From: a virus | Virus record (IMG/VR): IMGVR_UViG_3300044712_000688 | Location: 1-64,000 of that record | Length of the DNA stretch: 64,000 bases | Reading direction: 5' to 3' (one strand) | Part shown: positions 1-64,000 of the stretch, in pieces | How the letters are laid out: each line of letters opens with the position of its first letter | Position numbering within the stretch: the first letter of the stretch is position 1 | Notes under the pieces: generated by a model | The model's input: only the letters and a program-made list of their open reading frames with translations | Databases searched by the model: none | Told to the model about the DNA's origin: nothing | Made by a program: the position numbers and the translations under genes

Positions 1-1900
1 TCTTGTTTGTTAGTGTCTGAGAACCAGAGTTAGTTGTGACGGTAGAGTCATCTATCTGTAATTTATTACCAGTAAACATAAGACCGATGTCAGCATTTAC
101 AGAAAGTGCTCCTGTAGAGTCGTTATAGACAATACCGTTACCTAAAGCATTGCCAATAGCATCTTGGGCACGCTCATTTGTGAAGTATAGGTTTGTAACA
201 CCCTCTTCGATATCGTCAGTATCTAGGGCACTGATAGCGCTGTCAGTGTAGGTATTGGCTGCTGATTCCGCGGCATCTGCCTTATTCTGAGCGCCCGATT
301 GGGTTTCAAGTAGCGATGTATCAGCAATACCGTGGACATTTGTAGTGTCAGATGCATGGTCGGATAGGTCAGTAGAGCTGGCCTTAGAGTTTAGCTGAGT
401 CTGGATCGAGCTGGTGACACCATCTACGTAGTTTAGCTCAGCGGTCGAAGCAGTGACGCCATCTAATAGGTTTAGTTCAGCAGTGCTGGCAGTAATCCCA
501 TCTAGAGTGTTTAGCTCTGATGCAGTTGCAGTTACACCAGTAAGAATGTTTAGTTCTGTGGTGCTAGCAGTAACTCCGTCTAGCTTATTCAGTTCTGCGG
601 TGCTAGCAGTGATTCCATCAAGAACATTTAATTCCGAGGCGCTTGCTGTGACACCATTTAGGATATTCAGCTCTTCTGTAGTAGCGATAACGCCATCTAG
701 AATGTTGAGTTCTGCAGTAGATGCTGTAATACCATCTAAAACGTTCAATTCTGATGAAGTTATTGTAGCTCCATTTAGGATGTTCAGTTCAGTGGAGTCT
801 GCTAGAAGTCCAGAAAGCTTGGATATCTCGGATGAATTTACTGATCCAATGCTAGTTGTAGATGGAAGTACAACACTTCCGGTGAAAGTAGGGCTATCTA
901 AGTACGCAAGGTTTGCAGTGTTAGAAATTCCGTGTACTGATGTGGTGTCCGAACTGTGAGTTGATATAGCAGAAGCTACGTCAGTTAGGTATGCCAAATC
1001 TTCAGTATTACTAATACCGTGAATATTTGTAGTGACATTGTGATCTGTAAGCGCGTTACTTACATAGGTCTGATAAGCAGTAGTAATGCTTGAAGTCAGG
1101 GAAGTGATTTCAGTAGAAGTGGTTCCTGCATATGCCAGTGAAGTCCAGGCTGTTACACCATTTCCAATCTTGAACTTACCAGTGTTGCTCTCTAGGGCAA
1201 ATACGTTTGCTGAGACAACTGGGTTTGTATTGGTCCAGTTGGTAGAGGTATTGATCTCTAGCGTAGCTTTTGTGCCGATAGAGGTGGTGATGGTTGAGGC
1301 AAAGTTTGGGTCATCACCTAGTGCTGCAGCTAACTCATTGAGAGTGTTTAGGGTAGTTGGTGAAGAATCAATTAGATTGGCAATAGCAGTATCCGTGTAA
1401 GAATTAGCCGCTGACTCTGCTGAATCTGCCTTGTTCTGGGCACCAGTTTGAGTCTCTAGCTCACTGGTATCTGCAATTCCGTGAACGTTTGTAGTTTCGG
1501 CATTGTGGTTGTAGACAGCAGTATCTGTGTAGTCCTTTACCTCGGTTTCGAGCGTGTCTACCTTTGACTGCGCCCCGGACTGAGTCTCTAGTAGAGAAGT
1601 GTCTGCAATTCCGTGGATGTTAGTGGTATCGGATGCGTGATTTGAAAGATCGGTAGAAGAAGCTTTGGCATTTAGCTGAGTTTGAATAGCAGAGGTGACA
1701 CCATCTAGGTAGCCAATCTCGGTATCAGAAACTCCAGTCACTGCACCGACATATGGAAGTGACGTCCATGCTGTCGAACCATTGCCTACTTTAACCTTGC
1801 CAGTATCGGTCTCAAATGCGAGCTCGCCTACGGAAAGAGTAGGGTTAGTAGAGGTCCAGTTAGCCGCTGTACCGCGACGTATTTGAATTTTAACTGCCAT
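1..1900 (-). CDS. Tail fibre/virion structural protein, truncated at the window edge; two Mtd_N-like domains and 13-aa tandem repeats
   Basis: ATG at 1900 overlapping upstream TAA; MAVKIQIRRGTAANWTSTNPTLSVGELAFETDTGKVKVGNG; second such domain near 1100-1260; about 10 ELNxLDGVTASTA repeats at about 430-860; DDIEEG-TNLYFT motif. Missing from the ORF track because it lacks a stop in the window. Confidence 0.85.
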   Translation of the reverse strand, partial: MAVKIQIRRGTAANWTSTNPTLSVGELAFETDTGKVKVGNGSTAWTSLPYVGAVTGVSDTEIGYLDGVTSAIQTQLNAKASSTDLSNHASDTTNIHGIADTSLLETQSGAQSKVDTLETEVKDYTDTAVYNHNAETTNVHGIADTSELETQTGAQNKADSAESAANSYTDTAIANLIDSSPTTLNTLNELAAALGDDPNFASTITTSIGTKATLEINTSTNWTNTNPVVSANVFALESNTGKFKIGNGVTAWTSLAYAGTTSTEITSLTSSITTAYQTYVSNALTDHNVTTNIHGISNTEDLAYLTDVASAISTHSSDTTSVHGISNTANLAYLDSPTFTGSVVLPSTTSIGSVNSSEISKLSGLLADSTELNILNGATITSSELNVLDGITASTAELNILDGVIATTEELNILNGVTASASELNVLDGITASTAELNKLDGVTASTTELNILTGVTATASELNTLDGITASTAELNLLDGVTASTAELNYVDGVTSSIQTQLNSKASSTDLSDHASDTTNVHGIADTSLLETQSGAQNKADAAESAANTYTDSAISALDTDDIEEGVTNLYFTNERAQDAIGNALGNGIVYNDSTGALSVNADIGLMFTGNKLQIDDSTVTTNSGSQTLTNK

Positions 1901-2301
1901 TAGAAGCTACTTTCGTTTCCACCGTCATATACCGACACAAATAGCGTGGTGTTGTGAAGTCCACCATCTATTGTACCAGTAAAATCAGTTGTATTGTATG
2001 ATCCGCCGTCCCCTGTGATTAGCCCAAAGTTGGCCAGCATGTCAATAAAATTGACGTTAACCCATTTGCTAGTGCTACCGTCATATATAAGTGTCTGCCC
2101 ATTGATTGGGTCAGTCAGTGTCGCGTCTGTTAGCTCGGATAGTGCCGACGCGCCACTCCCCTGGGATGCTACCCACGAGCTACCGTTGTGTACATAGATC
2201 GCTTGCTCGTCTAGTTTGTAAAAGAGATCGCCAGCAGAGCCTACCGACGGGAGGGTTGCTCCCGACGGTAGACCAACTGGTGTTAGAAACCTTCTAGACA
2301 A
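1900..2301 (-). CDS. Virion structural protein (tail-associated)
   Basis: 133 aa, coupled to neighbours, G/T/D-rich with DGG motifs. Confidence 0.7.
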   Translation of the reverse strand: MSRRFLTPVGLPSGATLPSVGSAGDLFYKLDEQAIYVHNGSSWVASQGSGASALSELTDATLTDPINGQTLIYDGSTSKWVNVNFIDMLANFGLITGDGGSYNTTDFTGTIDGGLHNTTLFVSVYDGGNESSF

Positions 2302-2326
2302 GTTCTATCCTCGGTAGATTGTAAAA

Positions 2327-3967
2327 CTAGCCTACAACAACAACGCGGTATGAATCAGCACTAACATCCCCAGAAACCCATGAAAGGGTAACTACTGAGG
2401 TGCTGGTGCGAACTACATCTACCTCGACTTGGTCGTAACTTACTGCATCAAAGACCTGTACAGTTACGTCACGAGTTCCTAGACCGTGAGTTACGGTCCA
2501 AGTTACGGAACCTGAAGTTGCGGTTAGAGCTGAGTTGTTGACGGCATACTTAGTAGTAGGTGCTGCAGCTGTAATTGCATCTGCAATCTCATTATCTACG
2601 TACTGCTTGGTGGCAGCGTGTAGGTCTAGAGTAGGGTCACCAGAAAGAACTAGCGCACCAGTCATGGTGTCGCCAGACTTAGCTACCTTCTCACCGATTG
2701 AGGTGGTGATGGTTGTAGCAAAGCTAGAGTCATCGTTAATCGCAGCAGCGAGCTCGTTAAGAGTGTCTAGTAGTGCTGGAGCACCGTCTACTAGATCTGA
2801 AACTGCAGTAGCAATTCGATCAGTAATGGTGTTGCCAGTTGAACCATCTACAGTGCCATCACCGATGTATTGGTCAAGACGCCCCTGAGTTAGTATCTCA
2901 TTTGACCCGGTAGCTGATGACTTGTAGATACTGCCGTCAGCATCAAGGATGATATCGCCGTTAGCGGTCTCTAGGGTTAAATCATTGCGTGCACTGACAA
3001 ATAGGTTGCTACCGACAGCGTTAATGGTGCTAGCAATACCAGTACCATCGAAGAAAGTTAGAGAATCAGAGATGGTCTTGTTGCTAAGAGTCTGAATATC
3101 TGAGGTGCCAACAATGTTACCAGTAACACCGTGCGTAGTGGTGTCTGACTCGTGGTCGCCGAGAGCATCGTTGACCGTTGCAATACGATCAGTAATGGTG
3201 TTACCGTCAGTACCGTCAACAGTAACGTCACCAATGCGGTCGTTGATGTAGGTCTTTGATGCAACTGGGCTGTCTGAGCCGGTCTTAACCATAAGCTGGT
3301 TAGCCGAGCCGCCAGTCCAGATACTGGTGTCATCGGTTATGACTTTTAGGTTTCCAGAACCGTCAACGCCAATTGCGCCAGCGAATGCGCTAAACTTAGC
3401 ACTAATGGCACCAGATGCGTCATCGTACTTAATACCGTCACCAACTGCGTTACCAACAGCATCCTGAGCACGTTCGGCAGTGAAGTAGAGGTTAGTGCTG
3501 CCCTCTTCGATGTCATCGGTATCTAGCCCGTTGATAGCTGTGTCGGTGTAGCTGTTCGCATTCGTCTCGGCTGTTGAAGCCGCGCCAGCCGCATCGTAGT
3601 TAGTAGCAAGGCTGTCAGCGTAGGACTCTGCGTTCGCCTGAGCAGTCGATGCAGCACCTGCAGCGTCATATGCCGATGCAGTTGCATCTAGAGCACGTTG
3701 GTTGGTGAAGTAGAGATTACTTGAACCCTCTTCAATGTCATCGGTAGTTAAGGCATCAATTGCATTGTTAATTGCTTCGGTAACGTTCCCGCCAGCAGCT
3801 AGCGCAAGCCAGTCTGTACCATTCCAAACGGTTAGCTGGTTAGTGTCAGTGTCGTAGTAGATCTGACCAGATACCGGGCTTGATGGCGGGGTGGATAGGT
3901 TTTGGATTCTTGCGTTGAGAAGCTCATTCTTATTAAGATTGAGCCCCGTGAGGAACTGCTTAGCCAT
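2327..3967 (-). CDS. Tail fibre-like protein
   Basis: 546 aa; repeated TDDIEEGSxNLYFT, LDTLNELAAAINDD and HAATKQYVD motifs typical of phage fibres. Confidence 0.8.
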   Translation of the reverse strand: MAKQFLTGLNLNKNELLNARIQNLSTPPSSPVSGQIYYDTDTNQLTVWNGTDWLALAAGGNVTEAINNAIDALTTDDIEEGSSNLYFTNQRALDATASAYDAAGAASTAQANAESYADSLATNYDAAGAASTAETNANSYTDTAINGLDTDDIEEGSTNLYFTAERAQDAVGNAVGDGIKYDDASGAISAKFSAFAGAIGVDGSGNLKVITDDTSIWTGGSANQLMVKTGSDSPVASKTYINDRIGDVTVDGTDGNTITDRIATVNDALGDHESDTTTHGVTGNIVGTSDIQTLSNKTISDSLTFFDGTGIASTINAVGSNLFVSARNDLTLETANGDIILDADGSIYKSSATGSNEILTQGRLDQYIGDGTVDGSTGNTITDRIATAVSDLVDGAPALLDTLNELAAAINDDSSFATTITTSIGEKVAKSGDTMTGALVLSGDPTLDLHAATKQYVDNEIADAITAAAPTTKYAVNNSALTATSGSVTWTVTHGLGTRDVTVQVFDAVSYDQVEVDVVRTSTSVVTLSWVSGDVSADSYRVVVVG

Positions 3968-3979
3968 TTTTCTTCTTTC

Positions 3980-4297
3980 TTATGAGAGATGAGCCGTCCC
4001 AGCAAGTGCGCTGGAGAAGGTTATTGTTAGGGTTGTTTCGTTAGTATGTGATACGTTTCCCTCTACCTGATCGCCAGCACTATTGAATATTGTGACGTTC
4101 GGGTAGAAGTTGAGATTGTGATTTATAGTCCATGTACTGAGGGGTGCGTTTTGAAGGTGACGATATGACACTAAATCAATTATGTTGTCAGCTTGGACTC
4201 CATCAGCGCCAGCTGGCCCCTGGGGCCCTGGGGCGGTGACGACTATCTGCCTAACATAGCGCCCAGTAGTAATGCTGCTTGGGACATCTCCAGCCAT
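3980..4297 (-). CDS. Virion structural protein with short collagen-like GPQGPAG
   Basis: 105 aa; WTINHNLNFYPNVTI motif. Confidence 0.65.
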   Translation of the reverse strand: MAGDVPSSITTGRYVRQIVVTAPGPQGPAGADGVQADNIIDLVSYRHLQNAPLSTWTINHNLNFYPNVTIFNSAGDQVEGNVSHTNETTLTITFSSALAGTAHLS

Positions 4298-4659
4298 TAC
4301 CTAGTCACCTCCGACCTAACTACAAAATTGCCTTGTATTAATTTGTATATGTATAAGGCCTCGGATGGAGCTATTAGCTCTAAGTCATATACATATTTAT
4401 CTTCTGGAATCGTAGCCATGACTTCGTCTGATATCAGAAGGGTTATTTGACCGTTAGTCGGATGTAGCGATATCCCACCATTTTCGGTGGTAAGCTCTAG
4501 AACTACAGTTGGACTATCAGTCGTTTTTCTGACTTGCATCCTAGCTTTATACCCTCGCATGAGAATTGGCTTCTTAGCTGGGTCTCGCCAGACGATGGTA
4601 CGAGAAAACGTAGAGCCTTGATTGGCTACTATGTTATAAAGTCCAGCGGGGGTGCTCAT
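4297..4659 (-). CDS. Tail-associated/baseplate adaptor-like protein
   Basis: 120 aa; QGSTF...ARMQVR...YVYDLEL pattern; tail operon context. Confidence 0.65.
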   Translation of the reverse strand: MSTPAGLYNIVANQGSTFSRTIVWRDPAKKPILMRGYKARMQVRKTTDSPTVVLELTTENGGISLHPTNGQITLLISDEVMATIPEDKYVYDLELIAPSEALYIYKLIQGNFVVRSEVTR

Positions 4660-4813
4660 GGCAGGCTTTCGGCTAAATACAAGACACTATTATTGTACCT
4701 CATTTAGTTTGTGGTAAGATGTTGACTTTTTTCATAGATTTAGTATTTTTTATCCAAAAAATTACTACATCTTGTGGTTTTGTGGGTTTTTAAAATCAAA
4801 CTATAATTATGAA

Positions 4814-5740
4814 ATGAAGCAGAATCGATTTGAAGATCTTGGGGGGGAGACTTGGCGCATACTTAGACTTGCCGATCCCGCTGATCATCGCTGGTCTGCC
4901 TTCAATCCTTCTATTGCTTATTCCCCGGAGGAGGGCTACAAGGTTCTTTTTCGGTCCAGTAACTATTTTTTAGATCCCGCAACCACTGACGCCAAAATGA
5001 CTGATGGTGCTACTGTAAAAAGTAATATGTGGCTAGGTACCTTAGACGCTAATTGGCAGATATCTTCTCTAGAGAAGCTTGATTTTTCAGAGGCTGGACT
5101 TGTATTTACTCGAGGTGCCGAAGATGGACGCCTGTACTGGGTAGATGGTGCTTGGGAAATCACTGCTGGACTCAAGGAGCCATCTGTTCCTCTACCAAGA
5201 ATTGCTAGGTTCCGTCTCGAGGGGCTAAAAGCAAAGCTTGTGAAGATATATGAAGATGGCCCTCTTTATGACGTAGAGAAGAACTGGATGGCCCCTACGG
5301 TCAAATCAGACAAGTTTGACTACATCTATAACCCTATTGCCGTCTATAAAGATGGCGTTGGTCCGATTAAAGTTAGAGAAGCTTTCGAGTCAGTTAGGCA
5401 TGTAAGGGGCGGTAGTCAGCTTTGGCCTATAAAAGACGGGTACTTGGCAATAATTCATGAAGCCATAATCAAACTTGTATATATGTACATACCTCGCTAC
5501 TTCGGGTATAAAAACGTGAGGGTCCGTCACTATGTGCATAGATTTGCTAAGTATGACTTGAATGGTAAGTTGTGTGCTTTATCTGACACATTTAAATTGT
5601 CTGATGCTCGCATAGAATTTGCAGCTGGTCTGGTTATTGACAATGACGATGTGATTGTTTCCTATGGATATAAAGATGTAGCATCGTACTTAGGCAAAAT
5701 TAAATTGAGTAAAGTTCTAGAAATGTTAAAGGAGGTTTGA
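4814..5740 (+). CDS. Five-bladed beta-propeller glycosidase-like protein
   Basis: FNPSI, EDGRL, EKNW, RGGSQL and IEFAAGL motifs; likely ATG at 4814. Confidence 0.55.
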   Translation: MKQNRFEDLGGETWRILRLADPADHRWSAFNPSIAYSPEEGYKVLFRSSNYFLDPATTDAKMTDGATVKSNMWLGTLDANWQISSLEKLDFSEAGLVFTRGAEDGRLYWVDGAWEITAGLKEPSVPLPRIARFRLEGLKAKLVKIYEDGPLYDVEKNWMAPTVKSDKFDYIYNPIAVYKDGVGPIKVREAFESVRHVRGGSQLWPIKDGYLAIIHEAIIKLVYMYIPRYFGYKNVRVRHYVHRFAKYDLNGKLCALSDTFKLSDARIEFAAGLVIDNDDVIVSYGYKDVASYLGKIKLSKVLEMLKEV

Positions 5741-5976
5741 TTGTGAGTACTGAAACATTAGAATCCACTGAAGTAACCATAGAGCTTGATGAAGACGGAA
5801 ATGAAAAGCTCGCGCACTACGCCGAATCTGTTTCTGTTACCGAGGGTTATGTACTAGGAACTCCAATTCAAGCCATCTGCGGAAAAATTTTTGTACCTTC
5901 TCGTGATCCAGAAAAGCTTCGAAAGTGTCCGATTTGCGTAGAAATTATGGACGCACTATTCTATTCAGCGGACTAA
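5737..5976 (+). CDS. DUF3039 family protein
   Basis: HY...GTPIQAICGKIFVPSRDP...CPIC, an actinobacterial family. Confidence 0.85.
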   Translation: MIVSTETLESTEVTIELDEDGNEKLAHYAESVSVTEGYVLGTPIQAICGKIFVPSRDPEKLRKCPICVEIMDALFYSAD

Positions 5977-6098
5977 AATCAGTCCAAAGAAATTGTCTTA
6001 TACTGGTATTCCAGCTCCTGACGAAACCCCGGCTCTCGGGTCTAACTCAAGTTTAGACGTCAGGATTTGGCTTATCTATTACCCTTGGAAGGTCCAAA

Positions 6099-6320
6099 AT
6101 GGTCACTGTCTACACTCTCCCTTCATGCGTTCAGTGTGAGAGCACAAAGAAGTTTTTAGCAAAAAACGATGTGCCGTTTGAGACTGTAGACCTTAGCCAG
6201 GATGAGTCGGCTATGGCTCGTGTTCGTGCGCTTGGATATCAAGCAGCTCCAGTTGTTATTGCTGGTGAAGATCACTGGAGCGGGTTCCGACCTGATAAGC
6301 TAAACGCCCTTACCGTATAG
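6099..6320 (+). CDS. nrdH: Glutaredoxin-like NrdH
   Basis: CVQC motif, QAAPVV, WSGFRPD. Confidence 0.95.
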   Translation: MVTVYTLPSCVQCESTKKFLAKNDVPFETVDLSQDESAMARVRALGYQAAPVVIAGEDHWSGFRPDKLNALTV

Positions 6321-6324
6321 AAGG

Positions 6325-6753
6325 GTGGCCGGTGTGTTTGACATCGTTTATTTTTCAAACGTGTCTGAAAACACCAAGCGATTTGTAGAAAAACTAGGTT
6401 TTTCAAATATAAGAATCCCAATCAAGTGGGATGACAAATCCCCCTTGGTCGTTGAGAGAGACTTCATCTTGGTTGTTCCGTCATATGGCGGTGGGGCTGA
6501 GGGTAGGACTGTGCCTAAGTCAGTCGTAAATTTTTTAAACATTGAGCAAAATAGAAACTTGCTCCGCGGTATCGTTGGTACGGGCAACACTAATTTTGGT
6601 GTCCACTACTGCAAAGCTGCGGAAATCGTTGCGGTAAAAACTGGTGCGCCATTACTGTATCGAGTAGAAATAACTGGCACACCGGACGATGTTATTCAAG
6701 TACAAGAGAGGCTGAGCCAGCTGTGGACAATAAATATAGCTACCACGAACTAA
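6325..6753 (+). CDS. nrdI: Class Ib RNR flavodoxin NrdI
   Basis: [21 protein letters not shown]. Confidence 0.95.
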
Positions 6754-8840
6754 ATGCAATGATCAATCTGTGGGATGCTGATGGTAAATTACAGCTCCAC
6801 AAGGACAAAGAAGCTGCTCGCGCTTACTTCCTAGACCATGTAAATCAGAACACCGTCTTCTTCCACAGCTTGGAAGAGAAGCTGGGCTATTTGGTAGATA
6901 ACGACTACTACGAAAAAGAAGTTTTAGAGCAGTACGACCCAGAGTTCATCAAAGAGACTTTCAAGTACGCTTACTCGTTTAAGTACCGCTTTGAGGCCTT
7001 CATGGGTGCCTACAAGTTTTTCAGCTCATATGCCCTCAAGACTTTTGATGGTGAGCGCTACCTAGAGCGCTTTGAGGACCGCGTTGTGATGAACGCGCTT
7101 ACACTTGCTCGTGGAGACCGTGAGATGGCCATGAAGCTCGTAGAGGAGATCATTACTGGCCGTTTCCAGCCTGCTACCCCGACATTCTTGAACGCTGGTA
7201 AGAAGCAGCGCGGTGAGTTTGTCTCCTGCTTCCTACTTCGTATCGAAGACAACATGGAGTCAATCTCTCGCGGTATCAACTCGGCTCTTCAGCTCTCAAA
7301 GCGTGGTGGCGGTGTAGCCCTAAACCTCAGCAACTTGCGCGAGGCTGGTGCCCCTATCAAGAAGATCGAGGGCCAGTCATCGGGTGTTATTCCTGTGATG
7401 AAGCTTCTTGAAGACTCATTCTCGTACGCAAATCAGTTGGGCGCTCGCCAGGGTGCTGGTGCGGTCTACCTGAACGCTCACCACCCAGACATCATGAAGT
7501 TCCTAGACACCAAGCGTGAGAACGCCGATGAGAAGATTCGTATCAAGACTCTGTCTATCGGTGTGGTTATTCCAGATGTGACCCTTGAGCTTGCAAAGAA
7601 TGGCGATGACATGTATCTGTTTTCGCCATACGATGTTGAGCGCGTTTACGGCGTTCCATTCGGAGACATCTCGGTAACCGAGAAGTACCAGGAGATGGTT
7701 GACGATGCTCGCATCAAGAAGACCAAGATCAAGGCACGTGTTCTATTTGAGCGCATCGCTGAGCTTCAGTTCGAGTCGGGCTACCCATACATCATGTACG
7801 AGGACACCGTAAACAACGCCAACCCAATCGCTGGCCGCATCAACATGTCTAACCTCTGCTCTGAGATCCTTCAGGTAAACACACCTTCTACCTATAAGGC
7901 TGATCTTGGCTACAACATTATTGGTAGTGACATCAGCTGTAACCTAGGCTCGCTAAACATTGCCAAGGTTATGGATGGCGGTAAGTTTGCTCAGACCATC
8001 GAAACTTCTGTGCGAGCCCTTACTGCTGTATCGGACCTAAGCTACATTGACTCGGTACCTTCTATTGCTGAAGGTAACAAGCGTGCTCACGCTATTGGTC
8101 TTGGCCAGATGAATCTGCACGGTTACTTAGGACGCGAGAAGATCCACTATGGTTCAGAAGAAGGTTTGGATTTTACAAACATCTACTTCTACACCGTGCT
8201 GTTCCACGCTCTAAAGGCTTCTAACACGATTGCCAAGGAACGTAACGAAGTGTTCCACGGATTCTATGAGTCGAAGTATGCAACTGGTGAGTTCTTTGAT
8301 AAGTATCTAACTCAGGAGTGGAAGCCTACTACTGATAAGGTTGCAAAGATTTTTGCAGACGCTGGTATTGAGATCCCTACTCAGGATGACTGGAAGAAGC
8401 TTAAGAAGTCTGTACAGACTTACGGTATCTATAACCAGAACCTGCAGGCTGTTCCACCAACTGGTTCGATCTCGTACATCAACAACTCAACCTCGTCAAT
8501 TCACCCAATTGCATCGAAGATTGAAACTCGTAAGGAAGGAAAGCTTGGTCGCGTTTACTACCCAGCTCCGTTCCTTGCTGACGATAATCTTGAGTACTTT
8601 GAAGATGCTTACGAGATCGGCCCAGAAAAGATTATTGATACCTACGCTGCTGCAACCCAGCACGTAGACCAGGGACTATCGCTCACCTTGTTCTTCAAAG
8701 ACACCGCAACCACTCGCGATGTTAACCGTGCGCAGATTTATGCATGGAAGAAGGGCATCAAGACTATTTACTACATCCGTATTCGTCAGCTTGCACTAGA
8801 CGGAACTGATGTGGAACAATGTGTTAGCTGCATGCTATAA
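6723..8840 (+). CDS. nrdE: Ribonucleotide reductase class Ib alpha subunit
   Basis: 705 aa; [15 protein letters not shown]-terminal CxxC. Confidence 0.97.
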
Positions 8841-9803
<963 letters not shown>

Positions 9804-9812
9804 GGAGGAATC

Positions 9813-9863
9813 ATGGACGGCTGCAAGTGTGGCGGATCTTGCCCTTGCGGTAAAGAAGACTAA
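9813..9863 (+). CDS. 16-aa Cys-rich micropeptide (MDGCKCGGSCPCGKED)
   Basis: Strong AAGGAGG RBS overlapping the nrdF stop; followed by a terminator. Confidence 0.55.
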   Translation: MDGCKCGGSCPCGKED

Positions 9864-9895
9864 AGAAGACCACCCTTCGGGGTGGTTTTTCTTTT
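9864..9895 (+). terminator. Intrinsic terminator of the nrd operon
   Basis: ACCACCC-TTCG-GGGTGGT followed by a T tract. Confidence 0.85.
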
Positions 9896-9908
9896 GTAAG
9901 ATAGAACC

Positions 9909-10094
9909 ATGCCAACCTACGAATATAAGTGTTCTGAAAATAGTGAGCACAAGTACAAAGAAATTCGCGGAATGAACGAAGAAGCTACTCGCTCGACTTG
10001 CGCTGAGGAGGGGTGTTCGGGTAGACTCATACGCGTATTTGGAACACCTCCGATCACTTTTAAAGGGACCGGATTCAGCGCAAAACGAGGGTAA
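9909..10094 (+). CDS. FmdB-family zinc ribbon protein
   Basis: MPTYEYKC...C..C...FKGTGF. Confidence 0.85.
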   Translation: MPTYEYKCSENSEHKYKEIRGMNEEATRSTCAEEGCSGRLIRVFGTPPITFKGTGFSAKRG

Positions 10095-10100
10095 CTACAT

Positions 10101-10424
10101 ATGTTCTTAGACTCCATTCTTCCGGCAGACTATCCTGATTTTGAAGAGTTTGGGACCGCCCCCTGTGCTGAAAGTGATCCTGACGCATTCTTCCCAGAGG
10201 ATAGGCCAGAAGGCAACTTCATGCCTAATAGGCTGGCTTATCCTATGGAGCGCGAGGCTAAAATGACTTGCCGTGAGTGCCCATATAAGTTGCGGTGTCT
10301 AGAGTATGCCTTAAAGAATGAGGATCTCCAGGGTATCTGGGGTGGGTTCACTGAGAGTGAGCGACGCAAGCTCCGCCGTGGAATCCCTGTCCGTATGAGG
10401 ATTCCCGAGGCTAAGCACATCTAA
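10101..10424 (+). CDS. whiB: WhiB-family Fe-S transcription factor
   Basis: C-x...CRECP...C and GIWGG motifs. Confidence 0.92.
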   Translation: MFLDSILPADYPDFEEFGTAPCAESDPDAFFPEDRPEGNFMPNRLAYPMEREAKMTCRECPYKLRCLEYALKNEDLQGIWGGFTESERRKLRRGIPVRMRIPEAKHI

Positions 10425-10488
10425 CTAAATGTGGTAAAATATAACTGCCGGGAGAGGGTGTCTAATCAACCTACTCTTGGGAGAAAAT

Positions 10489-10749
10489 ATGGAAATCGCA
10501 AAAAAGATCTTCAAGCGCACTATTGCTCTTGTGATCCTAAAGGTTAGCGGTGTTTTGGCCGCTGGATCTATCGCTGGAGTTGAGCTCTGGCAGTCTGCTC
10601 TTGTAGCTGCATTCGTTGGTGTAATGGAAGTGGCTGAGTCTCTAGCCCGTGCCTACGTTGTTGACGGAAGTCTTTCTGATGAAGAAATTGATGTTGCATT
10701 CGCAAGCTCGGCCGAGGCTGAGGTAGCACGTAATAAAAAGGTGGAGTAA
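10489..10749 (+). CDS. Small membrane protein (paralog of 33604-33909)
   Basis: Two hydrophobic segments; AGSI-G--W--A...DG--S--E pattern shared with the paralog. Confidence 0.65.
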   Translation: MEIAKKIFKRTIALVILKVSGVLAAGSIAGVELWQSALVAAFVGVMEVAESLARAYVVDGSLSDEEIDVAFASSAEAEVARNKKVE

Positions 10750-10827
10750 TCTATCTTTAAAATAGATGCCTCCGCTTGCGGGGGCATTTATTTTTATGTA
10801 TCATGTGATTACCAAAGAAAGGAAATC

Positions 10828-10962
10828 ATGGCAAAAGGTAAGGGTAAGGGCAGTGCTCCAGCTCCACAGAAGTCAACCACTGACCGCAAGAACGGCAAGG
10901 CTTCAAAGAAGCGTCCAAAGATTTTCGATGCTGTAAAGCGTCGATTGGTTACTGACAAGTAA
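10828..10962 (+). CDS. 44-aa Lys/Arg-rich basic protein
   Basis: AGAAAGGA RBS; MAKGKGKGSAPAPQKSTTDRKNGKASKKRPKIF... Confidence 0.6.
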   Translation: MAKGKGKGSAPAPQKSTTDRKNGKASKKRPKIFDAVKRRLVTDK

Positions 10963-10969
10963 TCAACCA

Positions 10970-11041
10970 TCCTCTCTAGCTCAATGGCAGAGCAACGAGC
11001 TGTTAACTCGTCGGTTCGTGGTTCGAATCCACGGAGGGGAG
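10970..11041 (+). tRNA. tRNA-Asn(GTT)
   Basis: Cloverleaf; acceptor TCCTCTC/GAGGGGA; anticodon loop CTGTTAA; GGTTCGAATCC T arm. Confidence 0.93.
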
Positions 11042-11067
11042 CTATAATTGAATATAACTAAATACAA

Positions 11068-11404
11068 GGGCCTGACTGGTTTCGACAGTGGGACTGAAGT
11101 CGGTGAAGCAAGCCGAGATAGCGGAGTCTCGTAAAAACCGCTAACAAAAATAAATGCTGAATCACGTTCTGCATTCGCTCTAGCTGCTTAGTAGTAGTTA
11201 GAACCCCTAGCAAAGCACTAGTCCTAAGTGGGCAGCTAGGCTTTAAATAAATAGGACAACCAGCACCAAGGCGGTTACGGGCCTTTAAATCGTAGTGGCT
11301 AGACGGTCTGGCAGGTCAAACGTCTAGTGATATGAAAACTGCCTAAGCTTGTAGAAGAACGATGGAACTTTCATTGGACGCGGGTTCAATTCCCGCCAGG
11401 TCCA
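11068..11404 (+). ncRNA. ssrA: tmRNA; tag peptide (A)ESRSAFALAA at 11156-11191
   Basis: GGGCCTG...GGTTTCGAC 5' end; GGGTTCAATTCCC-GCCAGGTCCA 3' end with G3:U70; tag ending ALAA-stop. Confidence 0.93.
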
Positions 11405-11406
11405 CT

Positions 11407-11979
11407 CTAGAGAGCGTAGCTCTTATCTGTGGTTAGCCACAATGGCATGGTGTATCTGTGTTGATCTATTTCCTTGACTTCGTGGTTTCCGGTGCCTTGC
11501 GATGGAAATACAACTAGATCGCCTGCAGAAGGCTTTATCGAGTAGCCTAGATCGATAAATATCAGGTCACCCGTGTTGCTAAGGGTGTTTAGATACAGAA
11601 CTGCACTATAAGCAAAGTGGGTGTTTCTGCCTTCATCTGTATCATCATGCATTTGAACGTTTGCACCTGGTAGCTGTTTAGCTAGCCAAAAACCACAAAC
11701 ATAGAGATCTCTGGAATCTTGATAAATACTTTTTACAGTTTCAATTACTTTTGAGAAGTATGACCTAACTAAATCTTTAACCTCTGGGATTGTAGAATCT
11801 AGGTCTAGTAGAGGATGTTGATCATCTCTAGTTTTTTCAAACTGAAGGACTGGACGCTTGCCGTTATTTCCAATAAAAAATATTTCTGGCCTAGAGTCTA
11901 AAAGATAGTCATTGTATGACTTAAATATCTCTATATCTTCTTCAGAAATAAAGCTATTTATTACTTTTATTTGATCCAT
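11407..11979 (-). CDS. 2OG-Fe(II) oxygenase (P4H-like)
   Basis: HxD, SAVLYLN, KPSAGDLVVFPS, distal H and R. Confidence 0.85.
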   Translation of the reverse strand: MDQIKVINSFISEEDIEIFKSYNDYLLDSRPEIFFIGNNGKRPVLQFEKTRDDQHPLLDLDSTIPEVKDLVRSYFSKVIETVKSIYQDSRDLYVCGFWLAKQLPGANVQMHDDTDEGRNTHFAYSAVLYLNTLSNTGDLIFIDLGYSIKPSAGDLVVFPSQGTGNHEVKEIDQHRYTMPLWLTTDKSYAL

Positions 11980-11988
11980 GTAAAAAGA

Positions 11989-12609
11989 CTAAAGCAACTT
12001 CTCGATTTCAGAGCAAATTAGTTCATATGCTTCTTGAGAAGTCAATGGTTCTGGGTCATTCTGTTTCATAGCATAGATTCCCTTTTTTACATTGTCATAG
12101 TAGTAGTCAAGCAATGTAAAGTTGTGGAACCTCTTAACAAAGTTTCCATCTCTGTCAATTAAAAACTTCTCGAAGTTACCACCCATAGGAAATGTCTTTG
12201 GGGCTAGTGCTTCAAATAGAGGGTGTGTTTCGCGGTAGTTGTTGCGCTTTTCTCGCCAAACATCGTGAGCCTGAGAAGTGATCATCTCAGAAAAGTCATA
12301 GGTTACTTGATAAGTATCTAATGCATAGGTCCTAGCGTCATTGGCACAAGTGATGCCGTTTTCCCACTCGTTATATGTAATGCCTGGACCGCAGAAGTCA
12401 TTGGTGGGGATAGCTGCAATCTCGAAGCCTTGATCCTTATACTTTTGGTAGATTTCTTCCAGCGGAGCAAGCTGAGGTGCATTGCCACAATTCGCCGTGA
12501 CATTTACAATCAGGGTTACTTTGCCCTTGTACTTAGATAAAAAATTATCCTTGTTGTCCCAAGACTTTAGTTGGATGTCATAAATAGATTCAATAGTATT
12601 TGCGGTCAT
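11989..12609 (-). CDS. Glutathione peroxidase-family protein (Cys type)
   Basis: KYKGKVTLIVNVTANCG, PTNDF, NFEKFLIDRDG. Confidence 0.85.
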   Translation of the reverse strand: MTANTIESIYDIQLKSWDNKDNFLSKYKGKVTLIVNVTANCGNAPQLAPLEEIYQKYKDQGFEIAAIPTNDFCGPGITYNEWENGITCANDARTYALDTYQVTYDFSEMITSQAHDVWREKRNNYRETHPLFEALAPKTFPMGGNFEKFLIDRDGNFVKRFHNFTLLDYYYDNVKKGIYAMKQNDPEPLTSQEAYELICSEIEKLL

Positions 12610-12648
12610 ACTAAAATTTTACTGGACATATCCTGATAGGATTTTTGC

Positions 12649-13077
12649 ATGGTAGATATAAATGTAGAAGTATCCGAATTGAGCTTACTTCCTAGCTATG
12701 CTAATATTGGCGATGCGGGGGCCGACCTACGAGCTGCTGACTCTTATGTAGTGGCACCTCGGGATCGTGCACTAATTAAGACTGGTCTCAAGATTGCCCT
12801 CCCTATTGGCTATGTTGCCTTAGTACACCCTAGAAGCGGGCTAGCTCTTAAGCATGGAATTACGGTTTTGAATACCCCTGGAACCATTGATTCTGGCTAT
12901 AGGGGAGAAATTGCAGTCATTCTTTACAACACCTCTGACGAACCATTCTCAGTTAACAAGGGTGATCGTATTGCTCAGATGGTAATTCAAAAGTATGAAA
13001 CTGCAACGTTTTCTGTAGTTGAGTCACTAGATGACACCGATCGTGGTGCTGGTGGCTTTGGGTCAACAGGAGTATAG
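12649..13077 (+). CDS. dut: dUTPase
   Basis: AGADL, PRSGLA, GTIDSGYRGEI, RGAGGFGSTG. Confidence 0.96.
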   Translation: MVDINVEVSELSLLPSYANIGDAGADLRAADSYVVAPRDRALIKTGLKIALPIGYVALVHPRSGLALKHGITVLNTPGTIDSGYRGEIAVILYNTSDEPFSVNKGDRIAQMVIQKYETATFSVVESLDDTDRGAGGFGSTGV

Positions 13078-13081
13078 AAAA

Positions 13082-13780
13082 ATGACTGAAGTGACTTTCC
13101 GCAGTGACATGACTGTAAAGCTAATAAACTCTATGGCCTCTGATTCTGCAGTTGTTATGGCAGCTAGGGTGTCAACTGGTGCGTCTAGTGAAGACACTAG
13201 TAGGGACGCTGGGCTGATTAATTATCTAATGCGTGACCGTCACGGTTCGCCTTTTGAGCACAATGCCTTTACCTTTTTCATTGAAGCTCCAATCTTTGTG
13301 TTCCGCGAATTCATGCGTCACCGCATCGCTTCGTACAATGAAGAGAGTGGACGCTATAAGGAGCTATCTCCGGTCTTCTATGTTCCAGATGAGAATCGTA
13401 AGTTGATTCAAGTTGGTAAGCCGGGTGCCTACACCTTTGAGAGTGGGACCCGTGAACAACATCAAGAAACTTATGAAGCAATCACTGAAAGTAGTGTTCA
13501 GTCATATCAGTACTATCAGCAGATGCTGGATGCTGGAGTAGCTAGAGAAGTGGCCCGTGCCGTACTTCCGGTCAATACTTACTCGAGCATGTATGTGACC
13601 ATGAACGCTCGTGCACTTATGAACTTCCTAAGCCTTAGAACTATGCGCGAGGGCACTCACTTCCCGTCCTTCCCACAGCGTGAGATCGAAATGGTTGCCG
13701 AGAAGATGGAGTGTCATTTTGCGGAAAAGATGCCTATCACATATGATTCTTTTAACAAGAACGGAAGAGTAGCTCCTTAA
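13082..13780 (+). CDS. thyX: Flavin-dependent thymidylate synthase
   Basis: HGSPFEH, RHRIASYNEESGRY. Confidence 0.96.
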   Translation: MTEVTFRSDMTVKLINSMASDSAVVMAARVSTGASSEDTSRDAGLINYLMRDRHGSPFEHNAFTFFIEAPIFVFREFMRHRIASYNEESGRYKELSPVFYVPDENRKLIQVGKPGAYTFESGTREQHQETYEAITESSVQSYQYYQQMLDAGVAREVARAVLPVNTYSSMYVTMNARALMNFLSLRTMREGTHFPSFPQREIEMVAEKMECHFAEKMPITYDSFNKNGRVAP

Positions 13781-14070
13781 TGTCAATTAACGATTTTGAA
13801 ACTGTGCCTGATCCAGACGAGATCATTGTGTCTAAGATTGGCCCTACGGTTCGACTAGCTATGGCAGCTAAGGAAACCCTGAATGATGCAATTGCATCGG
13901 CAATCGAGACCTCTACTGACTTCGGGTATGCCCTTGGAGCTGCCGATGAGCGAGACAAACTTATTGAAGCTTTGGAAGCTGAAAAGAGTGCTCTACTTGA
14001 GCTAGATATGAACGAGCAGTATATTTCTGGAATTAGTCACGCTATCGCACTTCTAAAGGCAACTAAGTAA
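13780..14070 (+). CDS. Hypothetical protein
   Basis: Translationally coupled ORF. Confidence 0.6.
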   Translation: MSINDFETVPDPDEIIVSKIGPTVRLAMAAKETLNDAIASAIETSTDFGYALGAADERDKLIEALEAEKSALLELDMNEQYISGISHAIALLKATK

Positions 14071-14963
14071 TGAAGATTTACATTGCTGGTCCCATGACTG
14101 GCTACAAAAATTGGAACTTCCCTGCATTCTTTGAAGCAGAAGAACAGCTGATTAAGTTGGGCCACGCTCCTGTAAATCCGGCGCATAATGACGGAGCTAC
14201 GGTGCAGGAGGCTCTAGAGTCAGCTGGAAGCCCCGACTTCCCTAATAATCCATGGCGTTGGTACATGCGTCGTGATCTTCCTCAGGTATTAGAGGTAGAG
14301 GCCCTGTGTGTTCTACCTGGCTGGCAAAAATCTAAAGGTGCTTCGCTGGAGGTAACGGTTGCTAAGGCAATTGGTCTCCCAATCATGGTCTTAAAGAATG
14401 GTCAGCTTATTCCTAGGGTTCAGGCAATTGGACTTTCTGGATGGGCCAGATCTGGTAAAGATACCGTTGCAGATGTCCTAGTTAATCATGGTGGCTACAC
14501 CAAAGTCTCTTTCGCTGACCCCATGCGTGAGGCACTACTTCGCCTAAACCCCAACATTACTTACGGTGACATGCGAAATGTTCCGCTAACAACGGCAGTT
14601 CGTGGTTCATCCACTTGGGACAACGTTAAAGAATTTAGTCCAGACATTCGTCCTCTCATGCAGAGGCTCGGTACCGAGGTTGGTCGAGAGATGTTTGGCG
14701 AGAACTTTTGGGTAAATCTAGCTATTGACCGAATTCCTGATGGCTCCAAGGTTGTATTTGCAGACGTTCGATTCCCTAATGAAGCTAAGGCTGTTAAAGA
14801 CTTAGGTGGTCAGGTTTGGCGAGTAATGCGTAATGGAGTTGGCCCAGCAAATGATCACATTTCCGAACATGCACTAAATGACTATCAGGAATTTGATCAG
14901 ATTATTCTAAATAATGGGTCAATCAGCGACCTAAATCAAATGGTAAAAAAGTTTTTAGATTAA
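14070..14963 (+). CDS. DUF4406-like domain fused to deoxynucleoside monophosphate kinase
   Basis: KIYIAGPMTG...WQKSKGASLE; GWARSGKDT, FADP, QRLGTEVGR, DVRFPNE. Confidence 0.85.
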   Translation: MKIYIAGPMTGYKNWNFPAFFEAEEQLIKLGHAPVNPAHNDGATVQEALESAGSPDFPNNPWRWYMRRDLPQVLEVEALCVLPGWQKSKGASLEVTVAKAIGLPIMVLKNGQLIPRVQAIGLSGWARSGKDTVADVLVNHGGYTKVSFADPMREALLRLNPNITYGDMRNVPLTTAVRGSSTWDNVKEFSPDIRPLMQRLGTEVGREMFGENFWVNLAIDRIPDGSKVVFADVRFPNEAKAVKDLGGQVWRVMRNGVGPANDHISEHALNDYQEFDQIILNNGSISDLNQMVKKFLD

Positions 14964-15000
14964 TTTGATATTTTCTTAAAAGCCCTGTAGTTTTGATGCC

Positions 15001-16200
15001 ATGAAGAAAAACATGGTAATCGCAGCTGTGGCTGCTGCTGTAATTTCAGCCACTTCCGTGCTACCAGCTTCGGCTGTAGTAGCCACCTCTTGGGGCCTAG
15101 ACCGTATTGATGGCACCCTAGACGGCTCATACAATCCTCCTGCACTCACTGGTGCTGGAGTTACCGCCTATGTTTTGGACTCTGGCGTCAATATTTCTGA
15201 CTCTGGCTTTGGTGGACGCGCTTCTGGTGACACTGATTGCATGGGGCACGGTACTCACGTGGCTGGAATTATTGGTAGCTCCGAGTTCGGCGTGGCCCGA
15301 TCTGTAAACATTGTCTCCATCAAGGTCACTGATAACTGTGGCGGAGGGGTTACTGCTAGGAATCTGGTTGCTGGAATTGACAAAATTCTATCTATCCACA
15401 AGCCTGGGACCCCTGGAGTGGTAAACATCAGCATCACTATTGGTAAGGATGTTTTAGTAGATTCGGCAATCGAGCGCCTATATAACGCTGGACTTCTACC
15501 TGTAGTTGCAGCTTCGAATGTTAATTCGGACGCTTGTCTGTTTAGTCCTAGTGGAGCTTCTCGCGCATTCACTGTTGGCGGTATCAATCGAAATGATATG
15601 AGGACTAACACTTCCAGCTGGGGCAACTGTGTAGATATCTTTGCTCCAGGCGGTCTGATTGTTTCTGAAAATCTAAATGACCCTAATGGATCTAGGACCA
15701 TGACTGGCACTTCCATGGCCACTCCGCACGTGACTGGTGTAGCTGCGTTGTATCTTGAGCGTAACCCGAAGGCCAAGCCAGCTGAGGTCGAGAACGCTTT
15801 GCGCTCTGGTGCACTAGCTGGTGTAGTAGTTGACGCTAAGTCGGCTAACGGTAACTACCTTTTGAATACTGCTTTCTTGTCTGGACAAGCTCCAGTAAAC
15901 GCCCCTACTGTTATTGCACCACCAACCGCCGTAGAGGTTCCGGCTAGGGTATCTGGAATCAATGCAACTCGATCGGCCAATGGATACTTGGTTTCTTGGA
16001 AAGCTTCTACAAATGTGTTGAATGCTGGATCAGTAACTTATAGGGTAGAGGCAAGTTCAGATAAAAACTCTTGGGCAGTAGTTGCTCAGGTAAGTGGAAC
16101 TTCTGTAGACGTACCTACATGGAAGTTCTATCGTGTAACGGCTGTAGGTACACTTGGCGCAAGTGCTCCAAGCCTGATTTTGATGGTGGTGACTAAGTAA
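15001..16200 (+). CDS. Secreted subtilisin-like S8 protease with FN3-like C terminus
   Basis: Signal peptide; LDSG, HGTHVAG, GTSMATPHV. Confidence 0.92.
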   Translation: MKKNMVIAAVAAAVISATSVLPASAVVATSWGLDRIDGTLDGSYNPPALTGAGVTAYVLDSGVNISDSGFGGRASGDTDCMGHGTHVAGIIGSSEFGVARSVNIVSIKVTDNCGGGVTARNLVAGIDKILSIHKPGTPGVVNISITIGKDVLVDSAIERLYNAGLLPVVAASNVNSDACLFSPSGASRAFTVGGINRNDMRTNTSSWGNCVDIFAPGGLIVSENLNDPNGSRTMTGTSMATPHVTGVAALYLERNPKAKPAEVENALRSGALAGVVVDAKSANGNYLLNTAFLSGQAPVNAPTVIAPPTAVEVPARVSGINATRSANGYLVSWKASTNVLNAGSVTYRVEASSDKNSWAVVAQVSGTSVDVPTWKFYRVTAVGTLGASAPSLILMVVTK

Positions 16201-16613
16201 TGACTATGTACACTTCGACTCCTCACGCTGGGCGTGATCTGACGGATAGTCTTGATAAAGATCTAGAAAAACTACTAAACCTATCGGTAGAAGGTGACAT
16301 TGCATACGTAATGAAACGCTCAGACGGTTTGTGGGCAATTAAAAGCGATCCTCGGGGGACTAGTAAGTGGTATAAACTGTCTGGCCCTAATGCTGGTGAG
16401 ACCATGGATCCAGGCAAAGCTAAATTTAGGACTTCGACCGAACCAGAGTCGATTCATGAAAAAGAAGAGGAAGAAAAACCTAGCTATCAACTTGGCTGGT
16501 ATCAGAGCCCTAAAGCTGATCTTTACAAGTATGATGGAGAGCAGTGGACTGACGGCAAGAAAACTGTACTAGTATCAAAACCCTTGTTTAATACTTTAGA
16601 GTTCTTAGGATAA
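16200..16613 (+). CDS. Hypothetical protein
   Basis: Coupled ORF, 137 aa. Confidence 0.6.
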   Translation: MTMYTSTPHAGRDLTDSLDKDLEKLLNLSVEGDIAYVMKRSDGLWAIKSDPRGTSKWYKLSGPNAGETMDPGKAKFRTSTEPESIHEKEEEEKPSYQLGWYQSPKADLYKYDGEQWTDGKKTVLVSKPLFNTLEFLG

Positions 16614-16615
16614 AA

Positions 16616-16885
16616 ATGACAGATGCAAAAAACCCAGAACTAAAGACCATTACCTTAGAAGATATGACGGAGGCCCAAGAGTTGGCTGTTCAAATCGTAA
16701 TGGACACTGGCAAATACAATGAGCGTGATCGAATCCGAGAGTTTGTTTTGCACTACTCGAGCCGTATCGAGATGGAGCCTGGAAACTATGTACGTGATGA
16801 AATCACGCTTAGTGTTTCACAGTTCCTACAGCTTTTACACAGTGATAAGTCCCGTCTAGAGGAGCTGTCTGATGGCAAAGAATAA
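16616..16885 (+). CDS. Hypothetical protein
   Basis: Operon-like spacing. Confidence 0.6.
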   Translation: MTDAKNPELKTITLEDMTEAQELAVQIVMDTGKYNERDRIREFVLHYSSRIEMEPGNYVRDEITLSVSQFLQLLHSDKSRLEELSDGKE

Positions 16886-17171
16886 AAAAGAAGAGCGCAG
16901 GATCTATCGTGAATTCACGATGGAAGAATTTGATGAGTTTGCACTTGAAGCTCAGGCGGAGGGCGCTCATCACTATAAGAATGCGGTATTGGCCGAACTA
17001 GAGCGTCGCCGAGGCCAAGTAGTGCAGCTTATGTTTTCTCTACCATCTGGAAGTAGTATCGCTGAGGACCTAGCCGGAATTATTGCTGGACTAACGACTG
17101 CTAGCAACTACATCGAAAATATGGATGACTATGAAGATTGCGTCGGTTGTCCAGAATGTGGAAGCTTCTGA
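16872..17171 (+). CDS. Hypothetical protein with C-terminal CxxCxxC
   Basis: GGAG RBS; CVGCPECG. Confidence 0.6.
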   Translation: MAKNKKEERRIYREFTMEEFDEFALEAQAEGAHHYKNAVLAELERRRGQVVQLMFSLPSGSSIAEDLAGIIAGLTTASNYIENMDDYEDCVGCPECGSF

Positions 17172-17485
17172 TGAGCTTTGAACGAATGAGTAGCTCAGAT
17201 ATTTACATCTTTGAGCATGTTGGTGGGTTTATTCAGTGTTGCGGTTGCCGACTAACGGAGCCTGAAGATTATGAAGATGTTGGGTTTGCCAATCTAAAAA
17301 CTCCTAGGGAAGCCTTGGCTCACTTGGATGATCATGAGGCAGCTGGCGATGACATTGGCGGTGCTCGTAGGCGGATCGAGAAGAAATACGAAGATCTGGA
17401 CGCCCCTATTGAGCCGTATGTGACTCCACCTGAAGTTCGAGAGCGCCAGCTTAAACGTATGCGGGAATTGTTTAACCGTGATTAG
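17171..17485 (+). CDS. Hypothetical protein
   Basis: TGATG coupling; CCGC motif. Confidence 0.6.
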   Translation: MSFERMSSSDIYIFEHVGGFIQCCGCRLTEPEDYEDVGFANLKTPREALAHLDDHEAAGDDIGGARRRIEKKYEDLDAPIEPYVTPPEVRERQLKRMRELFNRD

Positions 17486-17654
17486 GTTTCGCTGGTATCC
17501 GAATAAACCATTAAAATACACTGCTTGGGATACGCACTGGGGTTGGCAGCTTTGGGGTCACAAGGCAAATGGCATTCGTGGCCCATATAAATGGACACTT
17601 GACATTTATTTGGGAAAGCGTATACTTGTAGTTATCTTTGGAAGGAGATAACAA

Positions 17655-17996
17655 ATGCCATGTCAAGTAGAGACGTATGATGATGGATATTCACGAGCAC
17701 GTGAGGCAAACGCTGAAACGCAGAAGTGGAAGAAAATTGCTGACAAGCTAACCCATGAGAACGATATTCTCCGTGAAGGTATTCTTGCTGCTGCAGAGAA
17801 GGCACCTAAGGCTTTTACCGCTAGCTTCTTGAAGAAGGTGAACCTAGATCAGGTTGCTCACCGCAAGGAAGATCTTCGCCGTCTAGAGAAGACTTTCCGT
17901 GCATCTAAGGATGCAGAGAAGCTAGGTCTTGTTATGTTGGCTGACCCAAATAAGCCACTACAGAAGCAACTTGGATTTGATCCTGATGCCTACTAA
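17655..17996 (+). CDS. Hypothetical protein
   Basis: GAAGGAG RBS; own promoter (TTGACA near 17599). Confidence 0.65.
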   Translation: MPCQVETYDDGYSRAREANAETQKWKKIADKLTHENDILREGILAAAEKAPKAFTASFLKKVNLDQVAHRKEDLRRLEKTFRASKDAEKLGLVMLADPNKPLQKQLGFDPDAY

Positions 17997-18906
17997 AAAA
18001 GTAATTATTCCCCGTGGTCTGCCAGGCTCCGGCAAGAGTACTTGGGTGAAAGAGCAGTTGGCTACGCACCCTGCTGGCACTGCTGTTCGCTTGAACAACG
18101 ACGATCTTTCCATGATGCTCTACAACGAGATGTGGGGCAACATGTTCAACAACACGAGCAAGGAGCTGCTCCACCACTTGCGTTTGGCAATGCTTAAGAC
18201 CTTTCTTGCGCAGGAGTACATCACGCATATTTACGTTGATAACACTAATCTTGCACGCGCAACGGTTAAGGCTCTGCAGGATGTTACTTTGTTAGCTGGT
18301 GCCGAGTTTGTTGTTGTAGACACTTTTCTGGACGTCCCTATTGAAGAGTGCATCGAGCGTGACTCGAAGCGAGAGAAGGTTGTTGGCGGAGATATTATCC
18401 GCAAGATGGCTGGTCAGCTGAAGGGCATTAAACCTTGGGTTGTGCCAGAAACCCCCTCTATCAAACCATACCCAAATAAGTTCCACGAAAATATGGAATC
18501 AGTCGTGCTTTGTGATATCGATGGAACCATTGCATTGATGAACGGTCGTGGTCCTTATGAGTTTGATAAGGTTCACACTGATCTGCCTAACTTTCCGGTG
18601 GCTGGTCTAGTAAACTCACTCTATTCAATTGGCACGAAGGTGATTTTCATGTCTGGACGTGGGGAAGAGTCTCGCTCAGAGACAGCCGCGTGGTTGTGGA
18701 ACGAGCTTGGCTTTGAATCAGAACTTTATATGCGTGCAGCTGGAGATATGCGTCCAGATTGGATTGTAAAGTATGAGCTATTCCAAGAGCACATTGCTGG
18801 TAAGTATCACGTTTGGTTTGTACTTGATGACCGTGATCAGGTTGTTGATCTTTGGCGTCGTAAGCTCGGTCTTCCGACTTTTCAGGTAGCGGATGGTGAT
18901 TTCTAA
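17986..18906 (+). CDS. pseT: Polynucleotide 5'-kinase/3'-phosphatase (T4 PseT-like)
   Basis: GLPGSGKST P-loop; CDIDGT, SGR, DDRDQV HAD motifs. Confidence 0.92.
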   Translation: MPTKKVIIPRGLPGSGKSTWVKEQLATHPAGTAVRLNNDDLSMMLYNEMWGNMFNNTSKELLHHLRLAMLKTFLAQEYITHIYVDNTNLARATVKALQDVTLLAGAEFVVVDTFLDVPIEECIERDSKREKVVGGDIIRKMAGQLKGIKPWVVPETPSIKPYPNKFHENMESVVLCDIDGTIALMNGRGPYEFDKVHTDLPNFPVAGLVNSLYSIGTKVIFMSGRGEESRSETAAWLWNELGFESELYMRAAGDMRPDWIVKYELFQEHIAGKYHVWFVLDDRDQVVDLWRRKLGLPTFQVADGDF

Positions 18907-20009
18907 TGGTGCACCTATTTAATGTCGTAGACCGCGCTACATACAGGAAAGCTTTAGAGGCTGGTTATATTAAAATTCAATCGCACCCCGAGATTCAGGG
19001 CTACGCTATCCACAACTATACTGATGCCTGTACTTGGGACCAAGCGTGGGATGAAGCAACTTTAAACTGCCGTGGCCTTATCACGGATGATGATGGCAAC
19101 ATTGTTGCTCGTGGTATGCCTAAGTTCTTTAATTCAGATCAAGAACAGGCACCTGTATTTGCTCTGGATGATGAGGTTATCGTTTCGGACAAGATGGATG
19201 GTTCTCTAGGTATTCTTTACTATCCACCAGACTTTAGCGAGGCTATCGCTACCCGTGGTTCCTTTACTTCTGATCAGGCAGCGTGGGCGACTAATTGGTG
19301 GAGAGCTAACCGTCCAAATATTGCTCTAGAGGCTGGAAAGACTTATCTATTTGAAATCATATACCCTGAGAACCGTATCGTTGTTGACTATGGTGGTAAA
19401 GAAGGTCTGGTCTGGCTTGGCACTGTAGATAACGAAACTGGTAAGTTTGAGCCTGGATGGAGTCTACCTATTGACTCTGCTCAGCAGTATAGCTATAGGA
19501 CTTGGGGTGAAGTTCTAGCTGCACCTGCACGCGATAATGCTGAAGGATTTGTAGTGACTCGAGTATCTGATGGCGCAATGGTAAAGATTAAGTACGAGGA
19601 CTATAAGCGTCTGCATAAGTATATGACTCGAATTACTGAGCGTCATGTGTGGGAATGTCTAGCTGAGGAGCGATCTTTAGAAGCAGAGTTTGCAGGTGCA
19701 CCTGATGAGTTTCATATTTGGGTTAAGGAAGTTGCTGACCGACTAAACTCTGAGTTAGAGCAGCGACACATCCAACTAATCAAGGACTATCGCGCAATTA
19801 TGTTTGGTCCACTGGAAAAGACGTTCTCCTATCCTTACGTTGAAGAGCGCGAGGCAAAGAAAAACTTTGCGCTAGCGGTTAAAGATGAAAAGGATAAGGC
19901 GTACTTCTTTATGATGTATGACGAAAAGACTTGTATTCCGAGTATCTGGAAAGAACTTAAGCCAGCTGGCGGAAATACATTTCGTATTGTAAGTTCAGAT
20001 GCAGATTAA
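18906..20009 (+). CDS. rnlA: RNA ligase 1 (T4 Rnl1/RnlA family)
   Basis: KFFN, KMDGSLG, ATRGSF, FEII, EGFV, VKIK. Confidence 0.92.
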   Translation: MVHLFNVVDRATYRKALEAGYIKIQSHPEIQGYAIHNYTDACTWDQAWDEATLNCRGLITDDDGNIVARGMPKFFNSDQEQAPVFALDDEVIVSDKMDGSLGILYYPPDFSEAIATRGSFTSDQAAWATNWWRANRPNIALEAGKTYLFEIIYPENRIVVDYGGKEGLVWLGTVDNETGKFEPGWSLPIDSAQQYSYRTWGEVLAAPARDNAEGFVVTRVSDGAMVKIKYEDYKRLHKYMTRITERHVWECLAEERSLEAEFAGAPDEFHIWVKEVADRLNSELEQRHIQLIKDYRAIMFGPLEKTFSYPYVEEREAKKNFALAVKDEKDKAYFFMMYDEKTCIPSIWKELKPAGGNTFRIVSSDAD

Positions 20010-20235
20010 GGAAATAGTAATGGCACTACCAAAAATTCCTATGATTCTGGGTGCTCATGGTGTTCAGGCTCTTGTTCGTAGAGATACTGCTGCCCGCTGG
20101 GAAGAAGTTAATCCTGTGCTAAGAGCAGATGAAATAGGATATGAAATAGATACCGACATCTTTAAAGTTGGTGACGGTATCCGTGAATGGGTTGACCTTA
20201 AGCCATACAGGAAGTCAAATGATAATCAAAACTGA
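19999..20235 (+). CDS. Stand-alone Mtd_N-like domain protein
   Basis: RRDTAARWEEVNPVLRADEIGYEIDTDIFKVGDG, like the tail-gene domain at 1900. Confidence 0.7.
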   Translation: MQIKEIVMALPKIPMILGAHGVQALVRRDTAARWEEVNPVLRADEIGYEIDTDIFKVGDGIREWVDLKPYRKSNDNQN

Positions 20236-20470
20236 GAGCGGATCCCGCTATGAAATTGATGACCACGGGATTTGTCGTAAATTTAATAGTGAAGGTGCCG
20301 GCGTAGACTCATTCAAAGTATTCTTCATGAAAGCTATTCCAGATACGGTATCTCAGATGGGAGATATCTGGGACTATCCGAATGGCGATCCAGAAGTTGG
20401 TAAGCTGCTTTATATTGGTGGCAAAGACGGATGGTGGCTAAGCACCAAGGTTATTTCTATTGAAGATTAG
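20219..20470 (+). CDS. Hypothetical protein
   Basis: Coupled ORF. Confidence 0.55.
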   Translation: MIIKTESGSRYEIDDHGICRKFNSEGAGVDSFKVFFMKAIPDTVSQMGDIWDYPNGDPEVGKLLYIGGKDGWWLSTKVISIED

Positions 20471-20520
20471 TTGCGTAATTTAATTTTATGTTGTAGTCTT
20501 TAGCTCTACTAAGGAGAAAA

Positions 20521-21057
20521 ATGAAAGACGAAATTGAGGCGCTTCCAGTAGAGAAGAAGCTACTTGATCGCATTGATCCTAGCTATGGCAAATGGATTAG
20601 CTGTGATAAGGGCTGGTATCGAATTCTGGAAGAACTAGATGCAAAGTTGGAATACCTATATCCTGGCTACAAGATTGCCCAAGTAAAGGAGAAGTTTGGT
20701 ACTCTTCGGTTCTACACTGAAGGAGTGCCTGTTGGTATTGTCGGAGAACTGATGGATGACGCTATTGCAGAAGCTTCGCGCCTATCTGCTAAAACTTGTG
20801 AAATCTGTGGCAAGTCTTCTATGCGTGGTGGCAATGGTTGGGTCTATGACCCTTCTGTTGGAACTCGTGTGCGGGGAGGTTGGTACAAGACTGTCTGTGA
20901 TGATTGTGGCATTCCACTGGGGTATGCTCCGCCTAAAGATTCATATGAAAGTGCGTATGATGATTGCATTACAGACCTTAAAGATTTTTATAAAAGTAAA
21001 GACCTTGAAGTTCCTGAAGGCCTTATCAAGTATCTGACAGGAAAAGACGATGAATAA
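20521..21057 (+). CDS. Phage protein with QVKEKFGTLRFY motif and CxxC pairs
   Basis: AAGGAG RBS; recognisable phage motif. Confidence 0.7.
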   Translation: MKDEIEALPVEKKLLDRIDPSYGKWISCDKGWYRILEELDAKLEYLYPGYKIAQVKEKFGTLRFYTEGVPVGIVGELMDDAIAEASRLSAKTCEICGKSSMRGGNGWVYDPSVGTRVRGGWYKTVCDDCGIPLGYAPPKDSYESAYDDCITDLKDFYKSKDLEVPEGLIKYLTGKDDE

Positions 21058-21313
21058 CGACTTACTGCATGCGCTCGAGATGTCTAAGGACATTATCTCG
21101 ATGTTAGCTGGTGTAAAAAAGCAAGCTGCAGATGCCGGGTTTAGCGAAGAGATTGCAGAATTAATTGCTTTAGAGATCTTAAAAAAGGGTGGTTCTTAAT
21201 TTGTCTATTTTTGGTTGGTGCCTAACTGGTCATCATGAGCATTGTATCCTTAAACTACCTTCAGCTGATGTTTTATGTGGTTGCAAATGCCACTCTAAGA
21301 AAAAGGAGTCAGA

Positions 21314-21784
21314 ATGATTTCTCAGGATGATCTTGATAAAGCAAAAGAAATTGCTCGACTTCATGATGAAGCTTTTTGGCATCTACATAAATTTGATGGC
21401 CATGCTAAAAGTGGCGACGGCAATGTCTCCATCGAACTTGGACTAGGCACTGTTTGGGATAGGCAAGATGGTCCGGTAGAGCCGACAATTAGTGTAAATA
21501 TCTACTCATATGTAGTTGCAAGTGATACTCCTTCTTACCCTAACTTTGGACAACGCAGCCACTACTTCGAATCAGTAGATCAAGCACTTGATGCAATGAG
21601 GGAGTGGCACGCTGAAGCCATGGCGTACAATCCGTCTGAAGCAGACATCGCAGAGGCCAATGAAATGGCAAGTGATATCTGGGAAATTGTCAAGGATAAA
21701 ACAACTATTTATGAGTTGAAGAATGGTGAGACTACCCAGGTTTGGCCACCAAAGCGATTCAGGGATATTGCTAATGGAGAGTAG
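21314..21784 (+). CDS. Hypothetical protein
   Basis: AAGGAG RBS. Confidence 0.65.
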   Translation: MISQDDLDKAKEIARLHDEAFWHLHKFDGHAKSGDGNVSIELGLGTVWDRQDGPVEPTISVNIYSYVVASDTPSYPNFGQRSHYFESVDQALDAMREWHAEAMAYNPSEADIAEANEMASDIWEIVKDKTTIYELKNGETTQVWPPKRFRDIANGE

Positions 21785-21786
21785 TC

Positions 21787-21981
21787 ATGCCATTTAAATT
21801 AGACGGCACTTACACTAATCGGTGCAGTGCTCACAAAAACAAAATGATTTATGGTGATCCAAATACCATCGTTAACATCGTACTCAGGACTCAAGCGCGA
21901 TTTGGTATAAAGCTGGCTTGGTATAAATGTGAAGTCTGGGGCGGATACCATTTGTGTAAGTTTGAGAATAAGCAGGACTAA
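21787..21981 (+). CDS. Hypothetical protein
   Basis: Tight gene packing. Confidence 0.5.
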   Translation: MPFKLDGTYTNRCSAHKNKMIYGDPNTIVNIVLRTQARFGIKLAWYKCEVWGGYHLCKFENKQD

Positions 21982-22164
21982 ATGATTAAATTTGAAAAGC
22001 TTTGGACTGGTACCCTAACCATGACCATTGGAAACAAGATTCACTTCTATCTAGGAACTACTGATCACTGGGGTCTAGGGTTTGACTACAACCACTACGA
22101 CCGATCGTTCACTCTGGATATTATTCACTGGTATATGGGTGTTCAGGTTTGGCACAATGAATGA
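21982..22164 (+). CDS. Hypothetical protein
   Basis: Tight gene packing. Confidence 0.5.
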   Translation: MIKFEKLWTGTLTMTIGNKIHFYLGTTDHWGLGFDYNHYDRSFTLDIIHWYMGVQVWHNE

Positions 22165-22438
22165 TTACTTACGCTCTACTCGTATATTGCTAGAAAACAC
22201 AGGTACATATGTCTATTGCCACGATGAACTAAGTTGTCGTGGTAGCTACTGCACGCTACATAACCGCAGTGACCATCACATGCGCAATATGCCTCAGATT
22301 TGGAGGAGTGATCGTGGCCTTATGGAGCGAGTTTGCGAGCATAGCGTTGGGCATCCTGATCCAGACGAGATTAATCTGGACTTGGGCGGCCGCGCAGTGC
22401 ACGGCTGTGACGGATGTTGTGGAAATATTGGCATCTAA
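22157..22438 (+). CDS. Cys/His-rich actinophage-type protein
   Basis: CTLHNRSDHHM...WRSDRGLMERVCEHSVGHPDPD. Confidence 0.65.
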   Translation: MNDYLRSTRILLENTGTYVYCHDELSCRGSYCTLHNRSDHHMRNMPQIWRSDRGLMERVCEHSVGHPDPDEINLDLGGRAVHGCDGCCGNIGI

Positions 22439-22470
22439 ACACTATGTTTTAAGTGTGGTATTTTACTGGT

Positions 22471-22815
22471 ATGGCAACTCCGAAGAAAATCAAGATAGCT
22501 GGACAGCTATATAACGTAGTCGAGCGCGACCCTAAGGAAGATGGGACGCTCAATGAAGCTAACTACGGATACACCCTAGATCAGGGTAATTTGATCGTTC
22601 TTGATAAAAGCATGTCTGTAAGTAAAAAGCAGCAGACGCTCCTACATGAAGTCATGCACGCTATTCGTATGGTTTTTGATGGCATGAAGAAGCCGAGTAA
22701 AAAAGATGACTATGAGACTTGGGAGCACCATTTCATCGGTGTATTCGAAGCTGGTATGTTAGCCTTTCTAAAAGACAACCCTGAAGTTGTGGAATGGCTA
22801 ACTAAGGAAGAGTAA
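22471..22815 (+). CDS. HExxH metallopeptidase-like protein
   Basis: TLLHEVMHAI. Confidence 0.6.
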   Translation: MATPKKIKIAGQLYNVVERDPKEDGTLNEANYGYTLDQGNLIVLDKSMSVSKKQQTLLHEVMHAIRMVFDGMKKPSKKDDYETWEHHFIGVFEAGMLAFLKDNPEVVEWLTKEE

Positions 22816-22817
22816 TC

Positions 22818-23156
22818 GTGGGGCGTAAAAAGAAGTTTGTAGCTGCCGGACCAAAGCCAAATGATCTGTGGATCTATGAAACAGAAATTCAAATCAATGG
22901 TCGCAACGTTGCGCCGGGTACTGAATTAAAAATTGCAGGAGAGCGTGGACGCTTTCGTTTTATGCAACACGTAACTAACCACAATGGGGTGCAGTGGGTA
23001 GATGTCTGGGGCGGACCTAAGGGTTCAGAGAATTGCCGTAGTTTTCGTCCAGACAGGATCAAACGAGTACACTACAAAAATCAGACTGTAGAAAATCTTG
23101 CAGCTGAATATAAGGAAAAGAAGAAAGCTATAAAAGAAGCCGAAGAGAGCAACTAA
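22818..23156 (+). CDS. SH3-like phage protein
   Basis: GTELKIAGERGRFRF...WVDVWGG...RSFRPDRIK. Confidence 0.6.
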   Translation: MGRKKKFVAAGPKPNDLWIYETEIQINGRNVAPGTELKIAGERGRFRFMQHVTNHNGVQWVDVWGGPKGSENCRSFRPDRIKRVHYKNQTVENLAAEYKEKKKAIKEAEESN

Positions 23157-23461
23157 GCTCCGTACGAGGCTCCGGTAACAAATCCAGCTAGCTGCTTGTA
23201 TGAATCGTACTTCTCTGCATACTCCACGATTTTGTAGTACTGCTCCGAAATTAGTGGCAACATCTCTGACCACTGATCAGCATTCTCGATAAGTGGGTGC
23301 CAAGTTGTTCCATCGAATACTGCTGGAGCTTCTTCTCCGTAAACGAGGACGTAACCTAGAGTCTGTCCGTTTTCTTCGAATGGGTTGTACAGAATTTTTT
23401 CAGGGTCTGGCCACAGACGAACACCGCGCATAAGTCCAGCTCGAGGATTGATGTTAATCAT
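23153..23461 (-). CDS. Hypothetical protein
   Basis: 102 aa, convergent with upstream genes. Confidence 0.55.
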   Translation of the reverse strand: MININPRAGLMRGVRLWPDPEKILYNPFEENGQTLGYVLVYGEEAPAVFDGTTWHPLIENADQWSEMLPLISEQYYKIVEYAEKYDSYKQLAGFVTGASYGA

Positions 23462-23972
23462 TTTGATTCTCCAATTTCTTCAAAGAAGCAATGTGCTTTT
23501 CTGAGCAGTCATTACATACGTTACCAACAATAATAGTGTTATTGGCGCGAATTAGCACCTCTTGAAACTCTACATGCCCATCTGTCTCGCAATTGTCGCA
23601 CTTAGATGGATACTCCTTGGCATGTTGCATGCCATATGAATAGACGCAAGCCGGGCACATTAGGGTGTCTGGCTTAGACAAGGAAACCATCCATAGCGAT
23701 GGGTGGTCAAAATCTAGATGATCATCAGCAAAAATTTTGCCCTTTTCTACATATTCCCAGAACGTATCGCCCGTCCTAAACCAGGGCATACGCTTACCTA
23801 GGTAAGTATCGGCAACGCTGTACTTAGCTTCATCATTGATAAAAGCTGCCTGCATTTCTCCCCTTTGGGTGAAGACATCGGCAATAGTGTCACTAATGTC
23901 TTTTGCTTGGGCTTCTGCCCCTTCGAGCTGCTCTTTGAAGTGAGCCTCTCGGATGTTGTCATTTGTAGTCAT
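23454..23972 (-). CDS. Hypothetical Zn-binding protein
   Basis: Three CxxC motifs. Confidence 0.6.
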   Translation of the reverse strand: MTTNDNIREAHFKEQLEGAEAQAKDISDTIADVFTQRGEMQAAFINDEAKYSVADTYLGKRMPWFRTGDTFWEYVEKGKIFADDHLDFDHPSLWMVSLSKPDTLMCPACVYSYGMQHAKEYPSKCDNCETDGHVEFQEVLIRANNTIIVGNVCNDCSEKHIASLKKLENQND

Positions 23973-24046
23973 AAAATCACTCTATAGGTAAATGTTGCAA
24001 AATGCAAACTAATTCAGTAGTATGAAAATCTAACGAAAGGATTCAT

Positions 24047-24367
24047 ATGGAAAGCGTAAATGAACGCGCTCTAGAAATCATCAAGGCAGTCTCTGCTCAG
24101 ATCTCGAGCGAGAACCTAGTAGGCAAGTGTGTAAAGTTTGAGTATAAAGAAGGCTACACCGGATACATTGACGGTGGGCTAGTTCTTTATGAGAATGCAA
24201 GTGGACTTGGCCTAATGCTTTATCCAACTAACCCAGAGTTTTACTTTTTGCCGTGGTCATCAATTGGGCTGATTGAGGTTGTTAGCGAACCAGAAGAGCA
24301 GATTATGGCTCTATATAAGTTGGCAAAAAAGCACTCTCGCAATCCTGCTGGATTTGTTCTTCAGTAA
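24047..24367 (+). CDS. Hypothetical protein
   Basis: GAAAGGA RBS. Confidence 0.6.
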   Translation: MESVNERALEIIKAVSAQISSENLVGKCVKFEYKEGYTGYIDGGLVLYENASGLGLMLYPTNPEFYFLPWSSIGLIEVVSEPEEQIMALYKLAKKHSRNPAGFVLQ

Positions 24368-24385
24368 TCTGCTAGGGTATAGCTT

Positions 24386-24952
24386 ATGACTTTAAAAATC
24401 GGTTCCTTGTTTAGTGGCTATGGTGGCCTAGACATGGCAGTATCTCAGGTATTCAACGGGGATGTTGTCTGGCACTGTGAATGGGAAGATGCTCCATCAA
24501 AGGTTTTAGCAGCTAACTTCCCTGGAGTCCCTAACTATCGAGACGTGACTAAGGTTGACTGGAAATCAGTTGAGCCAGTAGACATTCTTTGTGGTGGGTT
24601 TCCTTGTCAGGACCTCAGCTTAGCTGGTGGTCGGGCTGGATTAAAAGACGGAACTCGATCAGGACTGTGGTCAGAGTTCGCCGAGGCGATCCGAATTTTG
24701 TCGCCTAAGTATGTAGTAATTGAAAACGTAAGAGGGTTGTTGAGTGGAAAAGCATATAGCGACGTGGAACTCGGAGAAGAGCTTGTGGTACAAAAATCAG
24801 GAGACCCCGCTCTCAGGGCCATGGGTGCTGTACTCGGCGACCTGGCCGAGTTGCGGTATGACGCAAGGTGGCAAGGCGTACCAGCTTCCGCCGCGGGCGC
24901 TCCTCATGAACGGTTCCGAGTATTCATCCTCGCAATTAGACGAGATTCCTGA
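24386..24952 (+). CDS. C5-cytosine DNA methyltransferase, catalytic half (motifs I-VIII)
   Basis: LFSGYGG, GGFPCQD, ENVRGL, ERFRVF. Confidence 0.9.
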   Translation: MTLKIGSLFSGYGGLDMAVSQVFNGDVVWHCEWEDAPSKVLAANFPGVPNYRDVTKVDWKSVEPVDILCGGFPCQDLSLAGGRAGLKDGTRSGLWSEFAEAIRILSPKYVVIENVRGLLSGKAYSDVELGEELVVQKSGDPALRAMGAVLGDLAELRYDARWQGVPASAAGAPHERFRVFILAIRRDS

Positions 24953-25706
24953 AGAATCAATGCTTCGTACTCCTTCAGCAATTGAGGGAGAGGGCGGTGC
25001 TATCCGCGAGGACGTAGCACGCGCTAAGAACCGTATGCTCATGGTTCGTGATCAGATGGCTCAGTTGGCATATGAAAATGGGCTACCTGTTCCAGATGCT
25101 ATCGCTAAGCTGCCAACTCCTATGGTGATGGATCGCGCCGGAGCCATGCACCCAGATGATCGTAAGAAGAGTGGTGCTGGATACGGCCCTGCACTTCGCG
25201 ACATCCCTTATCTGCTTGGTACTCCGCGTACAAGCTCTGCTAATGGCTCTAGTTCTATTCAAGTTGCAACTGGAGCACCTAAGTCTCGCTTGGAAGATCA
25301 GGCAGAAGTAATCAACAATCTTCCAACACCAACAACCCGTGACCACAAGGATGGCACTGTTCCGCACGAGCGTGACGGTGTTGTTCAGGTTGATACGGTT
25401 GCTCGTGCTGTAATCAATAGTGGTGAAGTTACCGACATTTCTTGGGGTAAGTTTGAACCTGCTATTCGCCGTTGGGAAAAAATTACTGGACGCCCTGCAC
25501 CTGCTCCTACTGAAGCTAGCGGTAAGAATGGTACACATAGGCTCAGCTCAAAACTGACGGAATGGATGATGGGGCTCCCGGACGGATTTATTACGGGTCA
25601 CGGTCTATCTCGCACTGCAGAATTGAAACTCGCTGGCAACGGGGTTTGCCCACAGCAGGCAGTTTTGGCTTTGACTTTACTTACACAAGATCTTGAACTA
25701 GAATAA
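24744..25706 (+). CDS. C5-cytosine DNA methyltransferase, TRD and motif IX-X half, overlapping in another frame
   Basis: EWMMGLP, LKLAGNGVCPQQA; repeated L-x-T-P modules; start uncertain (GTG 24744 or ATG 24906). Confidence 0.85.
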   Translation: MEKHIATWNSEKSLWYKNQETPLSGPWVLYSATWPSCGMTQGGKAYQLPPRALLMNGSEYSSSQLDEIPEESMLRTPSAIEGEGGAIREDVARAKNRMLMVRDQMAQLAYENGLPVPDAIAKLPTPMVMDRAGAMHPDDRKKSGAGYGPALRDIPYLLGTPRTSSANGSSSIQVATGAPKSRLEDQAEVINNLPTPTTRDHKDGTVPHERDGVVQVDTVARAVINSGEVTDISWGKFEPAIRRWEKITGRPAPAPTEASGKNGTHRLSSKLTEWMMGLPDGFITGHGLSRTAELKLAGNGVCPQQAVLALTLLTQDLELE

Positions 25707-25721
25707 CTAAACAACTAAAAA

Positions 25722-25795
25722 GGTCCTGTGGCGCAGTTGGTTAGCGCGTCTCCCTGTCACGGAGAAGGTCGCCAGTTCAAGTCTGGTCAGGATCG
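25722..25795 (+). tRNA. tRNA-Asp(GTC)
   Basis: Acceptor GGTCCTG/CAGGATC; loop CTGTCAC. Confidence 0.93.
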
Positions 25796-25799
25796 CGAT

Positions 25800-25874
25800 G
25801 GCCCCATAGTTTATCGGTTAGAACACCGCCCTTTCACGGCGGCAGGGCGAGTTCAATTCTCGCTGGGGTCACCA
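25800..25874 (+). tRNA. tRNA-Glu(TTC)
   Basis: GGCCCCA/TGGGGTC-A-CCA; loop CTTTCAC. Confidence 0.93.
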
Positions 25875-25875
25875 A

Positions 25876-25950
<75 letters not shown>

Positions 25951-26024
25951 CGAGACTTAGCTCAGCTGGTTAGAGCCCCGAACTCATAATTCGGTCGTCG
26001 TGGGTTCAAGTCCCACAGTCTCGA
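25951..26024 (+). tRNA. tRNA with CAT anticodon (elongator Met or Ile2; not initiator)
   Basis: CGAGACT/AGTCTCG with paired 1:72; loop CTCATAA; lacks the initiator GGG/CCC stem. Confidence 0.88.
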
Positions 26025-26041
26025 CGATGTAGACTATACCT

Positions 26042-26665
26042 ATGGATGGTTTTAGTCTCGTACATAACTTTATTTCTGAGGAAGAGAACAACCAGTTGGT
26101 TGAGTTCTTGGATGAAATATCGGGCTACTCACCTCAGGAGCCTTCACACAGACATGCCCTAGGCTATCCAGGGTTTAGAATTGCATCTAAAATTTGCATG
26201 GATAATCCTGCTCTTCCCTTAACGGGAGATCCTAAAAAAGATTCTGCAATCATGCTAATAACTGAGATCTATGACAGAGTCAAATATTTCTTGCAGGATG
26301 TATATAAAAAAGAGCTGCTACTAATCCAAGCCAGCTATACAGAAATCGGTGTTGGACCTGGGATGGGACTTCATTCAGATAACTACTGGCTTAACGGAGA
26401 GCTTAGAGATGACGACATTTCAATTGTCATGGAGCATTCAGCGGTGCTCTATTTGAACTCTCATGAGGATGAGTTCACTGGCGGAGGTCTATACTTCCCG
26501 TTGCAAGATTACAGGTACTTACCTCAAAAAAGCGACCTAGCATATTTCATCGGAGACTTGGATCACATTCACATTGTTGAACCAGTTGAAAGTGGAAAGA
26601 GAAAGAGTCTCTCTATTTTTTACGGAAATAAAGAAACTGTTTTATATCACTGCAACAACACTTAA
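26042..26665 (+). CDS. 2OG-Fe(II) oxygenase
   Basis: HSD, SAVLYLN, FTGGGLYF, distal H and R. Confidence 0.85.
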   Translation: MDGFSLVHNFISEEENNQLVEFLDEISGYSPQEPSHRHALGYPGFRIASKICMDNPALPLTGDPKKDSAIMLITEIYDRVKYFLQDVYKKELLLIQASYTEIGVGPGMGLHSDNYWLNGELRDDDISIVMEHSAVLYLNSHEDEFTGGGLYFPLQDYRYLPQKSDLAYFIGDLDHIHIVEPVESGKRKSLSIFYGNKETVLYHCNNT

Positions 26666-26684
26666 ACTTATGTAGTGTAGTGCA

Positions 26685-26757
26685 CCCCGTGTACCCCAAT
26701 GGCAGAGGGACCCGACTTAAAATCGGCTCAGTATCGGTTCGAGTCCGATGGCGGGGA
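26685..26757 (+). tRNA. tRNA-Leu(TAA), short variable loop
   Basis: D loop CAATGGCAGA; anticodon loop CTTAAAA; T arm ATCGG-TTCGAGT-CCGAT; one acceptor mismatch. Confidence 0.8.
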
Positions 26758-27372
26758 CTAAGGAAGCATGTCGTAGAAAAACACAAGAAGGTTTACGCGC
26801 GACCCCTTTGTAATCTCGTTGACTCCGTGAGATACGTAGTGGCCGGGAAACAAAACTAAACTTCCCTTTTTAGGCTTAATTACTACGCCTTGGTCATCAA
26901 ATAAAAGCTCTCCACCTTCATAGTCGTCATTTAGCAAGATGCTACAAACGTGAGATCTTTTCTTGCCGTCAAACTCTCCGTTTGGATTAGCATCCTCGTC
27001 TCGGTGAGACGCAAGCACCGCGCCCTTATCCATGACGTTCCCGAAGATTCTGCTGAACACAAATTCGCCATACATTTCATATGTGTTTTCGTAGTAATCT
27101 CGTACGGCTTCAACCAGATCAATTAGCTTCTTGTCTGGATCCTGGTGGAGAGGGTAGTGTCCAGCTGCTAACAACTCGCTATCAAAAAAGCCCATCCCAC
27201 GAAAGTGTGGCTTAGGGTCTTTTTGAGAATTCTGAAGTACTATCTGCGCAAAATAGTCGCAAGTTTCAGGTGATAGATAGTCTTCAATTACGTGAAATGA
27301 GCGTTCGCTAGTCAACCTAGTTCCTTTTGTTAGATAGTCCAATTGTACCTTAAATTGTGTTTGTCTTGACAA
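26758..27372 (-). CDS. 2OG-Fe(II) oxygenase
   Basis: HRD, LNDDYEGGEL, KPKKGSLVLFP, HGV, R. Confidence 0.87.
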   Translation of the reverse strand: MSRQTQFKVQLDYLTKGTRLTSERSFHVIEDYLSPETCDYFAQIVLQNSQKDPKPHFRGMGFFDSELLAAGHYPLHQDPDKKLIDLVEAVRDYYENTYEMYGEFVFSRIFGNVMDKGAVLASHRDEDANPNGEFDGKKRSHVCSILLNDDYEGGELLFDDQGVVIKPKKGSLVLFPGHYVSHGVNEITKGSRVNLLVFFYDMLP

Positions 27373-27789
27373 AGCACCTTGGAGTCTGATATAAATGTCC
27401 CATGAGTAATTCAGATAATGGCGAAGAGCAGATGGATGACTTCCTATACCGCCTAAGGAACATTGACGGTAAGCTGGTCAAAGGTAAAAAAGAGATCGAG
27501 GATTTGGCCACAAAGATCGAATTTACGTTCCTAATGCTGGCAAATGATATGGCCTATCTTGATTCTGAGGATCGGCTATAATTGTAGCTGATGCCATCAA
27601 AAGAAAATAATGACCAAGATAAGCCAGTAGCTACAGCTCGAGAGGTTCTTGACTTCTTGGTCAAAGCTGGCCATATAAACTACAGCAAGCCAGACAACGT
27701 GTATTTTTACTGGAAAGATGGCGATTTAATTTTCTTAAATTTTAGACTCGAATAATCTGATAGTATCTTCCTAACTAGAGAAAGAGATA

Positions 27790-28092
27790 GTGATGCGAGA
27801 ACGACAGCTGCGAAAGATTCAAAAACAACGCCACATGTCAAACATCGCTATCATGATTTTGAATAATCCTGTGTTTAAAAATCTCAGCGATGCAGATCAA
27901 AAAAAGATGGCTAAGCTAATCTACAAAGCTGAAATGATTGAAATGCACGCCCGTGATAAAGACATCATTCGCCTAAACTCTTCCTTCCAAAACATCGTAG
28001 ACGCTATCCGTATCAATCTAGAGCAGCTAGATGAGCGTGAGTTTTTAGACGATGATGAAGATTTTGATGGAGACGGTGGAAACCGTCTATAA
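27790..28092 (+). CDS. Hypothetical protein
   Basis: 100 aa with acidic C terminus. Confidence 0.6.
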   Translation: MMRERQLRKIQKQRHMSNIAIMILNNPVFKNLSDADQKKMAKLIYKAEMIEMHARDKDIIRLNSSFQNIVDAIRINLEQLDEREFLDDDEDFDGDGGNRL

Positions 28093-28136
28093 AAGAAAAT
28101 CCCCCCGGCTACGTAAACCGAGGGGGATTTCTTGTT
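28091..28136. terminator. Bidirectional intrinsic terminator
   Basis: AAAAGAAAATCCCCC...GGGGGATTTTCTTGTT between convergent genes. Confidence 0.75.
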
Positions 28137-28143
28137 GGGTAAG

Positions 28144-29019
28144 TTAGCCTAGAGCTTTCCAAGTCAGGGGACCAACAATTCCGTCCGACTTGAGTCCACT
28201 CTTCTTCTGGAGTGCCGCTACTGCCTTATGGGTATTTTCACCAAATACGCCTAGCTGATCTCCCTGTACGGCTAACTTCGTTTGTAGATATTTAACCGCT
28301 GCTCCCTTAGAACCCTTCTTAAGTTCTCCAGTTAGTGCTGGCTTTGCCGGAGCTAGTGGTGCCTTCTTTACAACAGGTTTTGCTACTGGAGCAGGAGTTA
28401 CTGGAGCTGGAGCTTTATTAGCTGCCTTTTCTGCTTCATACTTTTCCTGTACCTTAGTTGCAAACTCTTCGGTGTGCTCTGGCGCATCTGCGGTAGGAGC
28501 ATCTTCTGGGGTAGAAGCTGGTGCTGCAGCAATCTCTGCTTCTTGTGCGATAAGTGCCTTGAAGAACTTAACTGCATTAACAAAGCCCTTGCCATCTGCT
28601 GACCAACCGTGAGACTTGCCTGCCCACATCTCCCAGTGGAGGTGAACACCAGTAGACATACCAGTGGTGCCCATGATTCCTAGAACTGTTCCGGCTTCAA
28701 TCTTCTGACCTGGCTTAACCTTGATTGAGCCATCCTTCATGTGTGCATAAAGAGTTGTGTAGTGCTTGCCGTTGATCTTGTGGTAAAGAACTACATAGTT
28801 ACCGAAGCCTCCGCCTGGTGCGGTTGACTTAGTTGCCTTGAGAACCTTACCTGCATAAGGCGCTTCGATGTAGAATGGGCCCTTACCTAGGCCGATAATG
28901 TCTGCGCCATTGTGGTGCTTTTTAGTCTTCTGAACTGGGTGAATTCTCCAGCCCATTTCGCTGGTAATCTTCCAGTCTTTTCCTAGCTTCCCGTCTAGTG
29001 GGAACTGTGCTTTTGCCAT
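28144..29019 (-). CDS. Endolysin: M23 peptidase plus peptidoglycan-binding domain
   Basis: HNGAD, YAHM, STGVHLHWE; C-terminal LKKGSKG...DGIVGPLTW. Confidence 0.9.
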   Translation of the reverse strand: MAKAQFPLDGKLGKDWKITSEMGWRIHPVQKTKKHHNGADIIGLGKGPFYIEAPYAGKVLKATKSTAPGGGFGNYVVLYHKINGKHYTTLYAHMKDGSIKVKPGQKIEAGTVLGIMGTTGMSTGVHLHWEMWAGKSHGWSADGKGFVNAVKFFKALIAQEAEIAAAPASTPEDAPTADAPEHTEEFATKVQEKYEAEKAANKAPAPVTPAPVAKPVVKKAPLAPAKPALTGELKKGSKGAAVKYLQTKLAVQGDQLGVFGENTHKAVAALQKKSGLKSDGIVGPLTWKALG

Positions 29020-29258
29020 GTCATATCCTTTAGTTTTGCCATAGCGTAGCTGTGGCGGTAGTTGTTTTTGTATCCTCTTTGGAAAGCTATGAAATCTTCC
29101 CGTCTTTGGTTGTACTCTGCAACCCTCGGGAACATATTTGAAGGATTGCGTAGCGGTCTGAGGGCATAGTAGGTCTTAGCTGCTAGATAGGCCTCCCTAC
29201 CTAGCTCTTTCTCATTTGGCTCGAAGTAGAACCGAATGTACGAGAAAAGCCTCTTCAT
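28995..29258 (-). CDS. Hypothetical protein
   Basis: ORF within minus-strand operon. Confidence 0.5.
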   Translation of the reverse strand: MKRLFSYIRFYFEPNEKELGREAYLAAKTYYALRPLRNPSNMFPRVAEYNQRREDFIAFQRGYKNNYRHSYAMAKLKDMTWQKHSSH

Positions 29259-29433
29259 GGCTCAATTTTATCAGCTTTAGCTATATCCCATTTGTGCATG
29301 AAATTGCAAATAAAATCGCGCCGAGAGCGCCAGTCTTTGGGACCTTCGACGCTTTCGACGCGACCTAGTGCTAGTTGTGCTTCTAGCCAAGCTTGGTGGC
29401 TATGTTCCTTGCACCCGCAGGAGAGCATGTTTA

Positions 29434-29634
29434 CTACTCTTTGTCGTCCTTTTCTTCCTTTTCATAGCGGAAGATAGGGAATGTGATAATCCAGATGCTT
29501 AGGGTAATTAGGATCATATTTCCGACTAGCTCGCGGGCTGAACCCTCGAGAAGAACCCATGCAGTACCAAGACCGAGAAGAGTCCAAGCTTGGTCAACTA
29601 GGTCCTGAAAGAGAGCCTTGATAAAGTGCTTCAT
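29434..29634 (-). CDS. Small two-TM membrane protein (holin candidate)
   Basis: Two hydrophobic helices, charged tail, near endolysin. Confidence 0.55.
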   Translation of the reverse strand: MKHFIKALFQDLVDQAWTLLGLGTAWVLLEGSARELVGNMILITLSIWIITFPIFRYEKEEKDDKE

Positions 29635-29643
29635 TTCTATTCC

Positions 29644-30057
29644 TTACTTGTTTGTTTGAGCTGCTGCTCGGCGTTGTTTCAAAAGATCAAAGTCCTTGAT
29701 CTTGGTTTCTCCCATGTACTCCCAAGCGTAGCCACCTGCGATCATGGCTTCGTTGAAAGATTTTTCTGCTCCGTCAATGAACAACCAACCAAGTACTCGT
29801 CCGTACTTCTCAGATGAGTCTGGCTTTTCTGTTCTAATGACAACGGTTGTTGCTTTCTTAAGAGTTTCCTTAAGAAGATTCTTGACCTCTAGGCCAAGTA
29901 CTTTTTCTGCTTTGTCAGAAGTACGTGACTCGGGGGTGTCAATACCTGCAAGACGGACGCGCTTGGTAATTGAGATGTCAAACCCTAAGTCAATGTCAAC
30001 GTCAATAGTGTCTCCGTCAACAACGCCTAGAACAGACTTAACTCTGTATTCGTACAT
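29644..30057 (-). CDS. Staphylococcal nuclease-like (SNase) protein
   Basis: VVDGDTID, RVRLAGIDTPE, KYGRVLG. Confidence 0.9.
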   Translation of the reverse strand: MYEYRVKSVLGVVDGDTIDVDIDLGFDISITKRVRLAGIDTPESRTSDKAEKVLGLEVKNLLKETLKKATTVVIRTEKPDSSEKYGRVLGWLFIDGAEKSFNEAMIAGGYAWEYMGETKIKDFDLLKQRRAAAQTNK

Positions 30058-33000
30058 TATTTGATCCTTCGTGAAGCTCCAGCAGGAGCGGCTGATGCGG
30101 TTGCAGCGATTGCTGCTCCAGCGATTTGACCAACGATAACCGCGGCTACGGTTGCCTTCTGTGCTTCTTCACGAACCTGAGGGTTCATGTCAGCACCAAC
30201 GTTAGACAAAAGGTTTAGAACTTCGGCAACTGCAACTGCGGCAGCACCAATACCTGGGATGCTTGCTAGCTCCTCTGACACAACAATGTCGTCAGCCTGA
30301 GCTGCAACATACAGTGCGTCAAGAGCTTGCTGGTATTCTTCTGATCCCTTTTCTGCGGTTTCGAATACCTGTAGAGCTGCTTCCTTAATTGCTTCCGCCT
30401 GAGATGGGGTTAGGTCCGTAGGAACAATCTCATCGAGAGCAATATTCAAAAGAACATCAGCAGTAATAACTTCTGGAAGATCCTTTACTGAGCTAATTGG
30501 TTCTTCTGGCTTAGCTGGTTCTTCTGGAGTCGGGGTTGGCTCTGGAGTTGGAGTTGGTTCAGGAGTTGGTTCAACGGTTGGTTCAGGTGTAGGAGTTGGC
30601 TCTGGGGTTGGGTCAACTGTAGGTTCTGGAGTCGGCTCTGGTGTTGGTGTTGGTGTTGGTGTTGGTTCTGGAGTTGGTTCTGGAGTTGGTTCTGGAGTTG
30701 GAGTCGGCTCAGGGGTAGGTTCTGGGGTTGGAGTTGGAGTTGGCTCTGGGGTAGGGGTAGGAGTAGGAGTAGGGGTAGGTTCTGGGGTTGGAGTTGGAGT
30801 TGGCTCTGGCTGAGGAGTTGGTGGGATAACTACAGGAATTGGGGTGTAGTTAATGTCTTGAATAATAAGAACTTTGACCACGCCAGGGCAGGTGTCTCCA
30901 GCAATGCTGTTGTCTGAGAAGGCAACAACTGACGAAGTTCCTGCGAAGATCTGAGTCATCTGTTGAGAAACATCTAGACCACAAGATGCGTCTTCTGGGT
31001 TTCCATACCAAGCTGTCACTGTCTGGAATGTGTGGCCTTGGATTGCATTGATTAGAAGTGATTGACCTTCAACAATCGAGTAAACTCCTGTTGGAGCTGG
31101 GGCTGGAATGTTGGCAGTGATAGTGGTTGAGAACTCTGAGTACAGCGAGATGCTATCAATATCACCGCGGATCTTGAAGGTGTAGGTTAGACCTCTTCCT
31201 CCGGTTGATGCAAAGATCTGAGCTGGGAGGTTGATTGAAGTAGAGTTGGCAGCTACTCCCCATCCTGCGTTGTTGCCAGTTGTGAAGAACACCGCGTAGC
31301 GTTCTACCTGAGTGTTCTGAGTGACTGATGCATCCCAAGTCAGGGTTACGGAACCATCTGAGTTAACGGTTGCCTGAAGATTAGTTGGAGCTTGAATCTT
31401 CGGAGAAACCTCTAGGTTGTTTGCGTACGCGAATGGGTGGGTGACCTGTGCTGAGAAGTTTGCAACATTAATTGCGTAGTAGGTATTTGTGTTGTTGGTG
31501 TAATCAAACTGGTTGTACTCAACAAATACTCCACCCTTACCGTCCCAGGTATTGCCCTGGATAGATGCGCCTCGTTGGTTAGATCTGCCGTCATTGTTGC
31601 GGTCATCTAGGGTGATAGCTTTATTTACGTTGTTGATAAAGGTGTTGTTGTGGATTACACGGCCCTGCGGTGGGTCCGAGAAGAACGAAGTCCAGCTGGT
31701 AGGAATCCACGAACTTGTGTAGATAGCGTACTGGTTTCCGTTGAATGTTGAGTTAGTTACTCGGTGCTTGTTGATTCCTTGCATGCGGAATCCAAACACG
31801 TTTGAGTTGAAGGTTGAGTTGTCAACTAAAACTGTGCGCTCACCGTAGATGGCAGTTGAGTTGCTGGTGAATGTTGTTCCGGTGATAGTGATGCGGTTGT
31901 CGTAAGCAGTGTCTACAGCTGTAGTAACGGAAGGGGTTGATCCGTAGTTAGAGAAGATACCTTGGTTGTTGTTCGTGAAAAGTGAGTTCGAGATGTTGAT
32001 GTACGAACCACCTTCCTTAGTTGTTACGGCAGTTCCCTGTGAGATGTTGCGGAAGTGGACGTTATTAACGTTGGCGGTTCCACGAACAATCCACAAAGCC
32101 GAACCGCGTTGCCAGTCAGCTGCGTATGTGTTCTGGATGGTGACATTAGATAGGTTTAGCGTTAGAGAGCTATTTCTCATGTCAAACGCTGTGAACTGGC
32201 CGTTTCCGTCAATAATCGAGGTTGCTCGGTTGGCAGAAGTGATTGTGATGTTCTGAGTAATCAGCGGTAGATTTGCGGTCAGAACAATTGGCTCTGTCGT
32301 CTTAATAGTGATGAGATCGTAGATACCGCCAGCTTGTGCGTTAGCCTGTGCGATTGCCCAGCGGAGGGTTCCTTCAGCTGTAGTGTCAGCTGTAGAGGTA
32401 ACTTCTAGGCTGGTAGGTGGCAAAGTAATGGCAGAAATCGCATCTGCAACTGCTTGTTTTGCAACTGTAGCAGTGTTTATTGCATTTGTGAGGGCAGTAA
32501 GAGTGGCAGAAACTACCTGTTGTGCATTGTCACGGATTGTTTCTAGGTTCTGAAGGTAGCTTGGGGCAGACAAATTGGTGTAATTTTGCTGAGAACTCGC
32601 AAGTGTAGCAGTCGCTGAAGTTACTGCATTGGTTGCTGAAGTGTAATTTGGAGTCAAAGCATCTAATGTTGCCTGTGCATCTAGGTAAGTCTGGTAGGCA
32701 TTTGCGTTGTATGAGTTGCTGGTGAATGTGAACTTATCTAGATAAAGGATGTCAAAGTCGCCTGGAATGACATAAGACTTAATAACTTTGCCAGAAGGTG
32801 CAGTGTAGGAAACGTTGCAGTAGTAGTTAGGGCAGTTATTGTTTCCGACACCATTAGGATTTGTGAAGGTGGCGGTGGTGTCATCAGTGAAGGTAACGGT
32901 AATTAGCTGGTCGCCATTACGTGCGTAGGTCTCGAAGCCTAGGGCGGTAGGTGAGGAGTTTGTAGGTGGAATTATTGTCAGACCTTGGCCCCACTGGTTC

Positions 33001-33626
33001 ACAAAGATGCGTCCGCTTGTAAGCATTGGGTTGCCAGTGTTAGACGCAATAGGGGTTGTACCAGCTAGCAGGAAGCGAATACCTGATGTGATCTGGTTAC
33101 CGTCAAAGTTCTCGATGATGTTCGAGTTGACAACGGTTGATTGATAGTTATTGAAGGCAGTATTTCTAGCAGACAAAGCTGCAGAATAGCTTGGTTGTAG
33201 GGCTGTCAGGGAAGCGGTAGCTGAGTCATAGTTTGCTTGGGCAACATCTAACGAAGCCTGAGCTGTAGCGATCTGCCTTGGAACAGCGCTAACGTTTGTC
33301 TGCGCTGTTTGAAGTGAAGCTAGTGCGCTGTAGTAGTTCTGTAGGGCTGTAGACGCATTTGCAACTTCTGATGAAAAAGTACCTAGGGTTGATGCAAACG
33401 TATTAAGTTCGTTGATCCTAGAAGAAGCGTAGGTCTGGTAGTGCCCTGTATAAGTTGAATACTGCTGGGTGTAGCTCTGTAGGTCCTGCTGGAGCCCTGC
33501 AACCTGCTGAGCAGGGTCTTCGGACGCATATGAGATTGTAGAGCCAACTGTTAGCGGAAATAGGAAAGCAAGGCTTACCGCTAAATATGCACTTAATAGA
33601 GGTCTATTTCTTAGGCTTAGACGCAT
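30057..33626 (-). CDS. Large exported protein: coiled coil, parallel beta-helix, FN3, lectin-like module, PT/PE linker, C-terminal membrane segment
   Basis: N-terminal hydrophobic helix; [18 protein letters not shown]; Asn-rich helix repeats; QAPTNL FN3; (TP)n(EP) at 30520-30830. Confidence 0.75.
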
Positions 33627-33909
33627 TTGAGGAGTCTTCTCCAGCTTCTTTGAGGCGGACAACTTGAGAGAAAATCATGTTGACTTCACTTCGGCTGATC
33701 TTTCCGTCCTCTAAGAAAGCGAGAGCTAGCTTCTCAACAACCTTTGCAACTGCTAGCAGACCACCAAGCGCGGCAGACATCCATACATCTAAACCAATAA
33801 TTGAGCCAGCTCCGATTACGCCGAGTGCGCTGGCAATGAATGTGGCTATAACCCTGTACGTGATGTCGAGGGTTAGCCCGGCTTTGCTGTTCTTATTTTT
33901 TGTAGACAA
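33604..33909 (-). CDS. Small membrane protein (paralog of 10489-10749)
   Basis: Shared motif pattern. Confidence 0.65.
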
Positions 33910-34354
33910 AATGGAGGCTCCGATTAGGTGGCCTCTCCCCGATACCTATTTTACCATGTATAGCTTGCGCTGAATCGCCGTAGATGTTAGTATTTAGGGG
34001 ACCTTAAGGAGGTTACTGTGGTAATTTCATTCGTTCTAGATTGGGCTTCATTTGTTGCCGGAGTGGTGACAACCCTACTAGTCAGCTTCATTGGGCTGTT
34101 TGTTGTTGCTGGTATTCAGTACCGTAAGCACTCTCGTGGCACCGGACGCCGAGGCCGTATCTAAGTTATACTTAGAGCATGGAAGATAGCTGGAGCTTAG
34201 TGTTGTTGGTGGTCGTTGTTATATGGCTACTATCAATACTAAGTTTTAGCATCTACTTCTGGCTTAGGGTTATGCCCGTTCTAAAGCAACTTCAGGAAGA
34301 GCCAGACGGAAACATGCAGCTGGTGAAGATCTTTTTCCCGCCTAAGTTCCACCG

Positions 34355-34576
34355 CTAAGAGAAACTCTCTTCTTCTTCCTCTGGCCCCCACGCATATAAC
34401 TTTGCAGTGCTTAGTAGATCTATAGCTTCATAAGCTAGGGCTTCTACTGCAAGTAGCAGGTCCGCCTTCTTCTCTGGGTCCGTAGGTTCTTCTACCTCGT
34501 AATGCGCCTCTTGGATGGCATAAGTACATAGCTCTATACGTTCTAGAGCTCGGCGCAGTGGATCCCTGGTTTCCAT
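34355..34576 (-). CDS. Hypothetical protein
   Basis: 73 aa ORF. Confidence 0.55.
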   Translation of the reverse strand: METRDPLRRALERIELCTYAIQEAHYEVEEPTDPEKKADLLLAVEALAYEAIDLLSTAKLYAWGPEEEEESFS

Positions 34577-34605
34577 GAAACTATTTTAGCTTGGGATACT
34601 TTACC

Positions 34606-35619
34606 CTATTTAAGAAGTGCGTAAACCTTTTCGGTGACGTGTAGTGGTTTGTCTGCTGGACCCTTCACATATGAATCAATCCAGATGCGCTTGCGCTTCC
34701 ATTCCTTGTTGGCATCTTTATATGGTTGCCAGCGCCAGAATCCGTTTACAACCCAGCGGTGCGAATACTCTCGATCGCTTGATCCCCCGGAACTCGCAAC
34801 TGTTGCGTACTTACGTCGAATGTCAATGACCGTAACTTCGGTTGGCATCTTGCTTTTTGTAAGTCGAGCTGCTTTTTTCTTAGTAGCTTCGGCCTTAGAT
34901 AGATGGATTACCTCTGGTTCTTGGTTGAGCATGAGCATTAGAGCGTGAAAAACCTGCCTAGGATCTAGGTCAATTGCGTGCACGCTATACATTTCGCGAC
35001 TCTTAGCAGTGAACTCTTCGCGCTCTTCGGGGGTAACAGGAGAGAGTTGAGTTCCTTCGCGATATGAAAGGTTGAACCTAAATACCCAGCGTTCCCGTTT
35101 AATCTGGTCAAAGCCGTGGCGCTCTAGGTACTCTGTCCATGACCCCTTGGAGCCGTCCGCTTCGTTGAACTTATCATTCAGTCCGTAAACAAGAACGTTA
35201 CTAGGATCCTTAGGCTGTTCGCACCACAACAAAGCGTGAATAGTCATGCCCTCGGATACCTTAATACCCTGCGCAAAGTAGCAGAACCCGTACTTACTAG
35301 GTAGTAGCGTTAGATCTGTAAGGTCGGTATTGTCCATTGCTCCGGCGGATGCCTGGATAACTGCAGACATCTCTGGGTCGCAGTAGAAAACCTTTGGATT
35401 ACTATTGGCAACTGCAGCTACGCCGAACGCTAGGTAGTCGGCGCTTTCTTTAAGTTCCTTACCGTCAGTGCGCTTAGTTGGGTCAATCCCTTGAACAATA
35501 GAGTTGTTTACAAGGGTAGTAGCAAGGATCCTAAAGGAGCTTGCTTCAATGAACTGGTCATTCCTACTTACCTTAGCTAGGTCCGCGAGTAGTTCTAATG
35601 TATCTCGTGCATTAATCAT
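34606..35619 (-). CDS. Phage protein with C-terminal HRWVVNGFWRWQ...RIWI..YVKGP motif
   Basis: 337 aa; motif recurrent in phage hypothetical proteins. Confidence 0.7.
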   Translation of the reverse strand: MINARDTLELLADLAKVSRNDQFIEASSFRILATTLVNNSIVQGIDPTKRTDGKELKESADYLAFGVAAVANSNPKVFYCDPEMSAVIQASAGAMDNTDLTDLTLLPSKYGFCYFAQGIKVSEGMTIHALLWCEQPKDPSNVLVYGLNDKFNEADGSKGSWTEYLERHGFDQIKRERWVFRFNLSYREGTQLSPVTPEEREEFTAKSREMYSVHAIDLDPRQVFHALMLMLNQEPEVIHLSKAEATKKKAARLTKSKMPTEVTVIDIRRKYATVASSGGSSDREYSHRWVVNGFWRWQPYKDANKEWKRKRIWIDSYVKGPADKPLHVTEKVYALLK

Positions 35620-36351
35620 GCTCTGACCCTACACCTCATATATAGATATGTCAACCCGCGGTGTGGGCCGCGCCGACGACGGGCTTAAAACTAGAGGGGG
35701 TGGCGGGGGCGGGAAGTCGTAGTAGGTATATGGGCAAAATAAGTTCGAACGAAGGATTCGTTGGAAGTAAAAAATAATAGACGCCGGTATTTAGATTCCT
35801 GTATCTAGATTCCTGTATCTGGATTCCTGAAATGCAATGCAGGAAATAAAGTTCTGGTATTTGACTTAAGTTGCTGCAACTTCGAATGAAGGTTCGTTGG
35901 AAGTTTACCTGGGAGGAACGTTACCGTTCCGTTATAAAAGAAAAAGATGGAAGGGTTAGGGTGAAAATGATAGACGCCGATATACGGATATAAGAAGCAG
36001 AGGCAGAGGAAAAGAAGGGTGAAGTGTAGCAGGGTGGGTTGGAGTATAGAAGGGTATGGGATTTAAGGCAAATGATAAACGCCGTTATTTATTTTGATAA
36101 TATCCGAAGGATCGGAGCTAAGGTAGGGTGGGTTATTAGCAAGAAGGGAGAAAAAAGAAGTGGAAAATTTTGCTAATGAAACTATGGTATCTATCTACTA
36201 TTAAATTATTAGTGATTATATTTCCTATTCACGCGCGAGAGATTTTTCCTAGCGCTGAATGTAAACCATAGTCGTTGATAGATTTATAGAAAAGTGATAG
36301 TATGTAATTGCTTGTAATTTGACATTTGACTTTTGAGATTGGAGAAAGGTT
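35620..36351. other. Non-coding divergence region; origin- or terminus-like
   Basis: No ORF; genes diverge; 14-bp tandem repeat, three spaced ATARACGCCG-n-TAT boxes, two inverted pairs of the TTCGTTnGAAGT motif, purine-skewed tract. Confidence 0.55.
35792..35829 (+). repeat. 14-bp tandem repeat TAGATTCCTGTATC x2.7
   Basis: Units at 35792, 35806 and 35820 (partial). Confidence 0.85.
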
Positions 36352-36810
36352 ATGAGTGATGTTTTTGACTTCCTAGGTGTAGACGAAAACGAAGCCGAGG
36401 AATATCTGAAAGAGATCGAGAACGGCAAACATATTCAGGATCGACGAGTTTGTATTTGTGGACATCCGATGGTGCGCCACAAGTTGGAAGTTGACCTGGG
36501 ATACTTTGTTTGCAGTCCAAACGCAGCTGGTTGTTTGTGTAGGACACCAAGGGCAGTGTTGGAGACCGGAGACTTGCGTAAGTTCTTGCGGAGTACCAAA
36601 GGAATGGGTTCGTCTCATGCTTTGACCCAGGGAATGTTGGCAGCTAAGAAGGCTGATGTTGAGATGAACTGGATTGAACAACCAAGCTGTGACAAGTGTG
36701 GCGCAAGTGGAGTTAAAGTTATTCCAGCACCAGTAAGTCCAAATGGTCAGATCTTGGACAAAGCAAGTCGTTTGAACGTCTTCTTGTGTCAAGACTGTCT
36801 TTTGTTGTAG
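36352..36810 (+). CDS. Cys-rich Zn-binding protein
   Basis: CICGH, CLC, CDKC, CQDC; GAGAAAGG RBS. Confidence 0.7.
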   Translation: MSDVFDFLGVDENEAEEYLKEIENGKHIQDRRVCICGHPMVRHKLEVDLGYFVCSPNAAGCLCRTPRAVLETGDLRKFLRSTKGMGSSHALTQGMLAAKKADVEMNWIEQPSCDKCGASGVKVIPAPVSPNGQILDKASRLNVFLCQDCLLL

Positions 36811-36811
36811 G

Positions 36812-37036
36812 ATGGGGTTTAAGATGATGAAAGAAGAAGCTGCCCGATATCTTGAAGAACACATTCAAGTATTGGTAGACTACGATCTGATTGATTCAGG
36901 AGTAGCGGAAACGCTAACTGAATATATCTGGAAAGCTATCGGGGACATTGATCCGGTGGTTGACGTTGACTCACTAAACCAGATTTGGAAAAAATTTGGA
37001 GAAGAGGAAGAAGGACTAGGCCATGGGTCTATTTGA
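36812..37036 (+). CDS. Hypothetical protein
   Basis: Operonic ORF. Confidence 0.55.
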   Translation: MGFKMMKEEAARYLEEHIQVLVDYDLIDSGVAETLTEYIWKAIGDIDPVVDVDSLNQIWKKFGEEEEGLGHGSI

Positions 37037-37349
37037 TTGGTTCCGCAAGGACAAGAAGAACACGCCAGCTGGTGTTGAGCGTGACGATAATGGTCGCTGG
37101 GTTGAGATTGAGGTAGTCCCAGCAACCGTATCTGGCAAGATTGATTCAATCCCAGAAATCAAGATTGAAGACAAGACTAAGCCAAAGCCAAAGCCTAAGC
37201 CGAAGAAGGTTGTTGCACCTACAACAAAGACTAAGCCAGTGGCTAAGTCGGCGGAGAAGAAGGAAGCAATCAAGAAGGATCTTGCTGACACTCCAGTTGC
37301 TAAGGCAAAGCCAAAGCCAAAGCCAAAGACCACTCCTAAAAAGAAGTAG
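37023..37349 (+). CDS. Lys/Pro-rich basic protein (histone H1-like tail)
   Basis: KPKPKPKPKK repeats. Confidence 0.65.
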   Translation: MGLFDWFRKDKKNTPAGVERDDNGRWVEIEVVPATVSGKIDSIPEIKIEDKTKPKPKPKPKKVVAPTTKTKPVAKSAEKKEAIKKDLADTPVAKAKPKPKPKTTPKKK

Positions 37350-37380
37350 GATGGATGTATAGGCGGGAGAGCCTGTACTC

Positions 37381-37420
37381 AAACGGGTCAGTTTTCGGAC
37401 TGGCCCGTTTTCTTTTTTGT
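37381..37420 (+). terminator. Intrinsic terminator
   Basis: AAACGGGTCAGT-TTTCG-GACTGGCCCGTTTT plus T tract. Confidence 0.8.
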
Positions 37421-37435
37421 TGATAGAATTTAAAC

Positions 37436-38449
37436 ATGCTACCTACTTGGGACAAACCAGAATTCAACTCAGAGTACTACGAAGACCAGAGATATCTTTC
37501 CTTGAATGAACGAGGGATGTTTGTTGCGAACGAGACTAGTCGGATGAATGGTCACGGTGGCAAAATCATTGATTTGATTTCGGACGATAGGAAAGTCGTC
37601 ATTCCGATTCAGACCGCGTACTTCCATGTACTTACAGAGATTCTTCCTATCATCGTCAGCGAGATCAACGATGCTGAGTTAGACGGGAAGACGGTCCACT
37701 TTGTTTTGGGGATTGATGCCGGACAAGAGATGTTCCTAAGTACTCACGTGGCCCAGGTCTACGAGCATGTAAATAATCAGATAGTTCGTCATGGACACAA
37801 GGTTTCTTCGGTGGCATTGAGCAGTAATGACGAGCTGCTTATTGACAACTTTGCTATCTACAGGCAGTGCAATAGCAACTTGGCCTTGATTAGGAATGTT
37901 TCGGCATTCGTACTTGATGGCGTTGTTGATTTATCCAAGGTGGAACCAACTAGGAAGGTTTACCTGAGCCGAAGCAAGACTCTATCGAACAGTGTGTTTA
38001 GGGCAACGGATGAAGAATATCTAACACTGAGCATCGATGAGATTCGAGAGAAGTACAAGTACAAGATAAGCGATCGTGTTGATGACGAAGCTTTGTTGGA
38101 AGAATACTTTTCTGGGATGGGCTTCGAGATTATCTATCCAGAAGATATCAAGTCGTTTGAAGATCAGCTCAAGTTGGTTTCAGAAATCAAGACGGTTGTT
38201 TCAATCACCAGTGCAGGTCTAACTTCGATGATGTTCATGAAGCCAGGCGGAGTGGTCATCGAGTTGTCTACCCCACTAGACATCCTCATGGGTGAGGACA
38301 AGCACTTCATTTCTATCCACCCTCACTATCTCTACCTCGCTCACGAGTTCAAGCACATCTATGTTTCGCTACCGCACAGTAGGTCGGCCACCGAAATTGT
38401 TGAACGGATTACAAGCGATTCAAAAATCAAGAACCTATTTTCCAACTAG
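37436..38449 (+). CDS. Glycosyltransferase family 61 (DUF563)
   Basis: YFH...EILP, KVYLSRS...RV, FEDQLKL, AGLTSMMFM...VIEL. Confidence 0.8.
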   Translation: MLPTWDKPEFNSEYYEDQRYLSLNERGMFVANETSRMNGHGGKIIDLISDDRKVVIPIQTAYFHVLTEILPIIVSEINDAELDGKTVHFVLGIDAGQEMFLSTHVAQVYEHVNNQIVRHGHKVSSVALSSNDELLIDNFAIYRQCNSNLALIRNVSAFVLDGVVDLSKVEPTRKVYLSRSKTLSNSVFRATDEEYLTLSIDEIREKYKYKISDRVDDEALLEEYFSGMGFEIIYPEDIKSFEDQLKLVSEIKTVVSITSAGLTSMMFMKPGGVVIELSTPLDILMGEDKHFISIHPHYLYLAHEFKHIYVSLPHSRSATEIVERITSDSKIKNLFSN

Positions 38450-38455
38450 GACGAA

Positions 38456-39802
38456 ATGAACAAAGCACTTCTGTTCGATCTTGATGGAGTTCTGGTTGAT
38501 AGCCGAGAGCTTCACTTCGAAGCACTGAACTTGGCTTTGGCAGAGATTGACCCGAAGTATGTGATTAGTCTCGATGAGCAAGCAACAACTTACGAAGGAC
38601 TCACAACCAAAGTCAAGCTCGAGATTCTGAACAAGACCAGGGGATTTCCAGCCGATAGGTTCAAAGATGTTTGGCGGAGCAAGCAAAACCACACGGCTAA
38701 ACTATTTGAAAGTTTGAAAGAAGACCCAGAGCTCATCGAGATCTTTGAGCTTATTGAGAGCAGGGGTTTCAAGGTTGGTGTTGTCAGCAACAGCATCCGA
38801 CAAACTTTGGATGTGTGTCTTGAGAAACTAGGTATTGCTGAGTACATTGATTTGTCACTAAGTAACGAAGAAGTTTTGGAAGTCAAGCCATCCCCTAGCG
38901 GATACAAGATGGCAATGATTGGTTTGAAGTCCGACACCTTGACCACAGCCATCTTCGAAGATAGCATTGTAGGTAGACTTGCAGCTGAACAATCTGGTGC
39001 AAAGTTGGTGCCGGTAGACCAAAGAAAAGATCTAACGAAAGACTTGGTTGTAAAAGTGATGGATGACCTAGAGCAAAGTTCAGGGCCAGTCTTTAATATT
39101 CTTATCCCGATGGCTGGAGCCGGAAGCAGGTTCGCCGAGAAGGGATACGAGAAGCCAAAGTTTTTCATCGATGTTTGTGGCAAACCTATGATTCAACAGG
39201 TGGTGTCATCCTTGGGTATGAGTGGCCACTTCATTTATGTGACCCAATCAGAACACGCAAAGAAGTACGGGCTAAAAGATATTCTGCCGAGTTTAACTCC
39301 CGATGCTTCAGCGGTCACAGTTATCGAGGTCAACGAACTAACCTCGGGAGCTGCCACCACCACCCTCTTGGCTGAACCACTGATCGATAACGATGCTCCA
39401 CTAATCATTTGCAACTCAGACCAACTGGTCCAATGGGCGTCAAAAGATTTCTTGACCTATGCAGGGGACAATAACCTAGACGGATGTATTGCCATCTTTA
39501 GAAGCAACGAACCCCGATGGTCTTATGTAGAGACTTCGGACGGACAAGCCACTCGAGTTGCCGAGAAGGAAGTCATCAGTGATTTGGCAACGGTAGGTAT
39601 CTACTACTGGAAGCATGGCTCAGACTATGTGAAGTATGCCCACCAGATGGTCGCGAAACAGGTCACGACTAATGGCGAATTTTATGTCTGCCCTGTCTAT
39701 AATGAAGCTATCCAAGATGGTAAGAACATCGGTGTCTTTATGGTTGACAAGATGATCAGCCTAGGAACCCCAGAAGATTTGGAGGCATATGTCAACGGCT
39801 AA
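38456..39802 (+). CDS. HAD phosphatase fused to sugar-nucleotidyltransferase
   Basis: FDLDGVL, VKPSP, FEDS; IPMAGAGSRF, YEKPK, GAATT, CNSDQ, LGTPEDL. Confidence 0.88.
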   Translation: MNKALLFDLDGVLVDSRELHFEALNLALAEIDPKYVISLDEQATTYEGLTTKVKLEILNKTRGFPADRFKDVWRSKQNHTAKLFESLKEDPELIEIFELIESRGFKVGVVSNSIRQTLDVCLEKLGIAEYIDLSLSNEEVLEVKPSPSGYKMAMIGLKSDTLTTAIFEDSIVGRLAAEQSGAKLVPVDQRKDLTKDLVVKVMDDLEQSSGPVFNILIPMAGAGSRFAEKGYEKPKFFIDVCGKPMIQQVVSSLGMSGHFIYVTQSEHAKKYGLKDILPSLTPDASAVTVIEVNELTSGAATTTLLAEPLIDNDAPLIICNSDQLVQWASKDFLTYAGDNNLDGCIAIFRSNEPRWSYVETSDGQATRVAEKEVISDLATVGIYYWKHGSDYVKYAHQMVAKQVTTNGEFYVCPVYNEAIQDGKNIGVFMVDKMISLGTPEDLEAYVNG

Positions 39803-40226
39803 GCTAATCTCACACCGAGGCAACATTGACGGCCCGAACCCAGAACTTGAGAACACCCCTTCGTATCTAGTTCAAGCTTTGAATGTAGGAGTCGAAGTCG
39901 AAGTTGATGTCTGGGTCATTGATGGGAAGATCTTCTTCGGACACGATGCCCCACAGCACGAAGTTGGTGAGACCTTCGTTGAGCTCATCCATCGTGATGC
40001 TTGGTTCCATTGTAAAAATCTAGGGGCCCTTGACTACTTCTCAAAGAAGGACCAAGGCTACAAGTTCTTCTGGCACCAGTCCGATGACTACACCCTAACC
40101 AGCCACGGACAGATTTGGGTCTATCCAGGCAAACCTTTCACGAAGGATTCGATTGTCGTTGACCTCCGCCCCGACCACAACTACGGCGAGGGTGAAGTCT
40201 ATGCCGTCTGTGTTGATTACGTCTAG
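39789..40226 (+). CDS. GDPD/PLC-like phosphodiesterase
   Basis: ISHRGN, ENTP, EVDVW, GHD, HCKN. Confidence 0.75.
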   Translation: MSTAKLISHRGNIDGPNPELENTPSYLVQALNVGVEVEVDVWVIDGKIFFGHDAPQHEVGETFVELIHRDAWFHCKNLGALDYFSKKDQGYKFFWHQSDDYTLTSHGQIWVYPGKPFTKDSIVVDLRPDHNYGEGEVYAVCVDYV

Positions 40227-40234
40227 GAATCACT

Positions 40235-40510
40235 ATGGACGAAGACAAACTGATAAAGATTAAGTTAGCTGCCGAGTATGCTCAGGTCAGTGAAGGAACA
40301 ATCTATAACTGGATTAGGCAAGGTTTTCTGAAGTTAGGCTTCCCTGGATACGTCCTTGAATCCGATCTTCGGCGAGCAATCATTTTCGTCAGTGACCACA
40401 AAAAAGAACAAGCCAAGTCGCGTAGTGAGAAGTTCAAGCGTGATGAGAACGGCAAGTTCCGACTTCTATCGGGTGACCTGAACGGTAAAACCGAGGGCGG
40501 ATTACTATAG
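40235..40510 (+). CDS. Excisionase-like HTH DNA-binding protein
   Basis: AAEYAQVSEGTIYNWIRQG. Confidence 0.75.
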   Translation: MDEDKLIKIKLAAEYAQVSEGTIYNWIRQGFLKLGFPGYVLESDLRRAIIFVSDHKKEQAKSRSEKFKRDENGKFRLLSGDLNGKTEGGLL

Positions 40511-40720
40511 CAGGGTGGTTAGATACCCCCAAAGATTTGTTAATAAAAGAGGGAAAAGGCAGCCGTCTCCCTCTCCACGCGCAAAATTTTCGTCCGACTT
40601 CGTCCGAAGATAAATCAACATTAGTGGCGTCGCGTAAAATTAATACAGCGGCGGCTCGTTTACAAGTCCTCTCCCCAGTTAAGCGGGCCGTCGCCCTAAC
40701 TTCGAACGAAAGTTCATGAG

Positions 40721-41662
40721 ATGTTTGATGACGAGATAGACAGCAAAAACTTAGCACCCGAATACATGATCGACGACCCGATCGACATGCGCGTTGACCT
40801 CAGCCAATACGGCATCGAGGAAGTGGACAAGGGCGTCTGCCAAGATACATTTGAGAACCGTGCTATTATTCGGCGAGCGCGTCTGATCTGGGACAGCGTT
40901 TATTCTATGAACGGAGTTCCAACGGGACTCATCCGCGTTCGTTCGAAGGAATCAATCGCCGAGAAGCGTCTACTATCTTTAGCCGAAAAGAAACCGATCC
41001 TTGCTGAACCGGACAACAAAAACTCCGACTTCATCACAGGCCTGGACCTCTTAGCGGAAACGGCGAGCGACTACTTGGTTCCTCCGTGGGTAGTTAATGC
41101 CACCCGTATGTACCTCAAGGAGCAAGAAGCCGGGGGACCTATGTCCCCGAAACGGAAACCGCTTGCCATGCCAGCTCGTTGCCGTCACATCAAGGATGAC
41201 GGTATACGTTGTATGCTTTGGTCTTCAGGACGTCCAAACGATGACGGCCTGTGCAGAGTACACCTCAGAAGCATCCAACATAAAACGACGGATGACATCG
41301 AACGAGCTCGTGCGAAGTTGATGCAGGCTGCACCGTATGCTGTAGACAAACTCGAAGAACTCATGGAGTATGCTGAGAGCGAGCCGGTAAGACTCAAAGC
41401 TGCAACGGAGATCCTAGATCGCGCTGGTGTAAGAGGCGGCGTGGAGATAGACACGAACGTCAACATTGATGTACGGCCAGCAGCTAGTGTCATTGCCGAG
41501 AGGTTGGACCGCCTAGCTCAAGGAGCGATCGCAACTGCTGCGAAGTTAGCGGATGCAGGTATTCACGTGTCTCCGGATAAAGAGATCATTGATGCTGATA
41601 TAGTCACGGATGAGAAAACGGAAGAGCGGCCTGCGCTTACTTCGGAGGAAGAAAAGAAATAA
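40721..41662 (+). CDS. Phage protein; C-terminal half resembles small-terminase-like proteins
   Basis: CRH...C...C..H finger then VRLKAATEILDRAG; functional call tentative. Confidence 0.45.
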   Translation: MFDDEIDSKNLAPEYMIDDPIDMRVDLSQYGIEEVDKGVCQDTFENRAIIRRARLIWDSVYSMNGVPTGLIRVRSKESIAEKRLLSLAEKKPILAEPDNKNSDFITGLDLLAETASDYLVPPWVVNATRMYLKEQEAGGPMSPKRKPLAMPARCRHIKDDGIRCMLWSSGRPNDDGLCRVHLRSIQHKTTDDIERARAKLMQAAPYAVDKLEELMEYAESEPVRLKAATEILDRAGVRGGVEIDTNVNIDVRPAASVIAERLDRLAQGAIATAAKLADAGIHVSPDKEIIDADIVTDEKTEERPALTSEEEKK

Positions 41663-41859
41663 TGAAAACTCAGGGAGAGATCCTCGAAGCGGCACGCGCT
41701 CTGTACGGGAACCTTAAAGCGGACATAGCAAATGCACATACACGGATCGAGCACATACGGATCACAACACTGACGCAGGAAGCTGCAAATCTTTTAACGG
41801 ATCTAGAAAATTTCTTTAGTGCGTCTACTGTGTTAGACTCAACGGGTGAGCAGATCTAA
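41662..41859 (+). CDS. Hypothetical protein
   Basis: TAATG coupling. Confidence 0.55.
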   Translation: MKTQGEILEAARALYGNLKADIANAHTRIEHIRITTLTQEAANLLTDLENFFSASTVLDSTGEQI

Positions 41860-42679
41860 TAAAGCTTTAATAAGCGCGTTTATTGCGACGGCGAGGAAGT
41901 ACAACGGGTATACCTCCGAGCTCCTCGGACGTAACATCTTTGGCCAGCGGGTTGGCTATGACGCTCAGCCTTGGGCGGGTGCCTTCGTTGATGTTGTTGC
42001 CCGCGAGTCCGGCCTGCATCTACCATCTTTCACTTATGTGCCCGCGGGACTAGCGGCCTGCGTACGTACGGGGAACATCTCACGAACACCTCGAGCCGGT
42101 GACATTGCGGTATATGCATTCTCCAGCAACACGGCGAGCGCGTTCTCTTCCCCCCACTGCGGGATCGTAACCGACGCACGTAACTTCAAACGAACCGGTG
42201 AGTTCCTCGCGATCGAAGGGGACACCGTCGGGACGGGCGTCTACCAAAACAAGAACGGCGTGCACCAACGGATCCGATCTTTAAACGAAGTTGTTTTGTT
42301 TTGCCGGCCGACGGATCCAGGGAGAAGCGGCCTGCATCTTCTGACGAAGCTTGTTCAGAAGTTAACGGGGGGAGCTCCGGATCGAGTCGAGCTTCAAACA
42401 ATTAACGAAGCGGCGAGCGCACCTAAGGAGATCCGCCTTTCTAAGTTAACGACCGCACGTACCAAGAACACGGACATCGAACGGGTCCAGCTAGCGCTTT
42501 CACTTGTAACGGATCTCAAGGGAGCTGACCGCGGGAAGTGGGATGCAGCTACAGCAAGTGCATTCGCTAACTTCCAACGGACGATCGGCCGAGTTGGATC
42601 CGACGCATCCGGTGCTCCAGATCTTCCAACGTTGCAACGTCTATCAAAAGAAACGGGCCTGTTCACAGTCTCCGAGTAG
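41846..42679 (+). CDS. CHAP-like domain (catalytic Cys apparently replaced) plus PG-binding-like domain
   Basis: QPWAGAFV, AGDIAVY, HCGIV, AIEGDT; GKWDAAT..A...FQR. Confidence 0.7.
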   Translation: MSRSNKALISAFIATARKYNGYTSELLGRNIFGQRVGYDAQPWAGAFVDVVARESGLHLPSFTYVPAGLAACVRTGNISRTPRAGDIAVYAFSSNTASAFSSPHCGIVTDARNFKRTGEFLAIEGDTVGTGVYQNKNGVHQRIRSLNEVVLFCRPTDPGRSGLHLLTKLVQKLTGGAPDRVELQTINEAASAPKEIRLSKLTTARTKNTDIERVQLALSLVTDLKGADRGKWDAATASAFANFQRTIGRVGSDASGAPDLPTLQRLSKETGLFTVSE

Positions 42680-42697
42680 ATGAGATATAATTCACGT

Positions 42698-43351
42698 ATG
42701 ACGTCTGATCCATTGCTACTTACCAAGGAGAATTTCGCGCTCGCAGAATTCGAAGCTGAGGAGATCTATCCGAGGATCTTTGTTGTTCATGACTTTGTCC
42801 GGCCTGCAGAGATCGAGAAGCTCGAGCTCCAGTTCTCAACAATGAACGAAGAAGACTGGCGAGTCTCCTACACTGAAAGCTTGTACCGATTCATCGAGGA
42901 CCAGTACGGCGTGCGTACGTTTGAAGAAGCCCAGGCGCTAGGTCACCGGATCGAACTCGACGGCGAGTGGGTAGACAAGAATGCGATCATCCAGGATACG
43001 TCGTTGATGCAAACTTTAAACGAACGGCTTGCTAAGATCTTCGCCGGCCTCCCTGGCGTCGAGCTTCGCGGCGTGGGCTCCATCCAAAGACAATACGAAG
43101 GCGTGCGGCTTAACTACCACATCGACAGCGAGTCAAACCCGCGGGTCCTCTACGCATGCGTGCTTTACGTGAACGGAGACTTCGAAGGCGGCGAGCTGCA
43201 CTTCCCACGAATTGATGTGAAGATTAAGCCGGCTGCAGGAGATCTAATCATCTTCCCATCAGCGGATGACTATTTGCACGGCGTGCTTCCCGTAGAAGCA
43301 GGACCCACCCGATATGCTTTACCAGCGTTCGTCGACAAGCGAGAGGATTAA
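42698..43351 (+). CDS. 2OG-Fe(II) oxygenase
   Basis: HID, VLYVNGDFEGGEL, HGV, RY. Confidence 0.87.
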   Translation: MTSDPLLLTKENFALAEFEAEEIYPRIFVVHDFVRPAEIEKLELQFSTMNEEDWRVSYTESLYRFIEDQYGVRTFEEAQALGHRIELDGEWVDKNAIIQDTSLMQTLNERLAKIFAGLPGVELRGVGSIQRQYEGVRLNYHIDSESNPRVLYACVLYVNGDFEGGELHFPRIDVKIKPAAGDLIIFPSADDYLHGVLPVEAGPTRYALPAFVDKRED

Positions 43352-43354
43352 CGG

Positions 43355-44053
43355 ATGTCACTAACCATCGAAGCTTTTACCCAAGCGGGTTATGAAGTTG
43401 AGGAGCTAGCTACAGAAGTCTGGGAAGTTAAGAACTTCATGAGCTCAGCGGACATCAAACTAATCATGGACTTCATTGAAACTTTGACGGAGGAGGACTG
43501 GATCGGTCATTACATGAACCACCTCCGCGACAAGGCGGAGAAAGAGTTCGGGACTCGCGACATCGAAACTCTTCAGAAGGAGGGCAAGATGGAGATCACT
43601 TTCGACTGGGCTGATAAGAACATCATGTTTCCTAATTCGGAAGTTGTTGGTCGTATCAACGAGGGCGTCAGCAAAATCATTTCGTACGACCCAAACCTTC
43701 ACTTCCCAGGATCTGGTACCATCCAACGTCAGTACGAGGGATCTGACCTCAAGGTCCATGTTGACAATCACGTAGACCCATACGTTGCGTACGCTGCTGT
43801 GATTTATCTGAACGACGACTACGTACATGGCGAGGTTATCTTCCCTGAGCAAGGCCTGGAGTTAAAACCAAAGCCTGGTTCGATGTTGATGTTCTCATCT
43901 GGAGAGACTCACCCTCATGGCGTTAATCCTCCTGGGCCTGGTCCTCTGCGTTACGTCCTCCCTTGTTTCATCAAGCAGCACGAGCTGCCTGAGGGATTCG
44001 TGCACAACCCAAGTCCAATGCACCTGAAGTACCAAACAACGAAGAAGTACTAG
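43355..44053 (+). CDS. 2OG-Fe(II) oxygenase (tandem paralog)
   Basis: HVD, IYLNDDY, HGV, RY. Confidence 0.87.
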   Translation: MSLTIEAFTQAGYEVEELATEVWEVKNFMSSADIKLIMDFIETLTEEDWIGHYMNHLRDKAEKEFGTRDIETLQKEGKMEITFDWADKNIMFPNSEVVGRINEGVSKIISYDPNLHFPGSGTIQRQYEGSDLKVHVDNHVDPYVAYAAVIYLNDDYVHGEVIFPEQGLELKPKPGSMLMFSSGETHPHGVNPPGPGPLRYVLPCFIKQHELPEGFVHNPSPMHLKYQTTKKY

Positions 44054-44194
44054 TGGCAGCTGTGACATGTGGCCACTGCAATGGCACTGGTTGGAACAAG
44101 GAAGACGCAGAGATCTGCAGGCATTGCTGGGGTTGTGGAGAAAGCTCTGCGCAGTTAACTTGACATTCGGCGAGCGCCGTGTTACAGTTACTCC

Positions 44195-44419
44195 ATGGGA
44201 AAATTAAAAGTTACTTCTTCGGAAGCCATGCGCTGGGTTAACCAGGCAGTTATCACTTTGAATGACGGGCGTACGGTGCCCATCGGGTTCCTCTCCGATG
44301 ACGAGGGGCCAGAGCTTGAGTCCTTGGTTATCTACGGAGCGGGCGTGCCCGAATCGGTCGAGAATGAAATCAAAGATATTCTCGCGGAGGTCGGCGCGGA
44401 TGCCAACAACGACTGGTAG
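44195..44419 (+). CDS. Hypothetical protein, leaderless
   Basis: TTGACA-17-TACAGT promoter at 44160 immediately upstream. Confidence 0.6.
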   Translation: MGKLKVTSSEAMRWVNQAVITLNDGRTVPIGFLSDDEGPELESLVIYGAGVPESVENEIKDILAEVGADANNDW

Positions 44420-44681
44420 TTGCGGCGAGCCTTTCTGTGAGGTAGACTGTGAGCCGTTTGTCTGTAGGGACTGCGGCGAGAACACGCTACACATCGATGA
44501 GTACTACATGCTGACGGACACGGTCTGGGACTCGATCTACAAGAAGCGGCGTGGAATGCTCTGCATCGGATGTGTCGAGCAACGGCTTGGTAGGAAGTTG
44601 GTGCCCGCGGACTTCGCGGATGTCCCTCTGAACTACTTCCCAACTTTTTCAAAACGGCTTGCCTCCAGACGGATGAGCTAA
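44400..44681 (+). CDS. Cys-rich actinophage-type protein
   Basis: CRDCG...EYYM...VW...LCIGCVEQRLGR...DF. Confidence 0.65.
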   Translation: MPTTTGSCGEPFCEVDCEPFVCRDCGENTLHIDEYYMLTDTVWDSIYKKRRGMLCIGCVEQRLGRKLVPADFADVPLNYFPTFSKRLASRRMS

Positions 44682-44701
44682 ACTATTAACGAAAGAAACA
44701 A

Positions 44702-44884
44702 ATGTACGGATTTGAATACCTGGTAAAACCTTCAGCGGCGAGCTCTAACTTCGAACGAGTGATCGTCTTTGCTGAAGATGTAACGGATGCTGAGAAGCAA
44801 CTTGCAGCTGTAACTTTCAACGGACACCCCTTGGTGAGCTGGACCCTGAAAGAAAGTAAGATGCTTCTTGCGACAAAGAATTAA
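44702..44884 (+). CDS. Hypothetical protein
   Basis: GAAAG RBS. Confidence 0.55.
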   Translation: MYGFEYLVKPSAASSNFERVIVFAEDVTDAEKQLAAVTFNGHPLVSWTLKESKMLLATKN

Positions 44885-45176
44885 AGACGGCCTGCGCCAG
44901 TACGTCGCGCAGTTCAAACGAGCCCCATGGTGGGTTAAAGTCATCGCGACTCTATGCATTGCTTATTTGGTTGTACCCATTGATCCGTTTGACATCATCT
45001 TTCCTTGGATGGCATTCAGTGATGACTTGTTCGTCGCGGGTCTGCTTCTTAAACTTCTTCACAAGTACGGTGCCATCCCAGGTGATGAGAAGCTAACGCC
45101 GGCGCAACTTCTAACGAAGATCTTGCCTCCCCGTAAGAAGAAGCTGCAGGATCGATCCGAATCATTCCGCGGGTAG
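44868..45176 (+). CDS. YkvA/DUF1232 membrane protein
   Basis: APWWVK...YLVVPID...FSDDL. Confidence 0.75.
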   Translation: MRQRIKDGLRQYVAQFKRAPWWVKVIATLCIAYLVVPIDPFDIIFPWMAFSDDLFVAGLLLKLLHKYGAIPGDEKLTPAQLLTKILPPRKKKLQDRSESFRG

Positions 45177-45233
45177 TTGACATATCGGCATGCACATGCT
45201 ACGGTGGATACTACCTAGAGAAAGGGGTGTCCA

Positions 45234-45392
45234 ATGTATGGACTAGATTTCACCGACCCAGCTATCAAGAAGGCCTACCAACTGGGCTTCAATGACGGCC
45301 TGACCTGCGCGGTAGACAACGCGAAGGAATTCGAATACATCGACGACGAGCAAGCGGACGAGTTGCTGACTGAACTCGTAGACTTGAATTAA
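45234..45392 (+). CDS. 52-aa acidic hypothetical protein
   Basis: TTGACA-17-TACGGT promoter at 45178; AGAAAGGGG RBS. Confidence 0.55.
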   Translation: MYGLDFTDPAIKKAYQLGFNDGLTCAVDNAKEFEYIDDEQADELLTELVDLN

Positions 45393-45418
45393 CGGCGAGC
45401 ACCTGCTAAGGTATAGAT

Positions 45419-45619
45419 ATGACTACTAAACAACCATTCACTGTTTTATCGGGCGAGTCATTCACGGTGTTCGCCACTAGTGCTGATGAAGCGCTAGCCA
45501 AGTACTACGTATCCCAAGGGCACGTAGACGAGAACGAGTACGACGGCGAGCCGTTTGACTTCACGGACCTAGACAATGACGTCGAAGAATCAGAAACTAT
45601 GACGGAAGTGATTAACTAA
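45419..45619 (+). CDS. Acidic hypothetical protein, leaderless
   Basis: TTGAAT-17-TAAGGT promoter directly upstream. Confidence 0.6.
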   Translation: MTTKQPFTVLSGESFTVFATSADEALAKYYVSQGHVDENEYDGEPFDFTDLDNDVEESETMTEVIN

Positions 45620-45855
45620 TGGAAACCAAGTTTGATGCAAAGAAGTACATCCAGAAGGAATACGGTTCCATCGTCGGTGCCAAGATTATCGGCGTGCGAC
45701 CGCTGTCGGCGAGCGAACTGGATGCCATGGGATGGTATGACGGTGCGTATGATGTCGCGTTTGTTATTCTCCTTGATAACGGGCAAGCACTCATCCCATC
45801 GATGGACCCAGAAGGTAACGGTGCTGGTCACGTGTTCTTGGAGCGTTGGAAGTAA
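45619..45855 (+). CDS. Hypothetical protein
   Basis: Coupled; DPEGNGAG motif. Confidence 0.6.
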   Translation: METKFDAKKYIQKEYGSIVGAKIIGVRPLSASELDAMGWYDGAYDVAFVILLDNGQALIPSMDPEGNGAGHVFLERWK

Positions 45856-45869
45856 CTAACTAACGGGAC

Positions 45870-45914
45870 AAGACTGAAACTTCCTACGAATTCGTTCGTG
45901 GGAAGTTTTCTTTT
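45870..45914 (+). terminator. Intrinsic terminator built from an inverted pair of the polar 13-mer
   Basis: AAACTTCCTACGAA-TTCG-TTCGTGGGAAGTTTTCTTTT. Confidence 0.75.
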
Positions 45915-45993
45915 AAGCGGATCAATCGCCGGACCTGGCCCTAGCTAACTTCGAACGAATCACTATTTATTAACTGCAGTACGATTAGATTCC

Positions 45994-46281
45994 ATGAGAG
46001 CAATTGAACTCCACTTAATAGAGAACGAAGTCGACGCTGGTATGGCCATCGTGGCTGGACTAGTTACCCCTGAAGATCTAGCTGACATTGAATGCATAAG
46101 CTGCACTGAAGAAGTAGGTCAGTCGAGTGGTTCGTTCTATGCATATCTAATAGGCCTTGATGAGAAGTCACAATGGATAGTGTGCCTGGACTGTGCTCAG
46201 GATGCGATCAGTGCTGTACCTGTAAGTCCATTCTTAGATGAGGATCTTGATCCCCTAACTTTTGACGAAGACGATGACTAG
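45994..46281 (+). CDS. Hypothetical protein (CxxC), rich in palindromic sites
   Basis: 95 aa; CISC and CLDC. Confidence 0.55.
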   Translation: MRAIELHLIENEVDAGMAIVAGLVTPEDLADIECISCTEEVGQSSGSFYAYLIGLDEKSQWIVCLDCAQDAISAVPVSPFLDEDLDPLTFDEDDD

Positions 46282-46332
46282 CTGCTGATCGATCTTCCGA
46301 AAAAAAAAATAAAAAAATCTTTGTTGGAAGAG

Positions 46333-46362
46333 TTGCGCTTTTGTCGCGACTTCGTGTAAAGT
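46333..46362 (+). promoter_or_regulatory. Promoter TTGCGC-18-TAAAGT with upstream A tract
   Basis: Same design at 48183, 52671, 56965, 57868 (TTGCG) and 55343, 55913, 62073 (TTGAC). Confidence 0.7.
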
Positions 46363-46408
46363 TGCTCTTGTCGGGAAAACGACACTCAACTACTGGAAAG
46401 GCACGAAA

Positions 46409-46915
46409 GTGAACCCAACAACATTCGGGGAAGTATCTTCCGAAATTGCTGACGCACTTGCCACTTCGCACGAAGAGGTAAGCAACAAGCCTCGCCTAAT
46501 GGGAATGGGCATTTACCTTGAGGCGCACGCAACCAACTCATACCCACGAACCACGCAAGTTCTGATTACCCCAAGTGGTAAGAATGAAAAGGGTGAGGTC
46601 GTAAGTATGGCTGTTATCTATCGCACCATTAGCGAGTTCTCACCTCGCGCTCAATGGCGCACTAACTTTGTTCGCACTCCAAAAGAGTTTGAGGCTATGT
46701 CGCCTGTTGATAAGGCTGTTCACCTCGCCTCGCGTGCTAACGAAACCACTGCGCGTATGTTCCCAGAGGGATTTACGCCACGACCACGACCAATCGTGTT
46801 CGAACTAACTGATGTTGATTTCAGCGACATTAGTTCTTGGAAAGCACCTGCGTCTGCGTTGCGCCGAATTACTAAAGCGCGTGCCGAAGTGGGCTACCCA
46901 GAAAACCTTTACTAG
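46409..46915 (+). CDS. Hypothetical protein
   Basis: GGAAAGG RBS, GTG start. Confidence 0.65.
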   Translation: MNPTTFGEVSSEIADALATSHEEVSNKPRLMGMGIYLEAHATNSYPRTTQVLITPSGKNEKGEVVSMAVIYRTISEFSPRAQWRTNFVRTPKEFEAMSPVDKAVHLASRANETTARMFPEGFTPRPRPIVFELTDVDFSDISSWKAPASALRRITKARAEVGYPENLY

Positions 46916-46942
46916 GGAAATCGAAAAGGACGGAAAACTAAA

Positions 46943-47959
46943 ATGACTATCGAAACCAAAACCCACGAAGAAATCGTGGACGCAATCTACCCAGACCTGA
47001 CTTCACTGATTTTCGGTGTCGCTGTTCAGGGTGAGGACGAAACCAAAGTTCCTGCTGGTCTGACTTCGCTAATGCCGAAAAGTGGACGCGCAAATCTTCG
47101 CGCTAAGATTGGAACTGGAACTCCAAAACCAAAGGCAAAGGCAACTGTGAGCGTAGATGTAATTGAGGGCGCAGAGAAGTATCAGCGTCCAAATGGCGAT
47201 TTCTACTTCTCGCGCTCTTGGGGCGAACATTCAGATGTTGAGGTGCTACGCAAAGCACGCGCAAACAATCAGTATGTGCTTTTGTATGGTGCGCCCGGAA
47301 CTGGCAAAACTGCCCTAGTTGAGGGCGCGTTCCCTAACGAACTTTACACAATTCTTGGTTCAGGCGACACCGAACTTTCGGACTTCATTGGTGGCTATGT
47401 TCAGACCCCAAGTGGTTCGTTCGAATGGGTGGACGGCGTTCTGGTCAAGTCTGCCGAAGAGGGCAAAGTTCTTCTGATTGACGAGATTGGTCTGATTGAC
47501 CCAAAGGTTCTTTCGGCGGTCTATGGTCTAATGGACGGACGCAAGGAAATCGTAATCACTGCGAACCCAGAGCGCGGAACTGTAAAAGCAAAGGACGGCT
47601 TTTATGTGGTCGGCGCGACAAACCCCAATGCGCCGGGCGTGCGCCTAAGCGAGGCGTTGCTCTCACGCTTTTCCATTCAGGCTGAAATGACGACTGACTG
47701 GGCATTGGCTAAGAAGTTGGGCGTTCCTGCGTCTGCTGTTTCAGTCGCACAAAACTTGGCGAAAAAGCAAATGAATGGCGAAACTTCGTGGTCGCCACAA
47801 ATGCGTGAACTGTTGGCATACAAGTCAATCAGCGAAGTGTTTGGAACTAAGTTTGCGATTTCGAACTTGCTTGCGAGTGCGCCCGAACTTGACCGCCCTG
47901 TTGTGGCAGATGTTTTCACTCGCGTGTTCGGTGAAGAGTGTCGCCCTGCGAAGATTTAG
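46943..47959 (+). CDS. MoxR/CbbQ-like AAA+ ATPase
   Basis: GAPGTGKT, LLIDEI, ATNP, SEALLSRF. Confidence 0.88.
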   Translation: MTIETKTHEEIVDAIYPDLTSLIFGVAVQGEDETKVPAGLTSLMPKSGRANLRAKIGTGTPKPKAKATVSVDVIEGAEKYQRPNGDFYFSRSWGEHSDVEVLRKARANNQYVLLYGAPGTGKTALVEGAFPNELYTILGSGDTELSDFIGGYVQTPSGSFEWVDGVLVKSAEEGKVLLIDEIGLIDPKVLSAVYGLMDGRKEIVITANPERGTVKAKDGFYVVGATNPNAPGVRLSEALLSRFSIQAEMTTDWALAKKLGVPASAVSVAQNLAKKQMNGETSWSPQMRELLAYKSISEVFGTKFAISNLLASAPELDRPVVADVFTRVFGEECRPAKI

Positions 47960-47971
47960 TTTCCGTCCGAA

Positions 47972-48016
47972 ACTGAAAAGCGAAGTGCCAGAGCAATCTG
48001 GCACTTTTGCTTTTTC
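47972..48016 (+). terminator. Intrinsic terminator
   Basis: AAGTGCCAGA-GCAA-TCTGGCACTT plus T tract. Confidence 0.8.
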
Positions 48017-48020
48017 GGGG

Positions 48021-48161
48021 GTCGCAGCTTTGGGGATCGTACGCATTACTTCCCACGAAGAATTAACAAAGCTTTGCCCCTGATCGACCATGGCCCAGGG
48101 TTCACCCGGGCACTAGTAATTAGGGATAGAGCTGCGCCGGACTTGGGATCGAAACTGGCCG
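48021..48161. repeat. Polylinker-like linker
   Basis: 3 GATC, 3 AGCT, 2 CCGG, 2 GGCC, CCATGG, CGTACG and ACTAGT in about 140 bp. Confidence 0.85.
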
Positions 48162-48244
48162 AAATCTTTTTGGGAAATGGGGTTGCGCTCAATCGCAAAA
48201 GTGCGCTATCCTAAATGGGTAATCAGTTTTGGAAAGGACTGGAA

Positions 48245-50035
48245 ATGACGCACTACAAACCAACTTCGCGCCTCGCTACTCGCGCTGGCGCAACTCCGTC
48301 TGAATGGTTAGCAACTTGCGCCCAGATTGGTCAAGTCGCTAATGAGTGGGCTGGTCGTAATGACTTGGCTGTCTATGCTGGTGAGGACGCTGGTATGGGT
48401 CAAGCGATTGCTTGCTTTATTGGCGACACTGCTGAAATCGAAATCAACTTGGCTGGCGCGTTTGGAAAAGCAACCACGCCTGAAATGGTTGGCGACTTTA
48501 CACTTCGCGCAACCCAATACGAATGGGCAGAACCAACTGGCGTGATTTACCACGAGGCTCTTCACGCGCGTTCGTCTGATAAGTGGGATTACTCGCTCTT
48601 CGAAAGTGAACACAACAAGGGCAACCAAAATGTTCTTGACGCTTTCTGGTTGCTAGAGGAAAGTCGCATTGAGCGCATTGGCGTTTTGACTTACCCAAAG
48701 AATAGGCTCTTCCTGCGTGCGTCTGCTCTTGGTCTGGCTCTTGGCGAGATTGACGAAGAGGCATTGGCAAAGGCAAGCGAGGTTCGCGTAATGGCGCAAA
48801 TGTCTGGACTTGCTCTCGCTCGCGTGGACGCTGGCGTTGTTGGTCTGGCAGATGTTCAGAAGATTTACGAGCGTGCGCTTGATGTTCTTGGCGAAGAGTT
48901 GTTTGAGAAGTTGCGTTCTGTTTGGGTGCGTTTCCACGCTCTTCCAAATGGCGCGACTGTCGCTGGTCTGGACTTGGCACGCGAGTGGGTTGAGTTGCTA
49001 CGCGAGGCTGACCCAGAGGGCGAGAATGGTCAAGGTGCTGGAATGGCTTTCGTTCTCGCGACCAAAGGCGACTTGGAAGAGGACGCTGGTGGCACTGCGA
49101 TTTCTGTTTCGATTGACTTGGCTGACCAACAGACTGACGAAGAGTGGGCAGAAGAGGCAAAGGGTCGCGCAACCCAGAGCAAGAAGAAGAGCGAAGAGCG
49201 CAAGGTCGCTGAAATTATTTTCGACAAGCGCGAAGAGGGTTCTACTGGAACTAAGTCGCGTTCAGCACTTCGCGAAAAGCGTGCGCCAAAATCAGGTGAG
49301 CGTGCGAGTGCTGTGAAGATTGCCGAAATGTTGGACAAGGCGAAGTATCGTGAGCGTTCAGTTCACATTCGCAAAACCCACGAACCACTTGGCAAACTCA
49401 ATACTCGCAACGCTGTTCAGAATAGTGCTATGAAGTCAATGGGATTGCGTGGCGAACTTCCTGCTTGGAAGTCGAAGTCGCGCAAACACACTGACGACCC
49501 AACGCTGACCATTGGCGTAATGGTGGACATTTCAGGTTCTATGGGTTCGGCTATGGACGCTATGGCGACAACTGCTTGGGTGCTAAGTGAGGCTGGTCGT
49601 AGGGTTCAGGCGAAAACCGCTATGGTCTATTTCGGCGAAGATGTATTCGCAACTCTCAAGGTTGGGCAGAAGTTGGAAGAGGTTTCGGTCTGGTCTGCGC
49701 CTGACGGAACAGAGGTCTTTGATAAAGGGTTCTCGGCTCTCAATGGTGCGCTCGGTCTGACCTACTCGGACGGCGTGCGTTTGTTGGTCGTTGTGTCGGA
49801 CGGAAACTACACCCCGAAAGAAACCGCCAACGCGAAACGGATTGTGAAAGAGTGCGAACAGGCTGGCGTGGCTGTGCTGTTCATTACCCCAAAGGATTGC
49901 TACGGCACTGGCGCACGCGACATTACTAACGGCACGCACGCGGTTCACCTAGACGGAATGGCTGTCGAAAGTATCGCGCTGGAAATCGGCAAGTCTGCGT
50001 CTGACGCTCTCGCGAAAATCGGGGGTGGCGTGTAA
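48245..50035 (+). CDS. VWA-domain protein with N-terminal HExxH (CobT-like partner of the AAA+ ATPase)
   Basis: YHEALH; MIDAS DISGS...T...SDG. Confidence 0.85.
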   Translation: MTHYKPTSRLATRAGATPSEWLATCAQIGQVANEWAGRNDLAVYAGEDAGMGQAIACFIGDTAEIEINLAGAFGKATTPEMVGDFTLRATQYEWAEPTGVIYHEALHARSSDKWDYSLFESEHNKGNQNVLDAFWLLEESRIERIGVLTYPKNRLFLRASALGLALGEIDEEALAKASEVRVMAQMSGLALARVDAGVVGLADVQKIYERALDVLGEELFEKLRSVWVRFHALPNGATVAGLDLAREWVELLREADPEGENGQGAGMAFVLATKGDLEEDAGGTAISVSIDLADQQTDEEWAEEAKGRATQSKKKSEERKVAEIIFDKREEGSTGTKSRSALREKRAPKSGERASAVKIAEMLDKAKYRERSVHIRKTHEPLGKLNTRNAVQNSAMKSMGLRGELPAWKSKSRKHTDDPTLTIGVMVDISGSMGSAMDAMATTAWVLSEAGRRVQAKTAMVYFGEDVFATLKVGQKLEEVSVWSAPDGTEVFDKGFSALNGALGLTYSDGVRLLVVVSDGNYTPKETANAKRIVKECEQAGVAVLFITPKDCYGTGARDITNGTHAVHLDGMAVESIALEIGKSASDALAKIGGGV

Positions 50036-50049
50036 GTCGGCGTGCCTAA

Positions 50050-50158
50050 GAAGTCCATTAGCGGATTGAGCAAACTCGTTTCCCCCCTTTCCAAAATCGC
50101 TCTCCGCTAACGGATTAGGAATTCCTATCAGTTCCCCCACTGGTAGGGATTTCGCTTT
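50050..50158 (+). ncRNA. Candidate double-hairpin RNA with C6 and C5 loops
   Basis: TCCATTAGCGGA/TCCGCTAACGGA stem around TTTCCCCCCTTT; ATTCCTATCAGT/ACTGGTAGGGAT stem around CCCCC. Confidence 0.55.
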
Positions 50159-50159
50159 G

Positions 50160-50345
50160 CCCGGACTAGACGGATACGCGCAAGAGCTGCGAGCGCGTGA
50201 AGATCGATCTGGACTTTCCACGGATATGTGCCCGGGTCTTAATCAGGATCACGATCACTGGAACTTACCAAAGCTTCGGGGATCGTTAGCTGTGCCCGGG
50301 GCTGATCGATCAGAGAGCAAGGCCGGACCTGGCGAGAGCTGCTAC
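50160..50345. repeat. Polylinker-like linker
   Basis: 7 GATC, 4 AGCT, 4 CCGG and 1 GGCC in about 185 bp. Confidence 0.85.
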
Positions 50346-50423
50346 GAAACTTCCAACGAAGATGTTTGTTTTGTCGCTGATGTGTGCTACTATTTACTTG
50401 TTGCCAAAAGAAGGGAAACGACA

Positions 50424-50711
50424 ATGTGCGACAACTGTGGAAACGACACCCCAAACTTCGCTGAAATGGAGTTGGACGAGAGGGACATTGCTGGCATTGC
50501 TCTTACTGCCATTGGTGTCTTTGTCGAGGACTACTGTAAGCAGGGATACGCTGACCCAAGGATGTATCGCTTGCTGGAACTTGCGACTGAACTTGGTAAG
50601 AAGTTTGGTAGCGAGGGATTGCTGAACTACTTGGAAACCACCAAGATTTACGCTGGTATGACCATTGACCATTTGATTGAGGAACACAACCTAACTGGAG
50701 AGGAGAACTAA
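50424..50711 (+). CDS. Hypothetical protein
   Basis: GAAGGGAAAC RBS. Confidence 0.65.
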   Translation: MCDNCGNDTPNFAEMELDERDIAGIALTAIGVFVEDYCKQGYADPRMYRLLELATELGKKFGSEGLLNYLETTKIYAGMTIDHLIEEHNLTGEEN

Positions 50712-50713
50712 AA

Positions 50714-51571
50714 ATGCCAAACTGGGTTTACAACACCCTGAGCGTTTCAGGTTCAAAGGAAAAGATTGCTGAGTTCAAGGAACTGGCAGGACGCAAAGCA
50801 CCAACTGGATTCGATAGCGAAACTGGCGTGCTGACTTACGATAACAAGGAGGAGGTCTTGTCGTTCTGGAACTTCAAAGAGCCAAAGGACAAGGCTGTTT
50901 ACTTTGGGGCGAGCGACTACAAGCCAGAGGGCTACGACTCTTGGACTATGGAAGAGCGTATGGCTCACTCTATGAAGTTCTCATCTGATGGCTGGTATGA
51001 CTGGAACATTCGTGAGTGGGGCACTAAGTGGGACGCTTGTGATGTGGACTTGAATGACGACAGCGAAACCTCGCTGGGCTACTCGTTCAATACGGCGTGG
51101 AGTATTCCCGAGCCTGTGTTCGTGGCTATGGTTCAGAAGTTCCCGACTTTGGACTTCGAGTTCTGGAGTGAGGAAGAGCAGGGCTGGGGTGCGGAGTTCA
51201 CTTCTTCGGACGGCGACGAGGACGGCGAGCGTTCCTTGATTATGACTAAGGAATGGGACATCCCCGACAGCCACCAAGACTATGTGGACAGGGACAGGGA
51301 GGATTCCTGTAATTGTGCGAGCGACCCTGACGACGACGAGTATTGGTATGACGACTGCCCTCGTCCCGAAAAGGAGTTCGAGGTTGTAGTTCGGCAAGTC
51401 ATTCGCATTACGGCGAAGTCGGCTGAATCGGCGTGGGAGATTGCGAACGGCGTGCTGGAAAACTTCACCAACGCCGAGCAACCAGACGGCGTGCGTATTA
51501 GCGAGGACAGCGTGGCGTGGGTTGAGGAAGACGGAGTGCGTGTCTATCCGACCTTGACCGAGGTTGCCTAA
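50714..51571 (+). CDS. DUF1281/YubB-like phage protein
   Basis: MPNWVYNTL...WYDWNIREWGTKWDA...FNTAWS. Confidence 0.75.
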   Translation: MPNWVYNTLSVSGSKEKIAEFKELAGRKAPTGFDSETGVLTYDNKEEVLSFWNFKEPKDKAVYFGASDYKPEGYDSWTMEERMAHSMKFSSDGWYDWNIREWGTKWDACDVDLNDDSETSLGYSFNTAWSIPEPVFVAMVQKFPTLDFEFWSEEEQGWGAEFTSSDGDEDGERSLIMTKEWDIPDSHQDYVDRDREDSCNCASDPDDDEYWYDDCPRPEKEFEVVVRQVIRITAKSAESAWEIANGVLENFTNAEQPDGVRISEDSVAWVEEDGVRVYPTLTEVA

Positions 51572-51640
51572 CCCCTAACGGACAGAGAACACCAGTGGCG
51601 AGAGAGCTGCTGGTGTTTTTTGTTTGACGGATAGGCGTGC

Positions 51641-51961
51641 GTGGACTACGCTGATCGTATGAAAAATGAAATGCTTTACCGCGAAGCCCTCGGACACATT
51701 GTTCGAGAGGAACGGATCGATCAGGGACTGACTCTACGCCAGGTCGCAGCTCGTGCGAACATCGCACTCGGATACCTAAGCGAGGTCGAGCGCGGACAGA
51801 AAGAGCCGTCCTCTGTAATTGTGGAATGCCTAGCAACCGGACTTGGTCTAAGTACAGGCGAGCTGATTATTCGCGCCGGGATCCTGGTGGGTGGATACAA
51901 CATTCCAGATACTGTCGAAGAGCTGCTGGTCGATCTAGGCCAAAAAACTTTCGCCAAATAG
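51641..51961 (+). CDS. XRE-family HTH regulator, ClgR-like
   Basis: LRQVAARANIALGYLSEVERGQKEPSS. Confidence 0.8.
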   Translation: MDYADRMKNEMLYREALGHIVREERIDQGLTLRQVAARANIALGYLSEVERGQKEPSSVIVECLATGLGLSTGELIIRAGILVGGYNIPDTVEELLVDLGQKTFAK

Positions 51962-52036
51962 TTTGTATTTTCTCTGACTTAGTGTAAACTGGGGGCGTGC
52001 CTGAAAAAGAGTAGGGCGTAGGGAAAGGGAAGTCCA

Positions 52037-52510
52037 ATGGGACTAGATATGTATCTATCTGCTCGCAAGTACGTGAGTGGTTACGATTTCAACAAAGAGC
52101 CAGAAAAGCAGGCGTACGCTGAAGTTCTATCTGCTAGTGGCTTGACCAAGTCAGACTTGGAATATGGGAACCCAAGTGCCAACATCGTGATTAGCGTGGG
52201 GTACTGGCGCAAGGCGAACCAAATCCACAACTGGTTTGTTCAGAATGTTCAGGGTGGGGTTGATGAGTGCCAAAGGGCTTGGGTATCTCGTGAGCAACTG
52301 GCTGAACTTCTTCAGGCGTGCGAAACTGTTTTGGCTGATGCCACGAAGGCCGAAGAGTTGTTGCCACCACAGAGTGGGTTCTTCTTCGGAAGTACTGACC
52401 TTGATGAGTGGTACTACGAAGATGTGAAGTACACCGCCAAAATGCTGAACCACCTTTTGACTTCGGAAAATCTGAAGGAGTACGATTTCGAATACCAATC
52501 CAGTTGGTAG
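52037..52510 (+). CDS. Conserved phage protein (MGLDMYL...YWRKANQIHNWF)
   Basis: Recognisable phage motif set including GFFFGS..YE. Confidence 0.75.
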   Translation: MGLDMYLSARKYVSGYDFNKEPEKQAYAEVLSASGLTKSDLEYGNPSANIVISVGYWRKANQIHNWFVQNVQGGVDECQRAWVSREQLAELLQACETVLADATKAEELLPPQSGFFFGSTDLDEWYYEDVKYTAKMLNHLLTSENLKEYDFEYQSSW

Positions 52511-52748
52511 TCGTTTCCCTAAAAAGCAAGAACCCTCGCCTTCGGGCGGGGGTTCTTGTTTGGCGTGAGCGCAGCTGAACCGGATCAATGGATTACGCGC
52601 TCGCGGTTTGGGTGATCCAGGCTGGGGGCTACCGTCGGAACTTCCAACGAAAAAAATTTCTCGTATGAAGTTGCGTATTATCGGCGTATCCTGCTAAACT
52701 CTAAGGGTGGACGAAAAAGTTCACTTGGAAACTATCAAAGGGAAACAA

Positions 52749-53138
52749 ATGGAAACCGTATCAGTCACTGGTCTAGTAGCAACCACACCTCGCCACATCG
52801 TAACTCAGGACGGCTTGCCGATTACTTCATTCCGTCTCGCGAGTTCTTACCGTCGGTTTGACCTCAACCAAGGCAAGTGGGTGGACGGCGAGACGAATTG
52901 GTTCACCGTCACTTCGTTCAAGCAACTCGCTATCAACGCGTCTCAGTCTGTAAGCAAGGGCGACCGTATCACCGTCACTGGCACTCTTCGCGTTCGCGAC
53001 TGGGACACTGGCGACCGTTCAGGAACTTCGGTTGAACTTGAGGCTACCTCAATGGGACACGACCTCGCTTGGGGAACTTCGGTTTTCACTCGCACCGTTT
53101 TGGTTCGCGAGGTTGAGCCTGAGGAGGAGTTAGTCTAA
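52749..53138 (+). CDS. ssb: Single-stranded DNA-binding protein, short, without DDxPF tip
   Basis: FRLAS..R.FD...W.DGET.WF.V...LA.N...S..KGDR..V.G.L.V. Confidence 0.88.
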   Translation: METVSVTGLVATTPRHIVTQDGLPITSFRLASSYRRFDLNQGKWVDGETNWFTVTSFKQLAINASQSVSKGDRITVTGTLRVRDWDTGDRSGTSVELEATSMGHDLAWGTSVFTRTVLVREVEPEEELV

Positions 53139-53297
53139 CCGCCAACTCAACCCGACAACCTGAGCAAGTTGTAAAACTGCTCGCCACTTATTTCTGGCTG
53201 GTCCAGGCGCGATCGATCTGCAGCTGGAGATCAAGGCTCGAAAAAAAGTTTCTGGCGTGTCGTTGAAAATGTCAGTGGGTGGTGCTACATTTGAAGT

Positions 53298-53504
53298 ATG
53301 TCAAACAGAAAAGAATTCAAGCAGATAGTCAAGGTCGCCGAGTCCAAGGGCTGGGTCGTGACTCTGACTAAGGGGGGACACTTGAAGTGGACTTCGCCAA
53401 CTGGGCAAATAGTTTTTTCCGCGTCCACGCCGTCAGACGGGCGTGCCGTCAAAAACCTAGTGTCGGAACTTCGCCGACACGGAATCACAATCGAGAGGAA
53501 ATAA
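53298..53504 (+). CDS. hicA: HicA-like (dsRBD-fold) toxin homolog, leaderless
   Basis: GW...KGGHLKW..P...TPSD..AVKN...LRRHG. Confidence 0.7.
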   Translation: MSNRKEFKQIVKVAESKGWVVTLTKGGHLKWTSPTGQIVFSASTPSDGRAVKNLVSELRRHGITIERK

Positions 53505-53505
53505 A

Positions 53506-53709
53506 TTGAGCAAGCAGGTATTTTTTGTCATTGGCGTTGATTTAGATGATAAAGAGGTTTTTATCGCAGATGACACTTATTCAGCGCGGTTTAGTGAAGA
53601 TGAGCAAGTTTGGGATACAGACGCAAACGAGTGGATTGAAGATGACGATAGGAAATACTATCTCGATGCGTTAGACCTTTTGAACACGAAGCGTCTAGCA
53701 AAAGACTAG
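53506..53709 (+). CDS. Acidic hypothetical protein
   Basis: GAGG RBS, TTG start. Confidence 0.55.
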   Translation: MSKQVFFVIGVDLDDKEVFIADDTYSARFSEDEQVWDTDANEWIEDDDRKYYLDALDLLNTKRLAKD

Positions 53710-53822
53710 GGGCGCGGCGCTCGCCGGATCGCTGGAAAAAAACTTTCGTTGAAAGTTGCCAAAATGTCGGCATAGTATGCTAAAGTTCTATTAGTTGGGA
53801 AATGCCCAACAGTTAGGGAGAC

Positions 53823-54032
53823 ATGGAACCTCAAGTTCTAACTGACGCACTAGCGTCAATCGCAGATGCCAACTCGAAGTTGGATGCCATTCAACCACTA
53901 TCCGAGGCTGTTTCTAGCCTTATGGTCGTGGCTAACCTTTTGACTGACCTCAAGATGTTTGAGCAGGTCAATTCGGTTCTCGAAGTATCAAACTCACTTC
54001 TGGAAATCGTGAACTCACGCCTAAACGCTTAG
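53823..54032 (+). CDS. Hypothetical helical protein
   Basis: Own promoter, RBS and terminator. Confidence 0.65.
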   Translation: MEPQVLTDALASIADANSKLDAIQPLSEAVSSLMVVANLLTDLKMFEQVNSVLEVSNSLLEIVNSRLNA

Positions 54033-54233
54033 GCTAGGTTCGAGAGCGAACGCTCACCCTTCGGGGTGGGCGTTTTCTCTTTGTCCGGTGAGTGGAGAGC
54101 TGCAACTCAGATCGATCTAACCCTGGCCGGCCGATCCCGAGCTGGTGAAAAGTTTTCTTCGTTGGTTGTTGCGTTTTTTATCAGTTGATGGTAATTTTGT
54201 TGTGTAGCGAGTTGCTACGGAAAGTAGGGAAAA

Positions 54234-54464
54234 TTGAAGTTTTACATTCGCAGGGCAGTTGTTGGAATTATCTCAATTCCATTCGTGGCTGGTGCTTGGT
54301 GCTTTTTCTATTTGTTGTTGTTGCTGGCTGGTGGCGAGAGTAATCAAACCATTACCGAAACTTTTCAGAATGGTATTTTGATTGGAGTTGTTTTGGCATT
54401 GGTTTTCACTTTTGCCCCGCAGGTGAATGCTTTCGTGGAAAAGTTCACTGGCTCACCTGACTAA
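54234..54464 (+). CDS. Two-TM membrane protein
   Basis: Own promoter and terminator. Confidence 0.65.
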   Translation: MKFYIRRAVVGIISIPFVAGAWCFFYLLLLLAGGESNQTITETFQNGILIGVVLALVFTFAPQVNAFVEKFTGSPD

Positions 54465-54667
54465 CATTCGTTCGAAGTCAACCCCGCAGCTCTCGCAGCT
54501 CGTGGGGTTTTCTTCTGCCCTGGCTGGTTGATTGATCGCCGGAGATCCTGCAGCTGAAAAGTTTGAAGATCTTAGGGCTGAAAAAGTCTGGGCGAGTTGT
54601 TGCAAAATGTCAGGGGTCTATGCAATAATTAGGTGTGGTCAAGTTGACCACCTACGAAGGGAAACTA

Positions 54668-55192
54668 ATGGGAACTCGAAACCTAACCGCAGTAATCAAG
54701 AATGGCTCACCTGTAATCGCGCAGTATGGCCAATGGGATGGCTACCCCGAAGGTCAGGGAGCAACTGTCTATGAATTTATCAAGGGCGCTGGCGTTGCGA
54801 AACTTGAAGCGAACTTGGACAAGGCTTACTGGGCAGACGAAGCCGAACTCAAGGCGATTGACTTGAAGTATGCTGGCCCCGATGGCTGGATGACTATGGA
54901 ACAAGCCGAAGCATTTGGCAAGGATTATCCAAGTCTCTCGCGCAACACTTGTGCCGAAATCCTAAGCGTGGTTGCCAACGCAACCGAGCGTGTGCCATTG
55001 GTCAACGAAATGGAATTCTTACAGGACACTCTGTTTTGCGAGTGGGCGTATGTGCTTGACCTTGACGTTCACACTCTCAAGGTCTACGCTGGGTCAACCG
55101 AGCCTTGTGCCGAGTTTGACCTTTACAGTATGCCAAGCACTCTTGCCGAGTTTGTGAAGGGTTGCTACAGCGCGAGCGAGTCTCGCGTCTAG
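54668..55192 (+). CDS. Conserved phage protein (MGTR...Y.QWDGYP family)
   Basis: MGTRNL, QWDGYPEG, EWAYVLDLD. Confidence 0.75.
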   Translation: MGTRNLTAVIKNGSPVIAQYGQWDGYPEGQGATVYEFIKGAGVAKLEANLDKAYWADEAELKAIDLKYAGPDGWMTMEQAEAFGKDYPSLSRNTCAEILSVVANATERVPLVNEMEFLQDTLFCEWAYVLDLDVHTLKVYAGSTEPCAEFDLYSMPSTLAEFVKGCYSASESRV

Positions 55193-55423
55193 TCGCAACA
55201 AAAGAATGCCCCCGCAGAAATGCGGGGGTTTTCTTTTGTCTGGAGATCTTCGAACTAGCTGACCCGCCGGACCGCCTGGACTGCAGCTCGAGAGTGGAAA
55301 ATTTTCGTTACAAATCTGTTACCAAAAAAGTTGCCTCTGGACTTGACTTGCGAAATGTATGCCACTAGGCTTGGTATTACAAGCGAACACAAGGTTGGCT
55401 TGTTTTCTAGGGAAAGGACGAAA

Positions 55424-55723
55424 ATGGCTAAGGCTGTTGTCGTTGATGTTGTGGCACTGATTGACGAACTGATTGAGGTTCGTGAAGCAAAGGCTGAACT
55501 GTCTGCTCGTGAGAGCGTAATCCGCAAGTCGGTTCTTGGAGCGACTGGCAACACTGCTGTTCAGATTGCTGACGAGGCTGGCGTGATTATCGCTGAGGTC
55601 ACTGAGAGCGTTCGCCGTTCAGTCGGGGACTGGGACGAGTTCGAAGCGACCTATCCAGAGGCTTACGAGGCTCTGGTCAAGTTCACTGATGTGCTGACTC
55701 TCAACACTCTCAAAAAGAAGTAA
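55424..55723 (+). CDS. Small coiled-coil protein, paralog of 62149-62451
   Basis: Shared IAEVTESVRRSV.DW.EFEATYPEAYEALVKFTDVLTLNT. Confidence 0.75.
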   Translation: MAKAVVVDVVALIDELIEVREAKAELSARESVIRKSVLGATGNTAVQIADEAGVIIAEVTESVRRSVGDWDEFEATYPEAYEALVKFTDVLTLNTLKKK

Positions 55724-55972
55724 GTCGAGAAATCGCAAACCCCTCAGTCGAGAGACTGGGGGGTTTTGCTTTATCCCGAAATCTGGTCAATCCGCCGGAC
55801 CGCCTGGACTCTCGCCGAGATCGCTGTTCGTTCGTTCGTTCGAAGTTATGAAGCAGCTTAGTGGCAGCTCGTGGCAGCTCGTGAGCGTTACAAATTCGTT
55901 ATCAAAAAATACTTGACACGCTTTGGGTTGGGTAGTATATTTGAAGTTAGAAAGGGAGATAGGGGGTGTGAG

Positions 55973-56029
55973 ATGTGTGAGGACTTTCCTTGCTGTGGCC
56001 ATGACCATGGCGACTGCCCAAGACGGTAG
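55973..56029 (+). CDS. 18-aa Cys/His micropeptide (MCEDFPCCGHDHGDCPRR)
   Basis: Only ORF between promoter TTGACA-17-TATATT (55913) and terminator (about 56036-56068). Confidence 0.55.
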   Translation: MCEDFPCCGHDHGDCPRR

Positions 56030-56189
56030 TTGATAAAGAGCCCTGGCTTCGGCCAGGGTTTCTTTTTGCCCGGACCGGACCGGAGCTGATCTTGCAGCTT
56101 GTCAATCTGCCAGAAATTCCGTTATCTTTTTGTTATGGAAATTTGTACAAACTGACTTGCGCTAAGTGGCAAAGTGTGGTTTACTATTA

Positions 56190-56372
56190 CTAACAATTCA
56201 ATAGTGTTCTTAGTCGCAACATCTAATGGCTATGGATTACCAACTTGGGCTTGATACTAGTAAGAGTCGCTCGTTTGTAAATACGGTTTCAGATTTCCCT
56301 TCGACAAGAAATGAGAATTGGTCTCTGCAGAGACAGAACCCCCTAGGCGACGGTCTGGGGGGTTTTCTCATT
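56190..56372 (+). ncRNA. Candidate small RNA: unit with promoter and terminator but no RBS-led ORF
   Basis: TTGCGC at 56157 and TACTAT at 56182; terminator at about 56335-56372; shares ACTTGGGCTTGA...CGCTCG with the 58501 element. Confidence 0.5.
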
Positions 56373-56521
56373 TCTGGGGTGGTCGATCCGGCGTGATGCG
56401 TTTCGATCGGATTCAAAGCTGCAGCTCGCCAGGGCCGGATCGATCGACACGCAGCGAAAACATTCGTTGAAAGTTTTCCTTATGTATGGTAAGTTTGTAG
56501 TGGATAGAAAGGGGTAGCCAA

Positions 56522-56839
56522 ATGGCTCGAATTCCAAATTACAAGATTGAAGAAAAACTGAAGAACTTTGAAAGTTTTGAGAACTACAACCGAACCATTA
56601 CCGCGGTTCGTGACGGTTCTCGCTATTCGATTGTTCACTGGAACACACCGATTCTTGAGTATGACGTGGACAAGTCTGAGATTGTCATGTTTCGCAGTTA
56701 CCACATTTCTCAAACAACTAGCACGCTGGTCGGCCGTATCTTGCGCTCGCTACCGCCCGAAGTTGTGCTTGAGATGTCGCGCAAGTTTTCGGAGCGCCGA
56801 GAGCAGTATCGCATTTTGAAAATGGCTCGCTTGATTTGA
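56522..56839 (+). CDS. Hypothetical protein
   Basis: GAAAGGGG RBS; SQTTS motif; own terminator. Confidence 0.65.
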   Translation: MARIPNYKIEEKLKNFESFENYNRTITAVRDGSRYSIVHWNTPILEYDVDKSEIVMFRSYHISQTTSTLVGRILRSLPPEVVLEMSRKFSERREQYRILKMARLI

Positions 56840-57031
56840 AAGTGAGCAAACCGGAACCCCGCCCAAGTGGCGGGGTTTTGTTTTGATCGGATCTAGTGCC
56901 GAGAGCTCGCCCCGGGTTCGCAGCTGATCGATCTGAAGACACGAAAGAAAATGTTCGTTGGAAGTTGCGTGTTGTTTCGAAATGCGGTATCTTTTTATTA
57001 GGCGAAAACGCCTAAACGAAAGGGAAACGAA

Positions 57032-57349
57032 ATGGCAATGACCAAGAGAACAGCACACCTTTTGACTAGTGACTTTTGCCTAAAGGGTCACGACATTCGG
57101 GATAAAGAAGTTGCTCTCACTAGACACAATAGGCGCAACGGTGACGGCGAAATTGTTGGCGTGACGATTAGGTGTCGTGTCTGCTGGAACGATACCAGTA
57201 GGGAGCAGATGTATAAATTCAGGAAAACCGCTGGAACACCTGCTCTACAAATCAAGCGCTTACTAATCAAGCACCCAGAACTCGCACCTGCTCTACTGGA
57301 ACACGCTAAAAACCTGCTGTTGGCGCAGGCTATGAGCGTCAAGTCTTAG
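57032..57349 (+). CDS. Basic protein with C-x2-GH...C-x2-C finger
   Basis: CLKGH...CRVC. Confidence 0.65.
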   Translation: MAMTKRTAHLLTSDFCLKGHDIRDKEVALTRHNRRNGDGEIVGVTIRCRVCWNDTSREQMYKFRKTAGTPALQIKRLLIKHPELAPALLEHAKNLLLAQAMSVKS

Positions 57350-57396
57350 CAACTATCTCTGTAACAACTACCAACCAAAAACGAAAGGGAAACAAA

Positions 57397-57777
57397 ATGG
57401 CAAACTTTGATTTGATCGAGGAACGCGTTGAAGACGCAAAGGCAATTGCTTGGGACACTTGCCACAAGATTTATGTTCTTATGGATGATGAACAAGTCTC
57501 ACTTATGCGTAAGTATGAGTATGACCCGATTATCACCAAAGACGAAATGACCGCAACTGAAATGGCAGAGACTATCAAGAAGTGGTATGACGAAAGTTGT
57601 GGTTTGCGTTTCGTGAGCGCGGTCTCAACTATGCCCGAAGGTCAAGACGCTAACGAAGGTTTCGAAACCCTAATCGGGCAATTCGAAGAAGACGATTGTG
57701 AAGATTGTGGTGAGCGCGGTTGCGCTGGTGTCTGTAATGACTACGAAGACGAAGACGAAGAAGAAGAAGAAGACTAG
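57397..57777 (+). CDS. Acidic phage protein
   Basis: AIAWDTCHKIY, WYDESCGLRF, acidic tail. Confidence 0.7.
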   Translation: MANFDLIEERVEDAKAIAWDTCHKIYVLMDDEQVSLMRKYEYDPIITKDEMTATEMAETIKKWYDESCGLRFVSAVSTMPEGQDANEGFETLIGQFEEDDCEDCGERGCAGVCNDYEDEDEEEEED

Positions 57778-57934
57778 GGGGTGAGCTAAGCTTCGGCCGC
57801 GCTCGCGGATCGAAGTGGTCGCCCTGGTCGATCGATCGCCGGACACGAAAATAATCTTCGTTAGAAGTTGCGCTAACAACCAAAATACAGTATCTTTGTA
57901 GTAGGCAAATTGCCTAGAAAGTAGGGAAAGAAAA

Positions 57935-58144
57935 ATGAGTTTCGGAGAGCCGAAGTATCCAGATGTTCAGGTTCAGTTGGTCGGGGAAGACGGAAACGCT
58001 TTCGCGATTATGGGGCGTGTGGCTAGCGCACTAAAGAGCGCAGGTGTGTCTCAGTCTGAGATTGACGAATACTATGCCGAGAGCACAAGTGGCGATTATG
58101 ACCACTTGCTACGCACCGCAGTCAAATGGGTGGCGGTGGCATAA
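57935..58144 (+). CDS. Conserved small phage protein
   Basis: VQLVGEDGNAFAIMGRV...SGDYDHLL. Confidence 0.75.
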   Translation: MSFGEPKYPDVQVQLVGEDGNAFAIMGRVASALKSAGVSQSEIDEYYAESTSGDYDHLLRTAVKWVAVA

Positions 58145-58491
58145 TGGGAGACCGCTCGCTGATTCAGATTGAGAGCAAGTCTTTCAAGACCCCGATTACC
58201 CTTTATGGACACTGGTCGGGTGGAGATAACCTAATCGCTGTTCGCAATGTGCTGACTCGCACTGACCGAATCGGAGACCCAAATTACCTAACCGCGCAGC
58301 TGTTCTATGAGTTCGCGGTGGCTTTGGGTGGCTACGCCGGAGAGTTGTCTTTCGGGATTGACGCCTATGGTGCTAGCGAGAGCGATGTCTGGGTTGATAA
58401 CGACACAGTGGTTGTGAACGCCGACACTGGAGAGTATTCAGTCGGTGGAGAATTGTTTACCGAATTTGCGAAAGTCGCAGATAGCGTGTAA
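58144..58491 (+). CDS. MGDRS...LYGHW family protein (related to 54668-55192)
   Basis: Shared N-terminal pattern. Confidence 0.65.
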   Translation: MGDRSLIQIESKSFKTPITLYGHWSGGDNLIAVRNVLTRTDRIGDPNYLTAQLFYEFAVALGGYAGELSFGIDAYGASESDVWVDNDTVVVNADTGEYSVGGELFTEFAKVADSV

Positions 58492-58494
58492 ACT
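58466..58494 (+). promoter_or_regulatory. Promoter TTGCGA-17-TAAACT in the end of the upstream gene
   Basis: Matches the array promoter pattern; positioned to drive the 58501-58612 RNA. Confidence 0.65.
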
Positions 58495-58500
58495 GATAGA

Positions 58501-58612
58501 AGTCACTTGGGCTTGAGATTACTCGCTCGGGTGATTATGCGGAAGGAGTTATCCCCCTTTCACCTTCCGCAAAGAGAGCGGTAGCAATTCCCCCCAATTG
58601 CTACCGTTTTTC
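58501..58612 (+). ncRNA. Candidate sRNA: three hairpins, two with C5 loops (6C-RNA-like)
   Basis: TCACTTGGG/CTCGGGTGA; GCGGAAGG/CCTTCCGC around TATCCCCCTTTC; CGGTAGCAATT-CCCCC-AATTGCTACCG-T tract. Confidence 0.65.
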
Positions 58613-58617
58613 TTTTG

Positions 58618-58705
58618 TCTGGATTAGGGCCGCGCTCGCGGTGATCGATCAGAGCTGCACCCTGGCCGGACCGGAGCTTGCCGGGATCGAAACGCGCTCG
58701 CGGAA
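58618..58705. repeat. Polylinker-like linker
   Basis: 3 GATC, 2 AGCT, 3 CCGG, 2 GGCC and GAATTC in about 90 bp. Confidence 0.85.
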
Positions 58706-58774
58706 TTCGTTTGAAGTTGCTTGCTTTTCTTGTTGTTGTGGAGTAACCTGTTGGTATCCAAAGAAAGGGAAACA

Positions 58775-58915
58775 ATGGAAACCAAAGAGATTACCGAGTG
58801 CTACAAATGCCAAACCGAGATTGAAGCATTCGTTGGGCAAGTTCATCCGTTGTGTGATGAGTGTCAAGAAAGTTTTGACGATTGGTTCGCACAACAATTG
58901 CGGATGTTCAAGTAA
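58775..58915 (+). CDS. 46-aa zinc-ribbon-like protein
   Basis: CYKC...CDEC; consensus RBS. Confidence 0.6.
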   Translation: METKEITECYKCQTEIEAFVGQVHPLCDECQESFDDWFAQQLRMFK

Positions 58916-58992
58916 TCGCACGACACGACTAACCTAGTTGCGTGTTTGAGCAAACTAGGCTAATCTGGAATTACCTAGAAAGGGGAAACGAA

Positions 58993-59142
58993 ATGGCAAA
59001 GCAAGACACGATTTGGATTGGTTGCTGGGATTGTGGTAAGACTATTGAAGTGCCTTGGATTGGGGACTATTCAAGTCGCCAGATTTGTGCCGAGTGTAAA
59101 GCAGAAAGGGCTGAAAAATGGGCAGTAATCTCGAAGGGCTAA
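58993..59142 (+). CDS. 49-aa zinc-ribbon-like protein
   Basis: CWDC...CAEC; consensus RBS. Confidence 0.6.
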   Translation: MAKQDTIWIGCWDCGKTIEVPWIGDYSSRQICAECKAERAEKWAVISKG

Positions 59143-59168
59143 GTCGCTACAAAAGGCGCAAGGAAATT

Positions 59169-59342
59169 ATGAACGCACGAAAGACCGCACTAGAAGTCTT
59201 TGGGGCGCTCGCCGAGTATGACGCAAAGCCAGAAGTCTTTTCGATTTTCGATGGAATGGAATTCGAAGTCGTGAACGAAACTGGAATGGCGTTGGATGTT
59301 GAGTTCGTTGGTCGCACCATTACAATTAGGAATTGGAAATAA
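59169..59342 (+). CDS. Hypothetical protein
   Basis: AAGGA RBS. Confidence 0.55.
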   Translation: MNARKTALEVFGALAEYDAKPEVFSIFDGMEFEVVNETGMALDVEFVGRTITIRNWK

Positions 59343-59752
59343 TCGTGATTGGATTTCACCGTTTTATGGAAAAGTTTTGGCGAGTGATTAGCGCGATTGC
59401 CTTTCGCACTTTTCACACTACGCAGACGCTCGCGCATAAGTCTTATGTAAAGGGTGGTCGCCACGGTCGCCGTCGTCAGGAACGCAAACCCCTAACCGCA
59501 ATCTGGAAGTGGTGGCAGAATGTCAAAGCGCAATTCTGAGTTCGCGATTATTTGGCGTGGCCTTGCTGTTGGGCTAGGGTTTGTCTTTATTATGGGGTTC
59601 GCGATCGGTTATCGTGACGGGCTTACCCCCTGGTTTTTGCTTGGCGCAGCTACTGTTTGTTGGTGGCTATCAAGAAATTGATTTGACTTTTTAGGGAAAC
59701 GCAGTAAACTGATTCTGTTAGCAAATGCTGACACTTACGAAAGGGAAACAAA

Positions 59753-60124
59753 ATGGGAACAAAGGTATTCGCAATTCGTATCAATGAAGATGGCGGATTT
59801 GTTTTCGGGGACGAAACTCACGAAGTAATTTCACTTGACTTTCTACAGTCATTCGTTGGCGGTTGGGTTCAGGTTGTGCCACTATCTGGTTCACTCTCTG
59901 GCTTGTCAATGTGGCTAAACGAAGAAGGCAAGTTTTCAGACCTTCCGCTAAATGAGTTGGCAACCGCAATTTGGGAAGACTCATACGGCAAGACTGATTT
60001 TATCGTTGGCAATGTTCTAATCACTGGTGGCGAAGACTACGATGGTGAGATTGAAACTCTCACTAGTGAAGAAACTGATAAGATTATGGAAGTTGTTCTG
60101 AAAGCAATGGAACACTCTCACTAA
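59753..60124 (+). CDS. DUF3846-like protein
   Basis: LQSFVGGWVQ, NEEGK...N.LAT, DFIVGNVLITG. Confidence 0.8.
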   Translation: MGTKVFAIRINEDGGFVFGDETHEVISLDFLQSFVGGWVQVVPLSGSLSGLSMWLNEEGKFSDLPLNELATAIWEDSYGKTDFIVGNVLITGGEDYDGEIETLTSEETDKIMEVVLKAMEHSH

Positions 60125-60192
60125 GTTTCGTTTCCCTACGAAAAAAGACCTAGGCTAAGTCTCTAAACTGGCCTTTTATCACGCCTAGATTA

Positions 60193-60310
60193 TGGAAGCT
60201 CGCGCTCGCAGTTTTGATCAAAATTGTTCGCAGCTTGGCCCGGCCCTGGCCTAGTTGGTCGATCCGCGCTCGCCGGCCTTGGTCGATCCGCGCAGCTCGA
60301 CACGCTCGCA
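60193..60310. repeat. Polylinker-like linker
   Basis: Repeated GCTCGC, TTGGTCGATCCGCG x2, GCAGCT, GGCC and CCGG. Confidence 0.8.
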
Positions 60311-60396
60311 AACATTCGTTGGAAGTTGCTTGACTTTTACTCGCGCAGTGTGGCAAGATTGAGTTAGCCGAAAGGCACTAAGGAAAGGGAAACAAA

Positions 60397-60825
60397 ATGG
60401 AAACTGTAGTAATGGCATTCGAAACTTTCGAGATTACCAATTCTTGTATCTGTGAAGATTACGATGAAGACACCGAGATGTCGTCACCTAGCAACGAATG
60501 TTGGGGTTGCTATGACGATGAAGTTAGCAACTTGTGGTATGAAGTCATCAAGCCTTGGATGAACGCGAATGGCTACGATGAAGCCACTAACCTAATCATT
60601 CGCGGAAGTGGAATGACTTGGCAACGCTTGAGCGGATACGCTTACGCGACACCGAAGACGCTTGTTGAGAAGTTGTCTATCAACGGCGATTGGACACTAA
60701 GGTTCAAGATTACAGACGGCGCGAAGACACTCACCGCTGTTCGCTACTCTCACGATGAGCCAGTTGGCACTGGCGAGTTTACTTTCGAAGTTGCCGAAGA
60801 AGAAGACGAAGACGAATTGTTCTAG
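60397..60825 (+). CDS. Acidic phage protein
   Basis: Consensus RBS; YSHDEP motif. Confidence 0.7.
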   Translation: METVVMAFETFEITNSCICEDYDEDTEMSSPSNECWGCYDDEVSNLWYEVIKPWMNANGYDEATNLIIRGSGMTWQRLSGYAYATPKTLVEKLSINGDWTLRFKITDGAKTLTAVRYSHDEPVGTGEFTFEVAEEEDEDELF

Positions 60826-60936
60826 CGCGACACGCTCGCGACACGCAACCGCCCGATGTGGCGGTTGTTGTGTTTTTGGCAGATGTGTGGCATACTTTTG
60901 TTATCGGCAGAAAGCCGAAAAACGAAAGGGAAACAA

Positions 60937-61107
60937 ATGGCACTAGACGCACAGACCGCAAACACCGTTCGACACTTGCTAATGCGCTTGTCGGCAGAGA
61001 CAACCGTAGACGCTTGGTTGCTCGCAGAGAATGAAGAATTGGCAGAAATGTGGAAAGACGGCGCAACCTATGAGCAAATGCTCGAATGGGTAAACGAAAA
61101 CTTTTAG
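60937..61107 (+). CDS. Hypothetical protein
   Basis: Consensus RBS and terminator. Confidence 0.6.
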   Translation: MALDAQTANTVRHLLMRLSAETTVDAWLLAENEELAEMWKDGATYEQMLEWVNENF

Positions 61108-61152
61108 CCCGAAGAAATGGAAAGCCCTCGCGAAAGCGGGGGTTTTCTTTTT

Positions 61153-61283
61153 ACGCGCTCGCGGGTTTTTGATTCTGATCGATCACCGGCCAGGACCGCG
61201 CAGCTTGTTCGTTCGAAGTTGGCAGCTTGTTCGCCGGATACCGCCGGGCTTAGGCAGCTTGTTCGCCGGGGCAAGGCCGGAAG
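61153..61283. repeat. Polylinker-like linker
   Basis: GGCAGCTTGTTCGCCGG x2, GATCGATC, several CCGG. Confidence 0.8.
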
Positions 61284-61389
61284 CCGTTATCAATTTGTTA
61301 CAAAAATTATTTGGAAATTGACTTGTATTTTCGAAAAATAGAGTATGCTTATTACATAAGCCGAAAGGCAAAAACGAAAGGGAAACGAA

Positions 61390-61722
61390 ATGCTACTAAA
61401 CACTAAGACCGAGATTGCTTTCACTACTGGCGAGATTGACGGCAAGAAGTTCATCGGCGCAACCAAAGCAGACGCAAGCGCAGTTTTCACCGCTTGGCTA
61501 AACGACAACCTAGATTGGGTTTCGGCAGGGCGTGAGAACAACGCGGTTGAGATTGTTGGCGTATCTTATGACTTGGTTTCGTTCAACAATTCTGTTTATG
61601 TCGCTTGGTTGTGCAATGAATGCGAGAGCAACGATTGCGAGAGCGATGGCGAACCGCACGAAGAAGAGATTGGCAATTGCCGATTCGAAGATTTGGAATT
61701 GGTTAGCGAGTATCGGCGCTAA
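61390..61722 (+). CDS. Hypothetical protein, Cys-containing acidic C terminus
   Basis: Consensus RBS and terminator. Confidence 0.65.
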   Translation: MLLNTKTEIAFTTGEIDGKKFIGATKADASAVFTAWLNDNLDWVSAGRENNAVEIVGVSYDLVSFNNSVYVAWLCNECESNDCESDGEPHEEEIGNCRFEDLELVSEYRR

Positions 61723-61771
61723 CCCCAAACCCGAAAGCCCCTAGCAGAGATGCTAGGGGTTTCTTTTTGTG

Positions 61772-62020
61772 TGGATTGTTTCGCGCTCGCGGTCTCTAAT
61801 TTTGATCGAAATTGCTCGCAGCTTGTTGGTCGATCGACCGAAGTTTTTGGCAGCTCGCGCCGGGTTGTTCGCAGCTCATACCCCAAACCTTGCCGGGTTG
61901 TTCGTTAGAAGTTTGCCGGATTGCTCGCAGCTCATAGTCGGATTGCGCCGGGCCTTGCCGGGTTAGAAGCAGCTCGCGCTCGCCGGATTGGTTGGAAGTT
62001 GGTTAGCAGTCTGCCGGGGC
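61772..62020. repeat. Long polylinker-like linker
   Basis: Multiple GCAGCT, GCCGG, GCTCGC, GATC. Confidence 0.8.
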
Positions 62021-62148
62021 GAGTGCTAATTTCCCGTTATCAAACTGTGATAAAAATTTTCTCGAATTGACTTGACAAAAGAAAAAATACCGCTTATGCT
62101 TATTCCATAAGCCAAACGGCTTAGATACAAAAACGAAAGGGAAACAAA

Positions 62149-62451
62149 ATGACCGCAAAGACCGCAACCGTAGCAGTAGACCTAGTTTCACTCATCGCCG
62201 AGTTGGTAGATGTGAAGAAGGCAAAGGCAGACCTAGCAAACCGCGAGAGCGCAATTCGCAAGGTTGTCTTGGCAGAAACTGGAAATACCGCAACCGTAAT
62301 CGCAGACCCAAAAACTGGCGAAGTGATTGCCGAAGTGACCGAGAGCGTTCGCCGTTCGGTAAACGATTGGGAAGAGTTCGAAGCAACTTACCCAGAAGCA
62401 TACGAAGCCTTGGTGAAGTTCACCGATGTTTTGACCCTGAACACAAAGTAA
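62149..62451 (+). CDS. Small coiled-coil protein, paralog of 55424-55723
   Basis: Near-identical C-terminal 40 aa. Confidence 0.75.
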   Translation: MTAKTATVAVDLVSLIAELVDVKKAKADLANRESAIRKVVLAETGNTATVIADPKTGEVIAEVTESVRRSVNDWEEFEATYPEAYEALVKFTDVLTLNTK

Positions 62452-62644
62452 AGGGAAAGCGAAAGCCCCTAGCCCGAAAGGGTTAGGGGTTTTCTTTTGC
62501 GCTCGCCAGGATTTGCCTTGGTCGATCCGCGCAACACGCTGAAGAAAAAAAGTTTTGGAATTGACTTGACAAATAAATTAGACCCTGTATGCTTATTACA
62601 TAAGCCAAAAGGGCTTGAGAAAAAAACGAAAGGGAAACAGAAAA

Positions 62645-62938
62645 ATGACTTACACGAAGCACGAAGTAGCGCAGGGTATCGCAGCTTGGTTCGCAATTCT
62701 ATCGGCAGGAATTGTCGCGCCGTTTAGCCTAGAGTTCGTTGGCGTTATCAACTCGATTGGATACGCAGACCTAGCCGAGAAGCAGGCCGACATTGCGCCT
62801 TACCTATTCGGTTCGCTCGCCGTCTTGGTTGTGGCTATGGCGGTTCTGATTGGTTCGTATGTGGCCGAGAACAGGTTCTGGCTACGCCGTAGCCTTGCCG
62901 ACAAACTGGAAAGGCTCGCGCTCGCCGTTCGTGGCTAA
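62645..62938 (+). CDS. Two-TM membrane protein
   Basis: TTGACA-17-TATGCT promoter, RBS and terminator. Confidence 0.65.
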   Translation: MTYTKHEVAQGIAAWFAILSAGIVAPFSLEFVGVINSIGYADLAEKQADIAPYLFGSLAVLVVAMAVLIGSYVAENRFWLRRSLADKLERLALAVRG

Positions 62939-63097
62939 CCCCCTAGCCGAGAAGCCCCTAGCCGATTGTGGCTAGGGGTTTTTCTTTACCGCGACACGCT
63001 CGAAAAAAAAGTTTGCGGAAACCCTTGACAATTGGTTTAGGGTTGGTAAATTAGAAGTGTTAGGTGATACCGCCTAGCAAAACGAAAGGGAAATGAA

Positions 63098-63331
63098 ATG
63101 AACATTCAGAAGTTTGAGAAGGCACAAGACAGACTAACCGCGGTTGTATTCGTTGCGGGTATGGTTGCTTGGTTCTTTGGCGCGGATTACTACGGCTTGG
63201 CTATGGCTAATGACCTAAGCGGATTCGGTGAAGTTGCTTACCCGATTATTCTTGCCGTTAGCGCGGTTGTGGCTATTACCGCGCTCGCGGTGAAAGCCTA
63301 CGGATACCGCCTAGCAAAGACTTACCGCTAA
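63098..63331 (+). CDS. Two-TM membrane protein (similar layout to 62645)
   Basis: TTGACA promoter near 63024, RBS and terminator. Confidence 0.65.
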   Translation: MNIQKFEKAQDRLTAVVFVAGMVAWFFGADYYGLAMANDLSGFGEVAYPIILAVSAVVAITALAVKAYGYRLAKTYR

Positions 63332-63347
63332 CCCCCTAAGCGGTAAA

Positions 63348-63385
63348 CCGAAAGCCCCCTAGCCCCCTAGGGGGTTTTCTTTTGC
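63348..63385 (+). terminator. CCCCTAG/CTAGGGG-type terminator (family also near 61730, 62458, 62950)
   Basis: GAAAGCCCCCTAG-CCCC-CTAGGGGGTTTTCTTTT. Confidence 0.75.
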
Positions 63386-64000
63386 CGTTGCCGTCTAGGA
63401 TTGCTCGCAGCTTGGGCTTGCCGTTGCTTGGTTGTTGGGTTGGTTGTTGGTCGATCCGCGCGTGAGTATCGCGCCCCCGGAAATGGCTCGCCAGTTTTGC
63501 TCGCGTGTTGCTTGGCTAGGCACACACACACACAAACACGCAGGGCTAGGTTTGCTCGAAGCAAAGCTCGAAGACTTGGCAGAAGTTTGCCTAGGCTCGC
63601 CAGGATTAGGCTAACCCCTAAACCCTAGCCCCCTAGGTTCGTTGATAGGTTGTTAGCCCCTAGGCAGACTTATGATGACCCCCAAAGGTTCGTGAGAAGG
63701 CTCGCACACACACAAGACACAAAGACCTAGGCACTTAGTCTTGACCCTTTCGAAGTTGTATCACTATGACCCCCTAGAAAAAAACTTTTTTTATTTTTGG
63801 CAGGAAAAAGGCACTAACTATCAACGAAGAAAAAAGGAAGGCATACCCCCTACTTTTAGGAAACAATTTCGGGGGCGGCCACGATCAACGACTGCCGTCT
63901 CACCCGCCAAAAGCACCTAGCGGTCAATATAGCATAGTACCCCCCTTCTGCAAATTCCTCGGCCAAATAGACGCCCCTATTTACAAAATCCAGCTCCACA

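Follow-up and report, generated by a model that had tools for sequence, protein, structure and literature searches.

What could be the role of a 13-bp DNA word that is repeated in one orientation up to the ssb gene of a phage and in the opposite orientation beyond it, among genes that keep the same direction? The word, AACTTCnAACGAA, belongs to the genome of an uncultured actinobacterial phage (136,298 bp; 136.3 kb), of which positions 1 to 64,000 form the window considered here, that is, the whole 64,000-nucleotide stretch that was analysed. A sequence-only reading had described it as an operator for a phage regulator, with a polarity independent of transcription, that would also mark a directional process (replication, packaging or ejection) centred near ssb.

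Abundance, polarity and conservation of the 13-mer

All the coordinates given for the 13-mer in that reading were reproduced, with two mismatches to AACTTCnAACGAA at 48047 and one each at 43012, 44747, 53745, 54467, 56463 and 61988. The word is well above background frequency: 14 exact matches were counted against 0.00 expected (100 shuffles), and 60 against 7.0 expected when up to two mismatches were allowed. If one mismatch is allowed, 27 copies are present in the full record of 136,298 bp (0 expected; a reversed control pattern gave 0 matches in the same record), and all 27 are found within 33,243-62,000, an early-gene region of about 29 kb out of 136 kb.

The strand switch near ssb is real. 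The orientation is '+' for copies between 40.7 and 52.64 kb and '-' for those between 52.66 and 62.0 kb, and the two orientations are very unequally represented on each side (+10/-1 in 36.0-52.65 kb, +0/-11 in 52.66-62 kb; Fisher p=3.4e-5). When two mismatches are tolerated, the split becomes +20/-9 on the left and +3/-16 on the right (p=3.9e-4), showing that weak '-' copies are also present left of the flip. Our own gene calls place every gene between 36.3 and 82.8 kb on the + strand, and intrinsic terminators are on the + strand on either side of the flip. The earlier observation of a common gene direction left and right of the flip is therefore correct.

The 13-mer is under purifying selection at the DNA level, its central base being free. 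Across the sites orthologous in G001-G003, changes affect 7.9% of the 12 specified positions versus 11.7% of the flanks (p=0.0016) and 25% of the central N (p=7e-5). Because of this selection with a free central base, of convergent pairs at regulatory regions and of its placement in or beside core promoters, the 13-mer is most likely a protein operator. To this extent the proposal of an operator, for a sequence-specific DNA-binding regulator, appears well founded: conserved copies with a free centre, convergent pairs in the divergent control region, and copies in, on or just upstream of core promoters are what such an element would be expected to display.

We lean, by a small measure, towards a reading in which AACTTCnAACGAA would be a 13-bp half-site, the operator of one sequence-specific regulator of the ~29-kb early region, with two populations of sites and a flip that corresponds to a compartment border. 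The regulator could be either phage- or host-encoded. From the observed sites, their contexts, the selection on them and their phylogenetic distribution, we infer that the copies would be bound by a protein, that binding would repress or activate, and that orientation would influence the blocking of elongation.

Convergent pairs as putative full operators

In the half-site reading, full operators would be convergent pairs of the type AACTTCnAACGAA-N2-10-TTCGTTnGAAGTT, placed in the divergent control region as well as at certain promoters and terminators, and single half-sites would be dispersed across the early region. The inverted pairs 35741/35757, 35878/35893 and 45878/45895, already pointed out from the sequence, were confirmed. 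The first two, at 35741..35769 (AAGTTCGAACGAA-gga-TTCGTTGGAAGTA) and 35878..35905 (AACTTCGAATGAA-gg-TTCGTTGGAAGTT), lie in 730 bp of divergent non-coding DNA, from which the gene 34606-35619 runs leftward and the early genes run rightward. The orthologue of the second is exact in G003, G004 and G005, and this divergent region carries pairs in G000, G003, G004 and G005. The third pair, at 45878..45907, is conserved and can fold into a hairpin with a 15-bp stem and a UUCG loop, after which comes UUUUCUUUU; it is likely to be the intrinsic terminator of the preceding gene 45619-45855. Its folding is strong (-19.5 kcal/mol, z=-4.7) and that of the remaining pairs is weak. Among 181 sites of 12 non-redundant relatives, 25% have a convergent partner (at most three mismatches, within 14 nt) versus 2% by chance, and divergent partners occur at chance level only. 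A search of host-type genomes for the pairs returned no match.

Left-arm copies and the direction of transcription

Long operons with few terminators make up the left arm. The first population of sites would be the older and widely conserved one: it would lie in and between the genes of these operons, pointing along transcription like stoperators, with some members in promoter spacers. Several copies are inside coding sequences (42182, 42569, 43012, 45106), in line with the earlier remark. The endolysin-like gene 41846-42679 carries six copies in the sense of transcription (0-2 mismatches) and zero against it, including 42182..42194 and 42569..42581 (one mismatch; 13/13 in G002 and G003). Since these six copies use three different reading frames, they do not reflect a peptide repeat. 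Gene 44868-45176 contains the copy 45106..45118 in its 3' end, and a TTGACA-17-TACGGT promoter follows about 58 nt further on; the copy is kept at 13/13 in G001-G003, and its orthologues head tandem '+' arrays in G004 and G005.

Other '+' copies lie close to gene starts. A single copy, 40698..40710, is found 11 nt 5' of the ATG of gene 40721-41662, and the 13-mer is 7 nt ahead of the orthologous ATG in G004 and G005. The copy 45947..45959 precedes by 35 nt the ATG of gene 45994-46281. At 44747..44759, a copy with one mismatch is kept in G001-G003, and the weak copy 48047..48059 (two mismatches, one in G003) stands past the terminator 47982-48007 and ahead of gene 48245. In G005, G004, L064, L065, L068 and L070, copies are inserted in the -35/-10 spacer (TTGACA-ACTTCnAACGAA..TAAGTT). 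The orthologous promoters of gene 46409 have a weak '-' copy in G000 versus a '+' copy in G004 and G005. Finally, 50348..50360 ends 4-5 nt upstream of the -35 box of the promoter of gene 50424-50711 (TTGTCGCTG-N8-TACTAT), about 6 bp further upstream than '-' copies in their cassettes (see below). It may be remarked that promoter geometry alone is insufficient to account for polarity, as this copy upstream of a -35 box is '+' in a cassette that otherwise resembles the '-' ones, and as orientation differs between the orthologous promoters of gene 46409.

Comparison with relatives does not support the idea of a polarity independent of transcription. In G006 and G007, a large leftward gene carries six and four copies, respectively, along its own transcription, rightward genes carry '+' copies, and polarity switches at the divergent transcription point, following gene direction. 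Inside ORFs of at least 150 aa in 12 relatives, 52 copies are syn and 15 anti. Counts made across the compared genomes, here and elsewhere, are not independent events since these genomes share ancestry. Because copies point along transcription across the family, the contrast that had been drawn with mycobacteriophage stoperators is not valid for the left arm.

Right-arm copies and a repeated promoter cassette

The right arm contains at least ten strong + strand terminators, with one promoter per small gene, and its genes are mostly not common to G000, G004 and G005. The remark that right-hand copies often abut the -35 box is sound, as about eight of 13 overlap it (GAAG-TTGnnn-17/18-TAnnnT). 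Eight copies can be aligned in a common module of about 120 bp, in a fixed register to the -35 and -10 boxes. This second population would be clade-specific, of opposite orientation, and part of a repeated promoter cassette that would read GACACG, A-rich stretch, 13-mer, -35, -10 (often extended), leader hairpin, RBS GAAAGGGAAAC and ATG, the 13-mer being placed at about -46 to -34 so that its last TT would begin the -35 box. The copy 56954..56966 exemplifies the complete order (TTGCGT-17-TATCTT, hairpin, GAAAGGGAAAC, ATG 57032). Other cassette copies are 53745..53757, directly 5' of a promoter with a PafBC-like -26 element (ATGTCGGCA-N8-TAAAGT); the degenerate 54158..54170 (two mismatches), fused to TTGCGT-17-TAATTT; 56463..56475 (one mismatch), 47 nt 5' of ATG 56522 and upstream of an extended -10 (TGGTAAGTT); 57857..57869 (TTGCGC-17-TATCTT); 58706..58718 (TTGCTT-17-TAACCT); and 60315..60327, followed by GC-TTGACT with a poor -10 (CAAGAT/AAGATT, spacer 18/19). 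The latter copy is 13/13 in G001-G003 with flanks at only 60-73% identity. As parts of a repeated promoter cassette, the '-' copies have an orientation fixed relative to transcription initiation. Such an anti-oriented, promoter-fused population lets polarity flip without a change of gene direction.

Five further right-arm copies are located 50-95 nt from a promoter or are unrelated to one, yet all five are '-', which promoter geometry alone again fails to explain. The copy 54467..54479 (one mismatch) immediately follows the stop of gene 54234-54464, before a terminator hairpin. GC-rich spacers house 55835..55847, about 65 nt ahead of a consensus promoter (TTGACA-17-TATATT, 55913), and, in a repetitive one, 61208..61220, about 95 nt upstream of a TTGACT promoter. 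Two co-oriented copies share a repetitive spacer at 61901..62000 (61901 exact, 61988 with one mismatch), upstream of the promoter at 62072 (TTGACA-17-TATGCT); five co-oriented '-' copies are arrayed in the same kind of spacer in L034. Co-oriented spacer arrays occur in both arms, each with the polarity of its own arm, which tandem duplication could explain. The second population would also include sites in tandemly duplicated spacers upstream of strong promoters.

The fixed register of the eight right-arm copies would also suit an element of promoter architecture rather than a switchable operator. In this case, the 13-mer would be a fixed upstream or -35-proximal element for host RNA polymerase (alpha-CTD, sigma region 4) or for a constitutive host factor and would define a class of phage early promoters, intragenic copies being internal promoters or fossils. 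In keeping with this, other words, specific to their own cassettes, take this position in related lineages (TATTCATTTTTTC, GACACG, PafBC-type -26 elements), and no phage-encoded binder could be assigned among the proteins screened. Both HTH candidates put forward earlier are disfavoured: the XRE-type HTH protein (PF01381; 51641..51961, +) has an identical recognition helix in motif-less relatives, and the HTH_17/excisionase-like protein (40235..40510, +) is missing from one motif-bearing relative and present in a motif-less one. We nevertheless regard the architectural explanation as unlikely. The word occurs in both orientations and in varied placements (spacer, -35 overlap, 4-5 nt upstream, 50-95 nt upstream); it is also found in coding sequence, in three frames, and 7-11 nt ahead of a start codon. 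Moreover, the convergent pairs of the divergent region, without match in the host-type genomes searched, are typical of operators and not of UP elements.

The orientation of the right-arm copies also bears on a possible action of the syn-oriented copies in RNA, whereby AACUUCnAACGAA in early mRNAs would be the target of an RNA-binding protein, a nuclease or an antisense RNA, and the pairs would be hairpins or terminators. The syn orientation in rightward and leftward genes is as an RNA signal requires, the 45878/45895 pair is a strong terminator-like hairpin, and the frequent variants, namely C6 to T, C10 to T, and A12 or A13 to G, are transitions that G-U wobble pairing would tolerate; transitions, however, are the commonest neutral change as well. 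The entire right-arm set is antisense to the only supported direction of transcription and its copies are separated by terminators, several of them bidirectional. Many copies are in non-transcribed promoter DNA (-35/-10 spacer, upstream of -35), and the other pairs fold weakly. An RNA target therefore seems highly improbable to us.

T4-type phages possess repeated early-promoter/stem-loop modules (PeSLs) in their hyperplastic regions. The right arm resembles these regions in its small, quickly exchanged genes, each with a conserved promoter module and a terminator, and in that one module can precede different genes in different genomes. For instance, the 57857 cassette (18/20 nt alike after the site) is ahead of ssb in L034 and of gene 57935 in G000. 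The present module differs by the extra 13-bp word, found outside promoters and oppositely oriented elsewhere, and the phage group and host are unrelated. It may be imagined that the copies are crossover points for the shuffling of gene cassettes, like integron attC sites or the T4-type modules, their uniform orientation within an arm being kept because recombination of inverted copies would invert genes. Conserved cassettes beside unrelated small genes in a fast-turnover arm, and one cassette ahead of different genes, would agree with this. However, no tyrosine or serine recombinase or integrase was found in the genome, homologous recombination would need more than a 13-bp word, inversions would be favoured rather than prevented by two opposed blocks, and intragenic and promoter-spacer copies are unfit for such a role. 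The whole cassette (~100 bp) may mediate shuffling, yet this leaves the 13-mer itself unexplained. A crossover function is, in our opinion, the least probable of the explanations considered.

The flip near ssb

At the flip point (52639..52672), a '+' copy is followed after 8 nt by the '-' copy CTCGTATGAAGTT (52660, two mismatches), which makes a fourth inverted pair within the ssb promoter. The last TT of the 52660 copy starts the -35 box of this promoter (TTGCGT-18-TAAACT). The ssb gene itself (PF00436; 52749..53138, +) stands at the boundary between the conserved left arm with long operons and the fast-turnover right arm of small genes. As a side remark, the genome-scale layout, with AACGAA ends facing ssb, mirrors the layout inside the pairs, which may be a coincidence or meaningful.

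Could polarity set the direction of a process on DNA that converges on a site close to ssb or departs from it, possibly in addition to an operator function? A polar array of replication-fork or translocase barriers (Ter-like fork trap) or an origin-centred signal would be examples. The sites form two blocks of opposite orientation, about 11 in each, whose AACGAA ends are turned towards the flip; this is the topology of the convergent pairs. Right-arm spacer copies without promoter link are still all '-'. In addition, four lineages with protein identity of only 40-80% (G000 group, L034, G004, G005) have the flip at no more than about 0.1-0.7 kb from ssb, and in L036 the distance is at most about 5 kb. 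On the other hand, the sites span only 29 of 136 kb, GC skew stays positive across the flip with no sign change near 53 kb, and ssb is the sole replication gene seen there. The flip also shifts from just before ssb here to just after it in G004 and inside its 3' end in G005. Furthermore, '-' arrays right of ssb are restricted to the G000 group, L034, G004 and G005, plus a single '-' copy in L036. More distant relatives (L043, L044, L064-L068, L070, L073-L079) keep the same ssb with '+' copies to its left and none or '+' copies to its right, that is, without the opposed block, and in G006 and G007 the switch is found where transcription diverges. We thus regard a directional process centred near ssb as very unlikely. 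In the half-site reading, the cassette would have spread through a fast-turnover array of small, individually terminated genes starting at ssb. The flip would then be the border of two compartments with different site contexts, not the signal of a bidirectional or converging process.

Relation to known operator networks

The C1 repressor of phage P1 has 22 dispersed asymmetric 17-bp operators (PMC8546580). Sequence, site length and host differ from the present case, the P1 sites are genome-wide, and arm-wise polarity is not stated in the text consulted. In both cases, one regulator would have many dispersed asymmetric sites, single or paired, overlapping promoters of functionally unrelated operons.

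The operator/stoperator network of Cluster A mycobacteriophages (L5 gp71, Bxb1 gp69, TipsytheTRex repressor; PMC9283540, PMC6550527) also uses a 13-bp asymmetric site, in about 20-30 copies per genome, in actinobacterial hosts. In both cases, some copies are true promoter operators and most are elsewhere, and the sites are mostly oriented along transcription (in the present case, those of the left arm and of the relatives, leftward genes included). Unlike these stoperators, the present sites are confined to a 29-kb early region instead of being genome-wide and are often intragenic rather than in short intergenic gaps; a quarter of them are in convergent pairs, and the second population is clade-specific, anti-oriented and promoter-fused. 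No integrase was found, and the proteins that were screened included no recognisable two-domain repressor of the gp71 type. If the phage is virulent, as may be the case, the regulator would be a temporal switch and not an immunity repressor.

Distribution and polarity of the 13-mer

The window covers the first 64 kb of a 136,298-bp phage record that carries a 127-bp repeat at both ends. According to our own gene calls, the segment from 36.3 to 82.8 kb is a single long rightward gene block, preceded by leftward genes (28.1-35.6 kb) and then by a 730-bp non-coding divergent region. Genes of the motif region encode a glycosyltransferase, a HAD/nucleotidyl-transferase, an HTH_17 protein, an endolysin-like protein, a 2OG-oxygenase, AAA and VWA/CobT-like proteins, an XRE-HTH protein and SSB. 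Small genes with no family match form an array beyond ssb (52749-53138, + strand).

The word under study, AACTTCnAACGAA, has 14 exact matches in the window for 0 expected, and 60 for 7 expected when up to two mismatches are allowed. It is asymmetric, since only 4 of its 12 specified positions agree with its own reverse complement. When the whole 136.3-kb genome was searched, all 27 copies with at most one mismatch were found within 33,243-62,000. Ten of these point in the + direction and one in the - direction between 36.0 and 52.65 kb, whereas all 11 copies between 52.66 and 62.0 kb are on the - strand (Fisher p=3.4e-5). With the two-mismatch copies included, the distribution is +20/-9 to the left and +3/-16 to the right (p=3.9e-4). 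The sequence-only reading, which had described a strand switch of the word near 52.65-53.75 kb with genes pointing the same way on either side, is thus borne out, the + strand carrying genes and intrinsic terminators alike in both arms. The three inverted pairs that it had reported are also real. A fourth pair (52639 + / 52660 -) sits in the ssb promoter and is the flip itself.

Conservation among relatives

Three close relatives (G001-G003, 81-96% nucleotide identity) retain the 13-mer copies. Over 63 site-by-genome comparisons with these genomes, the 12 specified positions changed at a rate of 7.9%, as compared with 11.7% for the flanks (p=0.0016) and 25% for the free central base (p=7e-5). 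Searching IMG/VR for the inverted pair retrieved two additional genomes, G004 (153.7 kb) and G005 (50 kb), which are much less closely related. Their proteins are 40-80% identical to those of the present genome, and they show the identical word in the identical layout, + on the left and - on the right. Overall, the word is present in 20 of 69 ssb-anchored loci, corresponding to 11 non-redundant lineages. The closest deposited record, the Actinomycetia phage DSL-LC01 (a lake metagenome-assembled genome with about 69% identity along part of the AAA-ATPase/CobT-like genes), has no 13-mer in its sequence and uses a different promoter word instead; the paper describing it does not discuss motifs.

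Two populations of sites

In relatives, the copies mostly follow transcription. Two further motif-bearing genomes, G006 and G007, have a large leftward gene with 6 and 4 copies, respectively, along its own transcription, and rightward genes with + copies. Inside ORFs of at least 150 aa in 12 relatives, 52 copies point with transcription and 15 against it. The 11 right-arm copies of the present genome are oriented against the genes, and the context of this arm is particular. Eight right-arm copies align as one module, composed in order of a GC-rich spacer, GACACG, an A-rich stretch, the 13-mer, a -35 box, often an extended -10, a leader hairpin, GAAAGGGAAAC and the ATG. The remaining five either follow a stop codon or belong to repetitive spacers located upstream of consensus promoters. 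Each small gene of the right arm has its own promoter and a strong terminator, whereas the left arm is made of long operons with few terminators. Right-arm genes are mostly not common to the present genome, G004 and G005, and one cassette can precede different genes, ssb in locus L034 and gene 57935 here.

The - array is confined to the present genome and its close relatives, L034, G004 and G005, with a single - copy in L036. In loci L043, L044, L064-L068, L070 and L073-L079, ssb and the left + copies are retained, and the right side has either no copies or + copies. The position of the flip also varies: just before ssb in the present genome, directly after the ssb stop codon in G004 and within the 3' end of ssb in G005. 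Taken together, the agreement with transcription in relatives, the right-arm cassette and the clade-specific - array lead us to regard the flip as a compartment border. From these comparisons, it is best read as separating older, transcription-oriented sites from younger, promoter-embedded sites that would have spread together with the promoter cassette.

The sequence-only reading had proposed an operator whose polarity is independent of transcription and marks a process centred near ssb. The operator part of this proposal is supported. The independence does not, in view of the orientation rule in relatives and of the cassette-embedded - copies. As for a directional process, GC skew, with which the flip was to be compared, stays positive throughout and does not change at the flip; in addition, the - array is clade-specific and the flip shifts around ssb. 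Polar replication barriers or origin-centred polar sequences of the Ter, KOPS or Chi type switch polarity at a replication origin or terminus and extend along the replichores; the present sites span 29 kb only, and the opposed block is missing in relatives that have ssb. There is no support for a compass of replication, packaging or ejection.

Some copies do not fall readily into the two populations. The + copy at 50348 lies in a cassette resembling the - ones, with an offset of about 6 bp. At gene 46409, a weak - copy covers the promoter's -10 in the present genome, and relatives have a + copy in the spacer there. Promoter geometry alone does not set the orientation of the 13-mer. Spacer copies distant from promoters still share the polarity of their arm, for which tandem duplication may account. 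Orientation itself could be functional, either as a code or because the opposed blocks facing ssb would together trap a DNA-tracking machine in a polar fashion. With such a code, copies pointing with transcription would be stoperator-like roadblocks within long early operons, and opposed copies fused to the -35 (around -40) would switch promoters, by repression or by class-II-type activation. One protein would then shut off one gene set and control another differently. We consider a functional orientation unlikely, a weight that it is given because of the 50348 copy, the gene-46409 promoter and the promoter-distant spacer copies. Were a code or a trap to be true, this would be the first dispersed asymmetric operator network flipping polarity without a change in gene direction.

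Anatomy of the probable operator

For 181 sites from 12 non-redundant relatives, a convergent partner (AACGAA ends facing each other, spacing of 0-14 nt, at most 3 mismatches) was present in 25% of cases against 2% by chance, whereas divergent partners occur at chance level only. This argues that the 13-mer is a half-site, two of which converge, at variable spacing, to make up the full operator. In the present genome, G003, G004 and G005, the divergent control region contains convergent pairs. The pair 45878/45895 also folds after a gene end into a terminator-like 15-bp hairpin followed by a U-tract.

The 13-mer occurs at many independent promoters, in three positions. It is located in the -35/-10 spacer (TTGACA-ACTTCnAACGAA...TAAGTT) in G005, G004, L064, L065, L068 and L070, and 4-5 nt upstream of a -35 at 50348 and at position 24920 of G004r. 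In the right arm of the present genome, it overlaps the -35 (GAAG-TTGCGT-17-TATCTT and similar), covering about -46 to -34. The idea that + copies form a leftward-pointing promoter module was discarded, no consistent -35/-10 following them on the - strand. Inside the endolysin-like gene, six copies oriented with transcription are distributed over three reading frames. The constraint thus acts on the nucleic acid rather than on the peptide, and a peptide repeat was rejected since frames 0, 1 and 2 are all used within one gene.

To our knowledge, the 13-mer does not resemble the LexA/SOS box, the DnaA box, the WhiA GACAC site or an ECF-type promoter; the GACACG of the right-arm cassette is a separate upstream block, distinct from the 13-mer. 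Its four most frequent variants did not occur in the papers searched.

Candidate binding proteins

About 50 proteins (30-63 kb) were scanned with Pfam and PHROG, and the HTH_17 (40235) and XRE (51641) proteins were the only HTH proteins found. Both had been put forward as binders, and neither follows the motif. The recognition helix of the XRE protein, ALGYLSEVERGQKE, is common to the motif-less loci L041, L051 and L052 and differs in the motif-bearing L064, L065 and L074. The HTH_17 protein is missing from the motif-bearing G006 (95 kb) and present in the motif-less G008. Both are thus disfavoured. The gene at 46409-46915, coding for the protein p168, has a 13-mer in its promoter in several lineages. 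Autoregulation by p168 was considered and rejected, its AlphaFold model (pLDDT 75) having no DNA-binding-like fold; a Foldseek search gave no hit at E<0.1 and a PDB sequence search was empty. A phyletic screen of all 170 proteins of the present genome, which required presence in G004 and G006 and absence from G008, gave no convincing binder candidate: it retained only a 101-aa protein (33604-33909), also found in the motif-less DSL-LC01, and an 857-aa protein matched in part. A host factor is possible. Among 185,579 species genomes, the exact pair pattern had no match and a relaxed pattern matched only scattered non-actinobacterial MAGs, none of the matches being actinobacterial.

Comparison with known systems

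Right-arm organization recalls the hyperplastic regions of T4-type phages, where promoter modules (PeSL-like) are repeated: in both cases, a promoter module and a stem-loop or terminator flank small variable genes, in varied partnerships.

The closest known system is the operator/stoperator network of Cluster A phages, in which stoperator orientation follows transcription (PMC9283540, PMC6550527). A contrast with mycobacteriophage stoperators had been drawn from orientation, and it fails for the left arm and for relatives. Both systems use an asymmetric site without dyad symmetry (13 bp here, 13-14 bp there) in similar copy number (27 with at most one mismatch here, 20-30 there), mix promoter and non-promoter sites, and orient sites predominantly with transcription, here in the left arm and in relatives, including along leftward genes. 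Cluster A sites are however genome-wide, whereas those described here are restricted to 33.2-62.0 kb of 136.3 kb and include intragenic sites, frequent convergent pairs and an anti-oriented promoter class. The Cluster A gp71 family consists of monomeric repressors with an N-terminal HTH and a stoperator domain, which when bound block elongation depending on orientation. In the present genome, the Pfam and PHROG scans between 30 and 63 kb recognized HTH_17 and XRE as the only HTH proteins. Finally, Cluster A phages are temperate and their repressor confers immunity; in the present 136-kb record, the integrase profiles PF00589 and PF00239 had no match, control genomes being positive. The putative regulator would hence more probably serve a virulent phage as a temporal switch than act as an immunity repressor. 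The C1 repressor of P1, with 22 asymmetric 17-bp operators (PMC8546580), offers another parallel, namely many single asymmetric sites overlapping promoters of separate operons.

Networks of dispersed asymmetric operators have been described in a few phages in culture (L5-type stoperators, P1 C1). With the present case, they extend to freshwater actinobacterial phages of a large family that is uncultured. One half-site in two orientations and several promoter geometries, with a graded set of comparable relatives, amounts to a natural experiment. It makes testable whether orientation chooses between elongation block and initiation control, and how an operator-bearing promoter cassette spreads through a hypervariable early-gene array. 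In these otherwise unannotated phages, the motif and its cassette can also serve to mark out promoters, operons and the early region.

Other promoter words and features of the region

A second element, TGTC(G/A)G-N10-TAnnnT, is found in early-gene cassettes of L051 (10891-19327), L041, L052, L060, L073, L090 and L081 (G004); elements of this type lie at 53270-53291, 53765-53786 and about 50370-50392 of the window. It equals the consensus tGTCgg(N10)tA(N3)T published for the "-26 element" of PafBC, a DNA-damage activator of actinobacteria (PMC8635444). L051 has 9 such elements for 0.3 expected, all on the gene strand and right of ssb, other lineages have 5-8, and the present genome has only 2 exact ones. 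Judging from this match, early genes of these phages may be driven via the host PafBC sigma-adaptation pathway. In the clade of the present genome, the 13-mer cassette seems to have taken the place of most PafBC-type elements.

Another word, G-TATTC(A/G)TTTTTT(C/A), occurs in about 15-24 co-oriented copies per 20 kb in L060, L041, L051, L052, L037 (G005) and L081, each after a terminator T-tract and before a (G)ACACG block and promoter. It forms an upstream block, specific to the lineage, of the same promoter cassette. Inverted copies, one or two at the far left, occur in L060, L051 and L052. In DSL-LC01 (L009, 15187-35890), GATTCTAAAGATGTTATAATAGAATC is present about 17 times; it is an inverted repeat, GATTCTA-N12-TAGAATC, that surrounds a TATAAT -10, and its copies are followed by the RBS ACGACGAAAGGACAA and all co-oriented with genes. 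In L090, 19 copies of TTACACGGAAAAA are found on both sides of ssb, in both orientations and with several close inverted pairs; this arrangement probably represents a different operator with the same genomic role.

In the divergent region (35770-36100), there are three tandem copies of AGATTCCTGTATCT (35793-35830) and three (A)ATAGACGCCG(G/A)TAT-like words (about 35776, 35969 and 36074); these repeats might serve as an origin or as another set of operators. The first rightward gene (36352-36810) encodes a 152-aa Cys-rich protein (CxCGH, CxC, CxxC, CxxC), which may be a zinc-ribbon early protein from its cysteine pattern and is kept in G002-G005 and in DSL-LC01 (36% identity). Over 30001-34000, GC skew is +0.19 to +0.23 despite genes on the - strand and therefore does not track gene direction there. 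After ssb, a 68-aa ORF (53298-53504) has a weak, sub-threshold match to HicA toxins (E=5.7e-5; 23.6 bits for a cut-off of 27). Intergenic spacers of the right-arm gene units (46281-63600) are dense in short GC-rich palindromes and words (GATCGATC, CCGG, GAGCTC, CAGCTG, CGCGCTCGC, TGGTCGATC), some of them strand-biased in their own right.

Follow-up and report, generated by a model that had tools for sequence, protein, structure and literature searches.

Short palindromes are purged from an array of transcription units and some of them are enriched in its spacers in an uncultured siphovirus

In the genome of an uncultured siphovirus, kin of actinobacterial phages, short palindromes are near-absent from an island of about 30 transcription units, and some of the same sites are in excess in the untranscribed spacers between the units. 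The genome is 136 kb long (a circular assembly with a 127-bp overlap), and the window, the whole stretch of 64,000 nt analysed here, is part of it. The most plausible reading of the purge is restriction avoidance in early DNA that is probably the first to enter the cell. A fuller account is given about an even chance of being correct: an immediate-early, probably first-entering array would have been purged against Type II cuts, and the spacer words would be lineage-specific boxes, perhaps protected by methylation.

Purge of short palindromes from the transcription units

The drop in site number, as counted in 1-kb bins, is sharp; within the 136-kb genome, it affects only the segment from about 46.2 to 63.9 kb. 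The preceding site of a purged type is at 46216, and the next one after the island is at 63927.

46220 to 63930, plus strand: palindrome-purged island of about 30 promoter-gene-terminator units, all on the same strand
46943 to 47959, plus strand: purged gene for an AAA_5 (MoxR-like) ATPase (Pfam PF07728, E 1e-20)
48245 to 50035, plus strand: gene for a VWA-domain protein with none of eight palindrome types (site count and domain match)
52749 to 53138, plus strand: purged SSB gene (Pfam PF00436, E 3e-17)
58492 to 58616, plus strand: transcribed, structured 3' element with C-rich loops and no purged sites (fold z -6.6)
63332 to 64000, no strand assigned: first part of a non-coding stretch (940 nt) rich in CTAG and repeats, inside which the purge stops

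As judged from sequence, the units have sigma-70-like promoters and a common strong RBS, and small accessory genes are framed by a strong promoter of this type and a stem-loop terminator. Terminator-like sites number 40 in the island, as compared with 22 in shuffles, and lie on a single strand. An Rfam search with the 3' element at 58492-58616 gave no family match, and the CTAG- and repeat-rich stretch runs past the window to 64272.

Across whole units, 11 of the 16 4-bp palindromes are near-absent, together with CCWGG, GCNGC and GGNCC. An earlier reading of the window, made from sequence only, had reported the lack of eight palindrome types in the VWA gene, and a recount agrees: GATC, AGCT, CCGG, GGCC, CATG, TGCA, GTAC and ACGT are all absent where 7-9 of each are expected, and CGCG (22), GCGC (20) and TCGA (6) are retained. 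Normal use of the sites in the left arm of the window was likewise borne out. In the island CDS set (11.7 kb), the observed numbers, as compared with a synonymous-codon shuffle (n=500), were 1 and 29.9 for GATC, 3 and 42.4 for AGCT, 3 and 18.3 for CCGG, 7 and 27.8 for GGCC, 3 and 31.4 for ACGT, 7 and 36.5 for GTAC, 1 and 36.5 for TGCA, and 0 and 24.4 for TTAA. None of the 500 shuffles was equally low, and the purge thus survives the test against composition and codon bias. CCWGG, GCNGC and GGNCC were also reduced beyond the shuffle expectation, and, of all 256 tetramers, only palindromes stand out as extremely rare. The depletion acts on palindromes at the DNA level and not via codons.

The sites had been described as purged from genes, which is correct for the CDS but not for genes only, as promoters, UTRs and terminators are purged alike. 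Promoters with their 5'UTRs and terminators with their 3'UTRs together span 2.2 kb and hold 9 sites of the 11 purged types versus 73 expected, a shortfall that goes beyond dinucleotide composition, and the 65-nt surroundings of start codons are without any GATC, AGCT, CCGG or GGCC.

The substitutions that separate the window from each of three close relatives (L002, L003 or L004) were re-placed at random in 300 simulations. Simulated genes carried 38-67 sites of the GATC group and 56-103 of the other seven purged types, whereas the observed genes carry 8-11 and 16-19, respectively; none of the 300 simulations was as low, and control palindromes roughly matched the simulation. By comparison with these three relatives, the purge is actively maintained by selection.

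The set of purged palindromes varies among relatives, which were located via the VWA gene. Nearly all palindromes are purged in L010 and L011, and the purge is limited to GATC and ATAT in L013-15. No purged island was found in L012, L016, DSL-LC01 or Pumpernickel; DSL-LC01 is without ATAT and TTAA across the 50 kb examined. Such variation is what differing host R-M repertoires would be expected to produce. The restriction-avoidance interpretation of the depletion offered in the sequence-only reading is thus supported, the depletion being palindrome-specific, maintained and different in its targets from lineage to lineage.

The T5 A1 protein has been proposed to be an early nuclease that destroys host DNA at short palindromes (bioRxiv 10.1101/866236). 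By analogy with that model, the purge might shield the island from an early nuclease of the phage itself that cuts host DNA at such sites, with the spacer sites allowing this nuclease to sever the early array. In favour of this, only the portion that would already be inside the cell at this stage is purged. However, the island yielded no identifiable nuclease, the remaining genome carries the sites, and the purged set differs by lineage as host R-M systems do, and this explanation is considered highly improbable.

Site excess and recurring words in the spacers

The spacer cores, defined as untranscribed DNA (2.8 kb in total), were compared with a dinucleotide shuffle. Representative cores and the gene found inside one spacer are as follows; sites are GATC, AGCT, CCGG and GGCC.

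48009 to 48174, no strand assigned: spacer core with 10 sites, hypervariable among relatives
50153 to 50353, no strand assigned: spacer core with 16 sites and two copies of GATCGATC; L002 and L003 have an extra small gene here
51659 to 51961, plus strand: XRE-family HTH regulator gene inside a spacer (Pfam HTH_3, E 3e-9)
56367 to 56451, no strand assigned: spacer core with 9 sites and a TCGATC box
56885 to 56961, no strand assigned: spacer core with a CTGATCGATC box 20 nt ahead of the promoter-upstream word TTCGTTGG
58617 to 58704, no strand assigned: spacer core with 10 sites, GCGCTCGC words and GATCGATC (fold z +0.1, no better than shuffles)
61153 to 61319, no strand assigned: spacer core of repeated TTGYTCGCAGCTYG and CCGG words
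61769 to 62078, no strand assigned: longest spacer core (310 nt), with 15 sites and oriented repeated words as in 61153-61319

The recount of sites in the four spacers singled out earlier (10, 16, 9 and 10) agrees with the counts first given. The claimed enrichment exceeds the shuffle for GATC (51 versus 15.1 expected, z 10.5), AGCT (42 versus 11.8, z 10.2) and CCGG (38 versus 13.9, z 7.6). The description of the spacers as saturated with palindromes is apt for these three sites and for CCWGG (19 versus 4.6) and GCWGC (30 versus 7.3), but not for GGCC, the excess of which is not significant (20 versus 14), nor for ACGT and TTAA, which are depleted in the spacers as well. The remaining purged types are close to their low shuffle expectations. 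The term natural polylinker was an overstatement, since 6-bp palindromes are not enriched in the spacers (77 versus 90-100).

The supposed linker at 51572-52036 contains a genuine gene, that of the XRE-type regulator. It has 10 GATC/AGCT/CCGG/GGCC sites; of the seven fully purged types, it has a single GTAC only. The gene is apparently leaderless, with the promoter TTGACG-17-TACGCT. Its orthologues are site-rich in L002-4 and have no sites in L010 and L011. Taken with the depletion of ACGT and TTAA in the spacers, the site profile of this gene indicates that tolerance is specific to the type of site and not to its location.

Longer recurring words carry much of the excess. One is the YTGRTCGATC box, with roughly one copy per spacer; the other words are GCAGCT, GCGCTCGC and CCGGA, and they are mostly oriented, GCAGCT being present in 23 copies as compared with 7 of its complement (0.6 expected). 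All 12 copies of GATCGATC in the 136 kb fall within 45.15-61.18 kb. The flanks of the spacer sites hold little information overall, and the distance from box to promoter ranges from 17 to 60 nt; the spacer words thus do not amount to a single fixed operator. Structured RNA and fixed boxes had been named as alternatives, and the former does not apply: fold z values of three spacers were -2.5, -0.9 and +0.1 versus shuffles, with no relevant Rfam match. The latter gains from the finding that much of the excess lies in recurring words resembling such boxes.

Spacer turnover, sister lineages and the methyltransferase gene

Among close relatives, the spacer sequence turns over, the density of sites is kept and cassettes are exchanged there, the breakpoints of indels and swaps mapping to the spacers. 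As had been argued, avoidance by itself is insufficient for the spacer excess, the close relatives keeping the partition in spite of spacer divergence. The survival of a 3-4-fold excess through this turnover suggests that the sites themselves are favoured, beyond the words alone.

The excess could instead be a neutral by-product of unconstrained spacers that grow by duplicating and exchanging short words, the amplified ones containing GATC, AGCT or CCGG by chance and the sites being functionless. Consistent with this, words occur in tandem or near-tandem copies (CCGGA three times, repeated TTGYTCGCAGCTYG), long spacers contain decayed promoter fragments, and single site bases are barely more conserved than neighbouring bases. 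This origin is nevertheless quite unlikely, given an equal excess in four genomes at 66-84% spacer identity, the enrichment of several independent site types, and the strong selection against these very sites only bases away, inside the units, which suggests that a restricting agent is present.

The expectation that relatives retain the partition fails in L010 and L011. The units themselves are conserved in these sister lineages (54-61% identity of the VWA protein), but the spacers are essentially palindrome-free, the very case that had been named as counting against the proposal, and in the same position they have an invariant T-rich 16-mer (15 copies in L010, 10 in L011). Site-rich spacers are therefore dispensable for the function of such arrays. 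The spacer excess is real and confined to one sub-lineage, as a lineage-specific trait of the joints upstream of promoters.

The sister contrast bears on the idea that spacer sites serve as sacrificial places for cutting or as decoys. The island copy that enters would be disposable, for instance because a long terminal repeat supplies a second copy; cleavage between units would leave each of them expressible, and the spacer sites would soak up restriction enzymes until counter-measures are in place. The exclusion of sites from the functional parts of units, with their 3-4-fold enrichment exactly in non-functional DNA, would fit, as would the persistence of site density through turnover and the site-rich XRE gene, which is perhaps not needed at once. 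In the T5 model of Davison, FST DNA is cut off in normal infection (bioRxiv 10.1101/866236). Against this, the sister lineages manage without spacer sites, the low ACGT and TTAA in the spacers and the near-absence of seven types from the XRE gene are at odds with a role of location, host exonucleases would attack linear fragments, and some 50 extra sites per enzyme are few as compared with hundreds elsewhere in the genome. Such a role is regarded as unlikely.

A candidate for modification of the sites is encoded outside the island.

24386 to 24952, plus strand: C5 cytosine DNA methyltransferase ORF, N-terminal half (PF00145 match at E 2e-35, confined to profile positions 2-164)

The ORF is overlapped by a following 320-aa ORF (24744-25706), also outside the island, and the same two-ORF layout is present in the relative G003. 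No Dam-type or N4/N6 methyltransferase was found in the phage, and no recognised anti-restriction gene or family among the island genes. A phrog_7245 'anti-restriction' protein is encoded outside the island, among head genes.

The C5-methyltransferase might modify GATC, AGCT, CCGG, CCWGG or GCWGC-type sites, and dense m5C before early promoters would then mark parental DNA and be read by a regulator (e.g. the XRE protein), timing expression. All enriched sites hold a cytosine of the kind targeted by known m5C enzymes; those with such targets include the Sau3AI, AluI, HpaII, EcoRII and BbvI methylases. The clusters lie directly upstream of promoters, and one of them embeds the XRE gene. The methyltransferase gene accompanies site-rich spacers in the sub-lineage of the window and is missing from the complete, site-free L010 genome (G001), but this is a single evolutionary event (n = 1) and a weak correlate. 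The enzyme is recognisable in its N-terminal half only, no Dam-type or N4/N6 enzyme was found, and the idea alone leaves the exclusion of methylated sites from the units unexplained. In a comparison among relatives, these sites showed no excess mutability outside the island, which in itself says little about methylation. Methylation pads of this kind are therefore not thought likely.

Proposed explanation and comparison with known systems

In the preferred account, the island would be an immediate-early array, probably the first DNA to enter, and every functional part of its autonomous units would have been cleared of short palindromes because a Type II cut would halt the early programme before phage counter-measures. 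Spacers, running from a terminator to the promoter that follows, are untranscribed, fast-evolving joints at which cassettes are gained, lost and swapped. Their recurring words, most likely protein-binding or regulatory boxes, contain GATC, AGCT, CCGG and CCWGG in this sub-lineage, and these sites are perhaps tolerated through protection by the C5-methyltransferase; in the sister lineages, that position is taken by the T-rich 16-mer, with no palindromes. The account requires that the spacer sites be protected or tolerated; otherwise, if cutting is lethal, more than 150 of them should kill as genic sites do.

T5-like phages resist R-M systems unless the FST region has sites (PMC10644984; bioRxiv 10.1101/866236), and in Autographiviridae Type I restriction is decided by motifs in the leading region (PMC12455610). 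In the FST of T5/BF23 and in leading regions such as T7-type early DNA, sites thus matter only in the DNA exposed first, which is kept site-free (PMC10644984; 10.1101/866236; PMC12455610). The island shares with the FST a depletion that is local, goes beyond composition and codon use and is kept by selection, as well as a large repeat-rich non-coding stretch at its edge. Unlike the FST, it belongs to a phage of a different group, for which first entry is only presumed; its purge has a much wider scope (11 of the 16 tetramer palindromes and several 5-mers, across 17.7 kb), can be traced to individual transcription units and is paired with a spacer excess of some of the same sites.

The units also resemble the PeSL cassettes of T4-type phages, in which small, mostly uncharacterised genes each lie between a strong promoter of sigma-70-like type and a stem-loop terminator, and gain, loss and replacement between close relatives break at these elements (PMC2839356, PMC4122927). 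Assignment as a true PeSL was rejected, as the phage is not T4-type, the motifs differ and there is no sequence relation; unlike PeSL, the island has a separate terminator-to-promoter spacer with its own boxes and palindrome excess. As in genome-wide restriction-site avoidance by phages, short palindromes are counter-selected, but here the avoidance is local, sharply bordered and reversed in sign in the spacers.

Clusters of methylation sites control DNA transactions at the P1 pac site (TGATCA/G hexamers) and at Dam-controlled promoters. As at pac, GATC words are clustered in non-coding control DNA, and the box core TGATCG resembles the pac hexamer; in contrast, the island phage encodes no Dam-type enzyme, and several site types form clusters before about 20 promoters. 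Cluster A mycobacteriophages have stoperator-like arrays of repressor sites, with many intergenic copies and an encoded repressor, to which about one box per spacer and the XRE gene may be compared.

The observation made in the sequence-only reading is confirmed, and its interpretation is partly supported. That the spacer sites are selected as such, restriction or methylation targets being concentrated in dispensable DNA between early units as sacrificial or decoy sites or as m5C pads, is possible but doubtful. If true, such a role would represent a previously undescribed organisation of a leading region against R-M systems.

Purge of short palindromes from the transcription units

The borders of the island are sharp, at ~46,220 and ~63,930. 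Between them, ACGT, ATAT, CATG, TATA, TTAA, GTAC and TGCA occur 2-11 times each against ~67 each expected, and GATC, AGCT, CCGG and GGCC (the GATC group) are present, yet almost wholly outside genes, while CGCG, GCGC, TCGA, CTAG and AATT are freely used. All 11 palindrome types were depleted in the island coding sequences as compared with a synonymous-codon shuffle, with none of 500 shuffles as low, which bears out the claim of the sequence-only reading that the genes are purged. Composition and codon bias as the cause of the purge were ruled out by the codon and dinucleotide shuffles. Also purged are CCWGG (0 against 11 expected), GCNGC (2 against 20) and GGNCC (1 against 15). The extreme low outliers among the 256 tetramers are palindromes, and hence the agent reads the two strands of the DNA alike.

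The promoters, 5'UTRs, 3'UTRs and terminators (2.2 kb) contain 9 sites against 73 expected and, one doubtful ORF call excepted, no GATC, AGCT, CCGG or GGCC lies within 65 nt of a start codon. As the purge reaches transcribed non-coding DNA, the unit of selection is the whole transcription unit and not the reading frame. The ribosome-binding word common to the island units, GAAAGGGAAAC, fits the CCUCCUUUC tail of 16S rRNA in actinobacterial-type hosts.

One gene is rich in sites:
51659-51961, XRE-family HTH regulator gene, 100 aa (HTH_3, E 3e-9), inside the 465-nt "linker" 51572-52036

This gene includes 10 GATC, AGCT, CCGG or GGCC sites, yet one GTAC and no other of the seven fully purged types, and thus tolerance depends on the type of site as well as on where it lies. 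Its orthologues in the close relatives are equally rich in sites, with turnover. The gene, which is conserved in the close relatives L002-L004 and the sister lineages L010 and L011, has an apparently leaderless promoter and could be a regulator of early genes. PHROG and Pfam scans of the island proteins assigned almost no functions. Two paralogous genes for proteins of ~100 aa (55424-55723 and 62149-62451; 130 nt at 77% identity) show a weak match to the C-terminal portion of the RecE-like exonuclease family phrog_434. Structured transcribed elements with C-rich loops were found at 58492-58616 (fold z -6.6) and 50036-50160 (z -3.7); neither matched an Rfam family, and a similar element lies in L010 near 16,300.

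Site excess and recurring words in the spacers

Spacer cores, which total 2.8 kb, were defined independently of the sites as the DNA that begins at the T-run of a terminator and stops 70 nt short of the following start codon.

Sites in spacer cores (observed; expected)
GATC: 51; 15
AGCT: 42; 12
CCGG: 38; 14
CCWGG: 19; 4.6
GCWGC: 30; 7.3

Sites of these families cover 29% of the core bases, as compared with 13% in shuffles. ACGT and TTAA are depleted in the cores as well, and the enrichment of GGCC there was not significant. This qualifies the description of the linkers as natural polylinkers, and a true polylinker was ruled out because 6-bp palindromes have a normal density in the spacers. No clear helical periodicity of the sites was detected. 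Structured RNA, under which the palindromes of the linkers would have been incidental, was likewise dismissed, as the spacers fold no better than shuffles and matched no relevant Rfam family.

Much of the site excess falls within recurring words. All 12 genome copies of GATCGATC lie within 45.15-61.18 kb, and together with TGGTCGATC it forms a YTGRTCGATC box present about once per spacer. GCAGCT occurs in 23 copies against 7 of its complement (0.6 expected), and GCGCTCGC, often as CGCGCTCGCGG, is found 15 times on the + strand and once on the - strand of the island (46282-63700). GCGCTCGC is also present in L010 spacers. That GATCGATC arose mainly as scars left when GATC cuts were filled in was judged unlikely, since the prefix YTGR of the box is conserved, TGGTCGATC accounts for 8 copies, and the products that filling-in would leave at other sites show no enrichment; TCGCGA has 5 copies, with 4.5 expected, and CCGCGG does not figure at the top of the list. 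Neutral amplification of such words, which would leave the sites without a role, is an unlikely alternative.

Conservation and divergence among relatives

In L002-L004, with a VWA protein (48245-50035 in the window) 91-94% identical and 82-96% nucleotide identity, both the purge and the spacer excess are kept. When the real substitutions were re-placed at random in genes, 38-67 GATC-group sites and 56-103 sites of the other purged group were predicted, as compared with 8-11 and 16-19 observed, respectively, control palindromes being roughly as simulated. The observed numbers are far below random re-placement, and selection is therefore ongoing. A legacy of an ancestral purge in genes not yet re-equilibrated was rejected, given that dozens of new sites were predicted and none accumulated. 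The orthologous spacers are 66-84% identical with site density held at 51-57 per kb, and conservation of the site bases hardly exceeds that of the bases beside them. The partition is thus kept while spacer sequence diverges, a comparison that the sequence-only reading had put forward as a check.

Breakpoints of insertions, deletions and swaps between relatives fall in spacers, and L002 and L003 include an additional small gene inside the spacer at 50.2 kb. That the sites themselves serve as pre-set break points, or as decoys for restriction enzymes, is a live but less probable alternative.

L010 and L011 (61% and 54% identical, respectively) keep the units and have lost nearly all 4-bp palindromes island-wide, spacers included. 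Relatives with conserved units and nearly site-free linkers, named beforehand as a case against the proposal, therefore exist, and the spacer excess is a real, derived trait of one sub-lineage. Nearly every L010 and L011 spacer has one copy of an invariant 15-16-nt T-rich box, GTATTTATTTTTTCT, with 15 copies in L010 (7567-21243) and 10 in L011 (7555-18466), all on the coding strand. The first copy marks the left edge of the island, at the exact position of GATCGATC in the window. Candidate roles for this box are a binding site, a second promoter or a nick site.

In the more distant L013-L015 (40% identical) the purge is limited to GATC and ATAT. From ~7500 on, GATC is absent over >13 kb of their homologous gene array and other palindromes are normal, which appears to be the same regional avoidance with a single forbidden site. 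No island was found in L012, L016, DSL-LC01 or Pumpernickel. Over the 50 kb of DSL-LC01 examined (L009, 1-50000), ATAT and TTAA do not occur at all and AATT is scarce, which looks like genome-wide avoidance in an island-less relative. Such differences between lineages in their forbidden sites fit differing host enzyme repertoires.

The spacer excess coincides with the presence of a phage methyltransferase gene:
24386-25706, including the next ORF, C5 DNA methyltransferase, only the N-terminal half (188 aa) recognisable

This half is overlapped by a 320-aa ORF in another frame, and the two-ORF layout, which may represent a split enzyme or a frameshift, is conserved in the related genome G003. 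The gene is absent from the complete L010 genome (G001). A comparison of the mutability of sites outside the island for m5C-driven hypermutability gave no signal and was uninformative. Use of the spacer sites as methylation pads read by a regulator is likewise a live but less probable alternative. The favoured reading is that the spacers would be promoter-upstream, recombination-prone joints built of putative protein-binding words, which in this lineage would use tetramers excluded from the units; methylation may make these tetramers harmless. The island is flanked by two adjacent 2OG-Fe(II) oxygenase genes just upstream (42680-44053) and by a carbamoyltransferase gene just downstream (67587-69026 in the genome), all of them possible DNA or nucleotide modification genes.

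Position of the island and significance of the purge

The virus record is of 136,298 bp, of which the window is the first 64 kb; for the 127-bp terminal overlap of the record, an artefact of circular assembly is the simplest reading. The genes include those for a portal, large terminase, major head protein, tape-measure protein and family A DNA polymerase. In the portal, identity is 74% with the metagenome-assembled Actinomycetia phage DSL-LC01 and 60-65% with large Microbacterium phages (PMC10611076). A megablast search of the island and left arm against the phage collection found no matches. In the left arm (window 1-45000), AGCT is ~twofold over-represented (302 against 153 in 40 kb) and CCGG ~twofold under-represented.

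The island lies just upstream of the packaging genes and of a repeat-rich stretch:
63332-64000, extending to 64272 in the genome, 940 nt of non-coding DNA with runs of CA and repeats rich in CCTAGG/CTAG, where the purge ends

This stretch, which recalls the non-coding repeat region at the border of the T5 first-step-transfer (FST) DNA, could mark a genome end or act as an entry signal. Comparison of gene order with Pumpernickel and DSL-LC01, both without the island, gave no firm answer on the genome ends. Given this neighbourhood, the single orientation of all units and the consensus promoters of those nearest the right edge, the island is consistent with an immediate-early array at an entering end. 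The best explanation of the purge is that DNA needed to work before protection is in place avoids Type II restriction, as avoidance in early-exposed DNA is shown for the FST region of T5/BF23 and the leading regions of Autographiviridae (PMC10644984; 10.1101/866236; PMC12455610). The architecture is like that of the T4-type PeSL cassettes (PMC2839356; PMC4122927) in function and evolutionary behaviour, but the two share neither sequence nor phage group.

The depletion is an extreme, new form of known restriction avoidance, and in the island restriction pressure can be read from nature with unusual clarity. Selection can be followed down to individual transcription units and continues to act, and each related lineage has its own "forbidden vocabulary"; hence, sequence alone can indicate the first-exposed DNA of an uncultured phage, and host restriction-modification specificities can be inferred from it. 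The arrays offer ready-made, restriction-silent expression cassettes and many uncharacterised early proteins, which may be anti-defence factors. Current avoidance theory does not predict that the sign reverses in the spacers, and we know of no described precedent or established mechanism for this reversal. If the spacer sites are functional, they would represent a new tactic in phage anti-restriction or early-gene timing.

Follow-up and report, generated by a model that had tools for sequence, protein, structure and literature searches.

Here we show that an uncultured actinobacteriophage carries, at 58.5 kb of its genome, a conserved structured RNA element whose core hairpins have replaced their stem sequences by compensatory exchange across relatives while keeping C-rich loops, and we have very little doubt that this element is real. 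One of its loops contains CCCUUUC, the exact complement of GAAAGGG, which is the commonest SD-like word found 4-15 nt 5' of start codons in the same genome (15 sites, all within one array of small genes and all on the + strand). By linking RNA structure, loop sequence, and RBS usage, we offer a candidate mechanism in which the element probably acts through pairing of its loops with SD-type G-rich sites. That it is aimed mainly at GAAAGGG leaders of the phage itself, and that the outcome is their repression, is a narrower proposal drawn from sequence, to which we give slightly less than even weight.

The window analysed here is the first 64 kb (64,000 nucleotides) of a virus record that is 136,298 bp long, has direct terminal repeats, and contains 47% G+C; a tmRNA and six tRNA genes lie within the window. 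The portal and capsid genes of the record are of actinophage type, the portal protein being 74% identical to its counterpart in the lake-water Actinomycetia phage DSL-LC01 and 60-65% identical to those of large Microbacterium phages, and near-identical DNA is present in freshwater metagenomes and in one rhizosphere metagenome. None of the sequencing runs listed as containing this DNA is recorded as an RNA run. Given this portal kinship and these metagenome sources, the record is taken to be an uncultured actinobacteriophage, and phages carrying the twin C-loops most likely infect freshwater and soil actinobacteria. Positions 45-63 kb are occupied by an array of small genes without assigned function, most of which possess their own sigma-70-like promoter, short leader, and terminator. 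Array leaders are modular (5' hairpin, A-rich single strand, RBS), and ordinary array terminators have loops of 4-6 nt of the GNRA or UUCG type. A search of an annotated phage collection returned no DNA matches to the element region and no protein matches to the gene upstream of it.

The region 58501-58616 (+ strand) encodes a putative non-coding RNA of approximately 115 nt. A preliminary description of this DNA had proposed a promoter (TTGCGA-17-TAAACT) followed by three hairpins and a U tract, and every one of these features was recovered in its place. The -35-like hexamer TTGCGA (58466-58471) lies within the 3' end of the upstream ORF (58126/58144-58491), and the first three letters of the -10-like hexamer TAAACT (58489-58494) are the stop codon of that ORF. 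Hairpin 1 (58501-58536), at the 5' end, has a loop that is not C-rich and is restricted to the subclade of the window. Hairpin 2 (58538-58571), the candidate anti-RBS hairpin, consists of a 9-bp stem and a 16-nt loop (58547-58562; AGUUAUCCCCCUUUCA) containing CCCCCUUUC, that is, five C and then UUUC. Hairpin 3 (58572-58616) is an intrinsic terminator with an 11-bp core stem (58579-58606), the loop CCCCCC (58590-58595), and a U tract (58607-58616); counted in full, its stem (58574-58611) has 16 pairs and stands directly 5' of TTTTTCTTTT, as expected of an intrinsic terminator. The second of the C-rich loops had been described as containing five C; it in fact contains six, flanked by paired AAUU/AAUU. 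The fold of 58501-58616 has an MFE of -52.9 kcal/mol compared to -28.8 +/- 3.6 kcal/mol for shuffled sequences (z = -6.65), and none of 200 shuffles was equally stable. The earlier statement that the region holds no ORF is correct insofar as no ORF is conserved, but a 25-codon ORF with a TTG start is present at 58507-58584; a coding reading of the element was rejected given that this ORF lacks an RBS and an indel disrupts it in one relative (L006). A reading of the loop as a minus-strand RBS was likewise discarded, as no start codon is present downstream.

Among IMG/VR relatives of the upstream gene, which encodes 115 aa, a homologous element lies directly 3' of that gene; this holds in many lineages and for most of the 39 distinct sequences collected, and the element is also found behind unrelated genes (L055, L013, and a sibling at 50 kb in this genome). 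A covariance model constructed from five of these relatives (R1; 12 of 31 pairs compensatory) matches hairpins 2 and 3 of the window with E = 4.5e-10, and with nine distinct sequences 22 of the 31 pairs were compensatory, 96.8% of cells being paired compared to 34-52% when partners were slid. A larger set was then obtained from metagenome contigs, searched first with an alignment built on the 115-aa protein and then with model R2; this yielded 45 hits representing 39 distinct sequences. In this set covariation was strong, with 30 of the 31 pairs compensatory and 94.2% of cells paired (36-48% when slid), and while these compensatory counts are flattered by alignments having been fitted to the model, the stem sequences nonetheless clearly differ and yet all pair. 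All 11 pairs of helix 1 (hairpin 2), whose loop consensus is UUAUCCCCCUUU, and all 14 pairs of helix 3 (the terminator, 97.6% of cells paired) are compensatory across the 39 sequences. The conserved core comprises hairpins 2 and 3 (58538-58614), hairpin 1 being absent from other subclades and showing structure-keeping changes in L005, L006, and L119. Throughout this turnover of stems the loops remain C-rich: the first is of the UUAUCCCCCUUUC type, reading UUAUCCCCCUUU(C) or a near variant across the family, and the terminator loop is a C-run, either C5-7 or UUAUCCCCUUUC. A scan of IMG/VR with a two-loop DNA pattern returned 67 stretches, the real ones being only L055, L039, and relatives already known. 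Model R2 found no match in the cultured phages DSL-LC01, Microbacterium phage Pumpernickel, and Arthrobacter phage Atuin; a weak match in A3Wally (E = 0.047) was rejected upon finding two ordinary hairpins in which C-rich loops are absent.

The sibling element (50052-50153, + strand) consists of a large-loop hairpin containing CCCCCCUUUCC followed by a 15-bp hairpin with the loop UCCCCC (z = -3.9), and it is the second-best R2 match in the genome (E = 0.024). The 26 nt 5' of it share 20 of 26 positions with the promoter region at 58.5 kb, stop codon included, and all differences seen at this sibling in a related contig (G002) keep or improve pairing. A BLAST comparison of the two elements gave nothing significant; their kinship is based on the covariance-model match and the 20/26 upstream identity, and the duplication probably took in the upstream edge as well as the element itself. 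Besides these elements, two further C-loop structures were observed, and single terminators with a similar large loop occur in relatives (L007 at 228-317, G005 at 6.3 and 8.2 kb, and G001 at 87.3 kb).

The promoter proposed for the RNA is kept in the subclade of the window but is absent in most other subclades. This candidate promoter at 58.5 kb matches the consensus at 8 of 12 positions, and it is due to this partial match that a generic promoter scan omitted it. The arrangement TTGCGn-17-TA(A/G)ACT is nevertheless present in all four type-I members (the window, L005, L006, and L119), with TTGCGn kept in each of the three relatives, the -10 reading TAAACT or TAGACT, and the coding sequence between the hexamers differing. 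The same class of -35, in the form TTGCGT, is found at array mRNA promoters at 52671, 54169, 56965, and 58938, and TAAACTGAT is shared with the -10 of the mRNA promoter at 59683-59710. Transcription would start approximately 7 nt past the -10, near 58501, at the foot of hairpin 1, a position that would suit a protected primary 5' end. No terminator separates the upstream ORF from the element, and mRNA reading through the ORF must therefore carry the element as its 3'UTR. The RNA probably exists in two forms. One would be the tail of the transcript of the 57935-58491 operon; the other, a short primary transcript, would start from a weak promoter buried in the last codons of that operon, and both would end at the shared intrinsic terminator. 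In other subclades no promoter match was found and the first hairpin begins 0-16 nt past the stop codon or overlaps it, making the element a 3'UTR there, be it processed or unprocessed. 3'UTR-derived sRNAs are known to arise by two routes, either from an internal promoter (DapZ/MicL type) or by processing (CpxQ type), and the division between the subclade with a promoter and those without parallels these routes.

The complementarity between CCCTTTC and GAAAGGG that had been claimed for this element is exact, and GAAAGGG is the top word upstream of start codons. There are 18 copies of the word on the + strand; in 15-17 of them a start codon follows after 4-11 nt, and 12 belong to AAGGGAA sites preceding an ORF of at least 35 codons. 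At least 12 genes had been said to share one extended RBS; the exact 11-mer GAAAGGGAAAC is present only nine times (all on the + strand, 57018-62628; 13 sites within one mismatch compared to 1.3 expected), and it is the GAAAGGG core that extends to 15-17 start sites. Candidate targets with the exact 11-mer are at 57018-57028 (gene 57032), 57383-57393 (gene 57397), 58763-58773 (gene 58775), 59739-59749 (gene 59753), 60383-60393 (gene 60397), 60924-60934, 61376-61386, 62135-62145 (gene 62149; P(unpaired) 0.71), and 62628-62638 (gene 62645; P(unpaired) 0.78). To these may be added, on the same strand, GAAAGGGAAAT at 63084-63094 (gene 63098; P(unpaired) 0.88) and GAAAGGGGAAAC at 58978-58989 (gene 58993), where the match to loop 2 reaches 8 nt and the duplex -15.1 kcal/mol. 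The terminator loop C6 complements the RBS only at GGG and otherwise fits G-runs, such as the GGGGG that follows GAAAGGG at 55950-55966 (+ strand) behind the strongest array promoter; with duplexes of -15.7 and -11.6 kcal/mol, this RBS region could take loops 2 and 3 together.

Of the seven leaders modelled, five leave the GAAAGGG motif mostly unpaired. Nearest-neighbour calculations give, for an array RBS, -11.8 kcal/mol with loop 2 versus -8.9 kcal/mol with the 16S tail, and for a canonical AAGGAG site -5.0 kcal/mol with loop 2 versus -9.2 kcal/mol with the 16S tail; according to these models, the array SD looks tuned to be weaker for the ribosome and stronger for the element RNA. The 3' end of actinobacterial 16S rRNA is CCUCCUUUCU, which loop 2 resembles with U replaced by C. 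It is important to note that the seed is only 7-8 nt long and that any anti-SD-like loop partly complements any SD-like word. An unconstrained genome-wide duplex scan with the loop sequences did not rank RBS sites first, a 7-nt seed being too short for such ranking, and the case consequently rests on position and conservation and not on energy alone.

Loop and RBS types were compared across metagenome loci no shorter than 4 kb (55 in all), of which 29 could be scored for both. The 15 loci with GAAAGGG have CCCUUUC loops only and the 12 with GAAAGGA have UCCUUUC loops only, giving concordance at 27 of 29 loci; the two discordant loci represent one lineage (L196/L197, mixed). Whole contigs display a range of patterns. 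G000 and G002 combine a GAAAGGG RBS with the CCCCCUUUC loop; GAAAGGA serves as the RBS word of G004 (39 sites) and G005 (32 sites), which have a 13-bp hairpin with an UUCCUUUCC loop and no excess of CCCYUUUC, and in G005 both words fall within one loop; G003 combines AAGGGAG with CUCCCUU loops; G001 combines GAAAGGA/AAAGGAG with a 17-bp terminator bearing an CUCCUUUCU loop; and the locus L219 combines AAAGGAG with the loop UUUCCUCCUUUC. Mismatches occur in the tandem element of G001, where C9-11UUUC loops accompany AAAGGAG/GAAAGGA RBS, and in L217 and L221, where a GAAAGGA RBS accompanies UUCCAUUUC and CCCCCCAUUC loops. When the top RBS word of each was compared with its own loops, 13 of 28 matched compared to 9.1 +/- 1.5 expected from shuffling, and 13 matches were reached in 57 of 5000 shuffles (approximately 0.011, uncorrected for relatedness). 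The association between loop and RBS is phylogenetically clustered. On a marker-protein tree, which is short and poorly resolved, there were at least four RBS changes and three loop changes; only one independent contrast was supported, or four if unsupported ones are admitted, and none ran in the opposite direction, numbers at which a sign test cannot reach significance. Taken together, these data provide suggestive support for loop type and RBS type changing together across relatives.

The action we propose is that of a brake on early translation. Two hairpins would display single-stranded C-rich loops that look like the 16S 3' tail carrying C in place of U; of these loops, loop 2 would pair with GAAAGGG(G), the private SD word of approximately 15 small and presumably early genes at 45-63 kb. 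Because GAAAGGG forms a G.U wobble with 16S rRNA and a G-C pair with the loop, the RNA should out-compete the 30S subunit on array leaders, the canonical AAGGAG/GGAGG sites of later genes would be spared, and loop 3 (C6) would add affinity for G-runs. As the stable RNA accumulates, the early set would become translationally repressed, and possibly decayed, resulting in a delayed brake. The stoichiometry of one or two loops against approximately 15 strongly promoted mRNAs is unfavourable. Extended to a widespread group of uncultured actinobacteriophages, the proposal would be that a private SD address of the early genes (GAAAGGG, or elsewhere GAAAGGA, AAGGGAG, or AAAGGAG) is accompanied by a small RNA or 3'UTR in whose loops the 16S tail has been copied and altered to suit that address; such an RNA would out-compete the ribosome across the early regulon, and loop and address would co-evolve. 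We put this forward tentatively, as something we would sooner doubt than expect.

C-rich loops of this kind could alternatively serve a host-directed mimic of 6C, in which C-runs pair with G-rich leaders of the host in order to reprogram or arrest it and the match to the phage RBS is secondary. At the level of the family both loops are mainly C5-7 runs, several members have no UUUC part in either loop (L196 has UCCCCC twice), C5-6 terminator loops are found in L207, L208, L211, and L182, and the G001 loops do not fit the RBS of their own genome. 6C itself binds G-rich 5'UTRs chaperone-free via two C-rich loops and halts growth when overexpressed (PMC6486639), and additional copies of it reside on plasmids (PMC9569102). 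We nonetheless consider a mimic unlikely, as a host G-run target leaves both the UUUC extension and the C/U switch that tracks the RBS unexplained, and Rfam 6C similarity is absent at E <= 10. Comparably improbable, in our judgement, is that the structure serves as a terminator or 3'-end stabiliser, its pyrimidine loops being retained either because a protein binds them or because, as a decoy of the 16S tail, they attract a factor or nuclease that recognises it. Hairpin 3 is indeed a textbook intrinsic terminator, the single large-loop terminators of relatives (L007, G005, and G001) would fit such a role, and the loops are like the 16S tail, that of L219 including the exact CCUCCUUUC; however, array terminators make do with loops of 4-6 nt, such that conserved loops of 12-16 nt are unnecessary for termination, and a 16S-tail decoy would be expected to keep CCUCC and not to track the RBS word of the phage.

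A further alternative is a cis-acting 3'UTR element that folds back on the RBS of its own operon mRNA, limiting translation and stability with no trans RNA involved. In most subclades the first hairpin lies 0-16 nt past the stop codon or overlaps it with no promoter match, the first gene of the L007 operon has a GAAAGGG RBS, and there is precedent in the icaR 3'UTR, in which UCCCCUG pairs with its own SD (PMC3868564). In the window, however, the operon's own RBS reads GAAAG-UA-GGG and is a poorer match than the trans sites, the subclade of the window has a conserved internal promoter and an extra 5' hairpin as would be expected of a free RNA, and the element is also found behind unrelated genes (L055, L013, and the 50-kb sibling), leaving cis action with a probability well below that of the other alternatives. 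Pairing with SD-type sites in trans remains our preferred reading.

If the group-wide proposal of a private address and a tuned loop is correct, the element would be an RNA counterpart of T4 RegB and would point to an undescribed layer of phage gene timing. Temporal control in phages is usually credited to promoters, to sigma or anti-sigma factors, and to a small number of proteins, RegB and RegA among them. An anti-SD tail would have been copied and altered by one base such that it prefers the phage's private RBS word, providing a simple and portable switch for a whole class of genes. The same reading would account for the use of a wobble-pairing SD (GAAAGGG) in the array instead of a perfect one, and for the modular leader that array genes share. 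With 39 distinct sequences so far, the actinophage element would show that the C-rich-loop logic of 6C is used by viruses as well as by chromosomes, and the size of the family and its clear covariation make it ready for Rfam-style description and direct reporter tests.

The element had been called 6C-like in the preliminary description. Mycobacterial 6C represses dnaB, panD, and other genes. Membership of the 6C family was not borne out: Rfam 6C (RF01066) has no match at E <= 10 in 58300-58800, and across the whole 136-kb genome three candidates were scored and none reported (gathering cut-off 47 bits). No Rfam family reaches its cut-off on the element, the best sub-threshold matches being BjrC80 (RF02354; E = 0.02, 23.4 bits versus 80) and ar14 (RF02344; E = 0.04, 22.3 bits versus 58.8). 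By analogy, the element nevertheless looks built to work like 6C. Like 6C/B11, it is a short RNA of the actinobacterial world with C-rich hairpin loops, pairing having been shown for 6C only, and its C-run loops are conserved in 39 relatives, the terminator loop of the window having exactly six C. Chaperone-independent binding of such loops to G-rich leaders is documented for 6C, the AGGGGGG RBS of panD being one of its sites (PMC6486639). It differs from 6C in being encoded by a phage and not at a conserved chromosomal locus of high-GC Gram-positives, in the UUUC extension of loop 2 that mirrors the extended SD word, and in having the phage's own genes as candidate targets.

sRNAs that mask SD sequences with C-rich loops include S. 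aureus RNAIII and RsaE/RoxS (UCCC motifs) and the alphaproteobacterial ar14/'cuckoo' and BjrC80 (CCUCCUCCC loops). The element shares with these an arrangement of several hairpins with anti-SD-like pyrimidine loops, whereas they are chromosomal, stress-regulated, from other phyla, and directed at host regulons. The icaR 3'UTR of S. aureus (PMC3868564) also places an anti-SD C-rich motif beside a terminator, but icaR targets its own mRNA while the best matches of the element are approximately 15 other leaders. Among actinophages, WC1, D29, and Kampy produce highly expressed non-coding RNAs without assigned function (PMC10986025), and our literature search found no description of a phage RNA that corresponds to the RBS of that phage's early genes. 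The closest phage device in purpose is RegB of T4, an endoribonuclease that cleaves early leaders at GGAG, shutting down their translation a few minutes post-infection (PMC3014915). RegB and RegA act, as the element would, against an SD word common to early mRNAs; they are proteins, whereas here the candidate effector is an RNA and its address is a private SD variant.

The twin C-loop element has a sibling at 50052-50153 on the plus strand of the window, between the gene for a 606-aa VWA-like protein and the following ORF, with CCCCCCUUUCC and UCCCCC as its loops and a weak U tract. The related contig G002 keeps this sibling, and the changes found there improve the structure. Another intergenic hairpin, with a 15-bp stem and a 17-nt loop containing CCUCUCCCC, is located at 40648-40694 (plus strand), upstream of the gene at 40721; in G002 its stem carries a double compensatory change (CUCG/CGGG to CUAG/CUAG). 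This hairpin may be a further RNA of the anti-SD-like kind, or else a leader structure. A third tandem (63322-63384, plus strand) directly adjoins gene 63098-63322 at its stop codon and consists of a hairpin with loop AACCCCCUA, followed by a terminator that is made up of CCCCCUAG repeats and has a C-rich loop; covariation in this tandem cannot be judged because the G002 copy is nearly identical.

Three related contigs, namely G005 (6.25-6.31 kb and 8185-8224), G004 (78213-78175, minus strand), and G001 (87.3 kb, minus strand), have single intrinsic terminators whose loops, at 13-20 nt, are unusually large and hold UUCCUUUCC or CUCCUUUCU as the complement of the contig's own RBS word. It therefore seems that these phages more generally tend to carry anti-RBS loops in their terminators. 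In L219, a related locus whose genes use the RBS word AAAGGAG, a member of the twin C-loop family (10637-10718, minus strand) has UUUCCUCCUUUC, the actual 16S anti-SD tail, as its first loop, and the match is on the opposite strand to the 115-aa marker gene that usually directly precedes such elements.

The early genes at 52.6-63.1 kb (ex. 62072-62148) are modular cassettes. A promoter of the TTGACA or TTGCGT class is followed by a 5' hairpin of the type AGCC-GAAA-GGCU and by an A-rich spacer that leads to AACGAAAGGGAAAC and the start codon, and most cassettes also have a terminator after the gene; the related loci L006, L007, L010, and L011 retain this design. Behind the terminator of the main element, a G+C-rich spacer (58620-58720) contains GATCGATC at 58643-58650, and CGCGCUCGCGG occurs in it twice, at about 58630-58641 and 58693-58703. 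The spacer is followed by TTCGTTTGAAGTTGC, which recurs immediately 5' of the -35 in several array promoters (56950, 60330).

The window also encodes a tmRNA adjoining tRNA-Asn, and a cluster of five further tRNA genes (10970-11405 and 25722-26758). The tag of the tmRNA, AESRSAFALAA, is of the FALAA type, which fits an actinobacterial host.
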